In this document: positions 1-64,000 of the stretch, one piece after another
Numbering within the stretch: position 1 is the stretch's first letter
Layout: each line of letters opens with the position of its first letter
Source of the DNA: an uncultured bacterium
GTDB taxonomy: Bacteria; Chloroflexota; UBA5177; JANWHV01
Length of the DNA: 64,000 bases
Reading direction: 5' to 3'
Assembly: GCA_963729625.1 (NCBI GenBank)
Contig: CAVSOU010000008.1
Coordinates: forward strand, 256,001-320,000
Notes under the pieces: generated by a model
Told to the model about the DNA's origin: nothing
Database searches by the model: none
The model's input: the letters and a program-made list of their open reading frames with translations, nothing else
Position numbers and translations under genes: made by a program

Positions 1-242
1 GCGATCAGCGTATCGTCGTCAGTGCTCAACACGAGGCCAGGACTATACTTATGGACTTCGGCGACAACCGGTCCAGAGATCCAGATATCAAATAGTTTGT
101 CCTCAGCCTGCGTGAATATGTGTTGCGCGACAGCACCACGATCCACGAGACCGACCTTCTCACCCTTTACCCATCCAATGTAGACACAGGAGTCCAGAAA
201 TGGGCGCCTATAAGGGCCGGTCAGCGCGCTGTTAGGCGTCAC
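1..242 (-). CDS. PIN-domain (VapC-like) ribonuclease, runs off the left window edge
   Basis: Manual translation from GTG at 242: MTPNSALTGPYRRPFLDSCVYIGWVKGEK...IWISGPVVAEVHK. The FLDS-x-VY and IS-xxx-xAEV motifs are typical of PIN domains; overlaps the upstream stop by 11 nt. Confidence 0.7.
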   Translation of the reverse strand, partial: MTPNSALTGPYRRPFLDSCVYIGWVKGEKVGLVDRGAVAQHIFTQAEDKLFDIWISGPVVAEVHKYSPGLVLSTDDDTLI

Positions 243-1023
243 GCATCCTCCGTATGTACTCCACAGACTCAAGGCCGCCGGTGAAGTCAGGATCGCTGCC
301 CCAGAGCGACGCCGTCGTCGGCAGATCGCCGTCAGCGGCGAATGCCGTGAGGCGTTCGGCTTTCACGCGCACCGGCTCGTGCTCCGAATTGATAGCTACC
401 ATCCCGATCACAGAGACTCTGCCGCCGAGAGCCGACTTAGCCTGCTCGAGTAAGTCTGTTGAAGAGAAGTCACAGGTGACTGCCTTGTGCGTCCAACTGT
501 GGTATATGGTGAATCTTGGCTTCTGATGGACCGAGATGGCCTCAAGCGTGCCGTCGATTGAACCCAATGCTATGTGACGCACTTGCAACAACTGGGCAGC
601 GTGCACCGTCGCCTGAGCTGTCAGGTAGAGCTCACGCGTATCGTCCTCATTTACCAGCACGATGCCTGTGACACCCTCCCGGCCGATCAAGCGAAGCACA
701 CGCTGACAGCGCCGTATGCCAGTCTCGCGGAGATAGGGTGGAGTCATCGCTTGCTGTTCCAGACGCGCAACAGACGTGACGTAAGTCGCGATCACCTCCG
801 GGCCACAGTCTCGGTCCGCAAGACGAGTCCGAGGACTGATCGCCAGTTCGGCGCTCCCTTCCCGCAGCCCAGCGACGACCCAATCAAGGCTACCCTTCTT
901 CTCGCCGGAAATAGCTGTGTCGAGTTCCTCCAGAATGGCTTGTGTCTCCCGTAGCGCTGTTATTAGCGCATCCAGCGTGATATTGCCGAGGTCACCCTGG
1001 AGTCGAACCCGCAAGGTCGCCAT
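232..1023 (-). CDS. Hypothetical protein, probable antitoxin or partner of the PIN gene
   Basis: 263 aa ORF with GAGG RBS, coupled to the PIN gene; C-terminus PDFTGGLESVEYIRRMRD resembles VapB-type tails. Confidence 0.55.
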   Translation of the reverse strand: MATLRVRLQGDLGNITLDALITALRETQAILEELDTAISGEKKGSLDWVVAGLREGSAELAISPRTRLADRDCGPEVIATYVTSVARLEQQAMTPPYLRETGIRRCQRVLRLIGREGVTGIVLVNEDDTRELYLTAQATVHAAQLLQVRHIALGSIDGTLEAISVHQKPRFTIYHSWTHKAVTCDFSSTDLLEQAKSALGGRVSVIGMVAINSEHEPVRVKAERLTAFAADGDLPTTASLWGSDPDFTGGLESVEYIRRMRDA

Positions 1024-1242
1024 GTTAGTGCACCTCTAAATCCCTGCTGTCGTGCTGGATATCGCGTACATGCTAGCACACGCCACATGACCCGGTGCGC
1101 GAAAACAGGCCCGGCGATGGCCACCCAGCCGGCCCAAGACATGTGATCACCGCCCATACAGGGCGCGCATAGCCTGATGCCCGGGCAGTCGCAGTTCGGC
1201 GGGTGGCACCGGCGGAAGGCAACAGCGTGTGGGGTTGCAAAG

Positions 1243-1932
1243 CTACCGATATTTCGGCAGTTTTCCGCCGTCGCGCTCCCGGTGCCAGTCGTGCTCGCCG
1301 CTGCCCATGCCGCGCCACGGGCTCGGCCGGGTGTTCTCCCGCGGTGCCACGGGCAGCACGGGCGGATACTGCTCGCCGAACCAGCAGGCCAGGGCCACGG
1401 ACAGCACCAGATCGTCGTGGATGTTCTCCCGCCAGGCCTCGTAACTGTCGTTCCCGGTGGCGATGTTCACCTTGACCTTGAAGTTGAGCAGCTCCTGCAC
1501 CAGCGTTCCGGCCAGCGTCAGGCCCTCCGCGACCTTCAGCCGCCGGCCCTGGTAGAGCGCCACCAGCGTACTGGCCAGCTCGCGCTTGGGCACCTTCAGG
1601 TCGTAGGAGTTCTCCCGGTTCACCTCGGTCCCGCCGGTAATGGTGATGGCCCGGGGACGCACGCCGGCCGCGCTGAACATGTCGCAGATGGCGGCGCCGA
1701 CTCCGGTCCGGTCGATCACCAGCGGCGTGCTGCGCGTCAGGGGCGGGCGGTCGAGCAGGCCGATCACCTGCTCCACGATGACCGGGTAGCGCGTGCCCAG
1801 CGCCGGCCGCTCGAGGTAGCGCAGGTGATAGTCGTACTCGGCGCGACGGTCGCCTTCGACCTGTTCCACGATGCTGATCGCCGTGTAGTCCTGTGCCTGC
1901 CCCAGGTCCACGCCCACGATATAGTCGCTCAT
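1243..1932 (-). CDS. Terminase large subunit, nuclease (RNase H-like) half
   Basis: YIVGVDLGQAQDYTA, IDRTGVG and HDDLVLSVALA acidic motifs; own RBS (AAGGAG) and ATG. Confidence 0.85.
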   Translation of the reverse strand: MSDYIVGVDLGQAQDYTAISIVEQVEGDRRAEYDYHLRYLERPALGTRYPVIVEQVIGLLDRPPLTRSTPLVIDRTGVGAAICDMFSAAGVRPRAITITGGTEVNRENSYDLKVPKRELASTLVALYQGRRLKVAEGLTLAGTLVQELLNFKVKVNIATGNDSYEAWRENIHDDLVLSVALACWFGEQYPPVLPVAPRENTRPSPWRGMGSGEHDWHRERDGGKLPKYR

Positions 1933-1942
1933 TCTGGCTCCT

Positions 1943-2725
1943 TCATCCAGCCCGAAGGCTGGGGCCCTCGGCGAACAGCGGCGCCACGTCCGGCGTCATG
2001 CTGGCCATCACATCGTCATAGCCGAAGAGCTGGTCGACGGTCTCGGAGAACGCGCAGCAGTACTCTTGCTGGTACCACCAGGTGCCGAGCGCCCGCCGCT
2101 CCTCCTCCAGGAAGGCCGACGGGATGCGCGGGCACTGGCTCGCCGGCACCTCGTACCGCTCCCATCCGCTGCCCTCGGTCCACTCCTGGTGGAAGAAACC
2201 GCGCTTGCCGAACGGTGTGCTCAAGCACACGAGCCGCCCGCCGCTGACTGCCAGCATCGGCCTGCACGAATAGTACAATTCGTCCAGACAGCGTGCCGCT
2301 TCGTCGACGGCGAGCAGCGCCACGCCAGAATAGCCGCGCACTGTCTGCTCGGTGCCCGGCAGGCTGACGATGCGCGAGCCGTTCTCGAGCGTCAGTGTCA
2401 GCGCGGTCTCACTTTCGGCCGGCACCGGACGCCCGAGAGCGCGGTACACGCCGATGCACTTCTTGAACAGCTCCGAAGATTGCCGCAGGCTGGGCGAAAG
2501 CAGCAGCACCAGCGCGCCGGGTGTGTAGAGCGCGGTGTGCACTGCCAGCACGCTGGTAATGCTGGACTTACCGCTTTGCCGGCAGCAGTTCAGCAGCAAG
2601 CGCGGCGCGGTCGAGCGCAATACATCCTCTTGCCAGGCGTCCAGGTTCTCGAGGCCGACGGCGCGCGCCAGCCTGCACGGGTCGAGGGCCATAGCCAGGT
2701 CGCCGGCGAAGCTAGCCGTGTCCAT
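1943..2725 (-). CDS. Terminase large subunit, ATPase half
   Basis: LDAWQ, Walker A CCRQSGKS, Walker B LLAVDEAA, motif III STPFGKRGFF, QQEYCC. Confidence 0.88.
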   Translation of the reverse strand: MDTASFAGDLAMALDPCRLARAVGLENLDAWQEDVLRSTAPRLLLNCCRQSGKSSITSVLAVHTALYTPGALVLLLSPSLRQSSELFKKCIGVYRALGRPVPAESETALTLTLENGSRIVSLPGTEQTVRGYSGVALLAVDEAARCLDELYYSCRPMLAVSGGRLVCLSTPFGKRGFFHQEWTEGSGWERYEVPASQCPRIPSAFLEEERRALGTWWYQQEYCCAFSETVDQLFGYDDVMASMTPDVAPLFAEGPSLRAG

Positions 2726-3260
2726 TGGAGGCGTCCAGGCGCGCGAGGGCTCCCGCTACGGCGAATTTGGCCTCTGGGTGGGGCTGCAGGGCGTGCAGCA
2801 GCGTCGTGCGAACCTGGAGCCATTCGGGCGACAGCATCACCGCGACCTTGGGCGACTCGTCCAGTTCTCCCAGCAGCTTGGCCTGCAGCTCGATCTGCCG
2901 TTGAATACGGTCAATCGCGCGCAAGGCCGTCCCGGGGTCCCCGGCCTCACCGGCATCCATCAGGATTTGCAGGGTGGCGCTGTTGATGGCCTTCAGTTGT
3001 TGCACGACGTCGAGGGCCTGGCGGGCCTCTCTGGCTTCCTGACGCACTGCCTCTGCGGCAGTCTCAGCCGCGTGCACATCACGCTGCCGCAGTCCTTCGC
3101 CGAGCAGCGCGGGCAAGTGCTCGCTCTTGTGCCTGAAGAGGGCCGTCGCCGACATTCCGTAACATAGCGAAACACTCCGTAACGTCTGGCCTGCGACCAG
3201 CGCCCGGTCAATGTTGGCTCGCCCTTCATGCGTGCATACGCTACAGTTTCGTCCAGGCAT
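2712..3260 (-). CDS. Putative terminase small subunit
   Basis: N-terminal CSVC-H plus HTH (LRSVSLCYGMSATALFRHK), helical body, overlaps the terL ATPase start. Confidence 0.65.
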   Translation of the reverse strand: MPGRNCSVCTHEGRANIDRALVAGQTLRSVSLCYGMSATALFRHKSEHLPALLGEGLRQRDVHAAETAAEAVRQEAREARQALDVVQQLKAINSATLQILMDAGEAGDPGTALRAIDRIQRQIELQAKLLGELDESPKVAVMLSPEWLQVRTTLLHALQPHPEAKFAVAGALARLDASNGHG

Positions 3261-3263
3261 CGG

Positions 3264-4295
3264 TCAGCCCTCTTTCTCCGGCTCCTCCGGCAATAGCCCC
3301 ATCGCGCGCAGGAACGGGCGCGAGCGGGCCGCCAGCCGCATGCAGGCCGCGTACGTCATGACGTTCACGTGATCACCTATCAGGCTGCTCTGCGTTATCG
3401 AGCGGAAGGGGTTGCCGGTATCGGGTGCTTCCATCTGGGCCGTGAACTCCAGCGGCTGGCCGAACACCAGGCGGTTCAGGTTGGCGCGGTTGGGCCTAAA
3501 GCCCGGCACGCCCTCCACGCCGCAGCAGCAACTGGCATCGCTCAGACTGCGCAGGCGGTTCTCGCCGCAGAAGAAGGCGAGCCCGCACTCGTGCGCGGCC
3601 GCCTTGATCGCCGTGTACTCGGCCCGCAGTGCCGCTACGGGGTAGCACCAGTCCGCGCCCACGCGGATCATGCCCGGGCGCTTGCGGCCCCGCTTCATAC
3701 CCTGGATCTCCACGCCGTACACCCCGCGCGCCGCGTAGAGCGGCAGGGCGGCCCGCACGGACTCCACCAGGCCCAGGGAATAGGGGGAAATGCGCACGAT
3801 CACCCGTTTACAGGTTTCGGCCAGCTTAGGCAGCATGTCCAGCCGCTCCGCGAAGCGCGGGGCGCCTGGCTCCAGGGCGTCGTACTGCGGCGCTACCATG
3901 CTCACCTGGGCTACGGCGTTGCAGCGCCGCAGCAGGGCCAGGTACTCCGGCGTGGCGACGAGCTTGCCCTTGGTGCTGAAGGCGAACGGGTAGCCCGTGG
4001 CGGCGAACAATTCCAGCACGGCGTAGCTGGCCCGGTGTTTCTTCTCCAGCGGCTGAAAGGGGTCGCTCATGCCGCCCCAGTGCAGGGGTATGTCCCAATC
4101 ACACCAGCGACAGTCCGCAGTCCGCTTGCCCTGGATGAAGCGGTCTACCGCCGCCACCGACTCCAGAGCCTTCACGTTGTGGATTGAGCCGTTGCGTCGA
4201 GTGAAGCAATACGTGCAGCCATGCGAACAGCCCGCATAGGTGTCGAACCGAACCGGAAGATCGCAGAGCACCAGCTGGGAGCCGCAGCTAGGCAA
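3264..4295 (-). CDS. Radical SAM protein (spore photoproduct lyase-like family)
   Basis: CSHGCTYC CxxxCxxC motif, GGMSDPFQPLE, STKG; likely start TTG at 4295 behind GGAGG. Confidence 0.85.
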   Translation of the reverse strand: MPSCGSQLVLCDLPVRFDTYAGCSHGCTYCFTRRNGSIHNVKALESVAAVDRFIQGKRTADCRWCDWDIPLHWGGMSDPFQPLEKKHRASYAVLELFAATGYPFAFSTKGKLVATPEYLALLRRCNAVAQVSMVAPQYDALEPGAPRFAERLDMLPKLAETCKRVIVRISPYSLGLVESVRAALPLYAARGVYGVEIQGMKRGRKRPGMIRVGADWCYPVAALRAEYTAIKAAAHECGLAFFCGENRLRSLSDASCCCGVEGVPGFRPNRANLNRLVFGQPLEFTAQMEAPDTGNPFRSITQSSLIGDHVNVMTYAACMRLAARSRPFLRAMGLLPEEPEKEG

Positions 4296-4923
4296 CTTGG
4301 TCCTCCTCTGTAGAAGGCTTTGGTTCCTCGCGGCCACGAACCAAGGAGGCGAAAGCCTCTTCCCACGGGCCATGTCCGTCGCGGCGGATCACGCCACGCA
4401 CCAGTTCAGCGTCCTCCGCCTTGAAGACCAGCGTGACGCTCGCCTGCTCCCCGCCTAGCTCCGCGCGCAGGCCGGAACTGAAGCTATCCAGCAGGTCCTC
4501 GGGTACGAACTCGCGTCCCACGCCACCAGCCAGGCCATCGAGCATGGCGCGCAGTCCTTCGCTGTCGGTCCGCACCTCGTCCATGAGAGCCTGCAGCCGC
4601 CCGGCGGCCGCGCCGGCCATTGCCGCGATAGGGTCCATGGTCAGCAGCAGTTTGTTCGCCTCGGCTTCGTCCACATCCAGGATCGCAACCTGCCAGGTCT
4701 CATCAGGATCGACATCCTTGCGCAGATGCCCGTCAATCAGCGTCAACTCGCCAGCGCTGTTCGTGTACGCCACCAGCACGGCAGCCTTACCGACTTCTTC
4801 CAGAATGCCTTTCAGCGCGGCAGATTGCGCTTTTGAATGCGTCCTGAAATTCCTTGGATTAGCGGCCAGTTCAGCGGCGCATACCTTGCGTACGTCCACG
4901 ATGCGATCACGTAGCGCGCTCAT
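4288..4923 (-). CDS. ParB/Srx N-terminal domain protein
   Basis: LAANPRNFRTH...LIDGHLRK ParB-like motifs. Confidence 0.8.
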   Translation of the reverse strand: MSALRDRIVDVRKVCAAELAANPRNFRTHSKAQSAALKGILEEVGKAAVLVAYTNSAGELTLIDGHLRKDVDPDETWQVAILDVDEAEANKLLLTMDPIAAMAGAAAGRLQALMDEVRTDSEGLRAMLDGLAGGVGREFVPEDLLDSFSSGLRAELGGEQASVTLVFKAEDAELVRGVIRRDGHGPWEEAFASLVRGREEPKPSTEEDQVA

Positions 4924-4929
4924 GCGATG

Positions 4930-5412
4930 CTACTCCTTGGCCGAAGCCGAGCCTCCGGCCGGGGCTTGGTGCATGAGCAGTCCAAACTCTTTCCGGGCCG
5001 CCAACCGCCGCCCTACCAACATCCGGCCACGGGCTGCGGCGGTCTGGCAATCGAGGCTCCCCTCAGTGGCTTGGAACTCGCGTAGCAGTGTCTCTGACGT
5101 CTCCAACTCTTTGGCCAGGGTGGGATTCTGGGCCAGTGCCCAGGCGTGGCGCCGCGAGCGGTCGGCGTCGAGCAGGGCCTGCTGCTCGGCTGCCTTCAGG
5201 GCGGCGGCTTGCCGTTCCGCCTCCGCCTCGATGGTCCGCAGGTGGTGCATGGCGCTGTCGGCTCTCTCTTTGGCCTCGTGTAGCCGGGGACTGTGGGGCG
5301 AAAGCACGCCGGCCTGGCTCAAGTATGCTAAGTCCCGGACCTTGAGCAAGGCGGTTTCGGCTGCTTGGGTCGCGGCCTCGATGGCCGAAGGCTCGGCATC
5401 GGTGATGTCCAT
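4930..5412 (-). CDS. Hypothetical coiled-coil protein
   Basis: ATG after GGAGG; helical sequence; N-terminus similar to the upstream small ORF. Confidence 0.55.
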   Translation of the reverse strand: MDITDAEPSAIEAATQAAETALLKVRDLAYLSQAGVLSPHSPRLHEAKERADSAMHHLRTIEAEAERQAAALKAAEQQALLDADRSRRHAWALAQNPTLAKELETSETLLREFQATEGSLDCQTAAARGRMLVGRRLAARKEFGLLMHQAPAGGSASAKE

Positions 5413-5413
5413 C

Positions 5414-5617
5414 TCATCCTCCATACAACACGCGCTTGGCGTCAGATAGGGCATCCGAAGTCGCCTTGGCCCGCTGCCTGGCTGCCAGGAGTTCGGGGGA
5501 GTCGGCGGCCACGACGCCAATCTGGGCCAGATACTCGACGTCTCGAAGTTCCAATGCGGCGGAGCGTGCACGTCCCTGTGCGTCGGCGACGCTCTGCAAA
5601 GCTTGGTCATGGTTCAC
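5414..5617 (-). CDS. Small hypothetical protein
   Basis: GTG after AAGGAG RBS; stop adjacent to the next start. Confidence 0.55.
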   Translation of the reverse strand: MNHDQALQSVADAQGRARSAALELRDVEYLAQIGVVAADSPELLAARQRAKATSDALSDAKRVLYGG

Positions 5618-5725
5618 ATCTCTCTCCTTTCGTTCAAGGGTGGTCGGGCCTGTGGTGGTGAGGACAGGCCCGGCCTCAAGGTGGCCGCCTGGCGGTGGAG
5701 GGCGCACCGGACGGCCGGGTAAATG

Positions 5726-5953
5726 CTAGAACTCTGGCCGCGTCTTCGCGAGCAAGTTGTCGGCAAGCTTGCGGGTCTCGGTATAGCTCTTGCCAAGCAC
5801 CTTGGCCACTTTACGCAGGTCGTTTTCACAGGCGGCCATTGCGTTTACCAGCATCACGTCCTCATCCGTGGTGGCCACGGCGCGGACGGCTTCGGACTCG
5901 GCGAACTTGCGCAGGATGACGCGGTCTCGAATAGCGCTGGCTGTTTTGTCCAT
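5726..5953 (-). CDS. Small hypothetical protein
   Basis: ATG after AAGGAGTAGG; 75 aa. Confidence 0.5.
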   Translation of the reverse strand: MDKTASAIRDRVILRKFAESEAVRAVATTDEDVMLVNAMAACENDLRKVAKVLGKSYTETRKLADNLLAKTRPEF

Positions 5954-5956
5954 GTC

Positions 5957-6178
5957 CTACTCCTTATCGGGGAATCCTATGTTCCCTGCTATGATCGGGC
6001 GGGGTCCTAGCGCGCGGTTGCGGGGTCCCAACGCGGCCACCGTGCGCCGCAGTTCGTCGGACGTGGTGCCCAGCTCCGCCGCCGCGTTCTTCCAGTTCCC
6101 ATTGCAGTGTTCGAGGGCGTCGAGCATCTCGTTCTCGGCACCGGTTGCGCTCTGCCGGATATGATTGGGCCATTTCAT
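5957..6178 (-). CDS. Fis-type helix-turn-helix protein
   Basis: LDALEHCNGNWKNAAAELG matches the Fis/HTH_8 pattern. Confidence 0.6.
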   Translation of the reverse strand: MKWPNHIRQSATGAENEMLDALEHCNGNWKNAAAELGTTSDELRRTVAALGPRNRALGPRPIIAGNIGFPDKE

Positions 6179-6234
6179 GGGTGGTTTCCTTTCCTGCTAG
6201 ATGCCTGCCGGCTTTGCCGGTCCCTTCCTCCGCC

Positions 6235-6441
6235 TCACTCCTTTCTCGGGGCTTCATGCAGCAAGCCCAGTCGATGCGCTTTCCTGAGTGCGGCGCGCAG
6301 GTAGCGCTCGGAGCAGCGACAGCGGGCAGCCGCCAGCCGGATAAACTCCCGCTCGTTGTACGGCCAGGGCAACTGTGCGCAATTGCGCACATGCTCACTT
6401 GCGGCGCCGTGTATTCGGTGGTCTACGTTCGCGGTGTTCAT
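6235..6441 (-). CDS. Small hypothetical protein (possible winged helix)
   Basis: ATG overlaps the stop of the upstream ORF; CSERYLRAALRKAHRLGLL. Confidence 0.4.
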   Translation of the reverse strand: MNTANVDHRIHGAASEHVRNCAQLPWPYNEREFIRLAAARCRCSERYLRAALRKAHRLGLLHEAPRKE

Positions 6442-6734
6442 CGGACACACGCCAGGCGCGGCACGTTGGCCAGTTCCAGCGCGCGTAGGGCCTGCTCGGC
6501 GCGCCGGCCCTGTAGCACGAGTGTCCGCTCCCAGCCTTTCGGCATGTCGCGCAGCGCAACCGTTACCTTGGGCGCTGGCACCCACGTTCCGTCGTCGCAG
6601 AGCACCTCGCCTTGGCCGGGGAAATAGGCCGCGATACAGGCTCGATTGACGCGGAGCATGCCGAGCGTCACGAACTCCGTTTCCTTCCTGCTTGCTTCTT
6701 TGCGTGTAGCTTTCGCTACGGCTAGGTCGTACAC
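6438..6734 (-). CDS. Hypothetical protein
   Basis: 98 aa ORF in the operon direction. Confidence 0.45.
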   Translation of the reverse strand: MYDLAVAKATRKEASRKETEFVTLGMLRVNRACIAAYFPGQGEVLCDDGTWVPAPKVTVALRDMPKGWERTLVLQGRRAEQALRALELANVPRLACVR

Positions 6735-6869
6735 TTAGTCTGTTCCCTTCACTTCCGCCGCGGCCGGCCAGGGCCACGGCATGCTCATATCCGTCGTGGT
6801 GCGCTCTTTCAGTAGCGCCACCAGCTCGGGTTTTCTGTCCGCCAGCCAATCATGACTCGTCCACTCCTT

Positions 6870-6963
6870 CACATTTTCATTTCCTATCAGCACGACTTCA
6901 GCACTTCGCGAAGTGCTGAAGTGTGCTGAAGTCCGCTGAAGTCCGCTGAAGTCGCGCTAAAAG
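6870..6963. repeat. Iteron array with palindrome, putative replication origin
   Basis: GCTGAAGT at 6915, 6925, 6935 and 6945 (10-bp period); perfect 28-bp palindrome ACTTCAGCACTTCGCGAAGTGCTGAAGT at 6895-6922; short AT-rich tract at 6870-6888; directly after the primase-helicase stop. Confidence 0.75.
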
Positions 6964-6970
6964 CACACAT

Positions 6971-9100
6971 TCAGAAGGGCTCCTCGTCACTGCCTATCGG
7001 GAAGTACCTGGAGTCGCTGCTTTTGGCCTTGCCGGCATGCCGTAACAACCCTGCTTGCTCCAGTCTCAGCAGGCACTTCGCCAGCACGCGATCTTGTTGA
7101 ACACCGCTGCGAACCTTAATGTCGCCGTAGGCCCACCCGGCGGGCGGCGCGTTTTGCAGGGCCTCATAGACGGCTCGCTCGTCAGCGGAAAACGCCGTCT
7201 TCGTCGGGTCCACGCCTTCGCGGTCGTTCGCTACCAGCACGGCTGTCCTGACGTCGCGCGCCGGGTCCGTGAACTCCTTCAGGTGGTAGAAGTGGTTCGG
7301 GAACTGGGGCGAATTGCTCCCGGCAGCCCATGACACGGTGATTGTGCCCAGTTCGTCTTGAGCCAGTTTGATGCACTGCGTCACGCCGGCCAGCAGCACC
7401 GTTGAGCCCCGCATCCGGTCGCTTTCGGCCCAGCCGGAATGATGGACGAGCATGACGTGCGCGCCGGTTTCGCGCCGCAGTATGTCGACGCCTCGAATCA
7501 GGTCCTGCATGTCCTTGGTCGAGTTCTCATCGCCCAGGTTGCACCGGCTTACCGTGTCGAGGGCGAACAGTGCGGGCCGCTGGAGTCCGGCATCAGCGAG
7601 CGTTCCTTGCAAGACCGCCAGCTCCTCTGCGATGGCCACGTAGACAGGCTGCGTGATGACTACCAGGTTGGGAATGGTCTTGCCGCCGTTGTAGGTCGCG
7701 CACCATGCGTACAGGCGGTCGCCGAACTTCCGAACGTTGCCTTCCGCCATGACGATGACCACCGGTCTACCGGTCGTCACGGCCACGCGGCAGGCTATCT
7801 CGACGACCAGGAACGTTTTCCCTTTACCTATTCCTGCAAAGAGCAGGCTTGCTTCGCCCCCCACGACGTATGGCTCGTAGAGATAGGTGGGCTTGAGCTG
7901 AGCGAGCATCTCTTCTATGCTCCAGAACTTGAAGCGACGGGGCGGTTCCATACTCTCTGCGTGAGCGTTGTGCGGAGAATCCGGTAAATACGCTGCATTG
8001 CCGTTCGGACTCGCGTGTACGTCGCGAACGCTCACCATGCCGCCGTACCCTTGCGTGGCCAGCGCCGACGCCGCGCGAGTCCAGTCGCTGCCGTGCTCGA
8101 GTGCTGCGTAGATTTGGAAAGGAGCGTAGCCGCGGCCAGGCTCGAATATCGGCCAAGACGTGCTGAACTGCACAAGGATAGGCACGCCGTTCAGCACGCG
8201 GATATCGCCAGAGCTCCCGTCTCTCGGGTCCTTGCCCGGTCGCGTGATTGTCGCTCCGACCCCGGTGGACCAGGTTCGCACGGTCGCGCCGGCCTTGCGC
8301 AGCAGGGCTTCGACGTCCGCCAAAGACGCTCGCTCGTTGTAGGCGTCCCCGGGTCGTGTGCCGCCGTCGTGGCGGCTCGAACGCCCCGCTCGCCGGACAG
8401 CGGCCGCCTGCGCCGCGTGCAGGAACTCCATGCCCTCATTGAACTCGCCTGCTATCTCGATGAGCAGGTCGCGCTCCTGCAAGGTCACTGTCGGGGGATT
8501 GAGGGGATCGCCCTGCACGACTTCGCAGCCCACCATAGGCCAGAAGATGCCGTAGCCACCGTCACCTCGACTCTCGATCAACGGCTCTCGCTTGACCCTG
8601 GTGGGATCGTCTTCGTCCGGACTGTAGGCTGCCGCGAATACCTGGTTCCCGGATAGCTCGCCCCCGTACCGGATCGGAATATGGAGCCCTCCGGACTTAG
8701 AGCGCCACATAAGCAGGCGCCCATACAGCCCAGGATTCCGCTCTCGCACCCGGTTGCAATAGTGCTCGACGCGCTGGGCATCCTGGCCCTTGAGATCTAT
8801 CTCGAACAGTTCCAGGGCCTCGCCCAGCGGCCTTTGCTTGCCGTAGACGATGGCCGCAACGTCGGCCCCCTGCCCCGGCCAGGCGTCGAATTCTGCCGGC
8901 GTCGCCAGCCGTTCCCGGAATGGAGCCCAGGTCCGCTTCAGCTCGCCCGTTTCCGGGTCGAGCCTGACTGGAAGCGCATCAAAGCGCGGTTGCTTGGTGC
9001 TGGTGCTGGCGGGGAGAATGCTGATATTGGCGGCCAGCAGCTGCGCTGCCATCCGCCAGTTCGGTGGTGTAAGGACGGGACCAGCGGGCGCGGCGCTCAT
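6971..9100 (-). CDS. Bifunctional primase-polymerase / AAA_25 (RepA-like) helicase
   Basis: Prim-Pol motifs ILP...KQP, EIDL, SKSGGLH, ESRGDGGY; helicase AGIGKGKT, ALDT, VHHSG, RGST; C-terminal wHTH-like segment. Confidence 0.85.
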   Translation of the reverse strand: MSAAPAGPVLTPPNWRMAAQLLAANISILPASTSTKQPRFDALPVRLDPETGELKRTWAPFRERLATPAEFDAWPGQGADVAAIVYGKQRPLGEALELFEIDLKGQDAQRVEHYCNRVRERNPGLYGRLLMWRSKSGGLHIPIRYGGELSGNQVFAAAYSPDEDDPTRVKREPLIESRGDGGYGIFWPMVGCEVVQGDPLNPPTVTLQERDLLIEIAGEFNEGMEFLHAAQAAAVRRAGRSSRHDGGTRPGDAYNERASLADVEALLRKAGATVRTWSTGVGATITRPGKDPRDGSSGDIRVLNGVPILVQFSTSWPIFEPGRGYAPFQIYAALEHGSDWTRAASALATQGYGGMVSVRDVHASPNGNAAYLPDSPHNAHAESMEPPRRFKFWSIEEMLAQLKPTYLYEPYVVGGEASLLFAGIGKGKTFLVVEIACRVAVTTGRPVVIVMAEGNVRKFGDRLYAWCATYNGGKTIPNLVVITQPVYVAIAEELAVLQGTLADAGLQRPALFALDTVSRCNLGDENSTKDMQDLIRGVDILRRETGAHVMLVHHSGWAESDRMRGSTVLLAGVTQCIKLAQDELGTITVSWAAGSNSPQFPNHFYHLKEFTDPARDVRTAVLVANDREGVDPTKTAFSADERAVYEALQNAPPAGWAYGDIKVRSGVQQDRVLAKCLLRLEQAGLLRHAGKAKSSDSRYFPIGSDEEPF

Positions 9101-9330
9101 GACCGCATACCCGCGACAGCAAGCGCTCGAGCGATGCGCTGCTCAGCAGGAAGGCTCGTGTCTCCCAGGATCGCGACGGCACGTCGCGCACGATAACCCG
9201 AGAGAAGACAATCACGCTCTCGCAGTAAGCAGGACACCTCGCGCGTCAAGCTGACAATCCGTCGCTCCAAGCAGAGAGCTTCGGCGCTTGCCGCTGTGGT
9301 AGGATTAAGGTTGTGGAGCGGTGCAACCAT
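9097..9330 (-). CDS. Hypothetical protein
   Basis: ATG after GGAGG; ATGA overlap with the primase start. Confidence 0.45.
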   Translation of the reverse strand: MVAPLHNLNPTTAASAEALCLERRIVSLTREVSCLLRERDCLLSGYRARRAVAILGDTSLPAEQRIARALAVAGMRS

Positions 9331-9508
9331 CACCACCTCCACGCTTCCCGCCGCCGGCCTGACTCGCTGGCGGCTTGCTGTCCTGGTGGGAGCGTTCACC
9401 CTGGCGCTTCCGCAGGTTGAGCCAGCCCTCGAAGACGGCCGCTGAGATGTCTTGCAGGGCTGCCTCGGGACTGATGGGCGCGGTGTCGGTTTGCGCAAGC
9501 GCAGCCAT
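9305..9508 (-). CDS. Hypothetical protein
   Basis: TGATG coupling to the upstream HTH gene. Confidence 0.45.
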   Translation of the reverse strand: MAALAQTDTAPISPEAALQDISAAVFEGWLNLRKRQGERSHQDSKPPASQAGGGKRGGGDGCTAPQP

Positions 9509-9732
9509 CAGACTGCGGCCTCGTACCGGTGGCCTTCGTCGGGCGTGAGGCCGAGCGCTCGGTCAATTTCGGCTGTCGGAACGAGAATCCTCTTCCCTGC
9601 ACGGATGACACGTACGGGAAACTCGCCCCTCGCGGCCAGCTCATAGCCGGTGCCGGGGCTAATCCCCAGGCGCCGCGATGCCTGCGGAATGCTTTGTGTC
9701 GCGCGTGCTGGCTTTGCGGTAGCGTTCGACAT
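9508..9732 (-). CDS. Excisionase/AlpA-like HTH protein
   Basis: SIPQASRRLGISPGTGYELAARGEFPVRVIRAGKRILVP is an HTH_17 pattern; AGGAGG RBS. Confidence 0.85.
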   Translation of the reverse strand: MSNATAKPARATQSIPQASRRLGISPGTGYELAARGEFPVRVIRAGKRILVPTAEIDRALGLTPDEGHRYEAAV

Positions 9733-9821
9733 ACGCGCTAACCTCCTTTTCTGGACTGTGCGGTCTTATGCCGCTAAGTCCAATTTAGGCCGGTTTAGGC
9801 GCTATGTATGTACGTATCTCG

Positions 9822-9862
9822 CGTGACACGGCACTTTCGTACTACGAATATCCGGTGTCACG
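9822..9862. promoter_or_regulatory. 41-bp imperfect inverted repeat (operator or terminator)
   Basis: CGTGACAC...GTGTCACG and inner TTCGTA-C-TACGAA share a centre at 9842; upstream of the xis-like gene. Confidence 0.45.
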
Positions 9863-9874
9863 AGGAAGCGTATA

Positions 9875-10840
9875 TCAGGCGGGAGAGGGTACCGGGTCGT
9901 TCTGGCGAAGCCACTTCTCGGCATAGCGCCGTCGCTCCCGTTCGACCCGTGCTGATTGGGTGTCTGCGAGCTGGCAGTACTTCTTCACGTAGGCGATCCG
10001 TGTTACGCGGGGGTTCTCCGCCACAGCGTCGAGCCAGCCATTATAGAGGCGCACATCCTCTAGGTATTTGTCCTTGCTGACCGTAGTAGGTCGCAGGGTT
10101 TTTGTTCGGTACCGTTCAACCTCCCGGAATGCCCTCGCGAGGTCTTCGCGGAGGTCGTCCACGTCGGCATAGAGGCCGGGAGTCATGAAGATAACCACCT
10201 GCGGATACCCCTGGCGTACGAGGTTCCTGTCGGCGTAGACTTGCCTCGTTAGGTGCAAGGCCGTCTTGGCAACCCTTTTAGGTTTCCCTGCCACTACTAA
10301 GGTTGCCTCGGGAGCTTCTATGTACGCCAACCCTTCGTCTTCGTCACGTGCCGGCGCGTATTCTGCAAGCCATACCTCAACATGCGTATGTGAAGGCGCC
10401 GCGCCTGTCCCGCCGATAGGCAGGAATGGGGGATCCTCGTCGAGGTCAGCAAGCAGTTGCTTCAGAGCAATGTCCCAGGTCTCCCGTATGGCTATATGTA
10501 AGGTGGCCTCGACCATATCCGCTGCTATCGGGGTATACCGCTCGTCGTTCACAATACCCGGGAACTGGGCGGTTATCCGGTACTCTTCCTCCGCGATCCA
10601 CGGGTATTGCGCACTCGTGCCGTTCCGTACAAGGGCCTCCGCAAGGTCGGGACGCAGGTTGGTCGCATCCATAGCACGGCATATCAGCCGCGAGTGCGAC
10701 TCTGCCAGCGCGCGCTGAAGAAGCTGGTATTCACCCAATGCAGTGCCCCAGGCGCGTACAGCACTGAGGGAGTACCGCGGCCTAGCCCACCATTCGGCAG
10801 GCTTTTCATACTTCAGGCGGGATACACTGAAATCAGCCAT
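9875..10840 (-). CDS. Hypothetical protein, possible element regulator
   Basis: About 320 aa, lower GC, GGAGGG RBS, lies between int and xis. Confidence 0.55.
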   Translation of the reverse strand: MADFSVSRLKYEKPAEWWARPRYSLSAVRAWGTALGEYQLLQRALAESHSRLICRAMDATNLRPDLAEALVRNGTSAQYPWIAEEEYRITAQFPGIVNDERYTPIAADMVEATLHIAIRETWDIALKQLLADLDEDPPFLPIGGTGAAPSHTHVEVWLAEYAPARDEDEGLAYIEAPEATLVVAGKPKRVAKTALHLTRQVYADRNLVRQGYPQVVIFMTPGLYADVDDLREDLARAFREVERYRTKTLRPTTVSKDKYLEDVRLYNGWLDAVAENPRVTRIAYVKKYCQLADTQSARVERERRRYAEKWLRQNDPVPSPA

Positions 10841-10909
10841 CGCTCGAGCCCTCCACGCTCGCGATGCGGGCCGGTTCTGTCGCAAGCAGACCGGCCTACC
10901 TACTTGATC

Positions 10910-12623
10910 TTACTTCTTGGCGACCAGCCCGGCACGTTTCCGCGCCATGTAGCGCCTCATCGCCAGCGCATGGAGTTGCTTGGACGTCAGATGTTCCGGT
11001 GACTCGACGTTGGGGCCAACGATGACTTGTTCCGCGTCGATGAGTACCTGCAGCGGCTTAGTCCATACGACCTCGGCGCGCAGCCACGTTGACCGCAGTT
11101 CAGGCACGCGCTCAACGATGGTCGCGCTTTCGACGAACATCAGGGCGAGGTTTCTAAGCTCCCGCTCCATGTCATTGGCGACGTACTGGTCGATGAGCCT
11201 CGTCAAGGCGGACTTTCTCGAACTCCGCATGGAGCGCTTTCGCGTCTGCCGGCGTCGGCGCGGGTGCCGGCAGCACAGCGAGTTCACGCTCAATACTGAC
11301 TATCTTGTCGCTCAGCTCGTTACTGCCGCGGCGATAGGCGGCCACTTCCTGCGGCGTCGGGGTATCGCCCGCCAGCAGTGTGAAGTTCTTGATATGCCGC
11401 TGGAGTTCGTCTTTCGCTACGTCGAGCCGCTTCCGGAGCAGGGGGCGCGGATCTACTGTCGGTGTAACCGTGCTCGCCGCCCGCGATAGGTCCCACGACT
11501 TGAACTGGATCCGCTTGATCTGGGCAAGTACCGCCTCATGCGCAAAGCTTGCCACGTAGTGTGACGGCTTGCAGACGGCCTCGCCGTTGGCGTGCCGTAC
11601 GCAGACATAGGTGGGCCGGTGCTTGCTGGCAGGATCTCGCACGCGGCTAATGACCATGCGGCCGCCGCACGTGCAGCGCAGCAGTCCAGCACACAGGGGA
11701 ACAGGCTGGTCGGTCAGTCTGCCGCGGAACTGCCCCGTGCGTGCATCCGTCAGCCGACGCTGCACCTGATCGAACGTCGCTTGGTCGATGAGCGCTTCAT
11801 GCTCGGCTGGAACCGTGAACTCGCTTCCATCCTCGCATCGCTCGAAGCGACCGGACGGCTGCGCGTTATAGCGAAGGTGTCCAACATAGACCGGATTGCG
11901 CAGAATGTAGTTGAGCTTATCTGTCCTCCACGTCAGGCCCTTGGGCGACTTCGGGCAAGCCGGATCGTTATTGGCCCAGCGTGCCAGCTCGAGTAATGAC
12001 TGACCAGACGCATACCGCGTGTACAGCTCAGTGACGAACGACGCTGCAGGCTCGTTGCGGGTCAGTGTGCCGGCTTGGTAGCGCCCGCCGCCGGTCCGCT
12101 CCTGATAGCGCAGGACATAGCCGAAGGGGACGATGCCGTGATGCTTGCCTTCCCGCACTGAACGCTCCAGACTGGGGCGGACGCGGCGTGCGAGCTCCCG
12201 GCTATATTGCTCGGCCATGCCGCTCCGTACGAAGCGCATGATACCAGGCTCCTCGGTCCCCTCTCGGACGGAGATGAGCTTGACTCCCAGATTCTCCATC
12301 TCGCGGCAGCGGACGATCAGCTCGCCGCCATCGCGCCCGAGCCGGTCGAGTTGGTGCACGATGACAGCGCCGATGGTCCCGCTTCGCACGGACGCCAAAA
12401 GTCGCTGGTAGCCATGACGAGTGAGCTTGTGGCCGCTCTCGAAATCGCTTTCCATCTGCGCGACGTCGAGCCCGTGCTCGGCTGCGTAGCTCCTGATTGC
12501 CTCCTCCTGAAGTTCTGGGCTGTAACCGTCGCTCTGCTTGAGCGTGCTGACTCTGATATAGCCTGCTGCTCTTGTCGCGACCGCCGGGAGTGCCGTCAAG
12601 CGTCGTGCTGGTGCTGTCATCAC
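10910..12623 (-). CDS. Large serine recombinase/integrase with an apparent frameshift near 11215
   Basis: YIRVST, DRLGRD, recombinase domain, Zn ribbon LLRCTCGG...YVC...C and coiled coil; a typical C-terminal segment (ERELRNLALMFVESATI) continues in another frame to 10910. Confidence 0.9.
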
Positions 12624-12656
12624 GTCCTCCTTCGGGGACTCTCTCCCCTTAAGAGA

Positions 12657-12665
12657 ATTATATCA
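12657..12665 (-). promoter_or_regulatory. Extended -10 promoter of the integrase
   Basis: TGaTATAAT on the minus strand about 35 nt upstream of the start codon, with an AAGGAGG RBS between. Confidence 0.6.
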
Positions 12666-12669
12666 TAAA

Positions 12670-12710
12670 CAACACTAACAGGTAAATAGTTCGTTCTTAC
12701 CCATCTGTCT
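12670..12710. other. Putative att junction of the satellite
   Basis: terL reading frame loses similarity right after GKNEL and stops (FTC*); abrupt AT-rich sequence; short dyad GGTAA-N11-TTACC at 12681-12701. Confidence 0.6.
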
Positions 12711-12878
12711 GGCCATCATCACGGTAAGCGTGTCTCCCTTGCGGGAGAGCACCGCCCTGACGATGGCGCGAGCGATCTCCGCCTGGTAGGGCCGGAGCGG
12801 CCTCTTTACCACGGACTCGCTAAAGCGCACGACGTCGTCCAGCAAGACTTCGACTGATGAGGGTGTCGCGGCAGACAC
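12675..12878 (-). pseudogene. 5' fragment of a terminase large subunit, interrupted by the satellite
   Basis: AAGGAGG RBS; LRPYQ adenine-binding motif and TVMMARQMGKNEL terminase-type Walker A, then a premature stop next to the integrase promoter. Confidence 0.75.
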
Positions 12879-12978
12879 ACGGACCTCCTTTGGAGGGGGA
12901 CGTCGGGCCGGCTCGCAGCCGGCGGTGATCCTGTGAGCCGGAGCAACCGCCGTGCGGAATCAGCGCGGAGTGCGCGGA

Positions 12979-13016
12979 GAAGAAACAACGGCACCCCGGC
13001 ATGTACCGGGGTGCTG
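12979..13016 (-). terminator. Rho-independent terminator after the pilin gene
   Basis: GCACCCCGGT-AC-ATGCCGGGGTGC-type stem-loop followed by GTTGTTTCTT on the minus strand. Confidence 0.65.
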
Positions 13017-13068
13017 TGCCGCGTGAGTTTGTCGGAGCGCGAACGCCGGCGCTGCCGGCCGGCTGCGG

Positions 13069-13266
13069 TCAGATACCGTTGGCGACGTTGTTCAGCTGTG
13101 TGCTGATTGCCGGCTGCAGGAACTTGAGAGCGACGATGACCATGATGGCGATGAACGCTAGGATCAGGGCGTACTCCACCAAGCCCTGGCCTCTGTCATC
13201 GGCAAATCGTTTGGCCAAGACTTGCTGCAGGCGTTGGGTTGCCCTAACCCAGAGTTCAGTAATCAT
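13069..13266 (-). CDS. flp: Flp/type IVb pilin
   Basis: DDRG/QGLVEYALILAFIAIMVIVAL prepilin cleavage and Flp motif; GGAGG RBS. Confidence 0.92.
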   Translation of the reverse strand: MITELWVRATQRLQQVLAKRFADDRGQGLVEYALILAFIAIMVIVALKFLQPAISTQLNNVANGI

Positions 13267-13717
13267 ATCGTTCCTCCCCCCTCGGGCGTGTGCCGAGGGT
13301 ATCATCCCGGCTGAGCGGCGCCGTGTGCACGTTCACTCTGACGTTACGCGTATGGCCACGGTTGCGGGCCATGCATCTGGTATGCGTACTATAGCTAATC
13401 CGAATGGGTATTGACAGCGCCTTTTCGGAGGTGTTTATGCTCCTAATTGGCTGGTTTTTACCCGGCGTTTGGGCGGCTGCGTGCGTAGGAGCGGCAGACA
13501 CGGCGGGCAGCGAGGCGATTCGACGGGGGAACCGGATGCCTTCGAAATCGTGCCGGCGGTCGACCGATGACTGAACGTTCGCGCAACCGGCGGGCCCAGT
13601 TGCCCGAACAGTGCCCTGGCGTAGCGATTTGGACCAGCTTCGGCGTGTGCTCACGCGAGGGAGATCGCAGTAGCCGAAGCGTTCCCATGACATCGCGAGT
13701 GCAGGCCGGCCGGCAGA

Positions 13718-14095
13718 TCACCTGGTGTCTGCACGTTGCTGGATGGCTGCGGCCGCCCGTTCAAGCTCCTGTTCAAGTGCACTTTGATCCGTATCGCCGC
13801 CTGTGCCGTGAGCGCGGAGTGCCTTGACGATCAGATCGATCAGGCGCATCGTGAGCTGGACCGTGGCCGGACTCGTGCTGGTCTTCGTGCGGGTCTTCGT
13901 GCTCCGGAGCAGCAGAAAGAGGTGCAGGCGAAGCAGAGCGATTTCACCATTCAATCCGTGCTCGCTTTGCGCGCTCTCGAAGATCTCGCGCTCTTCGTCG
14001 GGCAATGCGTGGCCGTAAAAGCTCTGGCCTGAACTGCTTGGCACACGTGCTTCAGCGGCGTCCGGATGCAGCAGCTTGGGTTCCGCGCTGGTCAC
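13718..14095 (-). CDS. Putative terminase small subunit of the virion cluster
   Basis: SFYGHALPDEE...GLNGEIALLRL resembles the FY...L.DEIALLR small-terminase-like family as I recall it; AGGAGG RBS; upstream of the terL fragment. Confidence 0.55.
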   Translation of the reverse strand: MTSAEPKLLHPDAAEARVPSSSGQSFYGHALPDEEREIFESAQSEHGLNGEIALLRLHLFLLLRSTKTRTKTSTSPATVQLTMRLIDLIVKALRAHGTGGDTDQSALEQELERAAAAIQQRADTR

Positions 14096-14105
14096 GGTGT
14101 TCCTC

Positions 14106-15908
14106 CTAATCCCGCCGCCCGGACAGATACCACGATCCATCCCTCTGCTCCTGGTAAATCTCCAGTACGGCGCCTTGCATGGTCTCTACCAGGTAGTAGT
14201 AACGGTGAGTAGGCGTGGACCACCAGTTGGTACGGATGCGCCACTGGCTGCAAACCGCGCGCAGCGATTCCCAGGCGCGAGGATCGCGGCGCACGGCCGC
14301 CGGCAGTCCCGAGGCCGTGACGCGTACCTCAATGCGACTGGTGCGAAAGGTTACGAGATTGCCCGGACCATCCCAGGTTACGCGGTCCTCCGGCAGCGGC
14401 GCATCCGCGACCAGTTGAACGCGGCGGGCAGCGCGCGGGCCAAAACGCCCGCGCAGCCGATGCGCCAGCACCTCCAATCGCTCGCGCCCAGCCAGAATGG
14501 GATCGGCGCCCAGCAAAGTACCCTGCGTGGCAGCCAGGTCCAGGCCGGCAGCCTCCAAGCGCAAGCTCACCACTGGCCTGTCGGGCGCCAGCTGCACCAA
14601 GAGCTCACGTGCACGATCCAGAATAGCCGGCGCACCTGCCACGGGTTGCTTGAGATGCAGCTTGACACTCCGGCCTTCGGATCCTGGTACCCACTCGGGG
14701 GTGCGGAGCACACCACGGGGGGTCGTGTCCCCAGCACATCGCCTCGAAGTGCCTGCCGGGGTACCCCCCGAAGGGTGGGTCGTCGTGGGTCGTGGACTGA
14801 TCCCGCTACCGCGCGAACTTTCCCTATTGGATCGCGTTCCAATCGTGGTCGTCATCGCGATAGTCAGCCTGAGCACTGCCGCCGACTGCCCGCGCATCGC
14901 CAGCTTGGCGGCCAGCAGATCGGCCAGCCGCATCAGCTCGCGGTCCAGCCAGAGACCGTCCGCCGTTGCGTCTTCCAGATCGCACGCAACGTCGACCATG
15001 CTGGGCGCCGGAGGACTGACTACTGGACGTTGAGCCGCACCGCGCGCCTGCTCGTGCGCAATCCGGCCCGTCTGGCCGAAGCGACGCTGCACCGCCCTTT
15101 CCGGTAAATGGGCAAATTGCCCGGCAGTCCGAATACCAAGCGCGTGCAGGCGCTCGAGCACGCGCGGATCAAAGTCGTTGAACAGCGCGAGTGGGAGAGA
15201 CTGTAGAAATGTCTGCTCTTGCCCGTCTTGCACCTCGACCGGGTTGTCCGGAGCGGCGACTGCCGCGGCAACTGCCGCCAGGGAAGGATTGGCAGCAACG
15301 CCGATACGGGCCTGGAAGCCACGGGCAGCCAGTGAAGCGCCGATGGCCGCAGCGATGATCGCGGGCCGGCCGAACAACCGCTCGCAGCCGTGCACGTCGA
15401 GCGTCGCGCCGAAGCGTCGCGCTAGCTGCTGCTCGTTCGTGACGGCTACTTTGCGCCCGGTGGCCGCCTGAATCCATTCAGGCTCTACGTGTGGCGTGTA
15501 CCGGCCGAGCATCTCCAGCACCTCCTGCGCGGCGGCGTCGATGGCCGCCGGATTGGCGGGCAGCGTCAGGGCATGCGGGCACAGTTTCTCGGCCGCTCGC
15601 AAGGTCATCCCTGCCAGAACACCCTCGGCGCGCGCGGCAGGCGAAGCGGCCAGGACAGCGCGCCACCCACTCTGGGGGGTCCCCGGCTGCGCATCGCCGC
15701 CCACGATCAGCGCAGCACCACCTAATTCCGGCCGGTCACGCAGCACCAGGGCCGCGGCAAAATCGTCGATCCGTATGGAGATAATGCTGGGCTCGCGCTC
15801 CGCACCCGCATTTGGAGCGCGCACGACCTGCAGCCGGTCAGGTGCGGGTATGCGCCGACCGGCGGTTGTGGATGCCAGGCTCCTGGCAGTCGCATCACGC
15901 TCAGCCAT
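14106..15908 (-). CDS. Y-family polymerase-like protein (ImuB-like, likely inactive) with a DUF6504-like C-terminus
   Basis: RPELGGAALIVGG, ASPAARAEGVLAGMTLRAAEKLCP, LGIRTAGQFA. Catalytic D-x-D-x-FY and SIDE motifs are degenerate (IRIDDFAA; no SIDE). C-terminus QWRIRTNWW...YYLVET...WYL. Confidence 0.8.
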   Translation of the reverse strand: MAERDATARSLASTTAGRRIPAPDRLQVVRAPNAGAEREPSIISIRIDDFAAALVLRDRPELGGAALIVGGDAQPGTPQSGWRAVLAASPAARAEGVLAGMTLRAAEKLCPHALTLPANPAAIDAAAQEVLEMLGRYTPHVEPEWIQAATGRKVAVTNEQQLARRFGATLDVHGCERLFGRPAIIAAAIGASLAARGFQARIGVAANPSLAAVAAAVAAPDNPVEVQDGQEQTFLQSLPLALFNDFDPRVLERLHALGIRTAGQFAHLPERAVQRRFGQTGRIAHEQARGAAQRPVVSPPAPSMVDVACDLEDATADGLWLDRELMRLADLLAAKLAMRGQSAAVLRLTIAMTTTIGTRSNRESSRGSGISPRPTTTHPSGGTPAGTSRRCAGDTTPRGVLRTPEWVPGSEGRSVKLHLKQPVAGAPAILDRARELLVQLAPDRPVVSLRLEAAGLDLAATQGTLLGADPILAGRERLEVLAHRLRGRFGPRAARRVQLVADAPLPEDRVTWDGPGNLVTFRTSRIEVRVTASGLPAAVRRDPRAWESLRAVCSQWRIRTNWWSTPTHRYYYLVETMQGAVLEIYQEQRDGSWYLSGRRD

Positions 15909-16473
15909 GCTGCCCTCCGCGAGCTTCGCCGGTGGCTCGCCGCGCGCGTACTCGGTCGTTGAGGTGCAGGCGATACCGTTCCACGATCGGGATCGGCATG
16001 CTCGCCTGCTCGAACAGCGGGCAATGCGCCAGGTCGTGATCGTCTTGCGGCGGAATGCGGCGGCGCACGAAGGCGGACGCGCTGATTGGACTCTGCCAAC
16101 ACTGGTTCATGCACCGCAACATCAGCAGATGAATCAAGCCGCGCCGGCCGTCGATCGCCGCGATGGCGATTTCCTCCACGTAGCGGCACCACAGGCATCG
16201 TGCCCTGGCTACATACTCCGCATCTGTTGGGTGAAAGTGGAGCCGGAGTGCGGCTGTATAGCTAGGCGAAGCCGTGTCGGTCCAGCAGACTTCCAGCGGG
16301 CACGTCATGCCAAGGCAGCCAGTATAGGTGTGGTTTGTCTTGATACAGGGATACCAGCGTGTGGAACTCTGTTCCCGTATCGGCACGGTGAAAGGCAGCC
16401 GTGGCCCTTCCTCGACGTGAAAGCCGTAGGCGCTCTTCAGCCCCAAAGCCTTGGCGAGTGCCGTCTCATCCAT
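15901..16473 (-). CDS. Cys-rich hypothetical protein
   Basis: 190 aa, overlaps the polymerase start; several Cys including CLWC. Confidence 0.5.
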   Translation of the reverse strand: MDETALAKALGLKSAYGFHVEEGPRLPFTVPIREQSSTRWYPCIKTNHTYTGCLGMTCPLEVCWTDTASPSYTAALRLHFHPTDAEYVARARCLWCRYVEEIAIAAIDGRRGLIHLLMLRCMNQCWQSPISASAFVRRRIPPQDDHDLAHCPLFEQASMPIPIVERYRLHLNDRVRARRATGEARGGQHG

Positions 16474-16479
16474 CCGTCG

Positions 16480-18459
16480 TCACATTCCTTCACAGCTCAG
16501 CTGCAGCTCATACTGCGAGGACCGCGCATCCACCGTCAGCCGCAGCCCCACGATCCGGCACGATAACCCCGGCAAAATGCTGTCGGTCAGAGCCACCGCG
16601 TCATACAGCTCTAACGCCGGGTTCGGCCCCACCGTCAGCTGCACCTGCGTCGCCAGCCGCTGCTCACGCGCCAGCGCGAATTGCGCCGCATACACCGCCC
16701 CGCCCGCCGTCGTCGCCAGCTGCTCTACCACCAGCGCGTATCGCTCACGCCCCGTCGCCGCCAGGTCCGCGCTGTCCCATACCTCGGCCACCGCCGCCGC
16801 GATCTTGGTCGGCCCGCGCACCGCTACCCGGTTCGCCCGGTCGCCGTCCACGCCCACCTGCAGCGCCTCCGCCTCCACGCCGTAGCTCCATACCGTCGCC
16901 TGGCTCGCACTCTTGCCGATCACGTCCAGCCAGTCTACCGCCGCGAAGGCCACGCCCGGCGCCGGCACCACCCGCACCCGCCAGGCCCCCGCCCAGGCAC
17001 GCAGCATCCGCTGCATGGCCAGCGTGTAGGTCTCGCCGGCCACCAGCTGGTAGGTCGTTACGATCTGGTTGAACTGCTGCGACCCGTCGATCGTCGAGGC
17101 CCGCTCGAACCCCGCCTGCGCCGCCAGGTCGAACACGATGTCAATAATCTGCCTGGACGCGTAGGAGAGCGGCACGCATGTCTCATACTCCAGACACCAG
17201 GACGCGTCCAGGGCCACGATCGCGATCTCGCTCACGTCCACCGCACGCGCGAAGGTCCACGATTCCACGTAGAAGAGGTGCGTCGGTATGAGACCGGCGC
17301 CCACGAAACCCTGGCTGAGCAGGATCTGGGCCCGCACTTTCAGCGCTGCCAGGCCGCTGTATTGCCCCGCGCTGTTGTCCAGCGTCGCCGTCAGCGTGGC
17401 CGGCTTGCCCTCCGCCTCTACGACCTCAAGCCGCAGCAGATCCGCCGTCAGGTCGCGGTAGTCCGTCGCCGGGTCGTAGCTCGGCGCGAACAGCACCGCC
17501 TCCAGGCCCGCGAGCACCTGGCCCAGCGCGTGCTGCAGCCAGACCGCCCCACACGTCACCGCCGTCCCCGGCGACGCCGTGCCGGCCGTCCAGTGCACGA
17601 AGTCCGCTGAGCTGGCACGCACCAGTCGCGCATACGGCACGCCATCCACGGCGCCGGAGTCCTGCTCGACCCATGTCAGCCGGTAGAGCCCGCCCCAGTG
17701 CGTCAGGTGCGGATAGGCCGCATAGATGCCCGTCGCCAGCAGCAGCGTCTGCAGCGGCGTGAGCACCGACCAGGCCGGAGCGCCGCCATATACGTACGTG
17801 CAGCTCACCAGCCTGCTTGGCGAGCCCGCCGCCTGCCAGCCGGCCAGCACCACGCTGTAGCTGCCGTCCACGTTGCGCACGGCGTCGATGCCCACCACCT
17901 GGCCCCAGTCCCCGTTCGTCCAGTCGAGGCCCGACCACGTGCCGGCCAGATGCCAGGCGGCCGGCCGCGCCACGCCCGTCCCCGGGTTGTAGGCGAGAAG
18001 GACCGTGCCCAGGTCGCCGTCGCCCGCCAGGCCCCAGCAGGCGTGAGCAGGGTCGAAGAGGACGGCCGTCGCGCCCCAGCTCACCCCGCTGTCCGTCGAG
18101 TCCGTCGCGCACACCTGCGTGGTGCTCGTCTTCTGCCACAGCACGCGCACCGTCGCCCCGGCCACGATGCAGCAGCAGCCGGCCTGCAGCCGCGCGTCGC
18201 TCGTCAAAAACGTCCAGGCGTTCCATAGCACCACGTCGGACGGGTCCGTGACCCGAATGATGTAGAGCCCGCTCGACAGCACGCAGGCAGCCACGAGTGC
18301 CCCGTCCGGGGCAATGCAGGCGCTGGTCCGCGAGGCGGTTTCGCCCAGGGCGCGCACCACCGCGAAGTGCGGCGCCGCGTCCGCCAGCTCCAGCCGCACA
18401 TCCGGCGGGGATCCGAACGTCTGGGCCGCCGCAGTCAGATAGGGAGAAAGCGTCCTCAT
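16480..18459 (-). CDS. Phage tail/baseplate-hub-like protein
   Basis: Starts MRTLSPYL (ATGA overlap); propeller-like N-terminus; LTATLDNSAGQY and PNPALELYDAV motifs typical of tail hub proteins. Confidence 0.65.
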   Translation of the reverse strand: MRTLSPYLTAAAQTFGSPPDVRLELADAAPHFAVVRALGETASRTSACIAPDGALVAACVLSSGLYIIRVTDPSDVVLWNAWTFLTSDARLQAGCCCIVAGATVRVLWQKTSTTQVCATDSTDSGVSWGATAVLFDPAHACWGLAGDGDLGTVLLAYNPGTGVARPAAWHLAGTWSGLDWTNGDWGQVVGIDAVRNVDGSYSVVLAGWQAAGSPSRLVSCTYVYGGAPAWSVLTPLQTLLLATGIYAAYPHLTHWGGLYRLTWVEQDSGAVDGVPYARLVRASSADFVHWTAGTASPGTAVTCGAVWLQHALGQVLAGLEAVLFAPSYDPATDYRDLTADLLRLEVVEAEGKPATLTATLDNSAGQYSGLAALKVRAQILLSQGFVGAGLIPTHLFYVESWTFARAVDVSEIAIVALDASWCLEYETCVPLSYASRQIIDIVFDLAAQAGFERASTIDGSQQFNQIVTTYQLVAGETYTLAMQRMLRAWAGAWRVRVVPAPGVAFAAVDWLDVIGKSASQATVWSYGVEAEALQVGVDGDRANRVAVRGPTKIAAAVAEVWDSADLAATGRERYALVVEQLATTAGGAVYAAQFALAREQRLATQVQLTVGPNPALELYDAVALTDSILPGLSCRIVGLRLTVDARSSQYELQLSCEGM

Positions 18460-18674
18460 GCCGGACCCCCACTCGGGTGGGTACCCGGTGCCCGGTCCCC
18501 GGTCCCCGCCGCGGCGATCGCGTTCCGCCGCACGAGCTCGTCGATCGCCTCCAGCAGCAGCATCGCCAATCCGGTCAGCCGCTGATCGTGCGCGTGGTCC
18601 TTCACCAGGTCGATCACCGTGGCGCGAATAATCCCGCACTCCTCATCGCTGAACACCCGCAACGCCTCCGCCAT
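18456..18674 (-). CDS. Small hypothetical protein
   Basis: Translationally coupled on both sides (TGATG and ATGA). Confidence 0.55.
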   Translation of the reverse strand: MAEALRVFSDEECGIIRATVIDLVKDHAHDQRLTGLAMLLLEAIDELVRRNAIAAAGTGDRAPGTHPSGGPA

Positions 18675-19084
18675 CACGCCTCCACCAGGATGACGTTCAT
18701 GTGGTAGCTCACCCCGGTCACTTGCGTCCGCGGGTCCACCACGTGCTCTTCGTAGCTGTCGAAATGCACCTGCCAGACACTGGCGTCCACGTCCGTGAAG
18801 GCGAGCTGGGTGTTCACCTTGGCGTAGCTCGCCGCCAGAGCGTCGCGTATGGCCTTGCCCTGCACCGCCAACAGCTGGCCACTGTAGTCCGTCAGCTGCG
18901 TCAGCCCCAGGATCGCCAGGTGCCACTCGCGCTTGCCCGGGCCCGCATCGACGTACCGCTCGGACCCACCCTTGGCCACGGTCGCCCTGCGCAGCCGCGG
19001 CTGCTTCATCACGTGCCCGGACGGCGCCAGCATGTACCCGGACCCGTCCAGGATGATCTGGCAATCCACTCCCTGCGTCGCCAT
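18674..19084 (-). CDS. Putative tail (distal-tail-like) protein
   Basis: 136 aa beta-rich protein coupled between adaptor and hub genes; function inferred from position. Confidence 0.5.
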   Translation of the reverse strand: MATQGVDCQIILDGSGYMLAPSGHVMKQPRLRRATVAKGGSERYVDAGPGKREWHLAILGLTQLTDYSGQLLAVQGKAIRDALAASYAKVNTQLAFTDVDASVWQVHFDSYEEHVVDPRTQVTGVSYHMNVILVEA

Positions 19085-20184
19085 CAGATCCACGCCCAGC
19101 GCCGCGCCACGGCGCCCCACTGCGCCACCGCCGCGTACGAGGCGTCACGCTGCTGCTTCACCTCCTGGAGCCGCTGCTTGAACTGGCTCAGCAGGTTGTT
19201 GCCCACACTCAGCCAGTGCTCCGGCACCTTCGCCTCGTGTACCTGATCGCGCATCACGCCGTCCTGGTAGTCGAACAGGTCGTTCGTGCCCACCTGAAAC
19301 GCCAGGCAGGCGTAGGCCGCGGCGCCGAGCAGCACCACGTCGTGATGCTGCTCGGGCACCGTGGTCCCGTTCGTGGCGAGCACATGCTTGCTGGCGTACG
19401 ACAGCTGGACCGTGCCGGGATCCACCGGATCCGGTAGCTCGGCATCGGCCAGCTGCATCTCCACCAGCGGCACGTTCAGGGTTGAATCGGCGACCGGCGC
19501 CGGTACGCCGAGCAAGCCATCCGCCACGCCGTCGGAAAAGAGGGTGGTAGTGTTGTCCGCGATCGTGCCCGCGTAGTAGTAGGCGGAGCCGCCCGCTGCC
19601 GTGCGGTAGATGTTCCGCCCCAGACAGTACGGATCCGGGCCCAGCGGCACGGTCACCTCCGCCCGCTGATTGGCCGGCACGATTGCCGGCGAGGCCGGGC
19701 TCACCACCGTCTCGCCGGCAATGCCGCGGAACGTAACCACATACGTGTAGCTGCCGTTCAGCGGGCCCGTCGAGGCCACTACGGCCGCGGACGGCGCCGC
19801 CGGCACGGGCAGGCACGGCTGCGTCTTCTCCACAAACGGCACCACGAAATGCGGGAACTGCCCGGTCGGGTATTCGCACGCCTCCACCCACCAGGCCGGG
19901 CCGGTGCCCGCAGCGCCCACCACGCCCGCGGGATCCACCACCGTGGGTACCGCCACCAACCGCGATCCGCCGTTCGCGCTCACCAGCGCCACCTGCGTCC
20001 AGGGAAACACGAAGCTGTATTGGTCCAGAGCCCGGTCAATGGCCCGCGTCAGGTCGCTGTCCGCCCAGCGCGGACTGGGACCCGCCGCGTCGAAAATGTC
20101 CTGCCGCAGCCGCGTCAGGGCATCGCTCAGCGTCGGCGCAGCGAACGGCAGCCCCGCCACGCTGCTCGGTATCACCAACGGCAT
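19084..20184 (-). CDS. Head-tail adaptor-like protein with an inserted FnIII-like domain
   Basis: LTRLRQDIFD...RWADSDLTRAIDRAL N-terminus and TVPEQHHDVVLLGAAAYA; central YTYVVTF...RNIYRT...FSD module. Confidence 0.65.
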   Translation of the reverse strand: MPLVIPSSVAGLPFAAPTLSDALTRLRQDIFDAAGPSPRWADSDLTRAIDRALDQYSFVFPWTQVALVSANGGSRLVAVPTVVDPAGVVGAAGTGPAWWVEACEYPTGQFPHFVVPFVEKTQPCLPVPAAPSAAVVASTGPLNGSYTYVVTFRGIAGETVVSPASPAIVPANQRAEVTVPLGPDPYCLGRNIYRTAAGGSAYYYAGTIADNTTTLFSDGVADGLLGVPAPVADSTLNVPLVEMQLADAELPDPVDPGTVQLSYASKHVLATNGTTVPEQHHDVVLLGAAAYACLAFQVGTNDLFDYQDGVMRDQVHEAKVPEHWLSVGNNLLSQFKQRLQEVKQQRDASYAAVAQWGAVARRWAWI

Positions 20185-20567
20185 TAGCGCATCCTCCTCA
20201 GCTCCAGCAACCAGCGATCCAGCGCCAGGCCCACCTTGCGATAGCTCAAGACCTCCAGCTTGATCGCCGCCGCCACGCTCGCATCGTCGATCGCCCCGTC
20301 CGTCAGCGCGAGGTAGGCAATCGGCCGCGGGTCCACGTCCACCGGCAGCTCCGCCAGGTACTCATTGATCGTCTTCTCCGTCTGGTCGCGCACCAGCGGG
20401 TCGGCACTATCCACCTGCTTGAGCACGATCTGCACGCTCACCGCCTGAAAACCGCCGTAAGCCGTGCGGTAGACGGCCGCCACGCCGATCGACCGGCCCA
20501 GGCGCATCGTCACCCGGTTCGCCGCGATGTGCGCCAGCTTGCTCGCGTTCAGCGGCGTCAGTGCCAT
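20184..20567 (-). CDS. Putative head-closure protein
   Basis: 127 aa, TAATG coupling to the adaptor gene; function inferred from position. Confidence 0.45.
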   Translation of the reverse strand: MALTPLNASKLAHIAANRVTMRLGRSIGVAAVYRTAYGGFQAVSVQIVLKQVDSADPLVRDQTEKTINEYLAELPVDVDPRPIAYLALTDGAIDDASVAAAIKLEVLSYRKVGLALDRWLLELRRMR

Positions 20568-20696
20568 AGCCACGCTCCCAGCACCAGCAGCCAATACACC
20601 AGCACCGCCACCCCAGGACCCACTCTGGTGGGTGCCCCCAGCCGCCACGAGTGCAGACTCACCTTCGCCTCCGCTCCCATCCGGGGCACCCGCGTT

Positions 20697-20927
20697 TCAG
20701 TGCAGCCGGTACACGATCACGCCCACCACGGTGAGCAAGAACCCGAACAGCTGCAGACCCGCCGTCGCCAGCACGTAGTTGAGCTTCCTATCCACCTTCT
20801 CCACCGCCTCCGACATCCGGTTGATGCGCTCGCGGCTCAGTCGGCCAAACTCGCACCCGTCCTTGTCCAGCTCGCACCGGACCACGTAGACCGTGCTCCG
20901 GCCACGCACACGTCCTGCCGGCTGCAT
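20697..20927 (-). CDS. Small coiled-coil plus transmembrane protein (XhlA/holin-like)
   Basis: ERINRMSEAVEKVDRKL followed by a hydrophobic C-terminal helix. Confidence 0.55.
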   Translation of the reverse strand: MQPAGRVRGRSTVYVVRCELDKDGCEFGRLSRERINRMSEAVEKVDRKLNYVLATAGLQLFGFLLTVVGVIVYRLH

Positions 20928-20940
20928 CCGCTCACCCCCC

Positions 20941-22785
20941 TTACCCCAGCGCTATCCAGTCGCACGCCACCGTGGCCGACACGTTCGTCCCGTCTCGCCG
21001 TACCGCCCCCAGCGTGAAGCCGCTGTTGCCCACGCCGGAGACCACGGCAAAGTAGTTGGCGTCCGTGCTCGCCGCTACCACCGTCGGCGTCACCGTCTGC
21101 CCGGTAAAGGCCGTGGGGAACGCCACCACCGCGGTCCCGCTCGCCGTCCCGCTGAGCGTCACGTTGTTCACGCCCCGCTGCAATCGCTGCTGTGGATCGT
21201 TCGCCTCCACCTCAAAGCCCTGCCGGCGCCAGCGCCCCAGCTCCAGCGCGTCGAAGCGCCAGGCATAGCCGCTGCTCGCCGCGTTCTTGGTCCCCGCGTG
21301 CGTCACCACCACCGTGTGCACGGCGTCAGTCAGCCCGTGCGCCAGCAGCACCCGGTCCTGCGGCGCCGAGGCCCCGTTCGCGTCGCCCAGATCGCTGGTC
21401 GAGGCCGGATACGCCCGGTACAGGTCGATCAGCGTCGCGGCGCCGCCATCCACCGCCACACTGACCTGCCCGCAGTCCGAGAACCGCCGGCAGAGCATCG
21501 AGACATCCACGAACCGGCCCTGGATCGTCACCGTGTCGCCGGTATGACTGGTCACGTATTCGTCGCCGCTCGCCGTCAGCGCCTTGCCCTGCCAGCCTGC
21601 CCCATGCAAGGCCCAGCCCGTGCCCGAGATCGCCACCTGCGAGCTACTGTAGGGCACGCGCACCAGCTCCCACGTCTTCCCCGCTCCGTAGCCGCCCCGC
21701 TCGAACGGCACCGCCACGGCCGGCGAAAAATGCTTGGCGATCTCGCCCGCGATCGCCGCGTGCCCCGCGTCGGTCGGGAAGACGCGACTGGTACCGGAGC
21801 TCAGCCACGGGTAGTACCCATCGCTCGGGCCGCCGGAGAGGTAGCAGTCCAGCCACAGCTGCCGGATGTCCGCCAGGTCGCACTGCAGCCGCGCCGCCAC
21901 CGACCGCGCGGCGTTCGCGTAGTCGTCGATGCTGTTGGCGCTGGGCGGGTTGGCGTGCGGCGTACAGAGCAAAACCTCCGCCTGCGTCGCGGTGCGCACC
22001 ACGTTGACCAGGCTTTCCAGGTTGCTGGCGTAGCCGGCCGCGTCGGTCACTTGCTGCGCGGCGCCCGTGGTCGAGTCCCACAGGCCAAATGCGGCGATCA
22101 CCACGTCCGTCGCCGGCCAGTACGTCAGGTTCGCGAACCGGCGCAAGAAGCGCAGCACCGTGTCCCCCTTCACGCCACCGTTCACCACCTGAATCGTCTG
22201 CCCGTTCGTGCCCGTCTGCAGCGTGCTCGAGGTCCAGCTGGGAATCGGCCCGTCGCTGGTCGCCGCCCAGCTCGCCGGGTCCCACCGCAGCACGGTCGAG
22301 CTCGGGTAGAGTGCCGCCAGCTGCGCCGCCAGCAGCGCTACCCAGCCGCCGCTCACCGTGCCGCTCGCGTCGTATCCCACCGTCACGTCGTCGCCGGCAC
22401 AGAAGATGGTCACGTCGGAGCCCGCCAGCAGCCGGCCCAGGGCCCGCGGCAAGCCCGAGGCCCGCGCACTGGCCACAGCGCGCCGCACCAGGTCCGCCGC
22501 CACCACCGGCTGGTGGTAGCTCCATACCACCTGCTGCGTGCCGCCCAGCTGCGTGTACGTAACCAGGATGTGGTAATCGTCCGGCGGCAGCGCCGCGAAC
22601 GCGAACCGCCCGCTCGCATCCGTCATCGTCAGCGCCACCGGCGTGGGCAGCCCCGTGGCGCCGGTCGGCAGCGTGCCGGCCGCGAACTGCCCCGTGGAGA
22701 AGGCGTAGACCTTGGCCCCCACCACCGCGACACCCGACGCGCTGAACACCACGTCGCTGTAATATGCCAGATAGGCCTTCGGCAC
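20941..22785 (-). CDS. SGNH/GDSL-fold virion accessory or fibre-like protein
   Basis: N-terminal TDASGRFAF beta-sandwich; SGNH blocks (AGDDVTVG, NGGVKG, FGLWD, PTDAGH); C-terminal VAFPTAF...WIALG fibre-tip motif. Confidence 0.7.
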   Translation of the reverse strand: MPKAYLAYYSDVVFSASGVAVVGAKVYAFSTGQFAAGTLPTGATGLPTPVALTMTDASGRFAFAALPPDDYHILVTYTQLGGTQQVVWSYHQPVVAADLVRRAVASARASGLPRALGRLLAGSDVTIFCAGDDVTVGYDASGTVSGGWVALLAAQLAALYPSSTVLRWDPASWAATSDGPIPSWTSSTLQTGTNGQTIQVVNGGVKGDTVLRFLRRFANLTYWPATDVVIAAFGLWDSTTGAAQQVTDAAGYASNLESLVNVVRTATQAEVLLCTPHANPPSANSIDDYANAARSVAARLQCDLADIRQLWLDCYLSGGPSDGYYPWLSSGTSRVFPTDAGHAAIAGEIAKHFSPAVAVPFERGGYGAGKTWELVRVPYSSSQVAISGTGWALHGAGWQGKALTASGDEYVTSHTGDTVTIQGRFVDVSMLCRRFSDCGQVSVAVDGGAATLIDLYRAYPASTSDLGDANGASAPQDRVLLAHGLTDAVHTVVVTHAGTKNAASSGYAWRFDALELGRWRRQGFEVEANDPQQRLQRGVNNVTLSGTASGTAVVAFPTAFTGQTVTPTVVAASTDANYFAVVSGVGNSGFTLGAVRRDGTNVSATVACDWIALG

Positions 22786-22800
22786 GCCTCGCCTCCCCTC

Positions 22801-22942
22801 GTGATGCCCCGGGATTCATCCCGCGGGCACTCACAAGAGTGGGTGCCCGCGGGGAGCCTCATTCCACCGCACGTGATGCCCCGGCGTTCACGCCGGGGAG
22901 GCTCATTCCATCACCAAACCGCGGGCTTCAGCCCGCATCCGC
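22801..22942. repeat. Composite REP/BIME-like palindrome cluster
   Basis: Two GTGATGCCCCGG...CCGGGGAG units, one containing a CAC-AAGA-GTGGG hairpin, plus GCGGGCTTCAGCCCGC; 22873-22942 recurs at 27433-27502. Confidence 0.8.
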
Positions 22943-22944
22943 TG

Positions 22945-23406
22945 TCAATTGAAGATGTGGTAGCCGATGTCCGTGTGCGCCACCGTGCTGGACGTGCCGT
23001 TGTTGTAGATCGTCACCGTGAAGGCGCCGGAGCTGCTGCTCATCGTCCGCGCCGTCACGATGAACGACAGAATGACGCCCGCGCCCGGATCGGACAGCGG
23101 GTAGCACACGATGTGCGACAGATCGCGCACCAGGTTATTGCTCACCGCGACCGTCGTGCTCGCGCCGTCCGACAGCGCCGGCAGCGTGAACGCGCCCAGC
23201 GGCTGGTTCGCCACCTGGGTCGTGCCGCTCACGCCCGTCGGCGCATTCGTGGGAGCCGTCCCCGACCCGAAGCCGGTCTGCCCGGCATACAGCAAGTTCA
23301 CCGTCGTCTTCAGAATCGCATGGGTGCCGGCGATGTACGTGCCGGCCTGGTCGTAGAAGCCGCGAAGCCACGGCTCCATCGCGCTCGGCAGGGTCTTTAA
23401 CGCCAT
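22945..23406 (-). CDS. Hypothetical virion-associated protein
   Basis: 153 aa, beta/Thr-rich, GGAGGG RBS, within the structural operon. Confidence 0.6.
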   Translation of the reverse strand: MALKTLPSAMEPWLRGFYDQAGTYIAGTHAILKTTVNLLYAGQTGFGSGTAPTNAPTGVSGTTQVANQPLGAFTLPALSDGASTTVAVSNNLVRDLSHIVCYPLSDPGAGVILSFIVTARTMSSSSGAFTVTIYNNGTSSTVAHTDIGYHIFN

Positions 23407-23415
23407 TTTGCCCTC

Positions 23416-24738
23416 CTAGAGTACGGACAGCAGCATCGACGCCATCACCGCGTGCCCGGTGTCGCCCATGTGCGAGCCATAGGCGCTGCCGCTGTAGTAC
23501 AGATTCGCGATCGGATTCGCCCCCGCCCGCATCTCGGCATCCACATCCACAAACACGCCGTCATAGGCCAGGCACACATCCCGCATCCGCGCCCGGTAGA
23601 GCGCCCAGGAATCCGCGTTCGTAAAGGGCGAAGGGAAATCGCTGCGCTTGTAGTTGGCCACGAACGGCGTGGTCATCACCAGGCTGGCCCCCACGTTCGA
23701 CGCGCTCCGCGCCAGTTGCTCCAGGCCGTAGGCGTAGGCGTCCAGGCCCACCGCCCCCTGCATGTCGTTCACGCCCAGCGAGAGCAGCACCAGCTTCGGC
23801 GTCTGTGGAAAGTCCTCGATCATCGCCGGACACTGCAGGAACTGCGGCTGTATCGTCGGGTAGATCGGCACGCCGTGAACACTCGCCGTGCGTCCCTGAA
23901 AGGCCTGCTTGATCCACAGCAGCCCGGTCGCGGCTCGGCCGGTGGGGAAGATCGTCGCGCCCGCGATGTACAGATTCCCGTTGCCGGTATTGGTGATGCG
24001 AATCTGGCTCATCATCACGCCCGTCGAGGTCCAGTTGTACCAGCGCGCCGATCGCTTGTATGCTCCGGAGGCCAGTCCCGTCAGCGCCGGCGTGTTGGTT
24101 ACGCTGTAGCCGGTGGGATAGGGCGGCACGCTGGGCGGCGTCGCACTGCCGTTGCTGGCAAATACCCCGCTCCCGGCGGACTGCGACACCCACACAGGAC
24201 TGCCCACCGTGCCCGTATTGGCATCCACCGTGAACGCCGCGCCGTTCGCATCCTGGTAGCCCCAGAGATCGAAGTCGGTGAACGTGCCCGCGTTCGGCGT
24301 CAGGACATAGGTATCCGTCGCAGCGTGGCTGGACGGACCCTGATACTCACCTGCCATATACGACAGCGAGATCCACCCGGTGGTCGGCGTGTTCAGCGTC
24401 GCCATCCACTGGTAGTCAGTGGCAGCGTTTAACACGCCTGTTGCCGGGCCATACGCCGTTCCCTCGCCGGTCACGCCGCAGTCGCCCAGACCGATGTATT
24501 CGCCCGCATTGCCGTAGCGCGCCGCCAGCGCCGCGCGCACCAGGCCCTGCCAGCTCTTCGTGTACCAGACTGAGGCATAGTAGCCCTGCCCGATGGAGTC
24601 GCCGATCACCATCACCGGCTGCGCGGCGGATCCCATGTTGCCCTTGGCCGTGTTCCAGGCCGCCAGCGCGCCGTTCGGCACCATGATGTACGGCGAGGGG
24701 TTGGCGTTGAAGATCGGCGGGTTGATGCTCTGTCCCAT
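23416..24738 (-). CDS. SGNH/GDSL hydrolase
   Basis: IGDSIGQG, LGVND and GSHMGDTGH; catalytic Ser and His present. Confidence 0.8.
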   Translation of the reverse strand: MGQSINPPIFNANPSPYIMVPNGALAAWNTAKGNMGSAAQPVMVIGDSIGQGYYASVWYTKSWQGLVRAALAARYGNAGEYIGLGDCGVTGEGTAYGPATGVLNAATDYQWMATLNTPTTGWISLSYMAGEYQGPSSHAATDTYVLTPNAGTFTDFDLWGYQDANGAAFTVDANTGTVGSPVWVSQSAGSGVFASNGSATPPSVPPYPTGYSVTNTPALTGLASGAYKRSARWYNWTSTGVMMSQIRITNTGNGNLYIAGATIFPTGRAATGLLWIKQAFQGRTASVHGVPIYPTIQPQFLQCPAMIEDFPQTPKLVLLSLGVNDMQGAVGLDAYAYGLEQLARSASNVGASLVMTTPFVANYKRSDFPSPFTNADSWALYRARMRDVCLAYDGVFVDVDAEMRAGANPIANLYYSGSAYGSHMGDTGHAVMASMLLSVL

Positions 24739-25655
24739 CACAGCCACCCCTTCAGCACGATGTTGCTGCCGCCCGTGCCGTTCACGTTCGTCGCCGCCGT
24801 GGAGAACAGGTGCACCGCCGTCACCGGATGGTCCACCAGCAACGCGCCCCCATTGGGCGGAATCTGCCAGGACCCTGCCGTCGCCGCCGCGTCGTACTCG
24901 ATGCCCACCGCCGTGCTGCTGTTGTTCTGGATCTCCACGTGATGCACTTTGCTGCTGAACGTGAAGGTCGTATCCGCGGAGGCGGTCAAAGCGGCCGGAG
25001 GCGCGGACAGCGCTACCGAGGCGCCGGAATAGACATTGACGCCCGCCACCAGCGCCGCCAGGTTGCCGCCCGTCTCCCGCGCCACGTTATCCGTGGCCCA
25101 GGCCGCCACACTGGCCCAAATCCCCACGCCGATCGAGTCGCCCGCATACAGCACCGAGCAGCGCACGCGGACGTACTGCTTTGCGCTTGCCGTGCCCTTG
25201 AGCAGCACCGCCGCACCGCCGGCCTGCGAGGATACCGGCGGCCCGGCCGCAGTGGAGCTGTTGAACGTGGAGGCGAACCACGTCGTGCCGTCCTCGGACT
25301 CGTCCACCACAATCGTCGATCCGGCCGAGAACGTGCCGGAGATCACCGCGATCCACGCGCCCTGGCCCTTGCCCAGCGTGAGAGAGACCGTGCCGCCCGC
25401 GACCGGCGTGCCGATGGCCGGCTGCGCGGCGGTGATCGTGCCCGTCGCGGTGATATCGGCCGTGGAGACAGGCTGTGCCGTGCCGCCGCTCACCCCCTGC
25501 ACGGAGATCACGGCGGCGTTCGGCGTGCCCGCCGTCCCCGTCGGCACCGCGGACACGTCTCCGGTTATCACGGCAGTGGTCGGCAAGGGGTTCGCCGCGC
25601 TCACCTCCACCATCTTGCCGTTCGCGTCGAGATACTGCGCGACTTCGTAACTCAT
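24738..25655 (-). CDS. Hypothetical fibre/decoration-like protein
   Basis: VSAANPLP and Ala/Gly/Thr-rich beta repeats; TGATG coupling. Confidence 0.6.
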   Translation of the reverse strand: MSYEVAQYLDANGKMVEVSAANPLPTTAVITGDVSAVPTGTAGTPNAAVISVQGVSGGTAQPVSTADITATGTITAAQPAIGTPVAGGTVSLTLGKGQGAWIAVISGTFSAGSTIVVDESEDGTTWFASTFNSSTAAGPPVSSQAGGAAVLLKGTASAKQYVRVRCSVLYAGDSIGVGIWASVAAWATDNVARETGGNLAALVAGVNVYSGASVALSAPPAALTASADTTFTFSSKVHHVEIQNNSSTAVGIEYDAAATAGSWQIPPNGGALLVDHPVTAVHLFSTAATNVNGTGGSNIVLKGWL

Positions 25656-25665
25656 CAGCCCTCCC

Positions 25666-26892
25666 TCACAACACGCCGTTCAGCAGGACGGCCATCTTCA
25701 GATGTCCGGCCGGCGTCGGGCTACCGTCCGTGGCGCTGGTGATCCAGCCGTTCGTGTACGGCGTGCGCCCGAACAGCCGCTGCACGTCCACGAAGCCGCA
25801 GCAGCAGCTCTGGGCCACTTCCAGCATGGCCGCCTTGATGTCCCGGTAAGCCGTGCTGGCCGCGGCGGTATAATCCTGATCCGTCACCGCCGTGGCCGCC
25901 GCGAGCTGCCCGTCCGCCACGTAGGGCGCCACGATCAGCACCGATCCAACGTCGCCAGTCCCGTACCGCAGCGCGTAGACCAGGCTCAGCAGGGCGTCGC
26001 GGAAGTTGCCCTTCGTCACGCTCTGCAAGGCATCGTTCATGCCCAGGGCCACGATCGCCAGGTCCGGCTGGGCCGGAAAGCTCAAACCCGTCAGCGCCGT
26101 CGGCGAGGCCGTGGTGCCCGAATATCCCTGGTAGAGCGACCGCTTGTCCACCGGCGCCGCCCCGGTGTCCGAGAGCGCGTTATGCGGGGCCGACCCCGTG
26201 TACAGGCCCATGCCCGCCCAGGCCATGTTCGCGAAGGCCAGCCCGGTCGTCGCCGCGTAGGCCGTCACGCCAAGGATGCTGCAGGCGGCCGCGGTCGTCC
26301 CCGTGGCGTTGATCGTCAGCGTGTGCGTGCCCGCCGTCAGGCCCGTGATCGAGACCTTCTTCACGCTGGAGCCCGCGATCGTGCCCGCGCCCGTGCAGGT
26401 GACCGTATGCGCCACGCCGCCGTCGATCTTGTAGGTCCAGCTGCCGGTCGCGTAGTCCACATACAAAATGTCGAAGCCCACCACCGCGTAGGGCGGCGTG
26501 CAGCTCACCAGCGGCGAGTTCGCCTTCGCCGCCTGGCCGATGCAGTAGCCGAATCCGCCGTAGCTCGCGTTCCAGTCCGTGCTGGTCACGCCCGCCAGCA
26601 CGATCGGCGGCACCGCGGGGGCCAGACCGACGTTGGCGTCATACAGGAAGCTGAAATAGTCGCCGCAACAGACCCCGCCGTCCCGCGCCGTCAGGCTCGC
26701 CCGCAGCGTTGCCCAACAGGAATCCGCCATGATGTCCGTGGCCCCCTTGCCGGCCAGGATCTCATCGCCGATCCCCACCACGCCGACCGGCCGGCTGCCG
26801 CGCGCCGCCTTCGCCGCCTTCCATCCCGTGTCCCAGCCCACCGGCAACACACAGTACTGCGTCAGGGCCGGGTCAGTGCCGGCATTCTCCAC
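25666..26892 (-). CDS. SGNH-fold protein, catalytic residues altered
   Basis: IGDEILAG, LGMND and DGSPTPAGH; paralogous to 23416-24738. Confidence 0.75.
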   Translation of the reverse strand: MENAGTDPALTQYCVLPVGWDTGWKAAKAARGSRPVGVVGIGDEILAGKGATDIMADSCWATLRASLTARDGGVCCGDYFSFLYDANVGLAPAVPPIVLAGVTSTDWNASYGGFGYCIGQAAKANSPLVSCTPPYAVVGFDILYVDYATGSWTYKIDGGVAHTVTCTGAGTIAGSSVKKVSITGLTAGTHTLTINATGTTAAACSILGVTAYAATTGLAFANMAWAGMGLYTGSAPHNALSDTGAAPVDKRSLYQGYSGTTASPTALTGLSFPAQPDLAIVALGMNDALQSVTKGNFRDALLSLVYALRYGTGDVGSVLIVAPYVADGQLAAATAVTDQDYTAAASTAYRDIKAAMLEVAQSCCCGFVDVQRLFGRTPYTNGWITSATDGSPTPAGHLKMAVLLNGVL

Positions 26893-27023
26893 TCGCCTAC
26901 CTCCTCATCAGGGGGCCGCGTCGCACCGCGCCACCCGCCCGCGGCGGATCGCGTCCCGGCGCGGCCCCAACTACCACCTGCCCCTCGCAAGAACATGTCA
27001 GCCGGGGGTGCGCAGCACCCGTT

Positions 27024-27070
27024 CCGGGTACCCGGGCACCCACAAGAGTGGGTGATGAGCGGGTGGCCGC
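27024..27070. repeat. REP-like palindrome (CCCAC-AAGA-GTGGG family)
   Basis: CCGGGTACCCGGGCACCCACAAGAGTGGGTGATGAGCGGGTGGCCGC; near-identical copies at 32343 and 33412. Confidence 0.8.
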
Positions 27071-27394
27071 TCAGGGCGCCGTGATCTCCGGGTGGTTCTC
27101 CGGCGTGCTGCCGCCGGCCGGCCCCACCGCGCCCGTATAGGCGCCCAGGTCGTACCGATCCTCCTGCTTGCTAAAGGGTGGGAAGGCGCTGATCGCCTCC
27201 ATGTTCCCGTCGCCCGCATAACTATGCAGCGCCGGCTTGGCGATCGGCTCCGGGCTCTGGTGCCCGGATACCATTGCCGTGAAGGCGTCCTCCGGCCAGT
27301 CCGTGCCCTCATCCTGCGCCTTGTACGTATCCGACGCGGTGGGCAGCCCGTCCATGCTCGGTGCCTGCACCGCCTCCACGCTTCGACCTCTCAC
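27071..27394 (-). CDS. Hypothetical acidic, Pro-rich protein
   Basis: ORF in the operon direction with host-like codon usage; start uncertain. Confidence 0.45.
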   Translation of the reverse strand: MRGRSVEAVQAPSMDGLPTASDTYKAQDEGTDWPEDAFTAMVSGHQSPEPIAKPALHSYAGDGNMEAISAFPPFSKQEDRYDLGAYTGAVGPAGGSTPENHPEITAP

Positions 27395-27432
27395 GTTCCG
27401 TCCTTTCATCGGCCGGCCGGCCGATCGTCCTG

Positions 27433-27502
27433 GTGATGCCCCGGGATTCATCCCGGGGAGCCTCATTCCATCGCCTAGCCGCGGGCTTCAGCCCGCATCC
27501 GC
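27433..27502. repeat. 70-bp repeat, copy of 22873-22942
   Basis: GTGATGCCCCGGGATTCATCCCGGGGAGCCTCATTCCATC...GCGGGCTTCAGCCCGCATCCGC. Confidence 0.85.
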
Positions 27503-28027
27503 GCCCAACCAGGGAGCCGGATTCACATCCAGGTAGCTGCCGCCATTGCGCAGCAGGCTGTCCACCACGCCCTGCTCGCCCGCCGTCATCAGTCGCTGAC
27601 TAAACTGGTATGCTCCATCCCGCAAACCAGGCAGCGCTGTGTCCGGCGCATCGCGCGGAGCGCCCGCATCCACCTCCGTATTGAGCGCATAGGCGCCTCC
27701 CGAAAAGCCGATGGCAGGCTGCAGCCGGCTCACGTAGCTCATGTCCTGCGCATCGTCCAGCTGCACCGGAGCCTGCGGCGTCTGGTAGATCGGCGACTGT
27801 GCCGGCAGCGCCGCGTCCACCGGCGCGTCCGAGATCCCCGTCACGCTGTACGGCGCGTCGCCCGCCGCGTCCATGCTCCCATCGGGATTGTTGGGCAGGC
27901 CGCTGGGCTTGACCCCCGGCGGCTGGTTCAAGGCCACCGGGTACTCACCCGAAAAGTACGCCGCTGTGCTGCGCACCCCACCAGAGTGGGTGGCCCGCGC
28001 CTCCTCCACCCTTGTATCCAAGCTCAC
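27488..28027 (-). CDS. Hypothetical protein following the capsid gene
   Basis: GTG 4 nt after the capsid stop, GAGGGG RBS. Confidence 0.55.
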   Translation of the reverse strand: MSLDTRVEEARATHSGGVRSTAAYFSGEYPVALNQPPGVKPSGLPNNPDGSMDAAGDAPYSVTGISDAPVDAALPAQSPIYQTPQAPVQLDDAQDMSYVSRLQPAIGFSGGAYALNTEVDAGAPRDAPDTALPGLRDGAYQFSQRLMTAGEQGVVDSLLRNGGSYLDVNPAPWLGADAG

Positions 28028-28031
28028 CCCC

Positions 28032-30458
28032 TCAGTTGTTCCCCAGGTAGAAGCCGCGGTAATCGGCCACCGCGCCGCCGTACTCGTGCCGCACCTTGTA
28101 CGTGATCATGTCGTTCGTGAAGTTGTTGCCGAACAGCGGCTGGTCCTGGATGAACAGCTGCGGATTCATCTGCCCGCCCACGAACCCGATCTCGATCGTG
28201 TCGATCACCCGCGGGTCCGCCACCAGCGCCCAGTATGTCGCGCTGGAAATCTGTGGCGCCACCATCACTTCGCAGTAGCCCAGCATCGGGTTGATGTCGT
28301 TGTAGCTGCCGCCCGGCGCGCCGGCCGACTTCGTGACCACCATCGCCGTCCACTCCAGCTCCGGCGGCACGATCAGGAAGCGCGGCTTGAGGCCGATCGG
28401 CTTGCTCGCCGCGTTCAGCTGCCGCCGCATCGCCGTCACCGCCGTCTGCATGGCACTGCTCGCCAGCGCCGTCCCCTGGTTCGCCGTGCCCAGGTTGGCC
28501 GTGGCGATGCCCGTGTTCACATGGTGCGTGATGTCGAACAGCTTGTATGAGTCGTAGATCGCGCTGCCGTTCGCCGCCAGCATCGTATACACGAACTCCG
28601 CCAAGGTGAAGGCCGCGGCCACCGCCAGCTTGCCCGGTATCTGCTTGATCGCGTAGAGGTCGTCATTGATGATCGTCTCGCGCGAGACCGACACCAGGTT
28701 GCCGCGCTTGGTCGGCGTATACGTGGCCTGCGTGTCCGACAGCGTGGCGTTCACATACGGCCCGTCCTCCGCCACCGTGGCCAGCGCCCCAAAAGCCCCC
28801 AGACGCACCCGCGTCTGCAGCTTGAAATCCTTGATCGGCGTCACCGTGCAGAACTTCTGCCACTCGGACGGCCATGCCTGGTAGTCCTTCAACAGCCGCT
28901 TGTTCATGCTGGTGCCCAGCAGGTAGCTGAAGGTGCTGGTAATCACCTCGTTCGCTTCCTGCAGCCGCACGGGGTCCGACACGCCGGTGATCGCGAAATC
29001 CTTGGTCGCCACCGTGTAGGCTTCACGAATGCCGGAGAGCGCCGGCACCTTCTCGCCTTCCTGCATGTCGAATAGCTGGTCGAACGCCTTCTGCAGCCGG
29101 TCGGCTTCCGTCATGGTCACGCTGATGTGCTTCTCGTAGCCCATGCCCCGGATCAGCCCGCCGGCCGTCAGCTCCGCCAGCACCGCGCGTTCCTCGTCGA
29201 TCGCCGCCGTCAGGTCCGCTTCCTGCACCACCTGCCCGGCGAAGCGCCGCGCCAGGCGCGCCTTGACCGCCGCCGGCAGTTCGCTCTTGCCCAGCGCGGT
29301 CTCCACCAGCCGCTCGCTTGCGAATACCGCGCGCTCCTGCCGCACCTGCTCCAGCAATCGCGCCACATCATCAGCCGCGCTGCCAGCCTCCCCTTCGCGA
29401 ATCACCTGGCTCGCGGCGACCACCTGTGCCGGCGGCGCCACCGGAGCCACCGTAGACGGCCCTTCGCCGCCGCCCGCCACCTGAGCGCTGCCAGTCTGCA
29501 CCACGTACGTCCCTCCCAACTGCACCTCACCGCCAGGAATCGCCTGGCCGATACTCGGACCCAGCTGCACCGGATTGATCTGCCCCGCCGGCACGGGTCG
29601 CTGTTGCGCCACGATCGACGCCCCGCCGGCAATCGCCTGCCGCGCCAACATCGCAGCCTCTTCGTTCAGCGGCTCGCACTGGTCCCACCAGGATTGCTTA
29701 TCCGCCTCCAGAATCTTCTCGAAGCTGCCGCCTGCCGAGGCCCTGGTGATCACATCCACACTGGCCAGACTGGTGATGTGCTCCACAATCCGGGCCCGCT
29801 TGCCGCCCACCTGTCCCTCGGCCACCTTGGCCTGCACGTCGATGGAGAGGCCGACCAGGTCGGTCCCTTCCTCCACGGACTCTTGAATCAGCGACCACAG
29901 CCAGTCCTGACTCTTGGAAATGCGCAAGGTGGCGCGCACCTCGCCGTCCTGCCCAACGCGAACCTTCTTGTAGCTGCCGGCCAGGTCGCGCACGCTGCGC
30001 AGCGTGGCGTCGGAATGATCGACGTAGGCGCGCGCCCCCTCGAACAACGGCACCGCCTCGGAGAGGCACTCGGGGCCGTAAAAATTCCCGTTCCGGCTCA
30101 GGCCCGGCCGGATGCACACCACCTCCACTTCCCGCTTATCCGTGGGCCCCAACGCACCCTCACGCAGGCTGATGCCAAAACGTATCCGCGACTCCATCAG
30201 CAGTCGATCCCCTCCTCCCGGCCAGTCCATGCCTTCGCTCTTGTACAGTGCGCGCAGCGCCTTGCCCGCCTCTTCCCGACCGGGCCCTTCGTACCGGTTG
30301 CCTCGATGGCCGCCAGGCGAGAACAGGGCGGCATAGGCCGCGCCCATCAGACCGTGGTCCGGCTTCCCATCCCGCCTCACGCGCAGGTGCCACGTGGACG
30401 GCTTCTCCGGGTCCTCCACCACCAGATAGTCCGCCGCGCCACCCGCATCCTCAGCCAC
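28032..30458 (-). CDS. Fused prohead protease - scaffold - major capsid protein (Mu gpT-like, HK97 fold)
   Basis: Protease motifs GLSRNGNFY, AYVDH, VGLSID, SVDVITRASAGG; capsid motifs TSTFSYLLGTSMNKRLL, SRETIINDDL, PRFLIVPPELE, KVRHEYGG. Confidence 0.9.
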   Translation of the reverse strand: MAEDAGGAADYLVVEDPEKPSTWHLRVRRDGKPDHGLMGAAYAALFSPGGHRGNRYEGPGREEAGKALRALYKSEGMDWPGGGDRLLMESRIRFGISLREGALGPTDKREVEVVCIRPGLSRNGNFYGPECLSEAVPLFEGARAYVDHSDATLRSVRDLAGSYKKVRVGQDGEVRATLRISKSQDWLWSLIQESVEEGTDLVGLSIDVQAKVAEGQVGGKRARIVEHITSLASVDVITRASAGGSFEKILEADKQSWWDQCEPLNEEAAMLARQAIAGGASIVAQQRPVPAGQINPVQLGPSIGQAIPGGEVQLGGTYVVQTGSAQVAGGGEGPSTVAPVAPPAQVVAASQVIREGEAGSAADDVARLLEQVRQERAVFASERLVETALGKSELPAAVKARLARRFAGQVVQEADLTAAIDEERAVLAELTAGGLIRGMGYEKHISVTMTEADRLQKAFDQLFDMQEGEKVPALSGIREAYTVATKDFAITGVSDPVRLQEANEVITSTFSYLLGTSMNKRLLKDYQAWPSEWQKFCTVTPIKDFKLQTRVRLGAFGALATVAEDGPYVNATLSDTQATYTPTKRGNLVSVSRETIINDDLYAIKQIPGKLAVAAAFTLAEFVYTMLAANGSAIYDSYKLFDITHHVNTGIATANLGTANQGTALASSAMQTAVTAMRRQLNAASKPIGLKPRFLIVPPELEWTAMVVTKSAGAPGGSYNDINPMLGYCEVMVAPQISSATYWALVADPRVIDTIEIGFVGGQMNPQLFIQDQPLFGNNFTNDMITYKVRHEYGGAVADYRGFYLGNN

Positions 30459-30586
30459 GTAACCAGCCCTCCACCATCACCCGGCCGGTGATTGCTTCTA
30501 TTTCACTAAAGTCAATCGGATTACTTGTATATACCCCACCATCACGCGGCCGCGGCCGGTGCGCTGCGCACACACCGAGGCCCGGC

Positions 30587-31264
30587 TCACAGCCCGTTAT
30601 CCTTGCCGAAGAAGCTGCCCACCGTGGGACCCAGCCGGAACAGCGTGTCCGCGTGCTCCGCGTTCACGAACGACGTGTCGCACGCTTGCGGCAGCAGTAA
30701 CCCATCCGGCTGGCCGATCACCAATACCCGCTTGAAGCGAGCCGCGTGCGCCTGGCTGTACCCGGACGTGAGCTGGTGCCGGCTGATCCACGCCAGCACG
30801 AACGGCAGCCTGCCGGCGCCGGGCTCGCGAAACAGCACGTATAGATTACGCCGGGGTACCCGCCCGAGCGGGTCGCCGACCAGCGGCGCCCGTTCCCGGA
30901 CAGGAGAGACGCCCCGCCTCCGCGCCGCAGTCGTCGACTGTCTGTCGATGACTGCGTTTCCGTCCACGTGGTAGTCGTCCTTCCCTTCCACCACCATCGC
31001 GCCGCCAGTCCAAATCAATCCGTATTCCCCTTCCCATTCGTTCCGGGACACGCCGCACAGCCCGCAAAGATCACAATCCCGCGCGTGCCACAGGCCATCC
31101 CCGGCTTGCCAAGGCGCCCACACGTGCCCATGCTCGCCACAGATGCTTTGGATCCGCGTCAGCGACGCGCTGTAGTCCAGCCCCAGCAGCCCCACATCAC
31201 ACCCGCCCAGCAAGCACCGCCAGATCTCCTCCGGCCAGCTGCTCGACGGTGCGCCCTTCACCAC
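30587..31264 (-). CDS. Hypothetical protein with Zn-finger-like Cys/His motifs
   Basis: CGEHGHVW...RDCDLCG; overlaps the upstream stop. Confidence 0.45.
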   Translation of the reverse strand: MVKGAPSSSWPEEIWRCLLGGCDVGLLGLDYSASLTRIQSICGEHGHVWAPWQAGDGLWHARDCDLCGLCGVSRNEWEGEYGLIWTGGAMVVEGKDDYHVDGNAVIDRQSTTAARRRGVSPVRERAPLVGDPLGRVPRRNLYVLFREPGAGRLPFVLAWISRHQLTSGYSQAHAARFKRVLVIGQPDGLLLPQACDTSFVNAEHADTLFRLGPTVGSFFGKDNGL

Positions 31265-31668
31265 ACGCTCACCACCACGCCGTCAGCTGGATTCGCCGAA
31301 TCCATCAAGATCACCAGACATTGCGCGCCCGCCACCAGCAGGCCGGCGTCGATTGCCTTGTTCACCGCCAGCGGCCCCACCACATCGGCCTGCGCGCCCA
31401 ACAGCTGCACCCCCGCCGTGTTGCTGCCGGCGTCGTAGGACTGGATCACCCCCAGCTCGGACAGCTGCTCACCCAGCCGCGGGCCGGCCACCGCCCGCGA
31501 GACGGCCTTCTCCCGCGACCCGCTTGACCGTTCGCCGCGCGAGCCGGTCTCCGCGTGGCGCCTGGCGGCATGGTGCTCGACCGCCGTGTGCGTCACGCCG
31601 GCGTGGCGCGCGCTGTGCCCGCTGCCGCTGTGCCGGCTCCGCTCAATGACCTCCGCACGCGTGCTCAT
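31258..31668 (-). CDS. Hypothetical OB-fold, spike-like virion protein
   Basis: GVIQSYDAGSNTAGVQL...GAQCLVILMDSANPADGVVV resembles the OB-fold of baseplate spike proteins. Confidence 0.55.
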   Translation of the reverse strand: MSTRAEVIERSRHSGSGHSARHAGVTHTAVEHHAARRHAETGSRGERSSGSREKAVSRAVAGPRLGEQLSELGVIQSYDAGSNTAGVQLLGAQADVVGPLAVNKAIDAGLLVAGAQCLVILMDSANPADGVVVSVW

Positions 31669-31934
31669 CGCGTCCCCCCGCACACCGAGCGTGCCGCGTG
31701 GCACGTGCCCACGTATTCCCGGCTGCGGTCCCACTGCACCATGCCGCGGTCCACGAGCCCGTTCACGAGCCGCACCAGCCGTTCCCAGTACAGGTGCGTG
31801 TCCGATGCCAGGTACCAGAAGCCCATCGGCGCGTGGTGCGCGTGCTCCCAGTCACGCACGGCGCGGATCACAGCCAGGTCCTCCGCCGTCGGCGTCCAGG
31901 GTAGGGGTTCGACTTCGACAAGCATCCTCACCAC
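31665..31934 (-). CDS. Winged-helix protein resembling a LexA DNA-binding domain
   Basis: TAEDLAVIRAVRDWEHAHHAP...LVNGLVDRGMVQWD. Confidence 0.5.
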   Translation of the reverse strand: MVRMLVEVEPLPWTPTAEDLAVIRAVRDWEHAHHAPMGFWYLASDTHLYWERLVRLVNGLVDRGMVQWDRSREYVGTCHAARSVCGGTR

Positions 31935-32245
31935 GGATCACTCCTTGCCCGCCGGCGGGTACCCGTGGGCCGCAGCCGGCACAGCACGGCCCGCACGCAC
32001 CCGCCGCTCGCGAACCCCAGGTACGCGGCGATGCGATCGGCAGTCCATCCCTGCCGCCGCAGCGCCGCCGCCTCATCCAGCCGTTTGCCACGCCAGTTGT
32101 CCTGCCTGCCGTCCCAGATCTGCCTGCCGATCGTGGCGCGGCTGAACCCCAGCCGCCTGCCGATCTCGCCGTGGGTAAACCCCTGCCGCCGCAGCCGCAG
32201 GGCCTCACACCGATCGCCGGCAGAAAAGCTCCGCTCCCCTGACAT
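31928..32245 (-). CDS. Tandem helix-turn-helix protein
   Basis: ALRLRRQGFTHGEIGRRLGFSRATI and AALRRQGWTADRIAAYLG. Confidence 0.65.
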   Translation of the reverse strand: MSGERSFSAGDRCEALRLRRQGFTHGEIGRRLGFSRATIGRQIWDGRQDNWRGKRLDEAAALRRQGWTADRIAAYLGFASGGCVRAVLCRLRPTGTRRRARSDPW

Positions 32246-32342
32246 CCTCACATCTCCTCAGACCACGAGCTCACGCCGGCCGCGCCGGCGGTCCCGGCGC
32301 CATCTGCTCCCATCGGCGGCAGCCGGAGGTGCGAAGCACACT

Positions 32343-32388
32343 CCGGGTACCCGGAGACCCACCAGAGTGGGTGATAGCGGGTGGCCGC
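32343..32388. repeat. REP-like palindrome
   Basis: CCGGGTACCCGGAGACCCACCAGAGTGGGTGATAGCGGGTGGCCGC. Confidence 0.8.
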
Positions 32389-32398
32389 AGCTCCCCCT

Positions 32399-33208
32399 TC
32401 ACGGCGACACCAGCTCCAGCGCGATCAGCTCATAGGTCAGCACGTCGCCTCGCGGCGCGGTGCCGGTGATGAACGCATAGGGCAGGAACATCCAGCCCCG
32501 CACGCCCACCCCCAGGCCCCAGCTATTCAGCACCACGAAGTGGCCGGCCGGCACGCCCGGCAGCGCCGCGTCCGCGTAGCCGCCCAGCACCATGTAGTGA
32601 CCGCCCAGCAGTTCCTCATCCGGCCCGGGCAGCGGGATGATGCCCGTCCGCAACGTCTCTGGCGCCTCAAAACTGCTCCACACCTCCAGGGCGATGCCCA
32701 CGGAATAGCCGTAGGCCAGCGCCTGCTTCACGGCGGTCACATCCTTGGGCACGCTGTACCACTGCAGGAACCTGCGCCGTTCCGCCGCCTTGAGCGCCGC
32801 GGACGTCGGCTTCTCGCCGATCAGCACCGTCGGGTAGTAGGGCCAATCCTTCTCCGGGCAGTCCCCGTACACGTTCACGGCCCTGAACACATCCACAGGG
32901 TCACGGCCCGTATCGCCCGTGTTTCCCTCCATAAAGCCGGACCAATAGTACGGGAACGAGCGGCTGCGATGGTACGGCACGCCGACGTGCTGGCGGAGCA
33001 GCTCGTACTCCATCTGGCTCGCGGCGCCATTGCAGGTGCAGGTGCCATAGCTGCCCTGGTCGAACGCCGGCAAAAACATATGCCGCAGGTCCACGCTCGC
33101 CGGCAATACGACCCCGGTGTCGTGTTCCACCTGCAGGGTGCGCAGCGGCACGCGGCCCTCGCGCAGACGATAGCCGAGTCCTCGGCCTCCGGGTGTCGCC
33201 AGTGCCAT
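32399..33208 (-). CDS. C1 (papain-like) cysteine peptidase
   Basis: VDLR...DQGSYGTC, GGHYMVLGGY and NSWG catalytic motifs. Confidence 0.9.
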   Translation of the reverse strand: MALATPGGRGLGYRLREGRVPLRTLQVEHDTGVVLPASVDLRHMFLPAFDQGSYGTCTCNGAASQMEYELLRQHVGVPYHRSRSFPYYWSGFMEGNTGDTGRDPVDVFRAVNVYGDCPEKDWPYYPTVLIGEKPTSAALKAAERRRFLQWYSVPKDVTAVKQALAYGYSVGIALEVWSSFEAPETLRTGIIPLPGPDEELLGGHYMVLGGYADAALPGVPAGHFVVLNSWGLGVGVRGWMFLPYAFITGTAPRGDVLTYELIALELVSP

Positions 33209-33261
33209 CAATCTTCCTCTTCCACCAGTAGCGGTATGGTCATCGCATCCTCCTCGCCTTC

Positions 33262-33452
33262 GATATCCCGGCGTGAACGCCGCGGGTACCCACAAGAGTG
33301 GGTGTCCTCACCGATGGCCTAGCGGTGGCCTTCAGGCAGCCTTCGCCTACATGCTTCCTGCGAGTAGTTGCGGTATGCCATGCGGCGCCGGCCCTCCTGC
33401 GACCACAGTCGCCGGGTACCGGGTACCCACAAGAGTGGGTGATAGCGGGTGA
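33262..33452. repeat. Two REP-like palindromes
   Basis: GGGTACCCACAAGAGTGGGTG at about 33284 and at 33421. Confidence 0.8.
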
Positions 33453-33522
33453 TGCTGCCATCCTTCCGCAGATGGAGGCCTCAAGCATGTAGCGGGTACC
33501 CGGTCCCCGCCGGCGGCGCGCA

Positions 33523-34323
33523 TCACGCCGCCTCCAGGTCGGCCTTGAGCAACCAGCCCGAATAGTGGCTGGTATGGCAATGGATCCAGTGCGGCGTCTG
33601 CAGCCCGTCCAGCCCCACCATCACGCCCGCCGTCAGCAGCACCACCCGGCGGCTCAGATGGTCCGGCGCCTGCTTCAGCGCGCAGTCCACCGTCGTCTTC
33701 AGCCGCGTGGCCGGCCGTCCCAATGCCCGCAACCCGTCCAGACTGCGGGCCAGCTCGTCCCCGTCCACGTCGCCGGTGATGCCCGGCACGCTGAGCGTCC
33801 AGCTGAACTGCGCCAGGGCCACATACGGCCACACGCCGATCGACGCGGGACAGGCCTCCCCCGGGCAGGCCAGCCAGAGCGGGTAGGCGGCCAGCCGCGT
33901 GTCGGTCAGCCGGTGCAGCGCCCAATCCTGATTGCTATACAGCAGTGGCCGGAAGCCCGCCGCCGCCTCGCAGGTGCGCAGGAAGGCCAGGACAAAGGCC
34001 GATTCCTCCGTGCTCCCTTCCGGCGTCTCGAAGTCGCCGGCCGCCAGGTCGCCGGGCAGCCAATCCCCTTGCCCCACCACCGTCTGCACGAAATGCGCCG
34101 CCTGCCCCGCCGCGTCGCCCAGCTCCGGTCGCGTGAAACAGTAGGCGCCGCGCACCAACCCCGCCGCCTTCGCTCCCGCCCAGTTGTACACAAACTGTGG
34201 ATCGCTGACCGACAACCCTTCCGATGCTTTGATCAGGGCAAAGCTAAAGCCATCCTCCTTCACCCGTGGCCAGTCGATCGCGCCCTGCCACAGGCTCACG
34301 TCAATCCCCTTCAGTGCGGGCAT
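33523..34323 (-). CDS. GH25 muramidase (endolysin-like) with an SH3-like tail
   Basis: GIDVSLWQGAIDW, KASEG, GAYCF, DFE, GDVDGD. Confidence 0.92.
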   Translation of the reverse strand: MPALKGIDVSLWQGAIDWPRVKEDGFSFALIKASEGLSVSDPQFVYNWAGAKAAGLVRGAYCFTRPELGDAAGQAAHFVQTVVGQGDWLPGDLAAGDFETPEGSTEESAFVLAFLRTCEAAAGFRPLLYSNQDWALHRLTDTRLAAYPLWLACPGEACPASIGVWPYVALAQFSWTLSVPGITGDVDGDELARSLDGLRALGRPATRLKTTVDCALKQAPDHLSRRVVLLTAGVMVGLDGLQTPHWIHCHTSHYSGWLLKADLEAA

Positions 34324-34370
34324 CCTGGCCCACCCCCATCCGTGGTATCTGTGTTTCAGGAACCACCACT

Positions 34371-34691
34371 CTACTCACCGCCGGCCCATCCCGGCCGCTT
34401 GGTGATCAGGCCCGCGCTGTAGACCAGCAACCCCACGATCGGGAATGCCAGCTTATCGGCGATCGTCTCGATCCACTCACGCGCCAGCAGGCTGCTAAAG
34501 CTGATTGCCGACGCCACCAGGTACAGCACGAGTCCCAGCACGACCACGGCCAGCAGCAGTACCAGCGTGTCCACCAGCCCGCGGCCCAGGAACCGCGCCG
34601 CCTCGCCCACTTGCCGTTCCGTTGTCGTCTCCGTCACCGTCGTCGCCGCCGGCTGGCTTGCCGCCGGCTTGAGCATCGTTTGATCCAGCAT
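34371..34691 (-). CDS. Holin-like membrane protein
   Basis: Two hydrophobic helices, GAAGGAG RBS, directly upstream of the lysin. Confidence 0.6.
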   Translation of the reverse strand: MLDQTMLKPAASQPAATTVTETTTERQVGEAARFLGRGLVDTLVLLLAVVVLGLVLYLVASAISFSSLLAREWIETIADKLAFPIVGLLVYSAGLITKRPGWAGGE

Positions 34692-36186
34692 CCGCGCTCA
34701 CTCCTTCCGCGTCGACACGCCCAATCTCTTCCGCCACGTCCACGTTCTGACCGGTCATGCCGAAGAACAGTCGCATCCCCGTCTCGCGGGAAATCCAGCC
34801 CGCCGCGTTCGCCGCCAGCATGGCGCTCATGATCTGGCTGCCGGCCGTGGCCAGATCCTTGTTGTCGCTCGGCACCAGCTCGGGGAAGATGATCTGGAAG
34901 CTCCGATCCGTGCCGGCGCCCAGCTTGCCCGCCTTGACCGCCTCGTCCAGTGCGCGGTCCAAAATGGCCCGCAGCATCAGGCCAAAGATGTCCTGCCGCC
35001 GCTCGAACTTGCGGAACGTCGGCAACCCCATTTCCGATGCCGTGGCCCGGTTCGTGTTGCCGCCCTCGCCGAGGTAGTGCTCGGGCAAACCGGCCCCCAT
35101 GGCGATCATCATCTTGATCGCCCGGCCGTCCTCCGCCACCTCGTCGGCGTGGATCTGCGGCTGCACCGCTGTCCAGCTCTCGCTCTCGTTATGCACCACG
35201 ATGCTGCCCGGCTCGGGCGCGTAGGCATACTGCATGCGCTTGCGATCGATCGTCTTCGCGTCCGCCCCCGCCAGCTTGATGTCCCAGAGGAAGGCGCCCT
35301 TGTACTTGTTGATGCGCACGCGGTCGGTCAGCCAATCCCGATAGCGGCGCAGCCAGGGCAAGAGTGTGGCCAGGTCGCTCTTGCCGCGCTTGGCGTTGGA
35401 CACCGAGTTGATCTTGAACTGGATCACGTCCTCACCAGCCGTGAACCACTTGCCCGCCATCACCGCGTCACCCGGGTAACTGGCGCCGGTGGGCTCCAGG
35501 GTCGGTGCCGGCGGCTGCACGCCCCCGATCGGAGCCGTGGCGCTCCACATGGCGCCGCCCGGACCGACGGGCCGCTGGTGGAAGCGGATCGTACGCTCGA
35601 TGTTGTCGGGGTCCGTCTCGATCTGGTCGATCAGGCTGGGGTCGATCTGCGCGATCTTCACCGTGCCGTTGAACCTGTTCACGAAGAAGCGGATGAACTG
35701 CTCGCCATAGAGCGAGAGCTCCGTGCAGAGCGAGTACACCCGCGTCGGCATGTGGTTGTCCGGGTCTTCCCAGAAGGCGTCGATGAGCCGCTGCACCTTT
35801 TTGTTCCGGGCCGTCACCGTCACCCCCGTGCCGAGCACGAAGTTCGTCATCAGCTCCACGATGTAGCTGGCGATGGGGTTCGCGTTGAACTGCTCGTAGC
35901 ACTGGTTATGGATTTCCAGGTACGTGCTGGGAATGACGTCCTTCTGGTACCAGTTATCCGAGAGCCGGCGCCAGTAGTAGTCCTCCTCCATGCCGGCACC
36001 CAAGCGGCCCCAGTAGTAGTCTTCCTGCATGGGGAACGTGGCATTCGCCGTCGGGTCCATTTGGCCCTCAATCAGCCGGCGCGATGCCGTGTCGTCAACC
36101 GTTCCGGCCATATTCGCCGCAATCGCGACGCCGAGACGAGTGCGGGGCGCCGCGATCGCATCTTCCTTGGCCCGTCGCGCGCCCAT
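34495..36186 (-). CDS. Phage portal protein
   Basis: NPIASYIVELMTNFVLGTG, ELSLYGEQF, RGKSDL, GAGLPEHYLGEGGNTNRATA; ATG at 36186 after GGAGG. Confidence 0.88.
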   Translation of the reverse strand: MGARRAKEDAIAAPRTRLGVAIAANMAGTVDDTASRRLIEGQMDPTANATFPMQEDYYWGRLGAGMEEDYYWRRLSDNWYQKDVIPSTYLEIHNQCYEQFNANPIASYIVELMTNFVLGTGVTVTARNKKVQRLIDAFWEDPDNHMPTRVYSLCTELSLYGEQFIRFFVNRFNGTVKIAQIDPSLIDQIETDPDNIERTIRFHQRPVGPGGAMWSATAPIGGVQPPAPTLEPTGASYPGDAVMAGKWFTAGEDVIQFKINSVSNAKRGKSDLATLLPWLRRYRDWLTDRVRINKYKGAFLWDIKLAGADAKTIDRKRMQYAYAPEPGSIVVHNESESWTAVQPQIHADEVAEDGRAIKMMIAMGAGLPEHYLGEGGNTNRATASEMGLPTFRKFERRQDIFGLMLRAILDRALDEAVKAGKLGAGTDRSFQIIFPELVPSDNKDLATAGSQIMSAMLAANAAGWISRETGMRLFFGMTGQNVDVAEEIGRVDAEGVSADAGSNDAQAGGKPAGGDDGDGDDNGTASGRGGAVPGPRAGGHAGTAAGRGRAGTRAVPGGVGNQL

Positions 36187-36202
36187 ATGACCTCCCGTTA
36201 TT

Positions 36203-36216
36203 AGTACGTATGTTCT
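36203..36216. promoter_or_regulatory. LexA (SOS) box-like operator
   Basis: AGAAC-ATAC-GTACT on the minus strand, one mismatch from the Gram-positive/Chloroflexi-type GAAC-N4-GTTC, between promoter and RBS of the portal gene. Confidence 0.75.
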
Positions 36217-36229
36217 ATTAATCAAGCCC

Positions 36230-36257
36230 AGCATAGCACGAGAATCATGCTTGTCAA
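36230..36257 (-). promoter_or_regulatory. Sigma70-type promoter of the virion operon
   Basis: TTGACA-N16-TATGCT with an extended TG. Confidence 0.75.
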
Positions 36258-36550
36258 GGAAAACATTGGGAGGTTCAGTGCCTTAGGGTGTGAAGCGTCG
36301 TTATTTCCGGCCTAATTTGCGCTTTCTTGCAGGCAGTGGATCCGCGTTTGCCGATCGAGCAGATGCCATGGCGATCTGCTCGCACGCCGATACATCGCCG
36401 CGGACCGCGCAGGCGCTGCCTGAGTACTTCTCGAAGTCACTGCCCTCTTGCCTGTATCATCACTGACGGTGATCTGCCGAATGCCGGATCTCTTCACTCG
36501 CCGGGGTGCGCGAGAGCAATCCGTCGAGGTTCTAGCGGAGCGCCGTAACA

Positions 36551-37297
36551 ATGAGTAGCCTGTTCCTGTTTATCTCGAGTTTCCTGGCCTCGGCCGTGGA
36601 AATGGTGGAAGCGCTGACGATCGTCCTTGCCGCCGGTGTCACACGTGGCTGGCGGTCTTCGCTCATCGGCGTGGCGGCGGGCCTCGCGGTGCTGTCCGTG
36701 ATCGTGGCCGTGCTCGGTCCCGCCCTCACCATCATCCCCATCGACGCGCTGCGACTGGTAGTCGGCGCTCTCCTGCTGACGTTTGGCATTCAATGGCTGC
36801 GCAAGGCAATCCTGCGCGCCAGTGGATATAAGCCGCTGCACGACGAAGCGGCGATCTTCGAGCGCCAGCGAGCCGCCGCCCTCGCCTCCAGCCCCGAGAT
36901 ACGCGCTGGACTGGACTGGTACGCCTTCACGCTTTGCTTCAAGGGCGTGCTGCTCGAAGGGCTCGAAGTGGCCTTCATCGTGGTCACGTTCGGGGCAAGC
37001 GCCAACAATATCTGGTTAGCGACAGTCGGCGCCGTGGCCGCCCTGGTCGTCGTGCTGGCCGGCGGCGTCGCCGTCCATGCGCCGCTTAGCCGGGTACCGG
37101 AGAACACGCTCAAGTTCGTCGTCGGCTTGCTGCTCAGCACGTTCGGCACCTTCTGGGCCGCCGAAGGAGCCGGCGCCGACTGGCCCGGGTCCGACGGCGC
37201 TATCCTGGGCATCCTGGCATTCTACGCGCTGGTTTCACTGGCATTCGTTCGCACCCTCGAGCGCCGCCGTGCGCTTCGGCTCAGCGTGGCGGCATAG
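36551..37297 (+). CDS. COG4280/GDT1-like membrane protein, possible cation transporter
   Basis: Duplicated VEMVEALTIV / LEGLEVAFIV motifs, 6-7 TM helices. Confidence 0.8.
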   Translation: MSSLFLFISSFLASAVEMVEALTIVLAAGVTRGWRSSLIGVAAGLAVLSVIVAVLGPALTIIPIDALRLVVGALLLTFGIQWLRKAILRASGYKPLHDEAAIFERQRAAALASSPEIRAGLDWYAFTLCFKGVLLEGLEVAFIVVTFGASANNIWLATVGAVAALVVVLAGGVAVHAPLSRVPENTLKFVVGLLLSTFGTFWAAEGAGADWPGSDGAILGILAFYALVSLAFVRTLERRRALRLSVAA

Positions 37298-37307
37298 GGT
37301 AACGCAC

Positions 37308-37508
37308 ATGACCTTCCTGAAGAACTTCGGACTCTTCTGGTACGACTTCATCGTCGGCGACGACTGGACAATCGCCGCGGCCGTCGTAGTCACGCTGGCG
37401 GCGGTAGGGCTCCTGGCGCATCAGCACGTAACCGTCTGGTGGCTCCTTCCCCTCGTCGTTCTCGCCTTCCTTGGCATCAGCCTCAGGCGTGCCACCGACC
37501 ACACCTGA
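37308..37508 (+). CDS. Small membrane protein
   Basis: FWYDFIVGDDW plus two TM helices, immediately after the COG4280-like gene. Confidence 0.7.
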   Translation: MTFLKNFGLFWYDFIVGDDWTIAAAVVVTLAAVGLLAHQHVTVWWLLPLVVLAFLGISLRRATDHT

Positions 37509-37542
37509 CAGCCTGCCGACCGGTTTGTCGACCACGACTACC

Positions 37543-37588
37543 GCAACGAGAAGGCCCGGCGATTCGGATCGCCGGGCCTTCTCGTTGC
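37543..37588. terminator. Bidirectional hairpin terminator
   Basis: Perfect 21-bp stem with a TCGG loop between convergent genes. Confidence 0.75.
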
Positions 37589-37696
37589 CTGGATAGCGGA
37601 TTCCCGGGGTATCCTGCCCTTCATCCGGCCGCAGCCGGCCTTCGTGGCCTACACGGCCGCAGCCGGCGGTCACTCATGGCCCGCACCGCGGTCCTC

Positions 37697-39274
37697 TTAC
37701 TTCACCGTGTAGGTCGCCTGATAGCCGCCCATGGGCGAGGGATACATCTCTATGTTCGCCGATCCGGCCATCGCCGTCACCTGCAGCTTATACGTGCCGG
37801 ACGGCAGCGCCGACTTGGGTGTCAGCGAGACCTGCGAAGTTCCACCGCTGGTCAGCATGGCTGGTCCCAGCATCTGTGCCGTCCCGCCGCTCGTGGGCGT
37901 GAGATTGATCAGCACCATCGAGCCCGCCGGCAGCGCCGACGCGAACGTCACGGTCACGCTCTGGGTCGGAGAGATCGTGGCCCCTGGAGCCGGTGTGATG
38001 CTCTTGATTGCCGGAATACTACCCTTCGTGAAGACGCCGCCAGGCAACGCGCCCGATGCCGTCCGCGAGAGCGCGGCCGAAGGTTTCTGGTACACCGTGA
38101 CCATGCCCGTGTCGCCTGTGCCATAGGTGGTCTTGATCCCGGCGCTGCAGACCTTCAGATCGACCGGGCCGGACACCGTACCCTGCGTCTGGTCCTCCTC
38201 GACGGTCTTCGAGAGATCACTCTTCGCCGCGTTCGCATTTGCGCACTGGCCGGTGGTGGAACTGGTCGACGGCGTGCCGTCGAACACGAGGTCGGCCGTG
38301 CCCAGTGCTCCGCTGTAGTTCAGCGTCGCCACGTGGCCGCCGCCGGTCGTCAGGGCACTCGCCGGCGCGCCGTTGTCGCTGGCCATCTGCATGACCGACT
38401 GCAGCCCGACCTCGACGTTCATCGACTTCGACTGGCCGACAGTGACGGTGGTCGTCGTGCCCCGCTTCGTGCCTATTACCATCAGCGAAGTCATTGGCTG
38501 CTTGCTGCCACCTGAGGACGCGCTCGGCAAGCCGCTCAGGTACTTGATCGCGCTGACGGACGCGTAGTAGACGACCGTGTCCTGAGACTCGCTGACGTTC
38601 GAGACATACTCGCTGTCCAGATTGGCAGTGCCGCTGACGGTCACGCCCGTGGCTCCGTCGCACGGATACGGCAGGTCGATGGTCGCCGTGGCAGTGGCCT
38701 GCACTTCAGTCAATTTGCTTGCCTTCGTACCATGACACGGATCGGCCGCGATGGTGATCGGCTTGGACGACAGGTACGTCCAGTCGATCACGATGTGATT
38801 CTTGATCGTGTTCTTCGGAACGCTCTTGTCGTACAAGATCGTCCCGGTATCCAGCACCGCGTAATAGGGGAGCGCGCTGCTGATCTTCGTCTGGCCCTTC
38901 GGCGCTATCGTCAGCACCGGCGCCGACGACGGCACACGGAAGCTATAGCTGCCTGTGCTCGAGTAGCCAGCATTCGACGTGCTGACAACCAGATCTACGG
39001 GCTCGTGCTTACCATTGCTCACGTCGTCCGTCGTGTCCGCTTCCTTTGAGACGTACAGGTATACGTGGCCGACAACCGTTTTGTTCTTGTCGACGACGTC
39101 GCCTTGCAGATGGGTGCTAAACGCCTTCGTCATGTCGAGCTGGGCCGCCGCCCCGGCCAGCACGACCCTGCTGCCGGCCTGAGACGCCAGCGCGGTCGTG
39201 TGCATGGGCACCGCCATGCTCGCGGCAGTCAGCAGCGCCAGCGCGCCTACGCGAAGAGATCCGAGCCTAGTCAT
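37697..39274 (-). CDS. Secreted Ser/Thr-rich protein with a C-terminal Ig-like domain
   Basis: Signal peptide; SITPAPGATI...VTVTF...LPSGTYKLQV Big/CopC-like end. Confidence 0.7.
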   Translation of the reverse strand: MTRLGSLRVGALALLTAASMAVPMHTTALASQAGSRVVLAGAAAQLDMTKAFSTHLQGDVVDKNKTVVGHVYLYVSKEADTTDDVSNGKHEPVDLVVSTSNAGYSSTGSYSFRVPSSAPVLTIAPKGQTKISSALPYYAVLDTGTILYDKSVPKNTIKNHIVIDWTYLSSKPITIAADPCHGTKASKLTEVQATATATIDLPYPCDGATGVTVSGTANLDSEYVSNVSESQDTVVYYASVSAIKYLSGLPSASSGGSKQPMTSLMVIGTKRGTTTTVTVGQSKSMNVEVGLQSVMQMASDNGAPASALTTGGGHVATLNYSGALGTADLVFDGTPSTSSTTGQCANANAAKSDLSKTVEEDQTQGTVSGPVDLKVCSAGIKTTYGTGDTGMVTVYQKPSAALSRTASGALPGGVFTKGSIPAIKSITPAPGATISPTQSVTVTFASALPAGSMVLINLTPTSGGTAQMLGPAMLTSGGTSQVSLTPKSALPSGTYKLQVTAMAGSANIEMYPSPMGGYQATYTVK

Positions 39275-39467
39275 CGAAGCATCCTTTCATCATGAGTGCT
39301 CGCTGAGCAGCATTGGCCTGTGCAGGTTCTGTTCGCGGGATCCCCGGCCCTCCTTTCCGATTCGGGCTGTCTCCGACTGGGTGCTGAATCGCCCGCCCGA
39401 TAACCAGGCGCCTCGATCTCACCGCCCCGGCTCGCCGGCCGTCGTGCGCAGAGGCCGAGTCCGGGCG

Positions 39468-39692
39468 TCACGCATCCGGCTCCTCGCCAGGTTGGTCTCC
39501 GATAACCCGCTCCTCCCCTGCAGCCTCGCTGTCCCGCACTGCCTGTCTCAAGTAGTCGAGCATTGCATCGGGATCGCGGAAGCGGCGCTGCTCCGATTCA
39601 TCCTGCATACACTGCACGCGCCCGGCCCACTGCCGCCCGTTGCAGCCGGTACCCGTCCACACGCGCACGAGATACGAGCGATACTGAGCAAT
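39468..39692 (-). CDS. Small hypothetical protein (YRSYLVRVW family)
   Basis: YRSYLVRVW...WAGRVQ...RRFRDPDAMLDYL; strong RBS precedes an ATT codon. Confidence 0.5.
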   Translation of the reverse strand: MAQYRSYLVRVWTGTGCNGRQWAGRVQCMQDESEQRRFRDPDAMLDYLRQAVRDSEAAGEERVIGDQPGEEPDA

Positions 39693-40178
39693 GGGCGTCC
39701 CTCCTTCACTTCAACACGCTGTATCGTTGCCGTCACGTCCGCGCCTGCATCTCCCTGCTGTGCATCGGCGTCTGCGACCGCCTCGATACGATCGAGTCCG
39801 GCGCACGGTTCCGGGATCCGCGGGCGGGCGCGGCGCCCGATCTCCCTCGTGCACGTGGCCATCATACTCGGCCGGACTTGCACGCTTCTTGCACGTGTCC
39901 GAGGCGGCGTGCCTCAGGTAAGATGCGCGCATCTTGTGCTATCCTGGCACAATCTTGGGCAACAGGCTGGTTCGGGCCGAATTGGCCGCTTGCGATCGAC
40001 GGTCTACCGGATTTTGCTTGACGCACATAGCTGCACTTCATAGTGAAGCGATCATATCGCGGAGGAATCGGTCTCACGGATGTATTCGCCCGTCTTGCTG
40101 AGCGCGCCAGGATCGTCCCGGCGAGCCAGACTCTATGGGTGCCGGGCACCTGACTAACGAGGTGTGCTCTGCTGTTGG

Positions 40179-43100
40179 TCAGCCAAGTGCGGCAAGCAGC
40201 AGCTCTGTCTGCTCGAGGTCCTTGCGCGCTCCCAGGCGTCGGAAGATGGCCAGCGCCGCCTGGAGTCGTTCTCGCGCAGAGTTGACATCGCCGCGAGCCA
40301 GCTGCAGCCGGCCGTAGACCGCCAGCAGCCGCCCCTCACCGTGCGGGTAGGCCATCGCATGGGCCAGGGCCAGCCCCTCCTCCAGGGCGTCCGCCGCAGT
40401 CTGCACCGTTCCCTGTCGCAGGGCCACCAACGCCTGCACCCGCAGCGTGTCGACCAGCGCGCGCCGGCACTGCCCTGCCCGCTGCCGCCGCAGCGCCTCC
40501 GCGACCGTGCGCGCGGCCTGCTCGGCATGGCCTAGCTCCAGATAGGCCCAGGCCATCATCGGTAGCACGGGGCTGGTCACCAGCCACTCCTCCATGCCGT
40601 CCCGGTCCAGCAACGGCAGCAGGCGCGCAAGTGCCGCGTCGGGTCGCCCCTGCAGCAGGTCGAGTTCGGCCAGGCAACCCTGCGCTACGCGTTCCGTGAG
40701 GACATTTCCTGTGTTCCGCGCCCTGGCGCTGCACTGCTCCAGATAGCCGGCCGCCTGCTCCCATTCCCCTTCGGCCAGCAACAGACGGCCGGCTTCGAGC
40801 GGCGCTGCGGCATCATAGAAAGGTGCCCGTTCAGGAAGCTCCTGGAAGCGCTCGATGCAGGCGTGTGCCTCGCCCCACGCGCCGTTGAAGAAGGCTTGAG
40901 CCGTAAGCCTGATCAGGCCCATTCGCATAAGGATGGGATCACCAAGCCGTTCACCGTGCGCAAGCGCGCGGGTCGCGTGCTGCCTGGCCAGGTCAAGCTC
41001 GCCCCGTGCCTCGGCCAGCAATGCCAGATGCGCGGCCACCGATCCGGATACTTCGAGATCGCCCTCCGAGTCGGCCAGCGCACTGGCCTCCTGGTAGGCC
41101 GCCACAGCCTCCTCCAAACGTCCCAGCATCAGCAGCGCCCAACCGCGCGCCCACTCCGCCCGGGCGAGCAGCCCGTGATCACCGACCACGCGAGCGACTT
41201 CCGCCGCTCGCGTGGCTGCCGCCAGTCCCGCGGGATACTGCCCTTGATCTAGGTAGAGATTGGCCAGAGCACGGTAGAGCGCGGCCAGGCTCGCGGACGG
41301 CCCGACTGCCTTTAGCGATTCCAGCTGCGGCAGGAGGCGCTCGAGCCCCTCCCCCGGCGTTCCCTTACGATAATGCACGCGCCCGATCTGTGCCACCACG
41401 CGGCCCAGGCCTTCCACATCCCCGGCCAGGCGCAACGCTGCTGCTGCTTGCTCCAGCACCTCCAGCGCCCGCGTGAAGTGGCCGCTGGTGAGCAGGACCG
41501 CGCCCAGCTTCTCCAGTAGCCGCGCCGCCTCGACCGGGCGGCCCAGCCCGTCCAGGCGGGTGATCGCCTCCCGGTAGTATCCTTCCGCGGCGCCATGGGC
41601 CGCCTGGTCCCGCGCCGCGTCACCGGCTTGCTCCCAGTACGACACTGCTCGCTCCGGCACATCGCTGCGCCCGTAGTGGTAGGCCAGCACATCGGGTGGT
41701 GTAGCTTCGGGACGCCCCTCGAGCGCTTCGGCCGTCTGCCGGTGCAGCAATCGCCGCCGCGCCTGCCCCAGGTCGCTCTCCGCCACCTCGCGAATCACGT
41801 CGTGGACGAAGCCGTAGGCGTCGTCGCCCACCTCCTCCAGCAACCCGGCCCGGCAGGCCTGCTCCAGGGCCTCGATCACCTCTGACTCCGGGCGGGCCAG
41901 CACGCCCAGCAATAGCGCGCGCGGCGTCACCCGCCCGGCCACGGCTGCCGCGGCCAGCAGCGCCTGTCCCGCCTCCGGCAGCGCCCGTATCCGCCGCCGC
42001 AGACTCTGCCGCAGGTCCCAGGGCAGGCCCGCGGAGGCCGGCTCCGCACCGCCCTCGCCCTCCAGGCTTCTGGCGTAGCTCACCAAGAAGAAGGGCACGC
42101 CGCCCAGCCGCTGCACCATTTGCGCCGCCAGCGCCGGCGCCACCCGTTCCACATCGCCGCGCAGCGAGGCAAAGAGCTCCTCTGCCTCATGCTCGGCCAG
42201 CGGCCGGAGCGTCCGAAGAGTCACCAGCTGGGCCTCGGCCAGCTCGGCACAGGTGACGGCGAGGGGGTGGTCCACTGCCATGTCCGTGGCCCGGTAGGCG
42301 CCGATCACGCGCAGCGGCGGGCCGGCGGTACGCATGAGCGAGACCAGCAGCTCCAGCGCGTCGGCACCCGCCCATTGCAGGTCGTCCAGCACCAGCAAGG
42401 TACCTGCCGGCCCCGCCACGTTGGCCAGGAATCTGGCCACCGCCCGGAACAGCAGCCGGCGCTCCTGCTCGGGAGAGACGACCCAGTGCGGCAACGGCTC
42501 AATCGGTCCCTCGGCCAGCTCCGGCAGCAGGCGGACCAGCCAGGCACAGCCCTGCAGCTCGGTTCGCAGCTGGTCCGACGACCGGCTCCGCAGGTGCTGC
42601 TCCAGCGCCTCGAGCAGCGGGGCATAGGGCGCCTGACCGCCCTGTCGCTGGCAGCCGCCCGCTAGCACCCCCCAGCCTGCCGTAAGGGCCCGCTGCACGG
42701 CGTGCTGCAGCAGGCGAGTCTTGCCGATGCCGGGCTCCCCGGCCAGCAGGAGCGCAGGCGGTCCCTCGCCGGCCAGGTGCCGCGCCAGCAGACTCAGCTC
42801 CTGACCACGCCCCACCAGCACCAGGCCCGCAGCCTCCCGAGCGGGCACGCTGGCGGCCGCGGGTGCCATCGGCCCCACCGTGCCGGCTGGCCCGCGCCGG
42901 CGGGGCACGGCGGCCTCCAGGGTGGCGGCCTCGTGCGCGTCGAGGCCAAGAGCCTGCGTCAGCAGGCGCACGCTCTCGCGGTACGGCGCCTGCCGCAAGC
43001 CGCGCTCGTAGGCACTCACGGCCCGCACCGACAGGCTGGCGCGCTCGGCCAGCGCCTCCTGCGAGAGCCCGGCGGCGAGGCGGTAGCGTCTGAGCAGCGC

Positions 43101-43223
43101 GCCGAACGGCGGCTGCTGCGCCTGGGCATTCGAAGGGGCTGGCACTGACGTCCTCATCGCAGTCGGCAGGCTGGCGGCCGTCTCACGCGAGCGCGCAGGA
43201 CTGGGGCGGCGCTGCCGCCCCAT
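40179..43223 (-). CDS. XRE-HTH / STAND AAA ATPase / TPR regulator
   Basis: FGALLRRYRLAAGLSQEALAERA, GEPGIGKT, LDDLQWA, GGVPFF, FVHDVIRE, TPR repeats. Confidence 0.9.
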   Translation of the reverse strand: MGRQRRPSPARSRETAASLPTAMRTSVPAPSNAQAQQPPFGALLRRYRLAAGLSQEALAERASLSVRAVSAYERGLRQAPYRESVRLLTQALGLDAHEAATLEAAVPRRRGPAGTVGPMAPAAASVPAREAAGLVLVGRGQELSLLARHLAGEGPPALLLAGEPGIGKTRLLQHAVQRALTAGWGVLAGGCQRQGGQAPYAPLLEALEQHLRSRSSDQLRTELQGCAWLVRLLPELAEGPIEPLPHWVVSPEQERRLLFRAVARFLANVAGPAGTLLVLDDLQWAGADALELLVSLMRTAGPPLRVIGAYRATDMAVDHPLAVTCAELAEAQLVTLRTLRPLAEHEAEELFASLRGDVERVAPALAAQMVQRLGGVPFFLVSYARSLEGEGGAEPASAGLPWDLRQSLRRRIRALPEAGQALLAAAAVAGRVTPRALLLGVLARPESEVIEALEQACRAGLLEEVGDDAYGFVHDVIREVAESDLGQARRRLLHRQTAEALEGRPEATPPDVLAYHYGRSDVPERAVSYWEQAGDAARDQAAHGAAEGYYREAITRLDGLGRPVEAARLLEKLGAVLLTSGHFTRALEVLEQAAAALRLAGDVEGLGRVVAQIGRVHYRKGTPGEGLERLLPQLESLKAVGPSASLAALYRALANLYLDQGQYPAGLAAATRAAEVARVVGDHGLLARAEWARGWALLMLGRLEEAVAAYQEASALADSEGDLEVSGSVAAHLALLAEARGELDLARQHATRALAHGERLGDPILMRMGLIRLTAQAFFNGAWGEAHACIERFQELPERAPFYDAAAPLEAGRLLLAEGEWEQAAGYLEQCSARARNTGNVLTERVAQGCLAELDLLQGRPDAALARLLPLLDRDGMEEWLVTSPVLPMMAWAYLELGHAEQAARTVAEALRRQRAGQCRRALVDTLRVQALVALRQGTVQTAADALEEGLALAHAMAYPHGEGRLLAVYGRLQLARGDVNSARERLQAALAIFRRLGARKDLEQTELLLAALG

Positions 43224-43494
43224 AGGATCAGCGTAGCATCGCGCGCGCAAGAGTGATCGCGTGCGGCCAGCGCAGCCGCAACCGTGTGCGGCAACTGTGG
43301 GGGGCGAGCGTATGGAGTGTGTGTGGGACCCACCGGCCGACTTACCCAGACTGGAAGAGAGAGGCCCGCGGACCACGGGGCCTCAGGGCAAGCGCGGGAG
43401 GACGGAGGGTGGACGCGTACCAGCGTGCTGCGCACGGCATCCGGCGTGCGGTCCTGCCGGTGACGATGCGCCTGCAACCCGCCGGACAGGCCCG

Positions 43495-43956
43495 ATGAAG
43501 TTCTGCGCACTCATTTCTGCCCTTGCCGGACTGCTCGCGGGTGCCGGCATGCACCTCGGCCTGCCAGCGACGTCAGGCCCCGTGTATACGATCGCGCAGG
43601 TGGAGATTGGGCTGTTCCAGAACGCACCGGCCTGGACGGACAGGACCTTCCTGCTCCGCGGGACTGCCGTCCGGTATTCATGCCTCACCGGGCCCTGGAC
43701 CTGTGGTCCGCAGGACTTCCTGGTCGAGGATGCCGGGCCGGCGCCGCCGTCGGGCCCGCTGCCGCTCGCCGGATCGGACCATAACAGCGCGCTCGCCTTC
43801 CTGCTCCGGATCCCCTGGCTGCGTGGCCTGCTGCCCTGGAGCCCGGTGGTGCTCTGGGATGTGCCGGCCACATATCGTGTCCGCCTGCAACCTCTACCCT
43901 GCGGGACGATCAACCCCGGCTGCTACGAGGCTGTGCCCCAGTTTGCGGCACTCTGA
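43495..43956 (+). CDS. Hypothetical exported protein
   Basis: Hydrophobic N-terminus, 153 aa. Confidence 0.5.
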   Translation: MKFCALISALAGLLAGAGMHLGLPATSGPVYTIAQVEIGLFQNAPAWTDRTFLLRGTAVRYSCLTGPWTCGPQDFLVEDAGPAPPSGPLPLAGSDHNSALAFLLRIPWLRGLLPWSPVVLWDVPATYRVRLQPLPCGTINPGCYEAVPQFAAL

Positions 43957-44656
43957 ACGGGGTCGGGTCCTGCCCAGCCTCGTGCGGTCCCCAATACTGC
44001 GGATCGCCGGTCGCAAGCGGCCTTAACACATGCGCCCAAGTCGTTGTTCCGTTGAACTGCGAGGGCTCGGGCCAACTGAGCAGTGATGTAGCGCGTTGCC
44101 TGTCGTATGCGTATGCACCGCAATAGGCCCGGGTTGCAGGCCGTGCAGCTGTAGACAATAAGCGTGAGCCCGCTACAATGTGACGTACGGATGACGGCCT
44201 TCGGACTGGCCAGCCCCTGCGAGACGCCAGAACACTACCAGCGGCGCATGGCGGTGTGGTCGGCATGACCGTGAACGGAAGCGCGGCGAACGGGCAGTGG
44301 TCAGGAGTGTCTCGAATTCTGGCACGCGTGAGAAGTCCCGGATGCCCTGCGTGACCGGTGTGAGGTCCGTGCTCATGGGGGGCAAGCGGCTGTGGTCGAC
44401 TCGCAGGCGATCCCTACTGATCGATGAACGTGCGCGCCGCGCCCCCTGGGGAGATAGCCTGCATCGTGTCGCTTTCCTTCGCTGGCGTTCGGCGCTATGC
44501 CATCTGACTGCCCGCGCGTTCCCGCCGCGCATCCTCCCCCCGTGTGGGCCATCACCTCCCGCCTCAATGTGCCGGTCCACTCGTCTGCACCGCACGTGCT
44601 CGATATGGTCCGGTCTGCTAGCCTGGTGGAAGAGACGCACAGCCGTGAGGTGAACC

Positions 44657-47600
44657 ATGCCGCCCGTACCATCGCGCCCGTTTGGTTCCCTGCTCAAGGA
44701 GTACCGGATGGCAGCCGGGCTGACGCAGGAGCTCCTGGCCGAGCGTGCCGGTCTGGGCGTGCGCAGCATTCAAGCGCTCGAGCGCGGCCAGAGCCAGCCG
44801 CAGCGTGACACGCTGCACCGGCTTGCGAATGCGCTGGGCCTCCAGGACGATGACCGGGCCCGGCTCACCGCTGCCGGAGCGCCGGCCCCGCGCCGGCTCG
44901 TACCGGCCGGGGCGATCACCACTCCACCGCGCATGGCCAACGCACCGCCGGGCGAGCAGCACGCGGAACCGGCGATCACGCGTGCGCAGGGAGGGCTGCT
45001 CGGCGACGTACTGGCAACAGCTGGCGGAATGCGGGCCTGGTTCCCGCTTGCTGCTCAGGCTTCGCTGTTGGTCGGTCGCGCTCGCGAGCTGGCGCTGCTC
45101 GACCGGCATCTGGCTGGCGAAGGGCCGCCGCTCCTATTCCTCACTGGCCAGCCCGGTATCGGTAAGTCGCGACTCCTGCAGGAGGCTGTGCGGTGCGCCC
45201 AAGTGCGGGGTTGGTGCGTCCTGGCCGGCGGCTGCACACGCAGTGGCGGCCAACAGCCGTTTGCTCCAGTGCTCCAGGCGCTTCAGGGCTACCTCGCCCA
45301 ACGTGCGCCAGCCGAGCAGCGCGCGGATCTGCGCGGCTGCGCTTGGCTCGTCCGCCTGCTACCGGAGCTGGCTGGCACGACCGAGCCGCTCCCCGGCTGG
45401 CAGCTGCCGCCCGAGCAGGAGCGTCGCTTGATGTTCGACGCAGTGCGGCGCTTTCTAGCGAACGTGGCGGGCTCGGCGGGAACCCTGTTGTTGCTCGACG
45501 ATCTGCACTGGGCCGGCGCCGACGCGTTCGACTTGCTGGTCAGTGTGCTGCACCAGCCGCCCGGGGCGCCGCTGCGCGTGGTGGCCGCCGCCCGTGACAC
45601 TGATATCACGCCCGAGCATCCCCTCGGCATGACCCTTGCAGACCTGGCGGAAGCGCAGCTTGTGATGCTGCGGCCCGTACGCCCGCTGGCGCTCCAGGAA
45701 GCGGAGACGCTGTTCGTTCAGCTGTTGGGTGAGCGCCAGCAATCGGGAGCAGCCCTGGCCACGCGCGTGGCACAGTGGACCGGCGGTGTGCCCTTCTATC
45801 TGGTCAGCTACGCCAGGGGCTCGGAGGGCCAGGACGAAGTGGAGAGGTCTTCGCCAGGCGTGCCCTGGGATGTGCGCCAGAGCATCGTGCGGCGGATCAC
45901 TGCCTTGGCCGAGCCGGCGCGGGAGATACTGGCGGCGACGGCAGTGGTTGGGCGCGTGGCGCCACGCGCCCTGCTGCTGGCGGTGCTGGCGCAGCCGGAA
46001 CACGACCTGCTGGCTGCGCTCGAGACCGCCTGTCGGGCTGGGCTGATGGAGGAGGCAGGGGAGGACGCCTATGGCTTTGTCCATGACGTGATCCGGGATG
46101 TGGTGGAGGTCGAGCTGGGACTGGCGCGGCGCCGCGCGCTGCACCGGCAGGTCGCCGAGGCACTGGAGCGCACGCCTGTGGCTGCGCCGGTAGAGGCGCT
46201 CTCGTACCACTTCCGGCAAGCAGGCGAGCCCGCGCGTGCCGCCGTGTACCTGGAGCAGGCAGGCGACCAGGCGGCGGTGCAGTTCGCCCATGCTGCGGCG
46301 GCTGACCATTATCGGGAGCTGGTAACCTGCCTGGAAGGCCAGGGACGTGAGCCCGACCTCCAACGCTCCCGCGAGAAGCTGGGCGGTGCCCTGGTGCACA
46401 TGGCGCAGTACGACGAAGCGCTCGTGGTGCTCGACGAGGCGGCAGGCTCGTACCAGCGGGTGGGTGACCTGACGGGGCTAGCCCGGGTCGAGGCGCAGAT
46501 CGCCGGCATGTTCACCGCAAAGGGTGCCTTTCCGGCAGGTATAGCACGTTTACGACCGGTCGTGGAGGCGTTGGAAGCCGGCAGCCCCTCTGCCGAGAAG
46601 GCCACGGCGCACCTCTGGCTGGCCCAGCTCTTGGTGGTGAATGGCCAGCCGGACAGCGGCATGGCACAGGCGAGTCGTGGGGAGGAGATCGCGCGTGCCG
46701 CGGCCGATCGTCCTCTCGTGGCGCTCGCGCTCGCGGTCCGCGCGCACGCCTGCATGATGGCGAGCCTTGCCGACGAAGCCCTGCGGGCTGCCGAGGAGGC
46801 CGACGCACTGGCTGGACCCGAGGACAATTGGTGGCCATGCCACATGCTGGCCTGGACCTATGAAGAGCGCGGCGAGTACGAGCGAGGCAGAGTGGTCGCA
46901 GAACGCCTGCTCGCACGCGTGGAACGCGCACACGACCTTGTCGGCATCATCCCCACGATGAGCCGGCTGGGTCTGGACGCCTTCCTGAGCGGCGACTGGG
47001 CCGCCGGCCGCGCCTATTTGGAACGCGGCCTGGCAGTCGCCCATCAGCTGGGCCTTACAGTCGGGCACACCTACACGACACCTCGCCTCGATCTGGGGCG
47101 CCTCCTGCATGCCGCGGGTGAATTGGACGAGGCGGCGGCGTACTTCGAGGAGGTGCTTGCTGCCTTTGCTGGCACCGGCGAGCGGCTACAGACACTCGTG
47201 GCCCACGGCCATCTCGCCGAACGCGACGTGCTGGCCGGGCGGCCCGAGGCGGGCTGCGCGCGCCTCCTCCCACTGCTCGACCAGCCGGGCCAGGAGGAGC
47301 GCATGGTGACGCACTTCATTCTGCCGGTGCTTGCCTTGGCGCAGCTCGAGGCAGGCCAGATCGACCAGGCTGCCAGTACGGTGCGCGAGACACTTGAGCG
47401 GGCGCGACTCGGCACATGCCGGCTCCCGTGGGCGCAGACGATGCGGGTGCAAGCCATGGTGCTGCTCGCGCAGAAGCGCTGGGACGAGGTCGAGCAGGCT
47501 GTAGAGGACGGCCTGGTGCTGACACGGAGCATGCCGTACCCGCACGGCGAGGGCCGCCTTCTCCATGTTTACGGCCGGCTGCATGTGGCGCGCGGGGAAA

Positions 47601-47767
47601 CGGAGTCCGCGCGCGCGCGGCTGGAGGCAGCGCTGGCCATCTTCCGGCGGCTGGGAGCGCGCATCGACAGCGAGCGTGCCGAGCACGACCTACGGGGTCT
47701 GCAGCCGCCGTCACACGCCGTGCCGCTGGCCGACACGCCGCCCGGCAAGGTAACTGCGCAGGAATGA
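44657..47767 (+). CDS. XRE-HTH / STAND AAA ATPase / TPR regulator, paralog of 40179-43223
   Basis: FGSLLKEYRMAAGLTQELLAERA, GQPGIGKS, LDDLHWA, TPR repeats; GAGGTG RBS. Confidence 0.9.
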   Translation: MPPVPSRPFGSLLKEYRMAAGLTQELLAERAGLGVRSIQALERGQSQPQRDTLHRLANALGLQDDDRARLTAAGAPAPRRLVPAGAITTPPRMANAPPGEQHAEPAITRAQGGLLGDVLATAGGMRAWFPLAAQASLLVGRARELALLDRHLAGEGPPLLFLTGQPGIGKSRLLQEAVRCAQVRGWCVLAGGCTRSGGQQPFAPVLQALQGYLAQRAPAEQRADLRGCAWLVRLLPELAGTTEPLPGWQLPPEQERRLMFDAVRRFLANVAGSAGTLLLLDDLHWAGADAFDLLVSVLHQPPGAPLRVVAAARDTDITPEHPLGMTLADLAEAQLVMLRPVRPLALQEAETLFVQLLGERQQSGAALATRVAQWTGGVPFYLVSYARGSEGQDEVERSSPGVPWDVRQSIVRRITALAEPAREILAATAVVGRVAPRALLLAVLAQPEHDLLAALETACRAGLMEEAGEDAYGFVHDVIRDVVEVELGLARRRALHRQVAEALERTPVAAPVEALSYHFRQAGEPARAAVYLEQAGDQAAVQFAHAAAADHYRELVTCLEGQGREPDLQRSREKLGGALVHMAQYDEALVVLDEAAGSYQRVGDLTGLARVEAQIAGMFTAKGAFPAGIARLRPVVEALEAGSPSAEKATAHLWLAQLLVVNGQPDSGMAQASRGEEIARAAADRPLVALALAVRAHACMMASLADEALRAAEEADALAGPEDNWWPCHMLAWTYEERGEYERGRVVAERLLARVERAHDLVGIIPTMSRLGLDAFLSGDWAAGRAYLERGLAVAHQLGLTVGHTYTTPRLDLGRLLHAAGELDEAAAYFEEVLAAFAGTGERLQTLVAHGHLAERDVLAGRPEAGCARLLPLLDQPGQEERMVTHFILPVLALAQLEAGQIDQAASTVRETLERARLGTCRLPWAQTMRVQAMVLLAQKRWDEVEQAVEDGLVLTRSMPYPHGEGRLLHVYGRLHVARGETESARARLEAALAIFRRLGARIDSERAEHDLRGLQPPSHAVPLADTPPGKVTAQE

Positions 47768-48099
47768 CAGCAGCGCAACGCGGCGGGGGCGCGCCATGCC
47801 GTCCGGCACTCCGGCACCGAACAGGTACGGGCTGGTGAGCGGCCACGGCTCCAGCGCGGCATCGGCCGGGTCGGCCGGGGGATTGGCGAACTGCGCGTCT
47901 ACCATCTGGGTCATCAGTGGCGGCAGCCAGGCCCGCGCCCAGGACATATCTTGCTTGCTCATGGTGTGCTTCTCTCCTGCTCTGCTCCACTACGTTCGCC
48001 AGGTTTCCTTGATGAGTATCAGTCTGCGCCTGGACGCCTGTGCCTACCACGCAGACCAGCAGTATTGGCCGCAGGATTAGCGACGGTCCGCTAGTTATG

Positions 48100-48336
48100 C
48101 GGGTCGCGCCTGTAGCGGTCGGCCCGTCCGAGAGCGCGTTGCGGGCGCGCTTTGGCGTCAAGGGTGAACGCCCGCACGACCCGGCGGTGCTCTGCGGGCT
48201 GCTGCTCTACGGCTACACGCGCAGCCTGTTCAGTCAACGCAAGCTGCAGCGGGCGACCTACGAGGATGTGGCGTACCGCTTTGTGGCGGGAGACCCGCGT
48301 CCGGACGACGACGCGCTAGCCCACGTCCGCGAGTGA
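48100..48336 (+). pseudogene. IS1182-family transposase fragment
   Basis: PHDPAVLCGLLLYGY...SQRKLQRATYEDVAYRFVAG..PD is a DUF772-type N-terminal domain; truncated. Confidence 0.75.
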
Positions 48337-48789
48337 CTTGCGCCCATACCGCTCGCGGATGCGCGTCAGGCTGGAGTGGTCGGGCAGCGGCTCGTCCAGG
48401 TCATAGCCGACGTACCAACGCGCCCCGAGCCGATCCGCCACCAAGCGCAGCAACTGCCGCTCGGACCGAATACCCTCGAAAAACATGACCAGCTCAAGCT
48501 TGAAGAAGACGATCGGGTCGATGCTCGGTCGGCCCGCCACAGCGTAGTAGAGCGCCACCAGCGTGCGGACGAATGTCAGGTCCAGCACCCGATCCAACTG
48601 GCGATAGAAGTGGTCGCGCGGCACCAACTGCTCTAGCGTCAGGTGCTCGATCGGCGCGAACTCCCGTGCTTTGAACCCCATCATCTGCCCGCCTCCTGCC
48701 CACCGACCCCAACCGTCGTACGCTCCAGATTGGAGTACGCCGGCATAGGGATCAAGCAGGCCGGGCAGTACCGGCTTTTCAACAGGCTG
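48316..48789 (-). mobile_element. IS1182-family remnant: terminal repeat plus truncated transposase (start 48684)
   Basis: LEQLVPRDHFYR...GRPSIDP...SERQL...LPDHSSLTRIRERYG; CAGCCTGTTGAAAAG end sequence at 48789-48775. Confidence 0.8.
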
Positions 48790-49194
48790 CGCCGATGTCT
48801 CGCATTTCGTGGCCATGACACGGCGCTCGTCGGCGCGGCGGTCTGAGCCGGCGGGGTAGCCTTGGTCGACGCCGCTGCAGTGGGCGTAATCGAGGTGCCT
48901 GGGAACGGCGCTGCCTGGAGTGCGTCGTGGCCGCCCCGGCAACGGTGCGGTCGGCTGTTCATGGGCAGGGCGCAGGTTCGGCCGTATAATCGAGGCGTAG
49001 TGGATGCGCTGACCTGCAGCCCGAGAAAGGGTCCGGGGCCTCCAGCACCGCGAGCGGCGATGACCGCTCCGCTCTTGCTGACGCCGGCCTTTGCCTGGAC
49101 ACCCCTGGACTGCGGCGAGCAACTGGTGAACCTGGCCACGATGGAAGTGTCGTGCGCCGGGTTTGTTCCGCTTGGCGCAGGAAGGGGCATCCTC

Positions 49195-50525
49195 ATGAAA
49201 CGGCTCATGGCGCGCAGTCTCATCCTGGTCTTTGCCCTCCTGGCATCCCTGGCCGTTCCCGCTTCCCACGCCGGCCCCACCCGTGCCGCCATCTCGGCGT
49301 CCGCTGGGAACTTACAGCTCACGGTCAGCCCCAAGACCTCAGCCGCGGACACACCGCTCACGATCCGGATCAGTGGGCTGCGGCCAGGTGCGCGCGTCAC
49401 GCTTTCGGTCGCCTCGGTGGACGCGGCCGCCATCACGTGGGGTTTCACGTCTACGTACACGGCCAGTTCAGCGGGGATCGTGGACCCGGCCACCGCGACA
49501 GCAAAAGGCGGCGTGTCGGCGTACGACGGTACCGACGCCATGGGTCCCGTGGACTTCATGGGATCGGCTGCCCCATTCACGTCGGGCACCGGCCCGATGT
49601 GGCCGTTCGGCCTGCCGAGCAGCTTCTGGACGAGCGCGCATGCGTGGACCAGTTGCTCGCTCCGCCTGCAGGGCCAGCACGGCTGCGTGTGGTCCAAGCC
49701 CCTCAGCTTCACGTTCACCGCGACGAGCGGCGGGGCACGCGCCTCGGTGACGATCCAGCACGGACCCGCGCTCCCGGTGACGGCGACCTACGAGTGCCCT
49801 GCGGCCACCGGCTTCTACGGCGTGTTCTGGCAGCCTCCCGCCGGCCAGGACAACCATGTCGGCATCGTGGCGTTCGGCGGCAACGACGGCAGGCATAAAC
49901 CTCCCGGCCGGCGCCATGCTTGCCTCGCGCGGCTATTCCACCCTGGACCTCGCCTTGTGCGACGCGCCGGGCCTCCCCCAGCACTGCACGGGGCACGTCA
50001 GCCTGGAGTACTTCGCCAAGGCGCTCCGCTGGCTCGGGCGCCAACAAGGCATCGATCCCAACCGTCTTTGGGTCATGGGCGCCTCGACGGGCAGCGAGGC
50101 GGCCCTCTTGCTGGGCGTCCACTACCCTAACCTGGTGCACGGGGTGGTCGCCCTGTCATCCGACGACGCGGCCGAGTGCACCATTTGGACCTTCGGGGGC
50201 CAGTCGGTGCCCTGCACTGGCCTCATACCAGTGGCGAAGGTCCAGGGGCCTGTGTTCCAGGACTGCGGGGAGTACGACTCCTCGGGGACAGACCTGCGAC
50301 CATGCCAGGACAGCCATGGCCGTGCTTGCCGCCAGTCACGACCGCTACGCGCATGAGCTACTCGACTACCCCGATGCCGGCCACGGCATCTGCGACCTGC
50401 TGCCCTACTACCCCGGTGTTGCTGCCGTCGACGCCGCGTGGTTCATCAGCGGTACCAGCGAGGTAGCAAACCCGCTCGCGCGTGCCGCCCAGTGGCCAAA
50501 GCTGCTTGCCTTCCTTCGCGATTGA
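49195..50525 (+). pseudogene. Secreted acyl-CoA thioesterase/BAAT-family alpha/beta hydrolase, two frameshifts
   Basis: Signal peptide, IRISGLRPG, LASRGY, LEYFAKALRWL, GASTGSE nucleophile and YPDAGHG spread over three frames (shifts near 49891 and 50288). Confidence 0.75.
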
Positions 50526-50707
50526 CCTTTGATTGCCATCGATCCTGCAGGGCCTACGCGTTCCCGGCCGGTTCTGACAGTCCAGCCGAGCTCACTTGCT
50601 GCTGGTGCAAGGCAGCGCCGGCCAAAAGCGGCAGCGCTGGGCTGACGAGCCCGGTGGTGGGCCGTCCCATAGCTTCCCAGGGCGATGGGACGGCCTACCC
50701 GACTCAG

Positions 50708-51221
50708 TCAGTCGCCGATGGCGACGGCCTGCACGTCGACCGTCCGTGCATGGCTGCTAATCCCGCGCACCATCAGGATCGCAACGTAGTCACCGGGCGT
50801 CCCCTCGACGCGGACCGAGCACGAACACTTTACGGTCACATCGCGGTACATGTAGTCGTCGGTCGCTGTGGCAATCACCAGTGGCGCACGGTCGCCCGTG
50901 AACTGGGGGCCGAGGTGCCACGCATGTTCGGCCCAGTACACACCTCTACTGCGCATGACCGTCGGCGCGATGCGCAGGATGGCTACCGGCCGGTCCGCGC
51001 CCTGTGGGCCGGCTGAGGCTGATGCGACCGGCGTATGCGTCAAGAGCGAACCTCCGGCCAGCGCCCCCAGCAGCCCCGCACTGCCGGCCAATAGCTAGGC
51101 GGCGGCTGGTGCCACCGGCAAGTGAACGACCCAGCACCTGTCGGTGCATTCCGGCATTCTCCCTCTCCAGCGCCTCGACCCGGCGCTGCAACACGGCTAC
51201 GGCCTCGTGGAGCGTACTCAT
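50708..51221 (-). pseudogene. Hypothetical protein with a twin-arginine-like motif, frameshift near 51095
   Basis: MSTLHEAVAVLQRRVEALERE...SRR continues as LLAGSAGLLGALAGG in the adjacent frame. Confidence 0.45.
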
Positions 51222-51241
51222 GCTCTGATTCTCCCCGCCGG

Positions 51242-51778
51242 TCACTGGATGACCGCCGTCGCCGTGTCCACAACATTCTTCACCCTGTTCCAGCCTGCGA
51301 AAGCCGGTTTGGCGACGTAGCTGCCATCGGCATTTTGCTTGGAATAGGTAATATCCAAGCCGCCATACTCAAAGGTAATCACCTCTCCGGGGCCTTCATC
51401 GCTCTGGGTCCAACTGATTGTGCGCACGGCGACCAGCTTGAACGTGAAGATCAGATAGTCCTGCCCGGCGCTCGTCAGGCTGGAGGCGCCGGAAGCTTTG
51501 CGGAGAGCCAGATCGACGGACTTGAACGGTGTACCGGAGCAGCACATATGAAAGAAAATCGGCGAGTTGACATCCACTTTTCGCGTAATGGAGAAGGGGT
51601 TGAACGTGACCTTCCCCGCGCCCGCACCCGCACTGGCCGAGCCGATATTGAGGATCTGCTCGATGTCAAAGCTGTAGTCGGCTACCTCGGACCATCCTGG
51701 GTGTACGGTGTTCTGCGACTCAGACGTGAGGGTGGTGTCATCATAACGAGTGAAGTTGATATACGCATCGACCGCCAT
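51242..51778 (-). CDS. hcp: Hcp-family type VI secretion tube protein (orphan)
   Basis: MAVDAYI, GKVTFNPFSITRKVDVNSP, EVITFEYG, YSKQNADG, GWN. Confidence 0.9.
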   Translation of the reverse strand: MAVDAYINFTRYDDTTLTSESQNTVHPGWSEVADYSFDIEQILNIGSASAGAGAGKVTFNPFSITRKVDVNSPIFFHMCCSGTPFKSVDLALRKASGASSLTSAGQDYLIFTFKLVAVRTISWTQSDEGPGEVITFEYGGLDITYSKQNADGSYVAKPAFAGWNRVKNVVDTATAVIQ

Positions 51779-52146
51779 GGGTAGCTCCTTCTCCTGCTAC
51801 AGCACGCAACACGATGTTCGGACTTCCAGCATCCTGCACTAGTAATTTGCCTGAAGTTGTTCCACGTCATGCCACTCCAACGAGGGCAGCCACTCGTCGG
51901 ACCGTTGCGCTGCGCTGTCCACCGCCGCTGCTGGAGTGTCCCGCTCATCGAGACGACCGGGCCAGTACTTCGGTGTCGACGTCTGCATCAGAGGATTCAT
52001 TCCACCTTGATCGCCGCAATTCACACGAACCGCCAAAAGGTCCTGCCGCCTGCATCTGGTGAGCGGGCTCATCTTGTGCTACACTGGCGCCGTCTTGGGA
52101 AACAGTTCGCCAGGCACACCGGTCAGAACGGTCGGGGACACAAGCA

Positions 52147-55100
52147 ATGGTCTCGACGTTGCCGCCGCCGGGGGCTCATATCACGTATAGCCGCCAGTTT
52201 CGCCGGTGCGGCAAGTCGGCGTGCGCTACCTGCCGCGAAGGCGCCGGCCATGGGCCGTACATGTACGCCATCTGGCGAGAGGGTGGCAAAGTGCGCCGCC
52301 GCTACCTTGGCGCCGTTGCACCGGCGGAGACCGCGCCCGTGCCCGCGGCCACCCAAACCGTGCCGCTCCGCGTCCGCACGCTCGGCGGTTTTACCGTGTG
52401 GTTGGCAGGGCGGTTGCTCCCGCCAGAGCCCTGGAAGCGAAGGAAGGCAGGCAGCCTTTTCAAAGCGCTGATCGGCGCCTCCGGTTATACCCTGGCGCGC
52501 GAGCAGCTGCTCGAGCTCCTCTGGCCCGAGGCAGATCCTGCCTCCGCCAACCGCAACCTCTATAGCGCGCTGCATGCTGTGCGCGGCATCCTGGGCGACG
52601 CCGGGCGCTTGCTGTCGCTGGAGGACGACGTGCTGCGTCTATCGACTCCTGCCGGCACGGACTGGCTCGACGCATACGCATTCGAGAGCCGAGCCCGCGT
52701 CGCGCTTGCCGAGCGGGACGCGGAGCAGTGCCGGCAGGCTCTTGCTCTGTACCTTGGCGACTACCTGCCCGACGACCCTTACGCGGAGTGGGTGCTCGCT
52801 CGCCGCGACAGCCTGCGAGACCTGTATCTCGCCCTGCTCGTGCATCTCGCCGATATGTGCGGCTCCCAGGGAGAGTTCGCCGAAGCCGAGCAATGTCTGG
52901 GGAAGGTCCTTGCTCAGGACTCCTGCAATGAAGAAGCGACGGCGCGCCTGATGGGGTTGCTTGCAGCGGCAGGCCGGCGTACCGACGCGCTCCGAGTGTA
53001 TGAGGAGCTGACGGCCAGTCTCGCTCGCGATCTCGGCGTTTCGCCTTCGCGCGATCTCGTCGCACTGCGTGCCCGCCTTCTCGCTCAGGAAGCCGTGCCC
53101 GTGCCGTCCGCGCGTCCACCACGGGACACGACGCCCCCACGTCTCACAAACTTGCCCGTCACGCTCACCAGCTTCGTCGGTCGCGGGCGCGAGCAAAGGG
53201 CGATCCGGAAGATGCTGGCTGAAACCAGGCTCCTCACTCTCACCGGCGCGGGCGGCTGCGGCAAGACCCGCCTGGCCCTGCGAACGGCCGATCAGCTGGT
53301 TGATGCGTATGCCGACGGCGTGTGGCTTGTTGAGCTGGCAGCGCTGACTGCGGAGAACGGCGATCGTAACCAGGTGGCACGCGCCATTGCCGCAACGCTC
53401 GGCGTAAAGGAAGAGTCCTCGCGTTCGCTCGCCGCGACGCTCACCGCGTTCCTGGCTCCACGCAGTCTGCTCCTGATCCTCGACAATTGCGAGCATCTCC
53501 TCTCGTTCTGCGCCACATTGGCTGCCACACTCCTGGCCAGCAGCCCGCGTCTGAAGATCCTGGCAACCAGCCGCGAACGCCTCGTCGTACCAGGCGAGGC
53601 GCTCTTTCACGTCGAATCGCTCAGCATTCCGCCACGCGATGCTCCGGACCACACGATCGCCGGCTATGAAGCGGTCGCGCTCTTCCTTGTGCGCGCCCGC
53701 GCCGCATCGGCAGAAGACCTCTCCAACGCCGCATCCCGTCGTACAGTGGCGCACATCTGCCGCACGCTGGACGGTATTCCCCTGGCGATCGAGCTTGCTG
53801 CCGCGCGGGCCAACGTCTACCCAGTGCAGGCCCTCGCCACTCGACTTGACGACTGCTTCCGCCTGTTGACCGGAGGCCCACGCACGGCCTTGCCGCGGCA
53901 GCGAACTCTCCGCGCCACGCTGGACTGGAGCTACATGCTGCTCACTGAGCCGGAGCGGATACTTCTGCGTCGCCTGTCGGTCTTCGCCGGTGGCTGGACG
54001 CTCGATGCAGCCGAGGCAGTTTGCGCTATGACCCCGAAGCAGCGAGGCGGCGCGCCCGGCGTGGCGCCGGATGCCGTGCTCGACCTCACCGGCAGCCTTG
54101 TCGGCAAGTCGCTCGTGCACATTGAGGCGCGCAGTGGCGAAGCGCACTATCGCCTCCTCGAGCCGGTACGCCAATACGCGCGCGCGCTCTGCATGGCCAC
54201 GGATGAGCTATCGATGCTGCGCGACCGGCACCTGGACTGGTACCTTGCCCTGGCCGAGCGCGCCGAGCCTCGTCTCTGGGGTGGCCCCGAACAGGCCGCC
54301 TGGCTTGCCCGGCTAGAAAGCGAGCAAGAAGACTGCCGGGCGGCCCTCCGTTGGGCCGTCGAGCAGCGAAGGCTCGACTCCGGCTTAAGGCTTGCCGGCG
54401 CTCTGCGGCGATTCTGGGATGTCCGAGGCTACGCCGGCGAAGGCGCCGAGTGGTTGGAGACGCTGCTGGAGATGGACGCCGCGACCGGCGTCGGCACGCC
54501 GGCAGCGCGTGCCAAAGCGCTGGTCGGCAGCGCGATTCTCGCGTATACCCTCAATCACTACGATCGCGCGATGACGCGAGCCGATCAGGGCCGCATACTC
54601 TGCCATGAGCTTGGCAACCTGGAGGGGGTCGCCGATAGTCTCAATGTGCTCGGCATGATCGCCAGCGATAAGGAGGATCTCGACGGCGCCAGGAAGCTCT
54701 ACGACGAGGCGCTTGCGCTTTATCGGTCGCTCGGCTCCAAGCGGCGCATCGCCGCAATACTCTGTAATCTCGGCAATATCGCCTATTTTCGCGGCGAATA
54801 CAATCGCGCGATCGAGATGTACGCAGACGCTCTGGATGTGTTCCGCGCCACGGGCGATGCGGTGGCTCTGGCAGCCACGCTTTCCAACACGGGCGCCGCG
54901 CATAGAGAGCTGGGTCACTTCGATCTGGCCACGCAGGCGCTGGAAGAGAGCTTGCGCTTCGCGCGTCGGTCCAGTGCGGCTGTTGAGACAGCACATGTTC
55001 TCAACAACCTGGGCGACGTCGCGTTTCGCGGGGGGCATTACGCTCGCTCAGCTGAACTCATGCGCCAAAGCGCCGAACAGTTTCAGCGCTGTGGCGATAG

Positions 55101-55365
55101 GCGCAACGCGATGGCCTCCCTGGTGGTTCTCTCCGAGGCCTTGATCGGCTTGCACCAGCACGAGCGCGCCGCGTGCCTCACAGGGGCAGTTGCAGCGCAG
55201 TGCGAGGCGCTCGGCATCAGCGCCACCGGCTCCGAATGGAGCGGACTGCAGCGAACGATGGACGCCGCCGCGGATGAGCTGGGCGAGCGGCAAGCGTCTG
55301 TGGCCCGCTCGAGAGGAGGGCAGCTCACGCTCGAGCAAGCTGTTCTCCTCGCACCCGAACTGTAG
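52147..55365 (+). CDS. DUF6788-like Zn domain / SARP-BTAD / NB-ARC-like ATPase / TPR regulator
   Basis: RRCGKSACATC...HGPY; LRVRTLGGF; BTAD; TSFVGR, GAGGCGKTRLA, LDNCEH, LDGIPLAIELAA; TPR repeats. Confidence 0.9.
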   Translation: MVSTLPPPGAHITYSRQFRRCGKSACATCREGAGHGPYMYAIWREGGKVRRRYLGAVAPAETAPVPAATQTVPLRVRTLGGFTVWLAGRLLPPEPWKRRKAGSLFKALIGASGYTLAREQLLELLWPEADPASANRNLYSALHAVRGILGDAGRLLSLEDDVLRLSTPAGTDWLDAYAFESRARVALAERDAEQCRQALALYLGDYLPDDPYAEWVLARRDSLRDLYLALLVHLADMCGSQGEFAEAEQCLGKVLAQDSCNEEATARLMGLLAAAGRRTDALRVYEELTASLARDLGVSPSRDLVALRARLLAQEAVPVPSARPPRDTTPPRLTNLPVTLTSFVGRGREQRAIRKMLAETRLLTLTGAGGCGKTRLALRTADQLVDAYADGVWLVELAALTAENGDRNQVARAIAATLGVKEESSRSLAATLTAFLAPRSLLLILDNCEHLLSFCATLAATLLASSPRLKILATSRERLVVPGEALFHVESLSIPPRDAPDHTIAGYEAVALFLVRARAASAEDLSNAASRRTVAHICRTLDGIPLAIELAAARANVYPVQALATRLDDCFRLLTGGPRTALPRQRTLRATLDWSYMLLTEPERILLRRLSVFAGGWTLDAAEAVCAMTPKQRGGAPGVAPDAVLDLTGSLVGKSLVHIEARSGEAHYRLLEPVRQYARALCMATDELSMLRDRHLDWYLALAERAEPRLWGGPEQAAWLARLESEQEDCRAALRWAVEQRRLDSGLRLAGALRRFWDVRGYAGEGAEWLETLLEMDAATGVGTPAARAKALVGSAILAYTLNHYDRAMTRADQGRILCHELGNLEGVADSLNVLGMIASDKEDLDGARKLYDEALALYRSLGSKRRIAAILCNLGNIAYFRGEYNRAIEMYADALDVFRATGDAVALAATLSNTGAAHRELGHFDLATQALEESLRFARRSSAAVETAHVLNNLGDVAFRGGHYARSAELMRQSAEQFQRCGDRRNAMASLVVLSEALIGLHQHERAACLTGAVAAQCEALGISATGSEWSGLQRTMDAAADELGERQASVARSRGGQLTLEQAVLLAPEL

Positions 55366-55597
55366 CCTGGGATCGTGTAGCTACCAGGCGCATCGCGAAC
55401 CCCCCCCCCTCGCCCCTCACCAGACTGTTGACAGTACGCGATCGTGCTGCTATTCCAGGATGGGTTCGGCAGCCATTCGTCCCAGCCGCAACAGGGGATT
55501 GTGGCATTGTGGTCCGGTAGAGTACGAATGATGGTGGCATTCCTCGCCTCAGCCGGCGCTCAACTCGAGCCGAGAACGCCCAGAAAGGACCGCCTCC

Positions 55598-57460
55598 ATG
55601 AAAAGCGGCTTGCTGCGAATTGTCCTTGTGACGATCGTCGTCCTTGTGATCGCGCTACCTGAGAGCGTGCTGCGTCCTGGTTCGGCGCCCCAGGCGCACG
55701 CTACTGCCCTCCCGAGCGGGTTGCCGGGCCACTTCGGCATCGGCGTCACGGCCGCCCCAGATAGTACCGGCCTCACCGGCTGGATGCCGAATTCAGGAAT
55801 CGCCTGGGACTATGCGTATACCTACCTCGCCGGAGGCGTCAACACGGGGAGTGGGTGGGAGACCTGGAACACCAGCGGACAGTACCCGCTGTGGTATGCA
55901 CAGAGCGCCACTTCTCACCACTACATCCCCTTCTTCCCCTACTACGATCTGCTGCAAAGCAATGGCGCCTGCGGTGGTTGCGGCGAGAGCCAACGGGACC
56001 TCTCCAATGTGAACAATGCCGGCCTGATGGCAAGTTACTTCCAGAACTTCGCGCTGCTGATGAAGCGGCTGGGATCGGGTACCTACGATGGCATTGCCGG
56101 CTTCGGCAAGACGGCAATCGTGCAGATTGAGCCCGATTTCACCGGCGGCTACGCCATGCAGGCAGTCCTCAATAACGGCCTCTGCTACGGCTACTGTACA
56201 GGCCAGGGGAACAACCCCGCATTCCTGAAAGCGTCTGTCGCCAGTTCCGGAGACGCGGATGTCGCGGCCTATCCCAACACGTTCCAGGGCTTCAACTGGG
56301 CGCTCCTGCACCTGCGCGACCTCTATGCGCCGAACGTGCTGCTGGCATTCCACGTCAGCAGCTGGGGCACGATGCACGACGTCGGCAGCGATTCGAGCAC
56401 CTCGCTCGATGCCAACGCGCTCGGGCAGGAGGCCGGCAGCTTCGCGGCACAAAGCGGCATCACCGGAGTGCCGACCGGCACCGGTACGTATGATCTGCTC
56501 ACCAACGACGTGCTCGACCGCGACGCCGGGTACTACAAGTACGTGTATGGCAACTCCTCCGTCTGGTGGGATCGCCTCAATGTCACCTTCCCCAACTTCC
56601 ACCGCTGGGAGACCTACATCGATGCCGCGCATCTGGCGGCAGGGCGCTCGTTCCTCATCTGGCAGATTCCGGAAGGCAACCAGTACTTCGACACCGAGAA
56701 CAACACCGACGGCCACTATCAGGACAATCGCGCTGAATACTTCTTCGCGCATATCGGCGAGCTGGCGCAGTCCGGCATCATTGGATTGCTGTTCGGGGCC
56801 GGTAACGGCGGCAGCACGGTCCATTGGGACGGCAAGAACGACGGCATTACCAACCCGGCGAGCTTCTGCACGAGCGACGGCATGAGCAGCGGTCAGATCT
56901 GCAACAACCACACCAGCTCGGTGTCGGATGACGACGGCGGTTATCTGCGTATGCAGGCGCAGCTATACTATGCCGGCGGCGGCTATGCGCTCGGCGGCTC
57001 AACACCGACGGACACGCCTACCGCGACAGCCACAACGGTTCCGCCGACGTCTACTACCACGCCCGTGCGACCAACTGCTACCGGCACGCGAGTTGCGCCG
57101 CCGACTGCGAGCGCCACGCCCGCCACGATCCGGGTTACCGTCACAAGCTCCTCGGCTGCTCCGCAACGAGTCGCCCGCGGCAGTACCGAGCGACTTACCG
57201 CGACCATACAGACGAATGTCCGGCTCGGCGGCTCGATTGTCGACTACGAGATCTACAGTGCTTCGGGAGCCAAAGTGTTCCAGTGGTTCGCCACGGGGAA
57301 GACCTTCGCGGCCAATACGCCACGCACGTTCAGCGCCTCGTGGCACGTCCCTTCGAGCCAGGCAACCGGTACCTATACATTCAAAATCGGGATCTTCGGC
57401 TCCGGTTGGGCGCCGATGTACCTCTGGAATAATGGGGCCGCGACATTCACCGTAGCATAA
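55598..57460 (+). CDS. Secreted putative glycoside hydrolase-like protein with a Pro/Thr linker and C-terminal Ig-like domain
   Basis: Signal peptide, aromatic-rich barrel-like domain with IEPD, PT linker, GTYTFKIGIFGSGW domain. Confidence 0.65.
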   Translation: MKSGLLRIVLVTIVVLVIALPESVLRPGSAPQAHATALPSGLPGHFGIGVTAAPDSTGLTGWMPNSGIAWDYAYTYLAGGVNTGSGWETWNTSGQYPLWYAQSATSHHYIPFFPYYDLLQSNGACGGCGESQRDLSNVNNAGLMASYFQNFALLMKRLGSGTYDGIAGFGKTAIVQIEPDFTGGYAMQAVLNNGLCYGYCTGQGNNPAFLKASVASSGDADVAAYPNTFQGFNWALLHLRDLYAPNVLLAFHVSSWGTMHDVGSDSSTSLDANALGQEAGSFAAQSGITGVPTGTGTYDLLTNDVLDRDAGYYKYVYGNSSVWWDRLNVTFPNFHRWETYIDAAHLAAGRSFLIWQIPEGNQYFDTENNTDGHYQDNRAEYFFAHIGELAQSGIIGLLFGAGNGGSTVHWDGKNDGITNPASFCTSDGMSSGQICNNHTSSVSDDDGGYLRMQAQLYYAGGGYALGGSTPTDTPTATATTVPPTSTTTPVRPTATGTRVAPPTASATPATIRVTVTSSSAAPQRVARGSTERLTATIQTNVRLGGSIVDYEIYSASGAKVFQWFATGKTFAANTPRTFSASWHVPSSQATGTYTFKIGIFGSGWAPMYLWNNGAATFTVA

Positions 57461-57566
57461 CACAGCGACATCGCGGCCTGACCACGACTACTTCATGGTC
57501 CGCGGACCTCTACCACGCATGAAAACCGTCCGAGAACCAGCCGGCCGCGGCCGGTGTATTGCGCAG

Positions 57567-57583
57567 CCCACAAGAGTGGGTGG
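57567..57583. repeat. Isolated REP-like palindrome
   Basis: CCCACAAGAGTGGGTGG between convergent genes. Confidence 0.65.
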
Positions 57584-57621
57584 TCCTGCCATACTGCCGC
57601 AGCTGGACGTCCATATTCACG

Positions 57622-58251
57622 TTAGCGCGATTGGACTCCCCATCCAACGCGCCCCAGTAGCTCCCGGCCGCTCACCATGGTCATCGCCACAAGCATGATC
57701 TTGGCGAGGTCGCCCGGGACATAAGGCCAGAGCCCAAGAGCGGCCGCCCGGCCCGGACCCACGTGAAGGAACACGGCAAGCCACGTCACGCCGCCGACAA
57801 ACACCACGGCGTCCGCCAGGAGCAGCACGAAGAGCGCCAACGCCACTGGATTCGGCTTGCCAACGCGATCGACGAGCGCGCCTGCCACAAACGCGGCGGC
57901 GGGAAAGGCCCAGAGATAGCCGGCAGTGGCGCCGGCAAGCACGGCCGGACCGCTCATGCCCCCGGCAAAGACCGGCAAGCCGGCCGCGCCCTCGCCAAGG
58001 TAGCAAAGCATCGCAAGGCCTCCGCCCCGCATACCCAGCACCGCGCCGGTGAGCAGGACGGCCAGGGTCTGCCCGGTGATCGGTACCGGGCTGAACGGTA
58101 GCTGGACGCTTATCTGCGCGCAAACGGCCGTGAAAATGCTGCCTGCAAGAGCCAGCATGATAGCAGGCACGATGCCTGCACGCGGCAGCAGCCGCTTCCG
58201 GGTGAGCGCGGAGGTGAGCATCGTCGGCATGATCGCTGTCTTCTCCTTCAT
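57622..58251 (-). CDS. bioY: Biotin transporter BioY
   Basis: PFSPVPITGQTLAVLL, YLGEGAAGLPVFAGG, TAGYL, PGDLAK. Confidence 0.93.
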   Translation of the reverse strand: MKEKTAIMPTMLTSALTRKRLLPRAGIVPAIMLALAGSIFTAVCAQISVQLPFSPVPITGQTLAVLLTGAVLGMRGGGLAMLCYLGEGAAGLPVFAGGMSGPAVLAGATAGYLWAFPAAAFVAGALVDRVGKPNPVALALFVLLLADAVVFVGGVTWLAVFLHVGPGRAAALGLWPYVPGDLAKIMLVAMTMVSGRELLGRVGWGVQSR

Positions 58252-58499
58252 ACGAGGGGCCCGCGGGCGCCTGAAATACTGGAGGCCGGAACTGGAAATT
58301 CATTGGCAGCATAGCCGACCTGCGGCTGGCTGACCAGGTCACCCGTGCGGGCAGACGCGCCGCTGCCGTGGCGATCCGTTAGCCTCGAATCGGGTACCAC
58401 AGTGCGGGAGGCGGTGCCCGCTGGTCTGCGGCCTCACCGCCAGGCTTCCTTCTCGCGAAGCCATCAGCCTGGAACCTGACATAGAAGGAGAATCCCGCG

Positions 58500-58592
58500 A
58501 TGGGCCAGACCATGTCCTACGATGTAGCGATCATTGGCGCCGGGCAGGCTGGGGGCCCACTTTCCACCGCCTTCGCCAGGGCCGGACGGCGC
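58500..58592 (+). pseudogene. 5' fragment of a pyridine nucleotide-disulfide oxidoreductase
   Basis: AAGGAG RBS; YDVAIIGAGQAGGPLSTAFARAGRR FAD-binding motif, then similarity stops. Confidence 0.7.
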
Positions 58593-61225
58593 TCCGGTAC
58601 GGTAGATGTACTTTCGTCGCTCTCTACAACGGCCCGCAGTGTAAGGCGAAAGATGCTGCCGGTGGGACCGGTCAACTCAAGCTCCAGTTCCCCACCCATG
58701 GCTTGAGCGAAGCTTCGACCCAGATAGAGTCCCAGGCCGGTGCCCACATGGCCGGCGCGTGTCCTGCTTCCGGGCACCCGACCGAAACGTGTAAACAGCC
58801 TTTCGCGCCCGATTTCCGAGATGCCTGAGCCATAATCTCGAACTCTTATGACGGCCTCGGTGCCGAGTTGCTGCCAGCGCACGTGTATTGGCGCACCTTC
58901 CGGAGAGTACTTGGCCGCATTGTCGATGAGATTCACAAGGATCTGGAGCGTACGGTCGGGATCGACCAGGACATACAACACGCTCGGTCCTTCCAGGTCC
59001 ACAGACTGGCCACGATAACTGGTGCGTACTTCGTCGGCCGCGGCCTCGACGAGAGATGCGAGCCGAACTGAGATAGCATCGGGAGCAACGGCCCCCAGCT
59101 CCAGCTTGCTGAGGACAAGCAGCTCTTCGACCAAGCGCTGCTGCCTGTTTGCTGCGGCGACGATACGGTGAATCTGATCCAGCCGCCGCGCATCGTCAAG
59201 CCGCTGCCAGTGAGCCTCCAGGAGCTCCGCATAGCCGATGATTGCCGTCAGTGGCGAACGCAGCTCGTGGCTCACCGCGGCCACAAAGTTGCTGCGGAGT
59301 TGCGCAAGGTCCGACGCCGCCGCGGCCTGCACCTGTGTCTGTTCCAGCAGTGCCGTCTTCAGCCGGTCAGCCTCGGCCAACTGGCGGTTCAGGTCTTCCA
59401 GTCGCGACGCCGTCGCGCGATAGCTTTCCTTTTCCGCCTGCTCACGTTCCTGCAGCCGCAGCCGTTGTCTATCCGCCACGCGAGCCAATGCTTCGCGCTC
59501 GAGCGCGCCGGCCAGCTGCGCTGTCCAGAGCCGTAGCGAGTCGTGCGCCTCGTGAAACCGGCCTTCCGTCTCGGTGACGGCAGCGATGTAGCCCCAGTTC
59601 TGCTCCAATGTGCCGAGCGGCATTACCAGGACAGTCTCGCGTTCTCCCTGCTGATCTATGCATGTATTCAGGAACTCTTGTGGCGGAAACACCTCGGCGT
59701 CGGCGCGAACCCCGACGATGGGGCAGTGCGCGCCATCGACAGCGTATGACCCGTACACTACCAAGGAGCGGCGGGCCCCGGCCGGCTCTTCCTCCCACAG
59801 CGCGAGGCAACATCGGCGCAGGCCGGTGCCGCGGGCCCAGGCGAGGCTGGCGACGCTGCCGCCACTGGGGGAGGACAGCGCGAGGCCCACGTGGTGACCG
59901 CGTTTCAGCGCGGACTCCTGCGCGTGGCGCGCCCGTACTCCACTAAACGCAGCGCACCGCAGGACTGATAGGCGAGCGTTGTTGAGGAACCCGTCGAGCC
60001 GCGAGCGAGCCGCGCGTGAACCGGGATCCAGCAGGCGCAGCCGCTCCGTTCCCAAATGCTCCAGCACTGTTAGGAGCGACAGCAGGGTTTCTGGACTACT
60101 TGTGCCGAGGCACTCTACTCTCCACGCCGCGTCAACCCTCTCGCTGGATGGCCCTGGCGTCCCGGTCACCGCAGCCTCTAGCGCTGCGACGATAGCGCCT
60201 AACCCGGGCCACTTGCGTTCTGTCTCGGTCGCCTCGTCCAGGTCCAGCGGCCAGACTAACTGCCGCGCCAGGCGGCGAGCGGCCACCGTGGACCAGTCTG
60301 CCACCGCGCATTGGGAGTGTGTCGGCGCCGGCAGTTGGCAGTCTGTGCAACCGCACGAGCGCCGGCAGATAAGCACCGTCGGCACGTGAATGAGATCAGG
60401 GGATACCTGCGCACCCTCAAGCATGGTCAGCAGGCACTGCGCCGCTGCTGTTCCAAGAGCTCCGAAGTTCTGGCGAATAGTACTGAGCGGCGGCACACTT
60501 TGTTGAGCGAGATCGATGTCGTCAAACCCGATGATCGCCAGGTCCTCTGGGACCCGGTAACCGGCCGTCTGGATGGTGTGCATCAGCCCGATTGCGTTCT
60601 GGTCCGTGGCGACGACGACCGCTGTACAAGGCATACCGGCGGCCAATAGCGCGTCTGCCGCTATCCGCCCACCACTTTCGAGGTCGTCGATAGCGGCAAA
60701 AAGCAAATCCGGATCAGGCGTGATGCCCCGTTCCATGAGAGCGGCGCAGTATCCTTCATAACGCTGCCGTGGGTCCTCCTGCTCCAGCCAGCCGACGAAC
60801 GCAATCCGCCGATGCCCATGGTCAAGCAAGTGGCGAGCTGCCATCGCGGCGCCACTGCGGTTGTCCGGCAGCACGGAGGGATAGGAGGGTACGGGGTTAC
60901 CAGCGCTGATGGTGACTACCGGCTTGGCGCCGGCGGCAACGAGTTGAAGATCCTCCGCACGGAGGGCGTCGGCCACGACAATGTAGCCGTCAACGTGTGC
61001 CCAGCCGATCGGGACATAGACCGCGGGAGCTATCGCGCCGGACGCCCAGCTTCGCGTCGTCTGCACGGCAAGGACCTGGGTACTATGCTTCCGACTAACC
61101 GCTTCGATGGCGGCGACGATGTCGCCAAAATAGAAGCCACCGACGAGCGACGAGAGGACCGCGATCGTGCGGCAGCCCTTCGGTATTGGTCCAGAGTAGC
61201 GACCCGTCCGCGGCGCTTCTACCAT
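58517..61225 (-). CDS. Histidine kinase with an N-terminal LacI-type sugar-binding domain
   Basis: DNRSGA...HGHRRIAF...VPEDLAIIGFDD...ICRRSCGC; H-box VSHELRSPL; NAAKYS, DYGSGI, GTGLGL. Confidence 0.9.
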   Translation of the reverse strand: MVEAPRTGRYSGPIPKGCRTIAVLSSLVGGFYFGDIVAAIEAVSRKHSTQVLAVQTTRSWASGAIAPAVYVPIGWAHVDGYIVVADALRAEDLQLVAAGAKPVVTISAGNPVPSYPSVLPDNRSGAAMAARHLLDHGHRRIAFVGWLEQEDPRQRYEGYCAALMERGITPDPDLLFAAIDDLESGGRIAADALLAAGMPCTAVVVATDQNAIGLMHTIQTAGYRVPEDLAIIGFDDIDLAQQSVPPLSTIRQNFGALGTAAAQCLLTMLEGAQVSPDLIHVPTVLICRRSCGCTDCQLPAPTHSQCAVADWSTVAARRLARQLVWPLDLDEATETERKWPGLGAIVAALEAAVTGTPGPSSERVDAAWRVECLGTSSPETLLSLLTVLEHLGTERLRLLDPGSRAARSRLDGFLNNARLSVLRCAAFSGVRARHAQESALKRGHHVGLALSSPSGGSVASLAWARGTGLRRCCLALWEEEPAGARRSLVVYGSYAVDGAHCPIVGVRADAEVFPPQEFLNTCIDQQGERETVLVMPLGTLEQNWGYIAAVTETEGRFHEAHDSLRLWTAQLAGALEREALARVADRQRLRLQEREQAEKESYRATASRLEDLNRQLAEADRLKTALLEQTQVQAAAASDLAQLRSNFVAAVSHELRSPLTAIIGYAELLEAHWQRLDDARRLDQIHRIVAAANRQQRLVEELLVLSKLELGAVAPDAISVRLASLVEAAADEVRTSYRGQSVDLEGPSVLYVLVDPDRTLQILVNLIDNAAKYSPEGAPIHVRWQQLGTEAVIRVRDYGSGISEIGRERLFTRFGRVPGSRTRAGHVGTGLGLYLGRSFAQAMGGELELELTGPTGSIFRLTLRAVVESDESTSTVPERRPALAKAVESGPPACPAPMIATS

Positions 61226-61757
61226 GAGGGGGTCCTCCTGACTGCGGACCTGGGAGCACCGACGCTCGCCCGCGTCCGCAACCTTCCCACTACACGCGCG
61301 AGCCACCGGACAGCTGAGCGTCGCAAAAAAAGCATCGGCACGGCACCACCGGCATGTTCCCTACAGCAAACGGCCCTGATGGGGTTCGACACGCGATTCA
61401 CGTGTGCACAGCCAGTATGCATCGCGCCGACCACACGCACACTCCCCAATAAGGTTGGTCTATCGACAAGCGGAAGACGCTGACTGTTCCGGGCAGGTGT
61501 CACGCAAATCCTATCGTTCTGACATGTCGGTTGAGTCGGCGACCACCGACCTGTGATTGTGTGAGCTGCTCAGGTCGGGGAATCCGTCAACTCCAGGCCC
61601 TCTTCATTTCTCCGTTTGTGCCGATAGAAGATAGCGGGCGTGCATGCAGCGCGGTGGCGCTGTGCCCCGGACCGAAGCACCGGGCTTTATTCCGTGCAAA
61701 CACCGGCCCCGGCACGCGCGTAACCGCGTCGGCGAAGATGCCGGAGAGGATGAACGC

Positions 61758-64000
61758 ATGCGCTATCTGCAGTACCTGGTGCGATCGCCGCGACTGGCGC
61801 TGCAGCTGTCACTGATGCTGACGCTTGCCTGTCTCATAGGTGGCACCGGCCTTGCCGGCCTGCAGCTTGCCCGGCACGCCATCACCAACACGTCCACCAC
61901 ACGGATGCCGGCTCTCGTTCATCTCCTCGACGTCGAGCGCGACATTGAGGAAGCGAATTACGATGGCCTCGATTCGGTCCTCAACCCCAACCCGAACCAA
62001 CGCAATATGGCGGATCTGCCGAAAATTCGCGCCTTGGGTGCGCAGACGAAGGCGAGCTTTGCCCTCTTTCAGGCCGCTAATCCCCCGACGGCAGCCACGG
62101 CGGCCCTCCTGACCCGCGTCTCGCAGTTGCTGGACCGGTGGGAGGCGCTGTGCGCCCTTTCGCAGCAGCTCACTCCATCGGTCAGCACGGCCACCATAAT
62201 CGTGGCGCTCAAGGCAGCCGATGCCGCGATAGTGCTCCCCCTCCGGCAGGCGCTCGAGCAGCTCGTGCAGGCGACCGAGGCGCAGGTCACCGCGGCGGGA
62301 ACCGCGGCGGCCGCATCGGCGCAGACCACCTCCGTCTTGTTGCTGGCCGTCATCGGCCTGGCGGTCCTGGCGATCGGCAGCGTTCAGATCGGGCTCGCGG
62401 TCCGGGAACACCGGCGCCGTGCCCTTTCGCAGCAGAGTGCCGACCTCGTGGCCTTGGTCGACGGGCAGGGCGTGGTCCGCTATGCCAGCCCCTCCTACGA
62501 GCGCGTCCTCGGCCATTCTGGCGCTGCCCTTGCCGGCGCATCGCTCCTGGACTTTCTGCACCCAGACGACCGAGCGGATGCCGCCGCCGCCCTCGAACGC
62601 CGCCGCGAGGATCGCGGCGACTCAACTGAGACCGAGCTGCGCGTGCGCCATGCCGATGGGACATATCGGTGGCTGGCCTCTACAGGTGTGAATCTGCTGC
62701 ATGACCCGCTCATCCAGGGCATTATCATCACCAGCCGCGACATAGGGGCCCGCAGGGAAACCGAGGCTGCATTGGCCTTCCAGGCCGGGCACGATCCGCT
62801 CACCGGTCTGCCTAATCGCACGCTGCTGCTCGAGCGCCTCAAGCACGCACTGGCGACAACGGTCGGTACGCCCGTGGCGCTCCTGCTCGTCGACCTCGAT
62901 CGGTTCAAGGACGTCAACGACACGCTCGGCCATCACGCCGGCGACTTGTTGCTACAGCAGGTGGGCGGACGTCTCAGGGCGGCGGTCCGCGGCGATGACG
63001 TGGTGGCGCGCCTTGGTGGCGATGAGTATGCGTTGCTCTTACCAAACGCTGACGAGACGGCGGCCCGGCAGTTGGCCGACCGGCTGGTCGAAGCCCTGGA
63101 AGCGCCGTTCCAGGTTGTCGATCAGACCTTGGAGATCGGCGCCAGCATCGGCGTCGCCATCGCCCCCCAACACGGACGCGGGCCGCATACTCTGTTGCAG
63201 CACGCCGACGTGGCGATGTATCAAGCCAAGCACGACCATCTGCGTGTAACGGTCTACGATCCCGATCAGGATCAACATAGTCTCGAGGGCCTGGCCCTGC
63301 TGCGCGATTTGCGTCTGGCGATCCTCGAGAGCCAGGTGACGCTCCACTACCAGCCGAAAGTCGAGATCGCGACACGGCAGGTGTGCGGGGTCGAAGCGCT
63401 GCTGCGCTGGCCGCATCCCACGCGCGGGCTCATCCCACCGGATCAGTTCATCCCCACCGCTGAGCAAACGGGCCTGATCGAGCCCTTGACGGCGTGGGTG
63501 CTCGACACTGCCCTGCGGCAGTGCCGGGCTTGGCAAGATGAGGGACTCTTCCTTCCCGTCGCCGTCAATATGTCGCCACGCGTCCTCCAGGATCAGCAGT
63601 TGCCAGATCGCCTGAGCAGGCTCCTGCAGCGCCATGGCGTGTCGCCTTCGCGCCTCACTCTGGAGATCACGGAGAGTAGCTTGATGGCTAATCCGGAGCG
63701 AGTGCACGGCATATTGACCAGCCTCCACCGACTCGGTGTCACATTGTCCATTGACGATTTCGGCACGGGCTACTCGTCCCTCGCCTATCTGAAGGAGCTA
63801 CCCGTGCAGGAATTGAAGATCGACAAGTCCTTTGTCCTGGGGATGGGCGATGCCGGAGACACGCAGGATGCCGCCATCGTACGCTCCGTCGTCGCCATGG
63901 CGCACGAGCTGCACTTGACCGTCGTCGCTGAAGGGGTCGAGGACGCCCAGGCCCTGGCGGTGCTGACCGACATTGGGTGCGATACCATTCAGGGCTACTA
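61758..64000 (+). CDS. Membrane sensor PAS-GGDEF-EAL protein, runs off the right edge
   Basis: Manual translation: two TM helices around a helical sensor, PAS, HDPLTGLPNR, ARLGGDEY, GVEALLRW, IDDFGTGYSSL, ELKIDKSF. Confidence 0.9.
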   Translation, partial: MRYLQYLVRSPRLALQLSLMLTLACLIGGTGLAGLQLARHAITNTSTTRMPALVHLLDVERDIEEANYDGLDSVLNPNPNQRNMADLPKIRALGAQTKASFALFQAANPPTAATAALLTRVSQLLDRWEALCALSQQLTPSVSTATIIVALKAADAAIVLPLRQALEQLVQATEAQVTAAGTAAAASAQTTSVLLLAVIGLAVLAIGSVQIGLAVREHRRRALSQQSADLVALVDGQGVVRYASPSYERVLGHSGAALAGASLLDFLHPDDRADAAAALERRREDRGDSTETELRVRHADGTYRWLASTGVNLLHDPLIQGIIITSRDIGARRETEAALAFQAGHDPLTGLPNRTLLLERLKHALATTVGTPVALLLVDLDRFKDVNDTLGHHAGDLLLQQVGGRLRAAVRGDDVVARLGGDEYALLLPNADETAARQLADRLVEALEAPFQVVDQTLEIGASIGVAIAPQHGRGPHTLLQHADVAMYQAKHDHLRVTVYDPDQDQHSLEGLALLRDLRLAILESQVTLHYQPKVEIATRQVCGVEALLRWPHPTRGLIPPDQFIPTAEQTGLIEPLTAWVLDTALRQCRAWQDEGLFLPVAVNMSPRVLQDQQLPDRLSRLLQRHGVSPSRLTLEITESSLMANPERVHGILTSLHRLGVTLSIDDFGTGYSSLAYLKELPVQELKIDKSFVLGMGDAGDTQDAAIVRSVVAMAHELHLTVVAEGVEDAQALAVLTDIGCDTIQGY

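Follow-up and report, generated by a model that had tools for sequence, protein, structure and literature searches.

Results

The window analysed here is a 64,000-nucleotide stretch of contig CAVSOU010000008.1 (C8; positions 256,001 to 320,000) from an uncultured Chloroflexota bacterium (G000). Its left part holds an integrated element that interrupts the large terminase gene (terL) of a ~25-kb resident cluster of phage-derived head, tail and lysis genes (Table 1). The original prediction had placed the element and a terL fragment at positions 1 to 12,878; both do lie there, but that span covers only part of the structure. The whole element measures 15,207 bp (C8:253484-268690, window -2516..12690), and its left 2.5 kb, together with the left junction, fall outside the window.

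Table 1. Features of the element, the interrupted terL gene and the resident cluster (window positions unless marked otherwise)
Feature	Position	Strand	Evidence or remark
terL 3′ remainder, 426 codons + stop	C8:252202-253483 (window -3798..-2517)	-	tblastn with P0004; open frame
267-aa ORF in left 2.5 kb	L057:2303-3106	-	>5000-member family of hypothetical proteins, ~210-220 aa
Inserted element, part inside window	1..12690	.	crossover GA found at both junctions
Predicted OB-fold protein, 263 aa, after TerL	232..1023	-	AF2 model + Foldseek
Element TerL, nuclease half, 229 aa	1243..1932	-	phrog_27743 4.8e-44; PF17289 6.5e-4, below cut-off
Element TerL, ATPase half, 260 aa	1943..2725	-	phrog_7579 terminase large subunit 2.3e-58; PF03237 4e-5
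terS-like ORF, 182 aa: CxxC, HTH, long helices	2712..3260	-	directly upstream of TerL-N
Radical-SAM-like protein, 369 aa, cargo	3264..4373	-	PF04055 5.2e-6
Primase / AAA_25 helicase, 709 aa (replication)	6971..9100	-	PF13481 5.6e-22
Excisionase-like HTH_17 protein, 74 aa	9508..9732	-	PF12728 2.4e-7; phrog_66 excisionase/regulator 8.7e-5
Large serine recombinase (integrase), 483 aa	11172..12623	-	Pfam + PHROGs
Promoter-like site TTTACC-18-TATAAT, TG before -10	12657..12686	-	10/12 consensus matches
terL 5′ stub, native part	12691..12878	-	single genome copy; homologue alignment
Candidate resident small terminase, 140 aa	13718..14140	-	weak match to terS of G027/G039
Adaptor/head-closure-like, tail and tail-fibre genes	16480..27466	-	GDSL-lipase domains, gp53-like C-terminus
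Protease / major-head fusion protein, 808 aa	28032..30458	-	phrog_4523 4.8e-62, phrog_133 3e-54
Endolysin	33523..34323	-	phrog_291 3.1e-36
Portal protein, 579 aa, right-hand end of cluster	34495..36234	-	phrog_10963 1.9e-42
GDT1/OFeT-like membrane protein, next gene after portal	36551-37297	+	flanks cluster

An interrupted large terminase gene

The right junction of the element lies within a 67-aa ORF (12878-12675, minus strand) that begins with GTG behind a GGAGG ribosome-binding site and occurs once in the genome. Its translation, ...LRPYQAEIARAIV...MMARQMGKNE, is followed by LFTC and a stop at 12675-12677 as the frame continues into the element. Alignment with longer relatives (437 candidates, of which 30 proteins reached E<=0.01, most of them 485-505 aa long), all of which read ...MARQMGKNEL/V-SA... 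across the break, shows the stub to be the authentic N-terminus of a large terminase of ~490 aa, broken in its Walker-A codons between GKNE and L. The fragment had been read as terminase-derived from its letters alone, and its intact homologues do match terminase-large-subunit PHROGs (phrog_2 at 1.1e-15, and phrog_5909); one of the longer relatives carries PF17289 (Terminase_6C), and a Pfam scan of the 434-aa 3′ part itself gave no domain match.

The missing 3′ part was expected at the other att site, and there it was found. In a tblastn search of the genome with a 493-aa homologue (P0004), residues 2-68 aligned with the stub and residues 52-493 with C8:253530-252205 (window -2470..-3795; 71% identity), to the left of the window and 15.2 kb from the stub. 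Joining the halves in silico at a common GA dinucleotide gives an intact 489-aa frame that aligns with a second homologue (P0005) at 74.8% identity over 477 aa with 0 gaps, and likewise without gaps with P0004; both halves are co-linear with homologues of 489-503 aa. Exact attL x attR recombination would therefore rebuild the 489-aa gene. The joined protein has the layout of a large terminase, ~490 aa long with the Walker-A motif ARQMGKNE in its N-terminal part, and the Walker-A codons are conserved in all 16 of the 16 homologues read. What is left of the gene after insertion is a 67-aa stub and a 426-codon remainder with no promoter, so that the resident cluster lacks an intact terL while the element is present. 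Full open frames are retained in both interrupted copies, that of G000 and that of its congener G001, and each of the three pairings of G000, G001 and G003 gives a dN/dS of 0.13-0.14.

Boundaries and integrase of the element

Both junctions share the GA in register and show no long direct repeat. In the attP site rebuilt from them, the centre is flanked by a perfect inverted repeat of 17 bp, TATATCATAAACAACAC / GTGTTGTTTATGATATA; the crossover was positioned from this att symmetry and from the G001 junctions. Serine-recombinase sites have an inverted repeat around the crossover, and the inverted symmetry around a 2-bp crossover seen here is that of a large serine recombinase. The integrase itself has the corresponding domain order, from resolvase catalytic domain (PF00239 Resolvase, 4e-27) through recombinase (PF07508, 5.4e-18) to zinc ribbon (PF13408 Zn_ribbon_recom, 3.1e-6), all above cut-offs, and matches phrog_95 integrase at 9.4e-76. 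Integration of the 15,207-bp element by this large serine recombinase took place at a GA in the Walker-A codons of terL.

As originally described, the terL fragment and the integrase are neighbors: the stub aligns with ~490-aa TerLs, and the integrase gene starts 52 nt past its stop. The promoter noted beside the integrase corresponds to a promoter-like site read at 12686-12657, a consensus match only, which lies in the P′ arm upstream of int (2 sites versus 0.2 expected in shuffles). In G000, int and nearly all other genes of the element are read in the same direction as terL.

A close integrase occurs in 2 of 21 genomes of the class. Searches for closer relatives returned 10 loci in genome contigs, all at <=29% identity, 3 in metagenome contigs, all at <=26%, and none in viral contigs; terL-embedded elements other than those of G000 and G001 were not found in these integrase searches. 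In the Logan contigs of three runs no piece bridged an element junction. One run contained 0.11 of the sampled words, the whole-length mismatch-free pieces measured 162-262 nt, the others were ~32-38-nt matches inside longer contigs, and the sides of apparent 'joints' were <=21 nt; this outcome weighs neither towards nor away from excision or expression.

Gene content of the element

Judged from its ORFs, the element appears to carry integration, replication and packaging functions only, and we saw no broken genes in it. The replication functions, terS and terL originally ascribed to it correspond to the primase/AAA_25 helicase, the terS-like ORF and a TerL in two ORFs. The reported lack of capsid and portal genes extends to the left 2.5 kb, beyond the original view: Pfam and PHROGs detected no capsid, portal, tail or lysis gene in any element ORF. 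A 15,207-bp element with an integrase, a primase-helicase, a terS-like gene and TerL, and without a virion module, has the content of a phage-inducible chromosomal island (PICI); the capsid, portal and head-tail connector that capsid-forming PICIs (cfPICIs) carry besides terL were not found among its ORFs.

A homologue of the terS-like ORF precedes TerL-N in 8 of 20 related phage/viral loci and 5 of 6 Chloroflexota loci. The best PDB match of the ORF's family profile is the Sf6 small terminase (weak, E 0.019-0.058), and its AF2 model has an HTH and long helices. Foldseek returned nothing at E<=0.001 for this model and placed small terminases only at ranks 22-23 (E 2.8); we keep the designation 'terS-like' as a tentative one. 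The TerL ATPase half is 54% identical to the TerL of Thermus phage Riverbug. The nuclease half is encoded apart from it, by an ORF that lies in a different frame and has a GAGGGGG and an ATG to itself; it shares 29% identity with the C-half of Riverbug TerL (4e-7, small search) and had no match at 1e-5 in a tblastn search of the phage collection. The split is a natural form of this TerL, as most IMG/VR relatives likewise encode the N and C halves in separate ORFs. True phages among those relatives have portal and major capsid protein genes downstream, with portals of phrog_533 and phrog_2662, whereas the resident portal belongs to phrog_10963. The element TerL family is also unrelated to the resident terL, and docking of the element's terminase on resident procapsids is therefore doubtful.

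The HTH_17 protein, 48% identical to the xis-like ORF of a compact element in another genome (G098, below), is a candidate directionality factor or regulator, and the primase-helicase matches phrog_19930 and phrog_906 (DNA polymerase/primase). The PF04055 match of the 369-aa cargo ORF scores 27.2 bits, under the 29.5-bit cut-off, and PADLOC gave 0 matches for 14 proteins (11 element ORFs, the radical-SAM-like protein included, and 3 neighboring resident or flanking ones). The 263-aa protein encoded after TerL has 17 homologues and an AF2 model of pLDDT 82, whose best Foldseek matches are the OB-fold domains of LysRS, Stn1/Ten1, SSB and PriB (TM about 0.23, because only one domain aligns); it is a predicted OB-fold protein and not a capsid or portal. 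Besides the 267-aa ORF, the left 2.5 kb holds a 170-aa ORF that runs across the first base of the window, a plus-strand RHH-like pair and two small ORFs.

The resident cluster and its relatives

The resident cluster occupies the same locus in G000, G001 and G004. Neither an integrase nor replication genes were detected among the 27 of its ORFs scanned with PHROGs or in Pfam scans, a tape measure and a tail tube were not found in it, and a search of the rest of the assembly for other head genes (tblastn; PF05065, PF04860, PF17289) gave none. The 140-aa candidate small terminase, which is conserved in G001 and G004, matches the terS of G027/G039 weakly (43% over 30 aa, E 0.003 in a 3.8-kb search space).

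The interrupted terL family is present in 105 of 301 Chloroflexota genomes, including genomes of 0.9-1.9 Mb, mostly as a single copy and in several families all-or-none; TerL of the element type occurs in 7 of the 301. The genes flanking terS-terL are common to two families, and the resident terL family looks vertically inherited. Its surroundings differ in gene order and completeness: portal and capsid were each found in only 16 of 41 relatives, and in some genomes terL stands alone. In G001 the cluster has suffered frameshifts, its portal gene contains a stop and its capsid gene is interrupted by a 47.5-kb transposon; the resident cluster may be inert.

Uninterrupted relatives of terL, which the original prediction had asked for, exist in two congeners, G003 and G004, the latter with the same gene context; thus two of four congeners with terL are without any insert, and the terL contig of another genome, G015, ends 21 nt from the insertion site. 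In G001 the same GA is occupied by a different serine-recombinase element of ~16.7 kb in inverted orientation, with an integrase 57-58% identical to that of G000 and its int antisense to terL. Tape-measure fragments, an AAA_25 helicase split into two ORFs and the absence of terL mark this element as a decayed temperate-phage remnant. The site is therefore used not only by satellites, the integrase lineage is not restricted to them either, and co-orientation with the late gene, present in G000 and absent in G001, is not conserved.

Two compact elements resemble that of G000 in layout. One, of 11,171 bp, is bounded by 72-nt repeats at tRNA-SeC in G098; the other, of 11,752 bp, by 53-nt repeats at tRNA-Arg in G084. 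In both, the integrase is a tyrosine enzyme and is accompanied by a primase, a terS-like gene and a split TerL, and neither gave a portal or capsid match. Accessory ORFs had no blastp match across the compact elements at E<=0.01. The recurrence of this layout favors a satellite over random decay.

Discussion

We propose that the element belongs among the helper-embedded phage satellites, bringing its own terminase and filling the capsids of a helper; we put the probability of this reading at roughly 0.55. Upon induction the element would excise and the resident terL would be restored, the element would replicate through its own primase-helicase, and its terminase would recognize its own pac site and fill helper-made capsids. 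The resident cluster would be the nearest candidate helper, because it contains the only head module detectable in the assembly, and an infecting phage is equally possible in this role; a conventional helper prophage could also be missing, since the assembly is 87% complete. Serine-recombinase elements may have settled on the Walker-A codons as attB for their invariance, which no other stretch of this gene, widespread and single-copy in the phylum, matches.

The main competing explanation, which we regard as possible and clearly less probable than a satellite, is that a temperate phage with a serine recombinase landed in the terL of a defunct resident prophage, a conserved target whose loss did no harm, and later lost its structural genes, leaving a minimal or decayed remnant with the terminase as a leftover. 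Such a remnant occupies the identical site in G001, where the resident cluster is visibly decaying as well, and the packaging module of the G000 element derives from true phages with a portal and capsid just downstream. Decay of this kind is harder to reconcile with a G000 element in which no gene is seen to be broken, with a size and gene set matched by two independent att-bounded ~11-kb elements, and with two interrupted terL frames that are both intact at a dN/dS of about 0.14. A chimeric join that placed a mobile-element contig within terL might be suspected in an assembly of 21 contigs with 87% completeness and 5% contamination; since the junctions are base-exact and reciprocal and rebuild a gapless ORF, and an independent congener assembly has the same site occupied, we consider an artefact exceedingly improbable.

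It is also conceivable, and in our judgment very unlikely, that the element is an immobile, domesticated gene switch, comparable to the skin and SPbeta elements of Bacillus, whose recombinase rebuilds terL only when the particle system is used. The serine recombinase adjoins the junction and is co-oriented with terL, excision would rebuild the gene exactly, and the terL family looks vertically inherited and under purifying selection. Half of the four congeners with terL have no insert, however, the inserts of G000 and G001 differ in cargo and orientation, and the full replication and packaging genes retained in G000 would be needless for a switch. Returning to the satellite, we can speculate further that Chloroflexota possess an ancient particle system of phage origin, vertically inherited, whose terL is the dedicated site of serine-recombinase satellites with two-piece terminases, such that integration turns the motor off and excision both restores it and sets the satellite competing with it for the same capsids. 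We think this broader scenario rather unlikely. If it were true, reversible insertion into a motor gene would set which DNA a domesticated particle system exports. The terL family is present in about one third of the sampled Chloroflexota, is mostly single-copy and is under purifying selection among the three congeners compared, a pattern that a domesticated system for packaging or particle formation would be expected to show. A serine recombinase with a defined attB (the Walker-A codons) and attP (the 17-bp inverted repeats) also constitutes a well-delimited and directly testable recombination system.

Gene transfer agents (GTAs) such as RcGTA are a possible model for the resident cluster. 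Like them, the cluster combines head, tail and lysis genes with a lack of integrase and replication genes and keeps the same locus in congeners, and the terL family to which its gene belongs occurs widely across the phylum, mostly as a single copy. Unlike them, its gene order and completeness vary and it has decayed in G001, and particles that package random host DNA would be hypothetical in its case; a limited literature search by title or abstract found no paper on a Chloroflexota GTA. SPbeta in spsM, skin in sigK and the fdxN element interrupt host genes that are restored on excision. The G000 element shares with them a serine recombinase adjoining the junction, no target duplication beyond the 2-bp crossover, and excision that would restore the frame, but its target is a phage packaging gene rather than a host developmental gene, and the insert carries replication and packaging genes.

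In the portions of de Sousa et al. 2023 (PMC10085698) that we draw on, classical PICIs carry terS but no terL, whereas cfPICIs carry terL along with capsid and head-tail connector genes. The G000 element resembles both as an integrative element of the 10-15-kb type with an integrase, regulators, a primase-replicase and packaging genes, and shares terL with cfPICIs; it differs from what is described there in having terL without any capsid or portal gene.

The closest precedent is provided by the helper-embedded PICIs (HE-PICIs). As far as the account of Tommasini, Mageeney & Williams 2023 (PMC10111431) is used here, these use integrases of a single tyrosine-integrase clade, reside in inducible, self-excising lambdoid prophages of Enterobacteriaceae and integrate in prophage late genes, in the same orientation as the gene they interrupt, one of 14 sites ('A:Terminase_1:245') lying in a large-terminase gene. 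The composite of prophage and satellite excises and replicates first, and the satellite excises from it afterwards. The G000 element likewise sits in a packaging (late) gene of a phage-derived cluster, and the suggestion that it represents an undescribed kind of system is not supported in view of this published description. It differs in that its integrase is a large serine recombinase, outside the tyrosine clade, its host belongs to the Chloroflexota, and the surrounding cluster lacks genes for integration and replication; a terS-like gene and a complete TerL in two ORFs come with the island itself, and the element at the same site in G001 has the opposite orientation. If the G000 element is a satellite, helper-embedded satellites reach beyond enterobacteria and tyrosine integrases, and a design with only a terminase (terS-like gene plus split TerL) and no capsid genes is added to those known.

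Interruption of the resident terL gene

The source genome (5.4 Mb in 21 contigs, ~63% G+C, 87% completeness) carries, once, a short ORF whose C-terminal end reads ...LRPYQAEIARAIVRAVLSRKGDTLTVMMARQMGKNE-LFTC-stop and which itself gave no Pfam or PHROGs match. Of 437 candidate longer relatives, 30 reached E<=0.01; these are mostly 485-505 aa in length, and one of them carries PF17289 (Terminase_6C). Since all 30 continue across the break (...MARQMGKNEL/V-SA...) and intact members of the family match terminase-large-subunit PHROGs, the ORF represents, as the original prediction had it, the N-terminus of a large terminase; the cut falls within the Walker-A motif. A tblastn search of the whole genome with P0004, an intact 493-aa homologue, found exactly two places: residues 2-68 correspond to this stub, and residues 52-493 align at 71% identity to a segment of the same strand that lies 15 kb leftward, beyond the edge of the window. 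This segment is the 3′ remainder of terL that had been expected at the other att site.

On the terL strand, the stub junction reads ...GGT AAG AAC GA/A CTA TTT ACC... before passing into AT-rich element DNA, and the remainder junction reads ...TAT ATT GA/G CTT TCA GCG..., encoding ELSAELEAYLL; a GA in register is common to both. The attP assembled from the element-side arms contains a perfect 17-bp inverted repeat (TATATCATAAACAACAC ... GTGTTGTTTATGATATA) with this GA at its centre, a predicted site whose geometry is as expected for a large serine recombinase. Cutting at GA and joining the flanks in silico yields a 489-aa frame that aligns without gaps to both P0005, an intact homologue of the same length (74.8% identity over 477 aa), and P0004 (73.3% over 483 aa). 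The halves thus join into an intact ORF, which establishes at the level of sequence that insertion takes away the resident terL as a functional gene, as had been proposed, and that site-specific excision would restore it. A strong hairpin resembling a terminator, with G-C in 8 of its 10 pairs, immediately precedes the terL start, and terL may form a transcription unit of its own. Close by, a 78-aa ORF matches Flp/Fap pilin at 27.5 bits, below the 32.2-bit cut-off.

Coordinates and assignments of features of the element, the resident cluster and related loci (window numbering unless prefixed; negative positions lie left of the window)
Feature	Position (strand)	Size	Evidence or remark
terL stub	12878-12675 (-)	67 aa	GTG start, GGAGG site
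terL 3′ remainder	C8:253530-252205		
Element	C8:253484-268690 (window -2516..12690)	15,207 bp	cut at GA
Promoter-like site			P′ arm, first along terL strand from stub; consensus match
Large serine recombinase		483 aa	three Pfam domains; phrog_95
Two ORFs without known family		127 aa, 336 aa	after recombinase, terL-strand order
Excisionase-like ORF			HTH_17
Primase/AAA_25 helicase		709 aa	Pfam and PHROGs; several small ORFs next
ParB/methyltransferase-like ORF			phrog_498 7.8e-7, weak
Radical-SAM-like protein			score under Pfam cut-off
terS-like ORF	2712-3260 (-)	182 aa	
TerL ATPase half		260 aa	phrog_7579 2.3e-58
TerL nuclease half		229 aa	phrog_27743 4.8e-44; Terminase_6C slightly under cut-off
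Post-TerL ORFs		263 aa, 170 aa	
RHH-like pair			divergent
ORF, then two small ORFs		267 aa (first)	one small ORF a weak HTH match, E 0.0011, below Pfam cut-off
Terminator-like hairpin	12991-13014 (-)		
Pilin-like ORF	13069-13305 (-)	78 aa	
Candidate terS		140 aa	upstream of stub; faint terS match
Y-family polymerase	14106-15908 (-)	600 aa	IMS domain 2.1e-22; between tail genes and putative terS
Polymerase neighbour	15901-16473 (-)	190 aa	
Adaptor/head-closure-like and tail-fibre genes			GDSL-lipase domains
Head and lysis genes			808-aa protease-capsid fusion, peptidase, endolysin
Portal	36234-34495 (-)		PHROGs
Large HTH/AAA/TPR regulators	40179-43376 (-); 44657-47767 (+)		
Congener G001, insert splitting capsid gene	L058:2424-13000 and L017:1-10996 (G001:C9:1045427-1092993)	47.5 kb	
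G098 element	L066:6356-17598	11,171 bp	72-nt repeats, at tRNA-SeC
G084 element	L069:80-11884	11,752 bp	53-nt repeats, at tRNA-Arg
terS-terL locus, G039 and G027	L020:7021-9126; L019:3137-4531		

The element and its two-ORF terminase

The original prediction depended on the part of the element left of the window not encoding its own capsid and portal. With that part included, these searches found no match to capsid, portal, tail or lysis families among the element ORFs, and PADLOC found no defence gene. The model of the 263-aa protein (pLDDT 82) has OB-fold domains as its best structural matches, and the family of the 267-aa ORF comprises >5000 hypothetical proteins, ~210-220 aa in length.

TerL of the element is encoded by two ORFs. 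The nuclease ORF has its own Shine-Dalgarno-like GAGGGGG, with its ATG 10 nt past the stop of the first ORF. We considered a broken gene and rejected this, because separate halves recur in relatives. Among 18 IMG/VR contigs with ATPase halves 43-66% identical to that of the element, the nuclease half follows directly in 13, and six of the nine gene-called contigs (L039, L041, L046, L047, L049 and L052) encode the ATPase (252-279 aa) and the nuclease (218-258 aa) in separate ORFs, as do two other Chloroflexota genomes, G098 and G084. The closest cultured relatives, of Thermus phage Riverbug and Meiothermus phages MMP17 and MMP7 (49-54% identity), are single ORFs of ~415 aa. Two of the contigs, L041 and L053, represent true phages: both encode a portal downstream of TerL, and L041 a major capsid protein in addition. 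A homologue of the 182-aa ORF lies upstream of the ATPase half in 8/20 viral or phage loci and 5/6 Chloroflexota loci; we call it only terS-like, since its family profile matched the Sf6 small terminase best in the PDB but weakly (E 0.019-0.058) and a fold search gave no significant match.

The resident cluster

The resident genes lie upstream of the stub on the same strand, in a cluster of ~25 kb without the insert, flanked on the left by an S53 peptidase and then sugar-transport genes and on the right by a membrane transporter. No integrase, excisionase, repressor or replication initiator was detected among 27 of its ORFs scanned with PHROGs or in Pfam scans. Neither a tape measure nor a tail tube was found in the cluster, so a particle would be podovirus-like; no other head module was detected elsewhere in the assembly. 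The Y-family polymerase gene is an insertion or moron in the source genome, as the congener G001 lacks it and keeps its 190-aa neighbour. Two large HTH/AAA/TPR regulators are encoded farther along the window; one of them, of 1065 aa, has many paralogues (41-79% identity) across the genome, on contigs C8, C10, C11, C15 and C17.

At the corresponding locus, G001 carries this cluster in damaged form. Its portal has one in-frame TAG, its capsid gene and two others are in pieces, and the last 74 capsid codons lie 47.5 kb away, past a Tn7-like transposon (TnsA/B-like, TniB-like, TniQ). The insert splits the capsid gene near its 3′ end; at one of its ends are a 1047-aa TnsA-N/rve/Mu-transposase-C protein, a TniB/AAA protein and a TniQ-HTH protein, with a 1885-aa RuvB-like AAA protein near the other.

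Insertion site and terL across Chloroflexota

Within the genus, the terL site is occupied in the source genome and G001 and empty in G003 and G004, which supplies the uninterrupted terL sought in relatives; no terL was found in G002 (assembly 83% complete). The empty site of G004 has the same gene context, with 719-aa, 190-aa and 140-aa genes followed by terL. The break in G001 falls at the same GA. Its integrase adjoins the terL 3′ half and points away from it, so that the attP core reads TC, not GA, relative to the integrase; a pseudo-symmetric serine-recombinase site with a TC core would offer a route to such opposite-sense integration. Both interrupted genes keep an open frame of 425-426 codons after the junction, and each of the three pairwise comparisons of the source genome, G001 and G003 gives a dN/dS of 0.13-0.14, at dS values of at least 1.0 with which a recent relaxation would not show. 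All 16 homologues read, one of them from the unpublished genome G018, conserve the Walker-A codons. In one relative, the contig (L072, G015:C242, 6283 bp) stops 21 nt short of the terL Walker-A site, on its upstream side; the break may have fallen there by chance, or the assembly may have been interrupted by an att site that is occupied or polymorphic.

Searches with the terL 3′ half matched 21 of 41 relatives' genomes, and, at E<=1e-20, 105 of the 301 genomes in an even sample of the phylum (76 of 245 when completeness is at least 90% and contamination at most 5%); these counts take in G018, and the 301-genome count also G055. The TerL type of the element is rarer (7/301), and the portal and capsid types of the source genome were each found in 16 of the 41 relatives. 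terL is mostly single-copy, 38-51% identical outside the genus, and all-or-none in several families (9/9, 18/21 and 5/5 versus 0/19, 0/18 and 0/17). Among the carriers are closed genomes (1.4-1.9 Mb) and drafts down to 0.9 Mb, and a minority of copies have stops or truncation. The gene order is terL, portal, capsid in G026 and G038, and in G027 terS-terL precedes a portal and an HK97-type capsid gene. Host-like genes surround terL in G005 and G008 and terS-terL in G039, where the intact pair stands beside a broken, inverted portal remnant; G039 and G027, from different families, have six flanking genes of terS-terL in common (33-63% identity). In the small closed genomes of the G039 lineage, terL has persisted longer than the other head-module genes. 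We read the resident module as a probably old, largely vertically inherited, phage-derived unit with an unusually well kept terL. Hypothetically, the cluster may be GTA-like; no report of a Chloroflexota GTA was found by title or abstract.

Some Chloroflexota genomes have terL homologues in open frames of 973-1043 aa, and others have two match blocks (~residues 5-250 and 270-417) in one 511-609-aa frame (G011, G038, G178; G146, G106, G267), which suggests possible inteins or fusions inside terL.

Satellite or decayed phage

We put a probability of 0.55-0.6 on a satellite-like design of the element. No disrupted gene was seen in it, and two other Chloroflexota genomes have complete att-bounded elements of the same plan. 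The G098 element encodes a tyrosine integrase, an xis-like protein, an 866-aa primase, a terS-like protein, a split TerL and four more ORFs, and the G084 element a tyrosine integrase, primase, terS-like protein, split TerL and methyltransferase; neither has a portal or capsid match, and both qualify as candidate members of a terminase-only satellite family. Replication genes and a split TerL with no portal match also occur on three IMG/VR contigs (11.7, 12.5 and 18.5 kb), which may be incomplete. The terS-like ORF before the N-terminal TerL half is a homologue of the element's own in L039, a phrog_4044 terS match in L052 and a phrog_645 match in L046. Against this design, the accessory ORFs of the compact elements have none in common, and the G001 element in the same terL site is plainly a decayed phage, with a serine recombinase 57-58% identical to ours, two tape-measure fragments, a terS-like HTH ORF, an AAA_25 helicase split into two ORFs and no TerL found. 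That the element of the source genome is likewise a decayed phage remnant seems to us rather unlikely.

As a helper-embedded satellite, the element would be excised upon induction, replicated by its own primase-helicase and packaged by its own terminase into the capsids of a helper. The helper is the weakest link of this model; the TerL of the element is unrelated to the resident terL, and the true phages that encode its relatives combine them with portals of other families. It is also possible that an infecting phage is the real helper, and that the resident terL may merely be a conserved single-copy landing site.

Comparison with known systems

The structural reading of this locus is right, and the functional reading is a hypothesis. 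The main interest of the locus lies in the pairing of a serine recombinase with a terL site, the terminase-only satellite layout and the phylum-wide occurrence of terL. Among described systems, the nearest is the helper-embedded PICI (HE-PICI), with 492 islands (a prototype and 491 more) described at 14 sites in lambda-like late genes, one of them the large-terminase gene (PMC10111431). The kind of system that the original prediction put forward as a candidate for an undescribed one is therefore already known (PMC10111431). HE-PICI integrases are described as one clade, and the word "serine" is absent from the main text of that study (PMC10111431). In cfPICIs, terL is accompanied by genes for capsid and connector (PMC10085698). 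No satellite with a terminase only was found in the literature by title or abstract, and one candidate, Pseudomonas AH14b, lacks a terminase (PMC4936722).

Like an HE-PICI, our element lies inside a late gene of a phage-derived cluster. Unlike an HE-PICI, it has a serine recombinase, which does not belong to the HE-PICI integrase clade; the integrases of the HE-PICI study are reportedly tyrosine recombinases. The element also differs from HE-PICIs in residing in another phylum, in being embedded in a cluster without an integrase of its own, and in bringing a terS-like gene and TerL without capsid genes.

Follow-up and report, generated by a model that had tools for sequence, protein, structure and literature searches.

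Gene transfer agents (GTAs) and other viriforms, such as RcGTA of Rhodobacterales and the Caulobacter GTA, as well as PBSX of Bacillus, are phage-derived clusters of head, tail and lysis genes that lack integration and replication genes; they occur once per genome, are passed on with the chromosome, follow the host tree in their phylogeny and are subject to purifying selection, and in some lineages, their parts are dispersed to other loci. The order of genes in RcGTA is TerS-TerL-portal-protease-capsid-...-tail. The same features were found in a gene cluster in the window analyzed in this work, a stretch of 64,000 nucleotides from the genome of an uncultured bacterium (GCA_963729625.1, CAVSOU010000008.1:256001-320000; genome G000), and in relatives of this bacterium: replication, integration and lysogeny genes are missing, inheritance is vertical, and selection is purifying. 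The criteria applied follow, in part, published accounts (10.1101/2022.06.10.494566, PMC5026251, PMC9632790). Unlike GTAs and PBSX, the Chloroflexota cluster starts with the portal and ends with TerL (portal ... capsid fusion ... hub ... TerL, an order different from that of RcGTA), fuses protease, scaffold and capsid in one protein, contains no recognized tape measure and, in G000, has a split terminase. No sequence relationship to these systems was found, the sole link being a weak match between the fold of one cluster protein, p148, and the RcGTA tube.

The split terminase invites comparison with two other groups of elements. SPbeta, found in spsM, and skin, found in sigK, are described as gene-interrupting elements with large serine recombinases (PMC4191935, PMC5025042). 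Like them, a 15.2-kb insert in G000 has its recombinase at the element edge and sits inside an open reading frame (ORF) that would be put back together in frame by precise excision. In contrast to SPbeta and skin, the G000 element has inserted into a terminase gene that belongs to a phage-like cluster, at the Walker A codons; in two species (G000 and the congeneric G001), related integrases use one site but in opposite orientations; and the integrase of the G000 element is frameshifted. Neither a recombination directionality factor nor any developmental control could be identified for this element. Phage satellites (PICI, cf-PICI and P4-like elements), like the insert, combine an integrase, a primase-helicase and packaging genes and lack capsid, portal and tail genes; in contrast to satellites, the insert carries a full, split TerL and resides inside the terminase gene of its putative helper, not in a host gene. 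It may also simply be a deleted prophage.

For the capsid fusion, the closest cultured phage is the Mu-like siphophage Mae-JY22 of Microcystis (PP438414.1), with a 771-aa fusion that shows 32% identity over 86% of the query; no other cluster gene matched this phage. The predicted fold of the cluster hub is Mu gp44-like as well. Unlike the cluster, Mae-JY22 encodes a tape measure as well as Gam and DUF3486 proteins, which we take to be Mu-type genes, and its gene order is different.

Anatomy of the virion cluster

A sequence-only reading of the window had proposed a co-oriented virion cluster at 12675-36257 on the minus strand. This cluster is real: about 25 ORFs of at least 84 aa were found between 13256 and 36234 (Table 1), with overlaps at 10 of the 24 gene junctions and gaps of at most 24 nt at 7 more. 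Family or fold matches were obtained for the portal, the GH25 endolysin, the protease-scaffold-major capsid fusion, an SU10-adaptor-like protein and the hub. In agreement with the same reading, family searches of the cluster ORFs detected no integrase, replicase or sheath within these coordinates, and the right flank consists of host genes that are syntenic in the congener. No small terminase was identified in the cluster; the 107-aa helix-turn-helix protein is a candidate for either a regulator or a small terminase. The 600-aa ORF at 14106-15908, considered as a terminase, was rejected, being a Y-family DNA polymerase by family match.

Table 1. Features of the virion cluster and of the inserted element (window coordinates)
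Feature	Position	Strand	Evidence or remark
Portal, first cluster gene	34495..36234	-	phrog_10963 portal E 1.9e-42; SPP1_portal 30.5 bits
GH25 muramidase (endolysin)	33523..34323	-	Glyco_hydro_25 E 2.8e-33; phrog_291 endolysin
Papain-like peptidase, weak match	32399..33295	-	Peptidase_C1 20.6 bits (cut-off 20.7); phrog_16701 peptidase
107-aa helix-turn-helix protein	31928..32251	-	HTH_23 E 2.5e-7; weak Terminase_5
158-aa protein, conserved core family 4	31258..31734	-	Clusters with family in 16/21 genomes compared
808-aa protease-scaffold-major capsid fusion	28032..30458	-	Phage_capsid_4 E 1e-42; phrog_4523 "major head and protease protein"
Two small conserved virion proteins, 179 and 131 aa	27071..28027	-	Directly after capsid gene in relatives
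Accessory tail block	22945..26892	-	GDSL-esterase proteins of 408 and 443 aa: Lipase_GDSL_2; phrog_15881 tail protein
REP-like hairpin repeats	22803..22942		Repeat families D1-D3 and D6
Further REP-like hairpin copies	27023-27056, 27433-27502, 32342-32375, 33262-33307, 33410-33443		Repeat search
614-aa tail fibre, GDSL esterase and gp53-like C-terminus	20941..22785	-	Lipase_GDSL_2; phrog_14469 tail fibre
366-aa adaptor-like core protein	19084..20184	-	SU10_adaptor E 5e-4; phrog_8040 head closure
148-aa predicted tail-tube-fold core protein (p148)	18674..19120	-	AF2 model pLDDT 69 and Foldseek
Predicted hub/central spike: N-terminal beta-propeller and gp44/gp27/VgrG-like C-terminal half	16480..18459	-	AF2 pLDDT 59
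Small proteins p190, p140, p145, interleaved with polymerase	13256..16473	-	Kept in G001, G004
Y-family DNA polymerase	14106..15908	-	IMS E 2.1e-22
Cluster TerL 5' fragment	12675..12938	-	Ends at 12675 in stop created by insertion
In-window part of element splitting TerL	1..12685	-	Whole element, window -2505..12685
17-bp arm TATATCATAAACAACAC	12659..12675		Inverted partner at window -2500..-2484
Large serine recombinase	10910..12623	-	Resolvase, Recombinase, Zn_ribbon_recom; recombinase ORF 11172-12623
Primase-helicase	6971..9100	-	AAA_25 E 5.6e-22; phrog_19930/906 DNA polymerase/primase
Element packaging genes: 182-aa TerS-like, 260-aa TerL ATPase and 229-aa TerL nuclease, separate ORFs	1243..3260	-	phrog matches

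The G001 copy of the portal is 87% identical and occupies the same locus. The N-terminus of the capsid fusion matches a protease family (phrog_15531), and relatives of the fusion were detected in 275 species in a genome contig database; the two small proteins encoded directly after it are kept in this position in G001, G003, G004 and IMG/VR contigs. The adaptor family is present in 19 of the 21 genomes compared. The accessory tail block, in which the 305-aa and 153-aa ORFs had no family match, is absent from G001, G003 and G004. Family search identified the GDSL domain in three cluster tail proteins, including the 614-aa fibre, the C-terminus of which scored marginally below the cut-off for Gp53-like_C (24.0 versus 24.9 bits). 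The Y-family polymerase is cargo, with a host-like GC3 of 0.72, and is missing from the G001 and G004 copies, whereas the proteins p190, p140 and p145 interleaved with it are kept there; family searches with these three returned no match.

The earlier reading, in which no tube was recognized, turned out to be wrong in detail. AF2 models of p148 and of the hub are of moderate confidence only, and Foldseek searches with these models point to a tail tube fold and a central spike, respectively. p148 matched the diffocin baseplate protein 8v3w_G (E 3e-5, TMt 0.64), Milano and Mu baseplate tube proteins, and the lambda and T1 tail tip, with a weaker fold match to RcGTA tube chains (E 8e-3 to 1e-2). 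The hub matched the spike of a CIS (7aef_q, E 4.7e-12), Mu gp44 (9ki1_G and 1wru), MuSo2 (3cdd) and VgrG, and a homologue of the hub matches the tail protein family phrog_1887. A short-tailed (podovirus-like) virion would be expected to have an adaptor and a nozzle and to be devoid of tube, tape measure and hub; in the cluster, the weak SU10-adaptor match stands alongside a putative tube protein and a putative gp44/VgrG-type hub, and neither a tape measure nor a sheath was recognized. The conserved core of the cluster family comprises the portal, the protease-scaffold-capsid fusion, the adaptor, the tube-fold protein, the gp44/VgrG-type hub and, in the last position, a T4-type TerL.

Host-like codon usage, also proposed earlier, does not apply to G000, where the GC3 of the cluster (0.83-0.91) is high relative to the host (median 0.74, 95th percentile 0.83). 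Across 20 loci, cluster GC3 tracks that of the host, from 0.48 to 0.81, and is slightly above that of the flanks in 17; GC excess is a known feature of GTA genes. The hairpin repeats occupy the four large intergenic gaps of the cluster. One of them, GGGTACCCACAAGAGTGGGTG, has 29 matches in the genome, with 8 inside the cluster and none inside the inserted element; because it occurs elsewhere in the genome, it is REP-like, as previously suggested.

A serine-integrase element in the terminase gene

The proposal that the terminase is the last gene of the cluster held for the 5' fragment of TerL only, the remainder of the gene being outside the window. The window contains the N-terminal ~60-85 codons, and the other ~430 codons are located at window -2506..-3798. 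Intact TerL homologues align as two halves, with window 12860-12687 and with -2470..-3795; residues 2-59 of the G026 protein match 12860 to 12687 (55%, E 3e-15), and the match of the G038 protein reaches 12938. In both G026 and G038, the intact TerL gene adjoins those for the portal and capsid. The intact homologues match the TerL of Bacillus phage vB_BboS-125 (E 6e-36) and Terminase_6C (39.7 bits). G003 and most relatives have an unbroken TerL gene, the open frame being 460-550 aa in length. The uninterrupted gene of G003 represents the empty site and gives the attB sequence, and a soil-metagenome contig from a ~92% relative joins across the insertion stretch, skipping exactly 15,208 bp. The motif ARQMGKNEL in the TerL fragment is read as Walker A, which would place the insertion point just after the Walker A codons; precise excision of the 15.2-kb element would restore the TerL frame, with GKNEL joined to SAELEAYLL. 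Complete packaging machinery is absent in G000 since the TerL gene is split by the insert, and because the element integrase is frameshifted, the G000 cluster probably cannot make its own terminase.

The insert shows recombinase domains, inverted arms at both ends and an empty attB in relatives, the features of a serine-integrase element. The 17-bp arms are the sole two copies of this sequence in 5.4 Mb, even with 3 mismatches allowed, and sit at both insertion edges as defined by G001 and G003; we interpret them as the two attP arms (P and P') of the element. The integrase is only 36 bp away from the repeat arm and is frameshifted near codon 475, such that the alignment with its 581-aa homologue from G001 is spread over two frames; a single-base assembly error is possible. 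Among the packaging genes, matches include phrog_7579 (E 2.3e-58) and phrog_27743 (E 4.8e-44), and the two TerL halves are separated by a stop, after which come AAGGAG and an ATG. The same trio is found in IMG/VR phages, where portal and capsid genes come after it, whereas family searches of the element ORFs detected no capsid, portal, tail or lysis genes. Given that the element splits TerL, the integrase and primase to the left of the cluster belong to the intruder, which is delimited by attL and attR, not to the cluster. The TerL site is also occupied in G001, but by another integrase element, 16 kb in size and oppositely oriented, which holds tape-measure and primase fragments; the integrases of the two elements are related (57% identity).

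Vertical inheritance and purifying selection in relatives

Judging from sequence, many Chloroflexota carry the putative viriform cluster, above all Ktedonobacteria and members of the class to which G000 belongs. In the Ktedonobacteria-type class, which holds Thermogemmatispora, Dictyobacter and Ktedonobacter, the capsid gene was found in 50 of 71 near-complete genomes, at essentially one locus each. In G001, the cluster is found at the corresponding position, and the host genes to its left and right are syntenic with those in G000; genes for sigma-70, an amino-acid permease and a response regulator recur as neighbours at 8 of 20 loci, from several clades. Vertical inheritance is further favoured by a cluster GC3 that follows host GC3 and by the host-type REP hairpins, which are present in the cluster and missing from the insert. 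Trees were compared for 20 of the 50 carriers using one host marker, RpoB: the capsid tree has 9 of 18 splits in common with that of RpoB (label-shuffled mean, 0.28), and the Spearman correlation is 0.77, a value reached in none of 5000 permutations. The cluster is devoid of recognizable integrase and replication genes, and so are the core families of the 20 Ktedonobacteria-type loci; a scan of 46 out of 93 further ORFs at six loci, which are flanking or unidentified and outside the core, detected none either.

The remaining 21 genomes lack the capsid gene. Among the 19 for which RpoB was fetched, 11 make up two basal clades that are wholly devoid of the gene, and 8 are scattered in the crown clade, one of them very close to a carrier; the cluster is therefore dispensable. 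The composition of the cluster varies as well: several lineages encode the portal or TerL on a different strand or contig, a GH25 lysin in G000 corresponds to holins or an amidase in relatives, and the accessory genes form a mosaic, as illustrated by the GDSL block, the polymerase and the additional ORFs of G001.

Cluster genes evolve under purifying selection, with dN/dS of about 0.05-0.2 in 8 close pairs (capsid, 0.055-0.145; adaptor, 0.05-0.17; portal, 0.09-0.19) and dS comparable to that of RpoB and the flanking host genes. Values against congeners in the window's genus are higher, 0.14-0.66. Several copies in the class of G000 are damaged: G001, G013 and G017 have a broken capsid gene, and G013 and G005 a broken hub gene. 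The elevated dN/dS suggests relaxed selection there. Broken copies were also found in G080 and G043. The original description of a vertically inherited, GTA-like system is mostly favoured by the inheritance checks, whereas the split TerL of G000 and the decay of copies in its own class count against it.

Possible functions and alternative origins

We consider it probable, if well short of certain, that the virion cluster, interrupted in G000, is an ancient viriform of the GTA or PBSX kind that derives from a phage and has become fixed in the chromosome. Under host control, the operon would build tailed, non-contractile particles, TerL would load DNA into them, and the lysin would free them; the cargo would be host DNA because the cluster can neither replicate nor excise.

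The cluster might instead have been domesticated for other ends, as a PBSX-like killing particle or as a supplier of capsids and tails for satellites. The esterase-bearing fibres and the VgrG-like hub, with its propeller domain, suggest an attack on the cell envelope, and that two different integrase elements target TerL, the G000 one with its own TerS, TerL and primase and without a capsid, is compatible with the satellite variant. However, the portal, TerL and the maturation protease are kept under purifying selection, which argues that DNA packaging matters. Furthermore, the fragments in the G001 element are no tidy satellite set, the G000 integrase is frameshifted, and the element TerL family normally pairs with another portal family. 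We regard this alternative as unlikely.

Also quite unlikely in our assessment is an undomesticated cluster, that is, the morphogenesis half of temperate phages that co-speciate with their hosts or a set of neutrally decaying defective prophages. Such an origin would account for core genes that are all typical of phages, the two related contigs listed in IMG/VR, the broken copies in G001, G013, G017, G080 and G043, the mosaic accessory content and the raised GC3 in G000. It is at odds with the single-copy presence in 50 of 71 species-level genomes, the host neighbours kept across clades, a dS equal to that of the host with low dN/dS over speciation-scale time, a composition that follows each host, and the lack of an integrase, repressor or replication module within 7-9 kb of the cluster at six loci.

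A single temperate prophage of ~39 kb (window -2505..36270), integrated by the serine recombinase and with the integrase, primase and terminase module as one arm and the structural module as the other, would explain why both parts together form a full phage gene set on one strand with the integrase close to a repeat arm, but is highly improbable and already largely refuted: the integrase module lies inside the terminase ORF with the halves on either side, the cluster TerL is uninterrupted in G003 and the metagenome relative, the N-terminal TerL of the element has no close homologue in 40 relatives, 15 of which carry the capsid (best of 5 matches, E 8e-8; 28-31% identity), G001 has its different, oppositely oriented element there, the element TerL family pairs with another portal and capsid in IMG/VR, and the host REP hairpins are missing from the module.

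Building on the viriform interpretation, we tentatively raise the unlikely scenario that Ktedonobacteria and related Chloroflexota keep a working GTA-like system of independent origin, along with serine-integrase elements specialized on the TerL Walker A codons. If so, each TerL-targeting element would silence its host's own packaging and swap in its own TerS and TerL, such that the particles would carry the element, a satellite hijacking a GTA; alternatively, the element would be an excision-dependent on/off switch for particle production.

Gene content of the cluster and its split terminase gene

Every gene of the GTA-like virion cluster in the source genome (G000; an assembly of 5.4 Mb in 21 contigs) is carried on the minus strand, and 10 of the 24 gene junctions overlap. 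Gene identities were derived from family scans and are listed in transcription order in the table. No small terminase, tape measure, or holin was identified in G000, and no tRNA is present in the 64-kb window.

Features of the cluster (transcription order), of the region to its left, and of a 12-kb block in the window
Feature	Window position	Strand	Placement	Basis
Portal	36234-34495	minus	first in transcription order	family scan
106-aa ORF		minus	after portal	
GH25 endolysin	34323-33523	minus		family scan
Papain-like peptidase		minus	after endolysin	weak family match
107-aa HTH protein		minus	after peptidase	family scan
Small ORFs		minus	between HTH protein and capsid fusion	
808-aa protease-scaffold-major-capsid fusion	30458-28032	minus		family scan
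Two small conserved proteins		minus	after capsid fusion	
Block with two GDSL-esterase tail proteins	26892-22945	minus		family scan
614-aa fibre, then small ORFs		minus	after GDSL block	
366-aa SU10-adaptor-like protein		minus	before 148-aa protein	family scan
148-aa protein (p148)		minus	after adaptor-like protein	
719-aa protein		minus	after 148-aa protein	no family match
190-aa ORF		minus	after 719-aa protein	
Y-family DNA polymerase	15908-14106	minus		family scan
Two small ORFs		minus	after Y-family polymerase	
Large serine recombinase	12623-11172		left of cluster	family scan
Primase-helicase	9100-6971		left of cluster	family scan
Radical-SAM protein; methyltransferase-like protein; TerS-like ORF			left of cluster	
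Large terminase of insert, ATPase ORF	2725-1943			
Large terminase of insert, nuclease ORF	1932-1243			
HTH-AAA_16-TPR (STAND/MalT-like) large protein	40179-43376	minus	in 39710-52051 block	
HTH-AAA_16-TPR (STAND/MalT-like) large protein	44657-47767	plus	in 39710-52051 block	

The protein split at the left edge of the cluster is, by sequence comparison, the large terminase (TerL). A 388-aa ORF at window -2632..-3798 (negative positions lie left of the window) has intact homologues of 494-590 aa in two relatives, G026 and G038, where they are encoded immediately upstream of the portal and capsid genes. The G026 protein aligns in two parts: its residues 2-59 to window 12860-12687 (55%, E = 3e-15) and its residues 43-492 to window -2470..-3795. 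The split protein matches TerL as annotated in Bacillus phages vB_BboS-125 (E = 6e-36) and BCD7 as well as in Thermus and Meiothermus phages; Pfam Terminase_6C detects a homologue above threshold at 39.7 bits, and several TerL PHROGs also match. The upstream fragment ends with '...ARQMGKNEL FTC*', its stop codon ending at 12675, where the sequence-only reading had placed the start of the cluster, and the downstream part restarts with '...ELSAELEAYLL'. Joining the two halves at the common GA/CT core would restore the frame. TerL is uninterrupted in the relative G003, and the empty site is thus known. In the assembled sequence, this copy is probably unable to package DNA with a motor of its own. 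The earlier description of the gene set stands with corrections; its 'terminase' at the left edge is a broken gene, the rest of which lies beyond an insert.

Two other interpretations of the integrase/primase/terminase block, namely, that it is the missing half of one prophage or a prophage arm inverted relative to the congener G001, were both rejected because the supposed 388-aa host gene is the 3' part of TerL. An apparently similar TerL truncation in G015 was dismissed, as that gene runs off its contig. In G004, codons 6-41 of the TerL part that follows attB are present both at the end of contig C359 and at the start of C304; this assembly-graph fork falls exactly at the integrase target site, and occupied and empty forms may both be present in that sample.

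A 66-aa ORF (window 13066-13266, minus strand), located between the small cluster protein p145, which has no family match, and the TerL fragment, contains GQGLVEYALILAFIAIMVIVAL, which we take to resemble the Flp/Fap type IVb pilin motif; the ORF stretch is 72% conserved in G001. Farther right, the 12-kb block at window 39710-52051 has no counterpart in the syntenic G001 region and looks like a strain-specific island.

The 15.2-kb insert in the terminase gene

The insert spans window -2505..12685 and is flanked by a perfect 17-bp inverted repeat that occurs only twice in the genome, even with three mismatches allowed. The integrase starts 36 bp from one of these arms, which presumably are the P and P' arms of a quasi-palindromic serine-integrase attP after integration. 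A 256-nt soil-metagenome contig, about 92% identical, joins across the insert, skipping 15,208 bp, and a freshwater-sediment run contained 99% identical pieces of both the insert and the flanks. G001 carries a different 16-kb element at the identical site in the opposite orientation, with an integrase 57% identical to that of G000 and with tape-measure and primase fragments. Alignment of the G000 integrase to the 581-aa G001 protein runs through two frames, with a shift near codon 475 (around window 11205) that is consistent with one extra base, by either real mutation or assembly error; the insert itself may be stuck in place.

The terminase of the insert is also divided, and in this case the split is natural: a stop is followed by AAGGAG and then by ATG, so that the TerL-N ATPase (~250-260 aa) and the TerL-C nuclease (~229 aa) are separate, translationally coupled ORFs (window 1243-2725). 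The trio of TerS, TerL-N, and TerL-C was found also in IMG/VR contigs (loci L203-L220), with TerL-C following TerL-N in 14 of the 18 contigs that encode the latter. The two parts correspond to two PHROGs, 7579 and 27743, the second labelled 'unknown function'. In L205, the only IMG/VR contig that was annotated, the trio is followed by a portal gene of another family and by a major head gene. The insert contains no capsid, portal, or tail genes, and its TerL-N has no close homologue in 40 relatives, five of which showed weak matches (28-31% identity), which leaves a satellite-like element or a deleted prophage as the two readings of the insert. In the parts of the literature available, the closest precedents for this insertion are SPbeta/spsM and skin/sigK.

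Distribution and inheritance of the cluster

The capsid gene was detected in 16 of 41 relatives (G000 counted), including 4 of 4 congeners, and TerL in 21 of 41. These tallies and that of TerL-N include the unpublished genome G018, without which they become 15/40 (capsid), 5/40 (TerL-N), and 20/40 (TerL), with nothing changed. A scan with one genome per species identified capsid relatives in 275 species; of the 80 retained, nearly all are Chloroflexota and most are Ktedonobacteria, and cultured carriers include Thermogemmatispora, Dictyobacter, Ktedonobacter racemifer, Ktedonosporobacter rubrisoli, Thermosporothrix, Tengunoibacter, and Ktedonospora. Four contigs are labelled Acidobacteriaceae or Proteobacteria; two of these are very short, and two come from genomes placed in the window's own class. 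In IMG/VR, portal relatives were only two, on short contigs. The compact order portal-capsid-hub-adaptor-p148-TerL recurs in many loci, so the 'portal first, terminase last' arrangement pointed out earlier is characteristic of the family. Other lineages have portal or TerL on the opposite strand or on a separate contig.

Inheritance was assessed in the class that includes Thermogemmatispora, Dictyobacter, and Ktedonobacter, using 71 genomes, each at least 90% complete. The capsid gene is present in 50 of these, almost always at one locus (exceptions: two loci in G101, a pseudogene in G080, and a frame change near the 3' end in G043). The capsid and rpoB tallies include the unpublished G088; without it they are 49/70 and 70/70, and nothing changed. 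The RpoB tree comprised 20 of the 50 carriers, 19 of the 21 non-carriers, and G000. Several large genomes of the class (e.g., G043, G044, G095-G097, G079, and G111) encode two full-length rpoB copies and were for this reason kept out of the host tree. Two basal clades, of 3 and 8 genomes, lack the capsid gene entirely, and the remaining 8 non-carriers are scattered singly among carriers; capsid presence and absence required 8 changes versus about 13.6 after shuffling.

Congruence with the host tree, a check proposed in the sequence-only reading, was obtained in this class: for the 20 carriers and G000, the capsid and RpoB trees have 9 of 18 splits in common (label shuffles: mean 0.28, maximum 4 in 1000), and patristic distances are correlated (Spearman 0.77, reached by 0 of 5000 permutations). 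Deep nodes differ between the two trees, neither of which supports them strongly. In eight close genome pairs, cluster-gene dS equals host-gene dS (for example, 0.12-0.18 versus 0.10 for RpoB; 0.10-0.24 versus 0.20; and 0.42-0.85 versus 0.37 for RpoB and 0.76-0.97 for flanking genes). The anticipated purifying selection is apparent in the same pairs, with dN/dS of 0.055-0.145 for capsid, 0.05-0.17 for adaptor, and 0.09-0.19 for portal. GC3 of the core genes tracks that of the host, from 0.48 to 0.81, and is above that of the flanks in 17 of 20 loci.

Synteny was proposed as a check as well. All-against-all ORF clustering of 20 loci from this class yielded about 12 conserved core families, and 8 of the 20 loci, drawn from several clades, share a set of neighbours: sigma-70, an amino-acid permease, a response regulator, and a 565-aa protein. 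The sigma-70 beside the capsid block (L138, L143, L144, L146, L151, L153, L154, and L156) is full-length (regions 1.2, 2, 3, and 4) and may serve to regulate the cluster specifically or may only be a neighbour that has been conserved. Among 46 of the 93 non-core ORFs of six loci that were scanned, no integrase or replication protein was found, the flanking ORFs being ordinary host genes; two of the six loci have a holin inside the cluster. DprA (DNA_processg_A), linked to DNA uptake in other bacteria, is encoded in one locus only, about 5 kb upstream of the portal in Ktedonobacteria bacterium brp13 (L145, 656-2170). Synteny between G000 and G001 extends to either side of the cluster, on the left through a kumamolisin-like peptidase and beyond, to about -19 kb, and on the right through an iron permease, a 525-aa gene, and genes at 52-57 kb. 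Between these outer flanks, direct att repeats amount only to chance 12-13-mers. A usable empty site could not be derived from the iron-permease contigs of G003 and G004, since synteny is lost there.

The cluster is in less good order in the window's own lineage than in the Ktedonobacteria-type class. Between G000 and G001, dS is 0.43-0.87 for cluster genes and 1.05 for TerL, similar to the 0.52-1.09 of the flanks, which fits common descent; cluster dN/dS is 0.14-0.66. In G000, all cluster genes except TerL are open. The G001 copy contains many frame breaks, and its capsid gene holds a 47.5-kb insertion (C9:1045424-1092996; loci L009-L011) with SbcC- and SbcD-like genes and other ORFs; capsid genes are fragmented in G013 and G017, and the hub genes of G013 and G005 contain stops. 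GC3 of the G000 cluster (0.83-0.91) is above the host 95th percentile. The hairpin repeat of the cluster intergenic gaps is also found at 21 sites elsewhere in the genome, none of them in the insert, as would be expected if the cluster has long been resident and the insert arrived recently.

Predicted particle parts and significance

The 719-aa putative hub protein, for which a PDB sequence search gave no match, was folded as 659 residues from the second Met with a 7-row alignment (pLDDT 59) that left out the homologues of G013 and G005 with internal stops. The N-terminal half of the model is a beta-propeller, and the C-terminal half resembles baseplate hubs and central spikes (CIS 7aef_q, E = 4.7e-12; also Mu gp44, MuSo2 3cdd, and VgrG). 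The 148-aa protein, folded with 13 rows (pLDDT 69), adopts a predicted tail-tube or tube-initiator fold (diffocin 8v3w_G, E = 3e-5, TMt 0.64), with further matches to Milano and Mu baseplates and lambda and T1 tail tips, and weaker ones to RcGTA. Both models are of moderate confidence only. These folds therefore suggest, with moderate confidence, a particle with tube and hub parts of the long-tailed type; neither a sheath nor a tape measure was found in the cluster.

The view of the cluster as chromosomally inherited, non-autonomous, phage-derived, and under purifying selection across a class-level radiation is largely borne out. As to the vertically inherited, GTA-like system originally proposed, inheritance, non-autonomy, and purifying selection hold up, and the terminase is split here. 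The cluster is GTA- or PBSX-like in these three respects; particle production, the cargo of the particles, and the controller of the cluster are inferred. To our knowledge, no more than a handful of GTA-like systems of independent origin have been described. A full-text search, in the portions of the literature it covered, found no published system of this kind in Ktedonobacteria or Chloroflexota. The cluster is conserved, single-copy, and under purifying selection in cultured genera, so the question is testable at the bench.

Elements with TerL-targeting integrases would represent a new kind of conflict or control, in which a mobile element uses as its attachment site the gene for a domesticated virus's packaging motor. 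If active, the cluster would be a route of gene exchange in Chloroflexota, a phylum of soils and geothermal sites that is noted for large, mosaic genomes.
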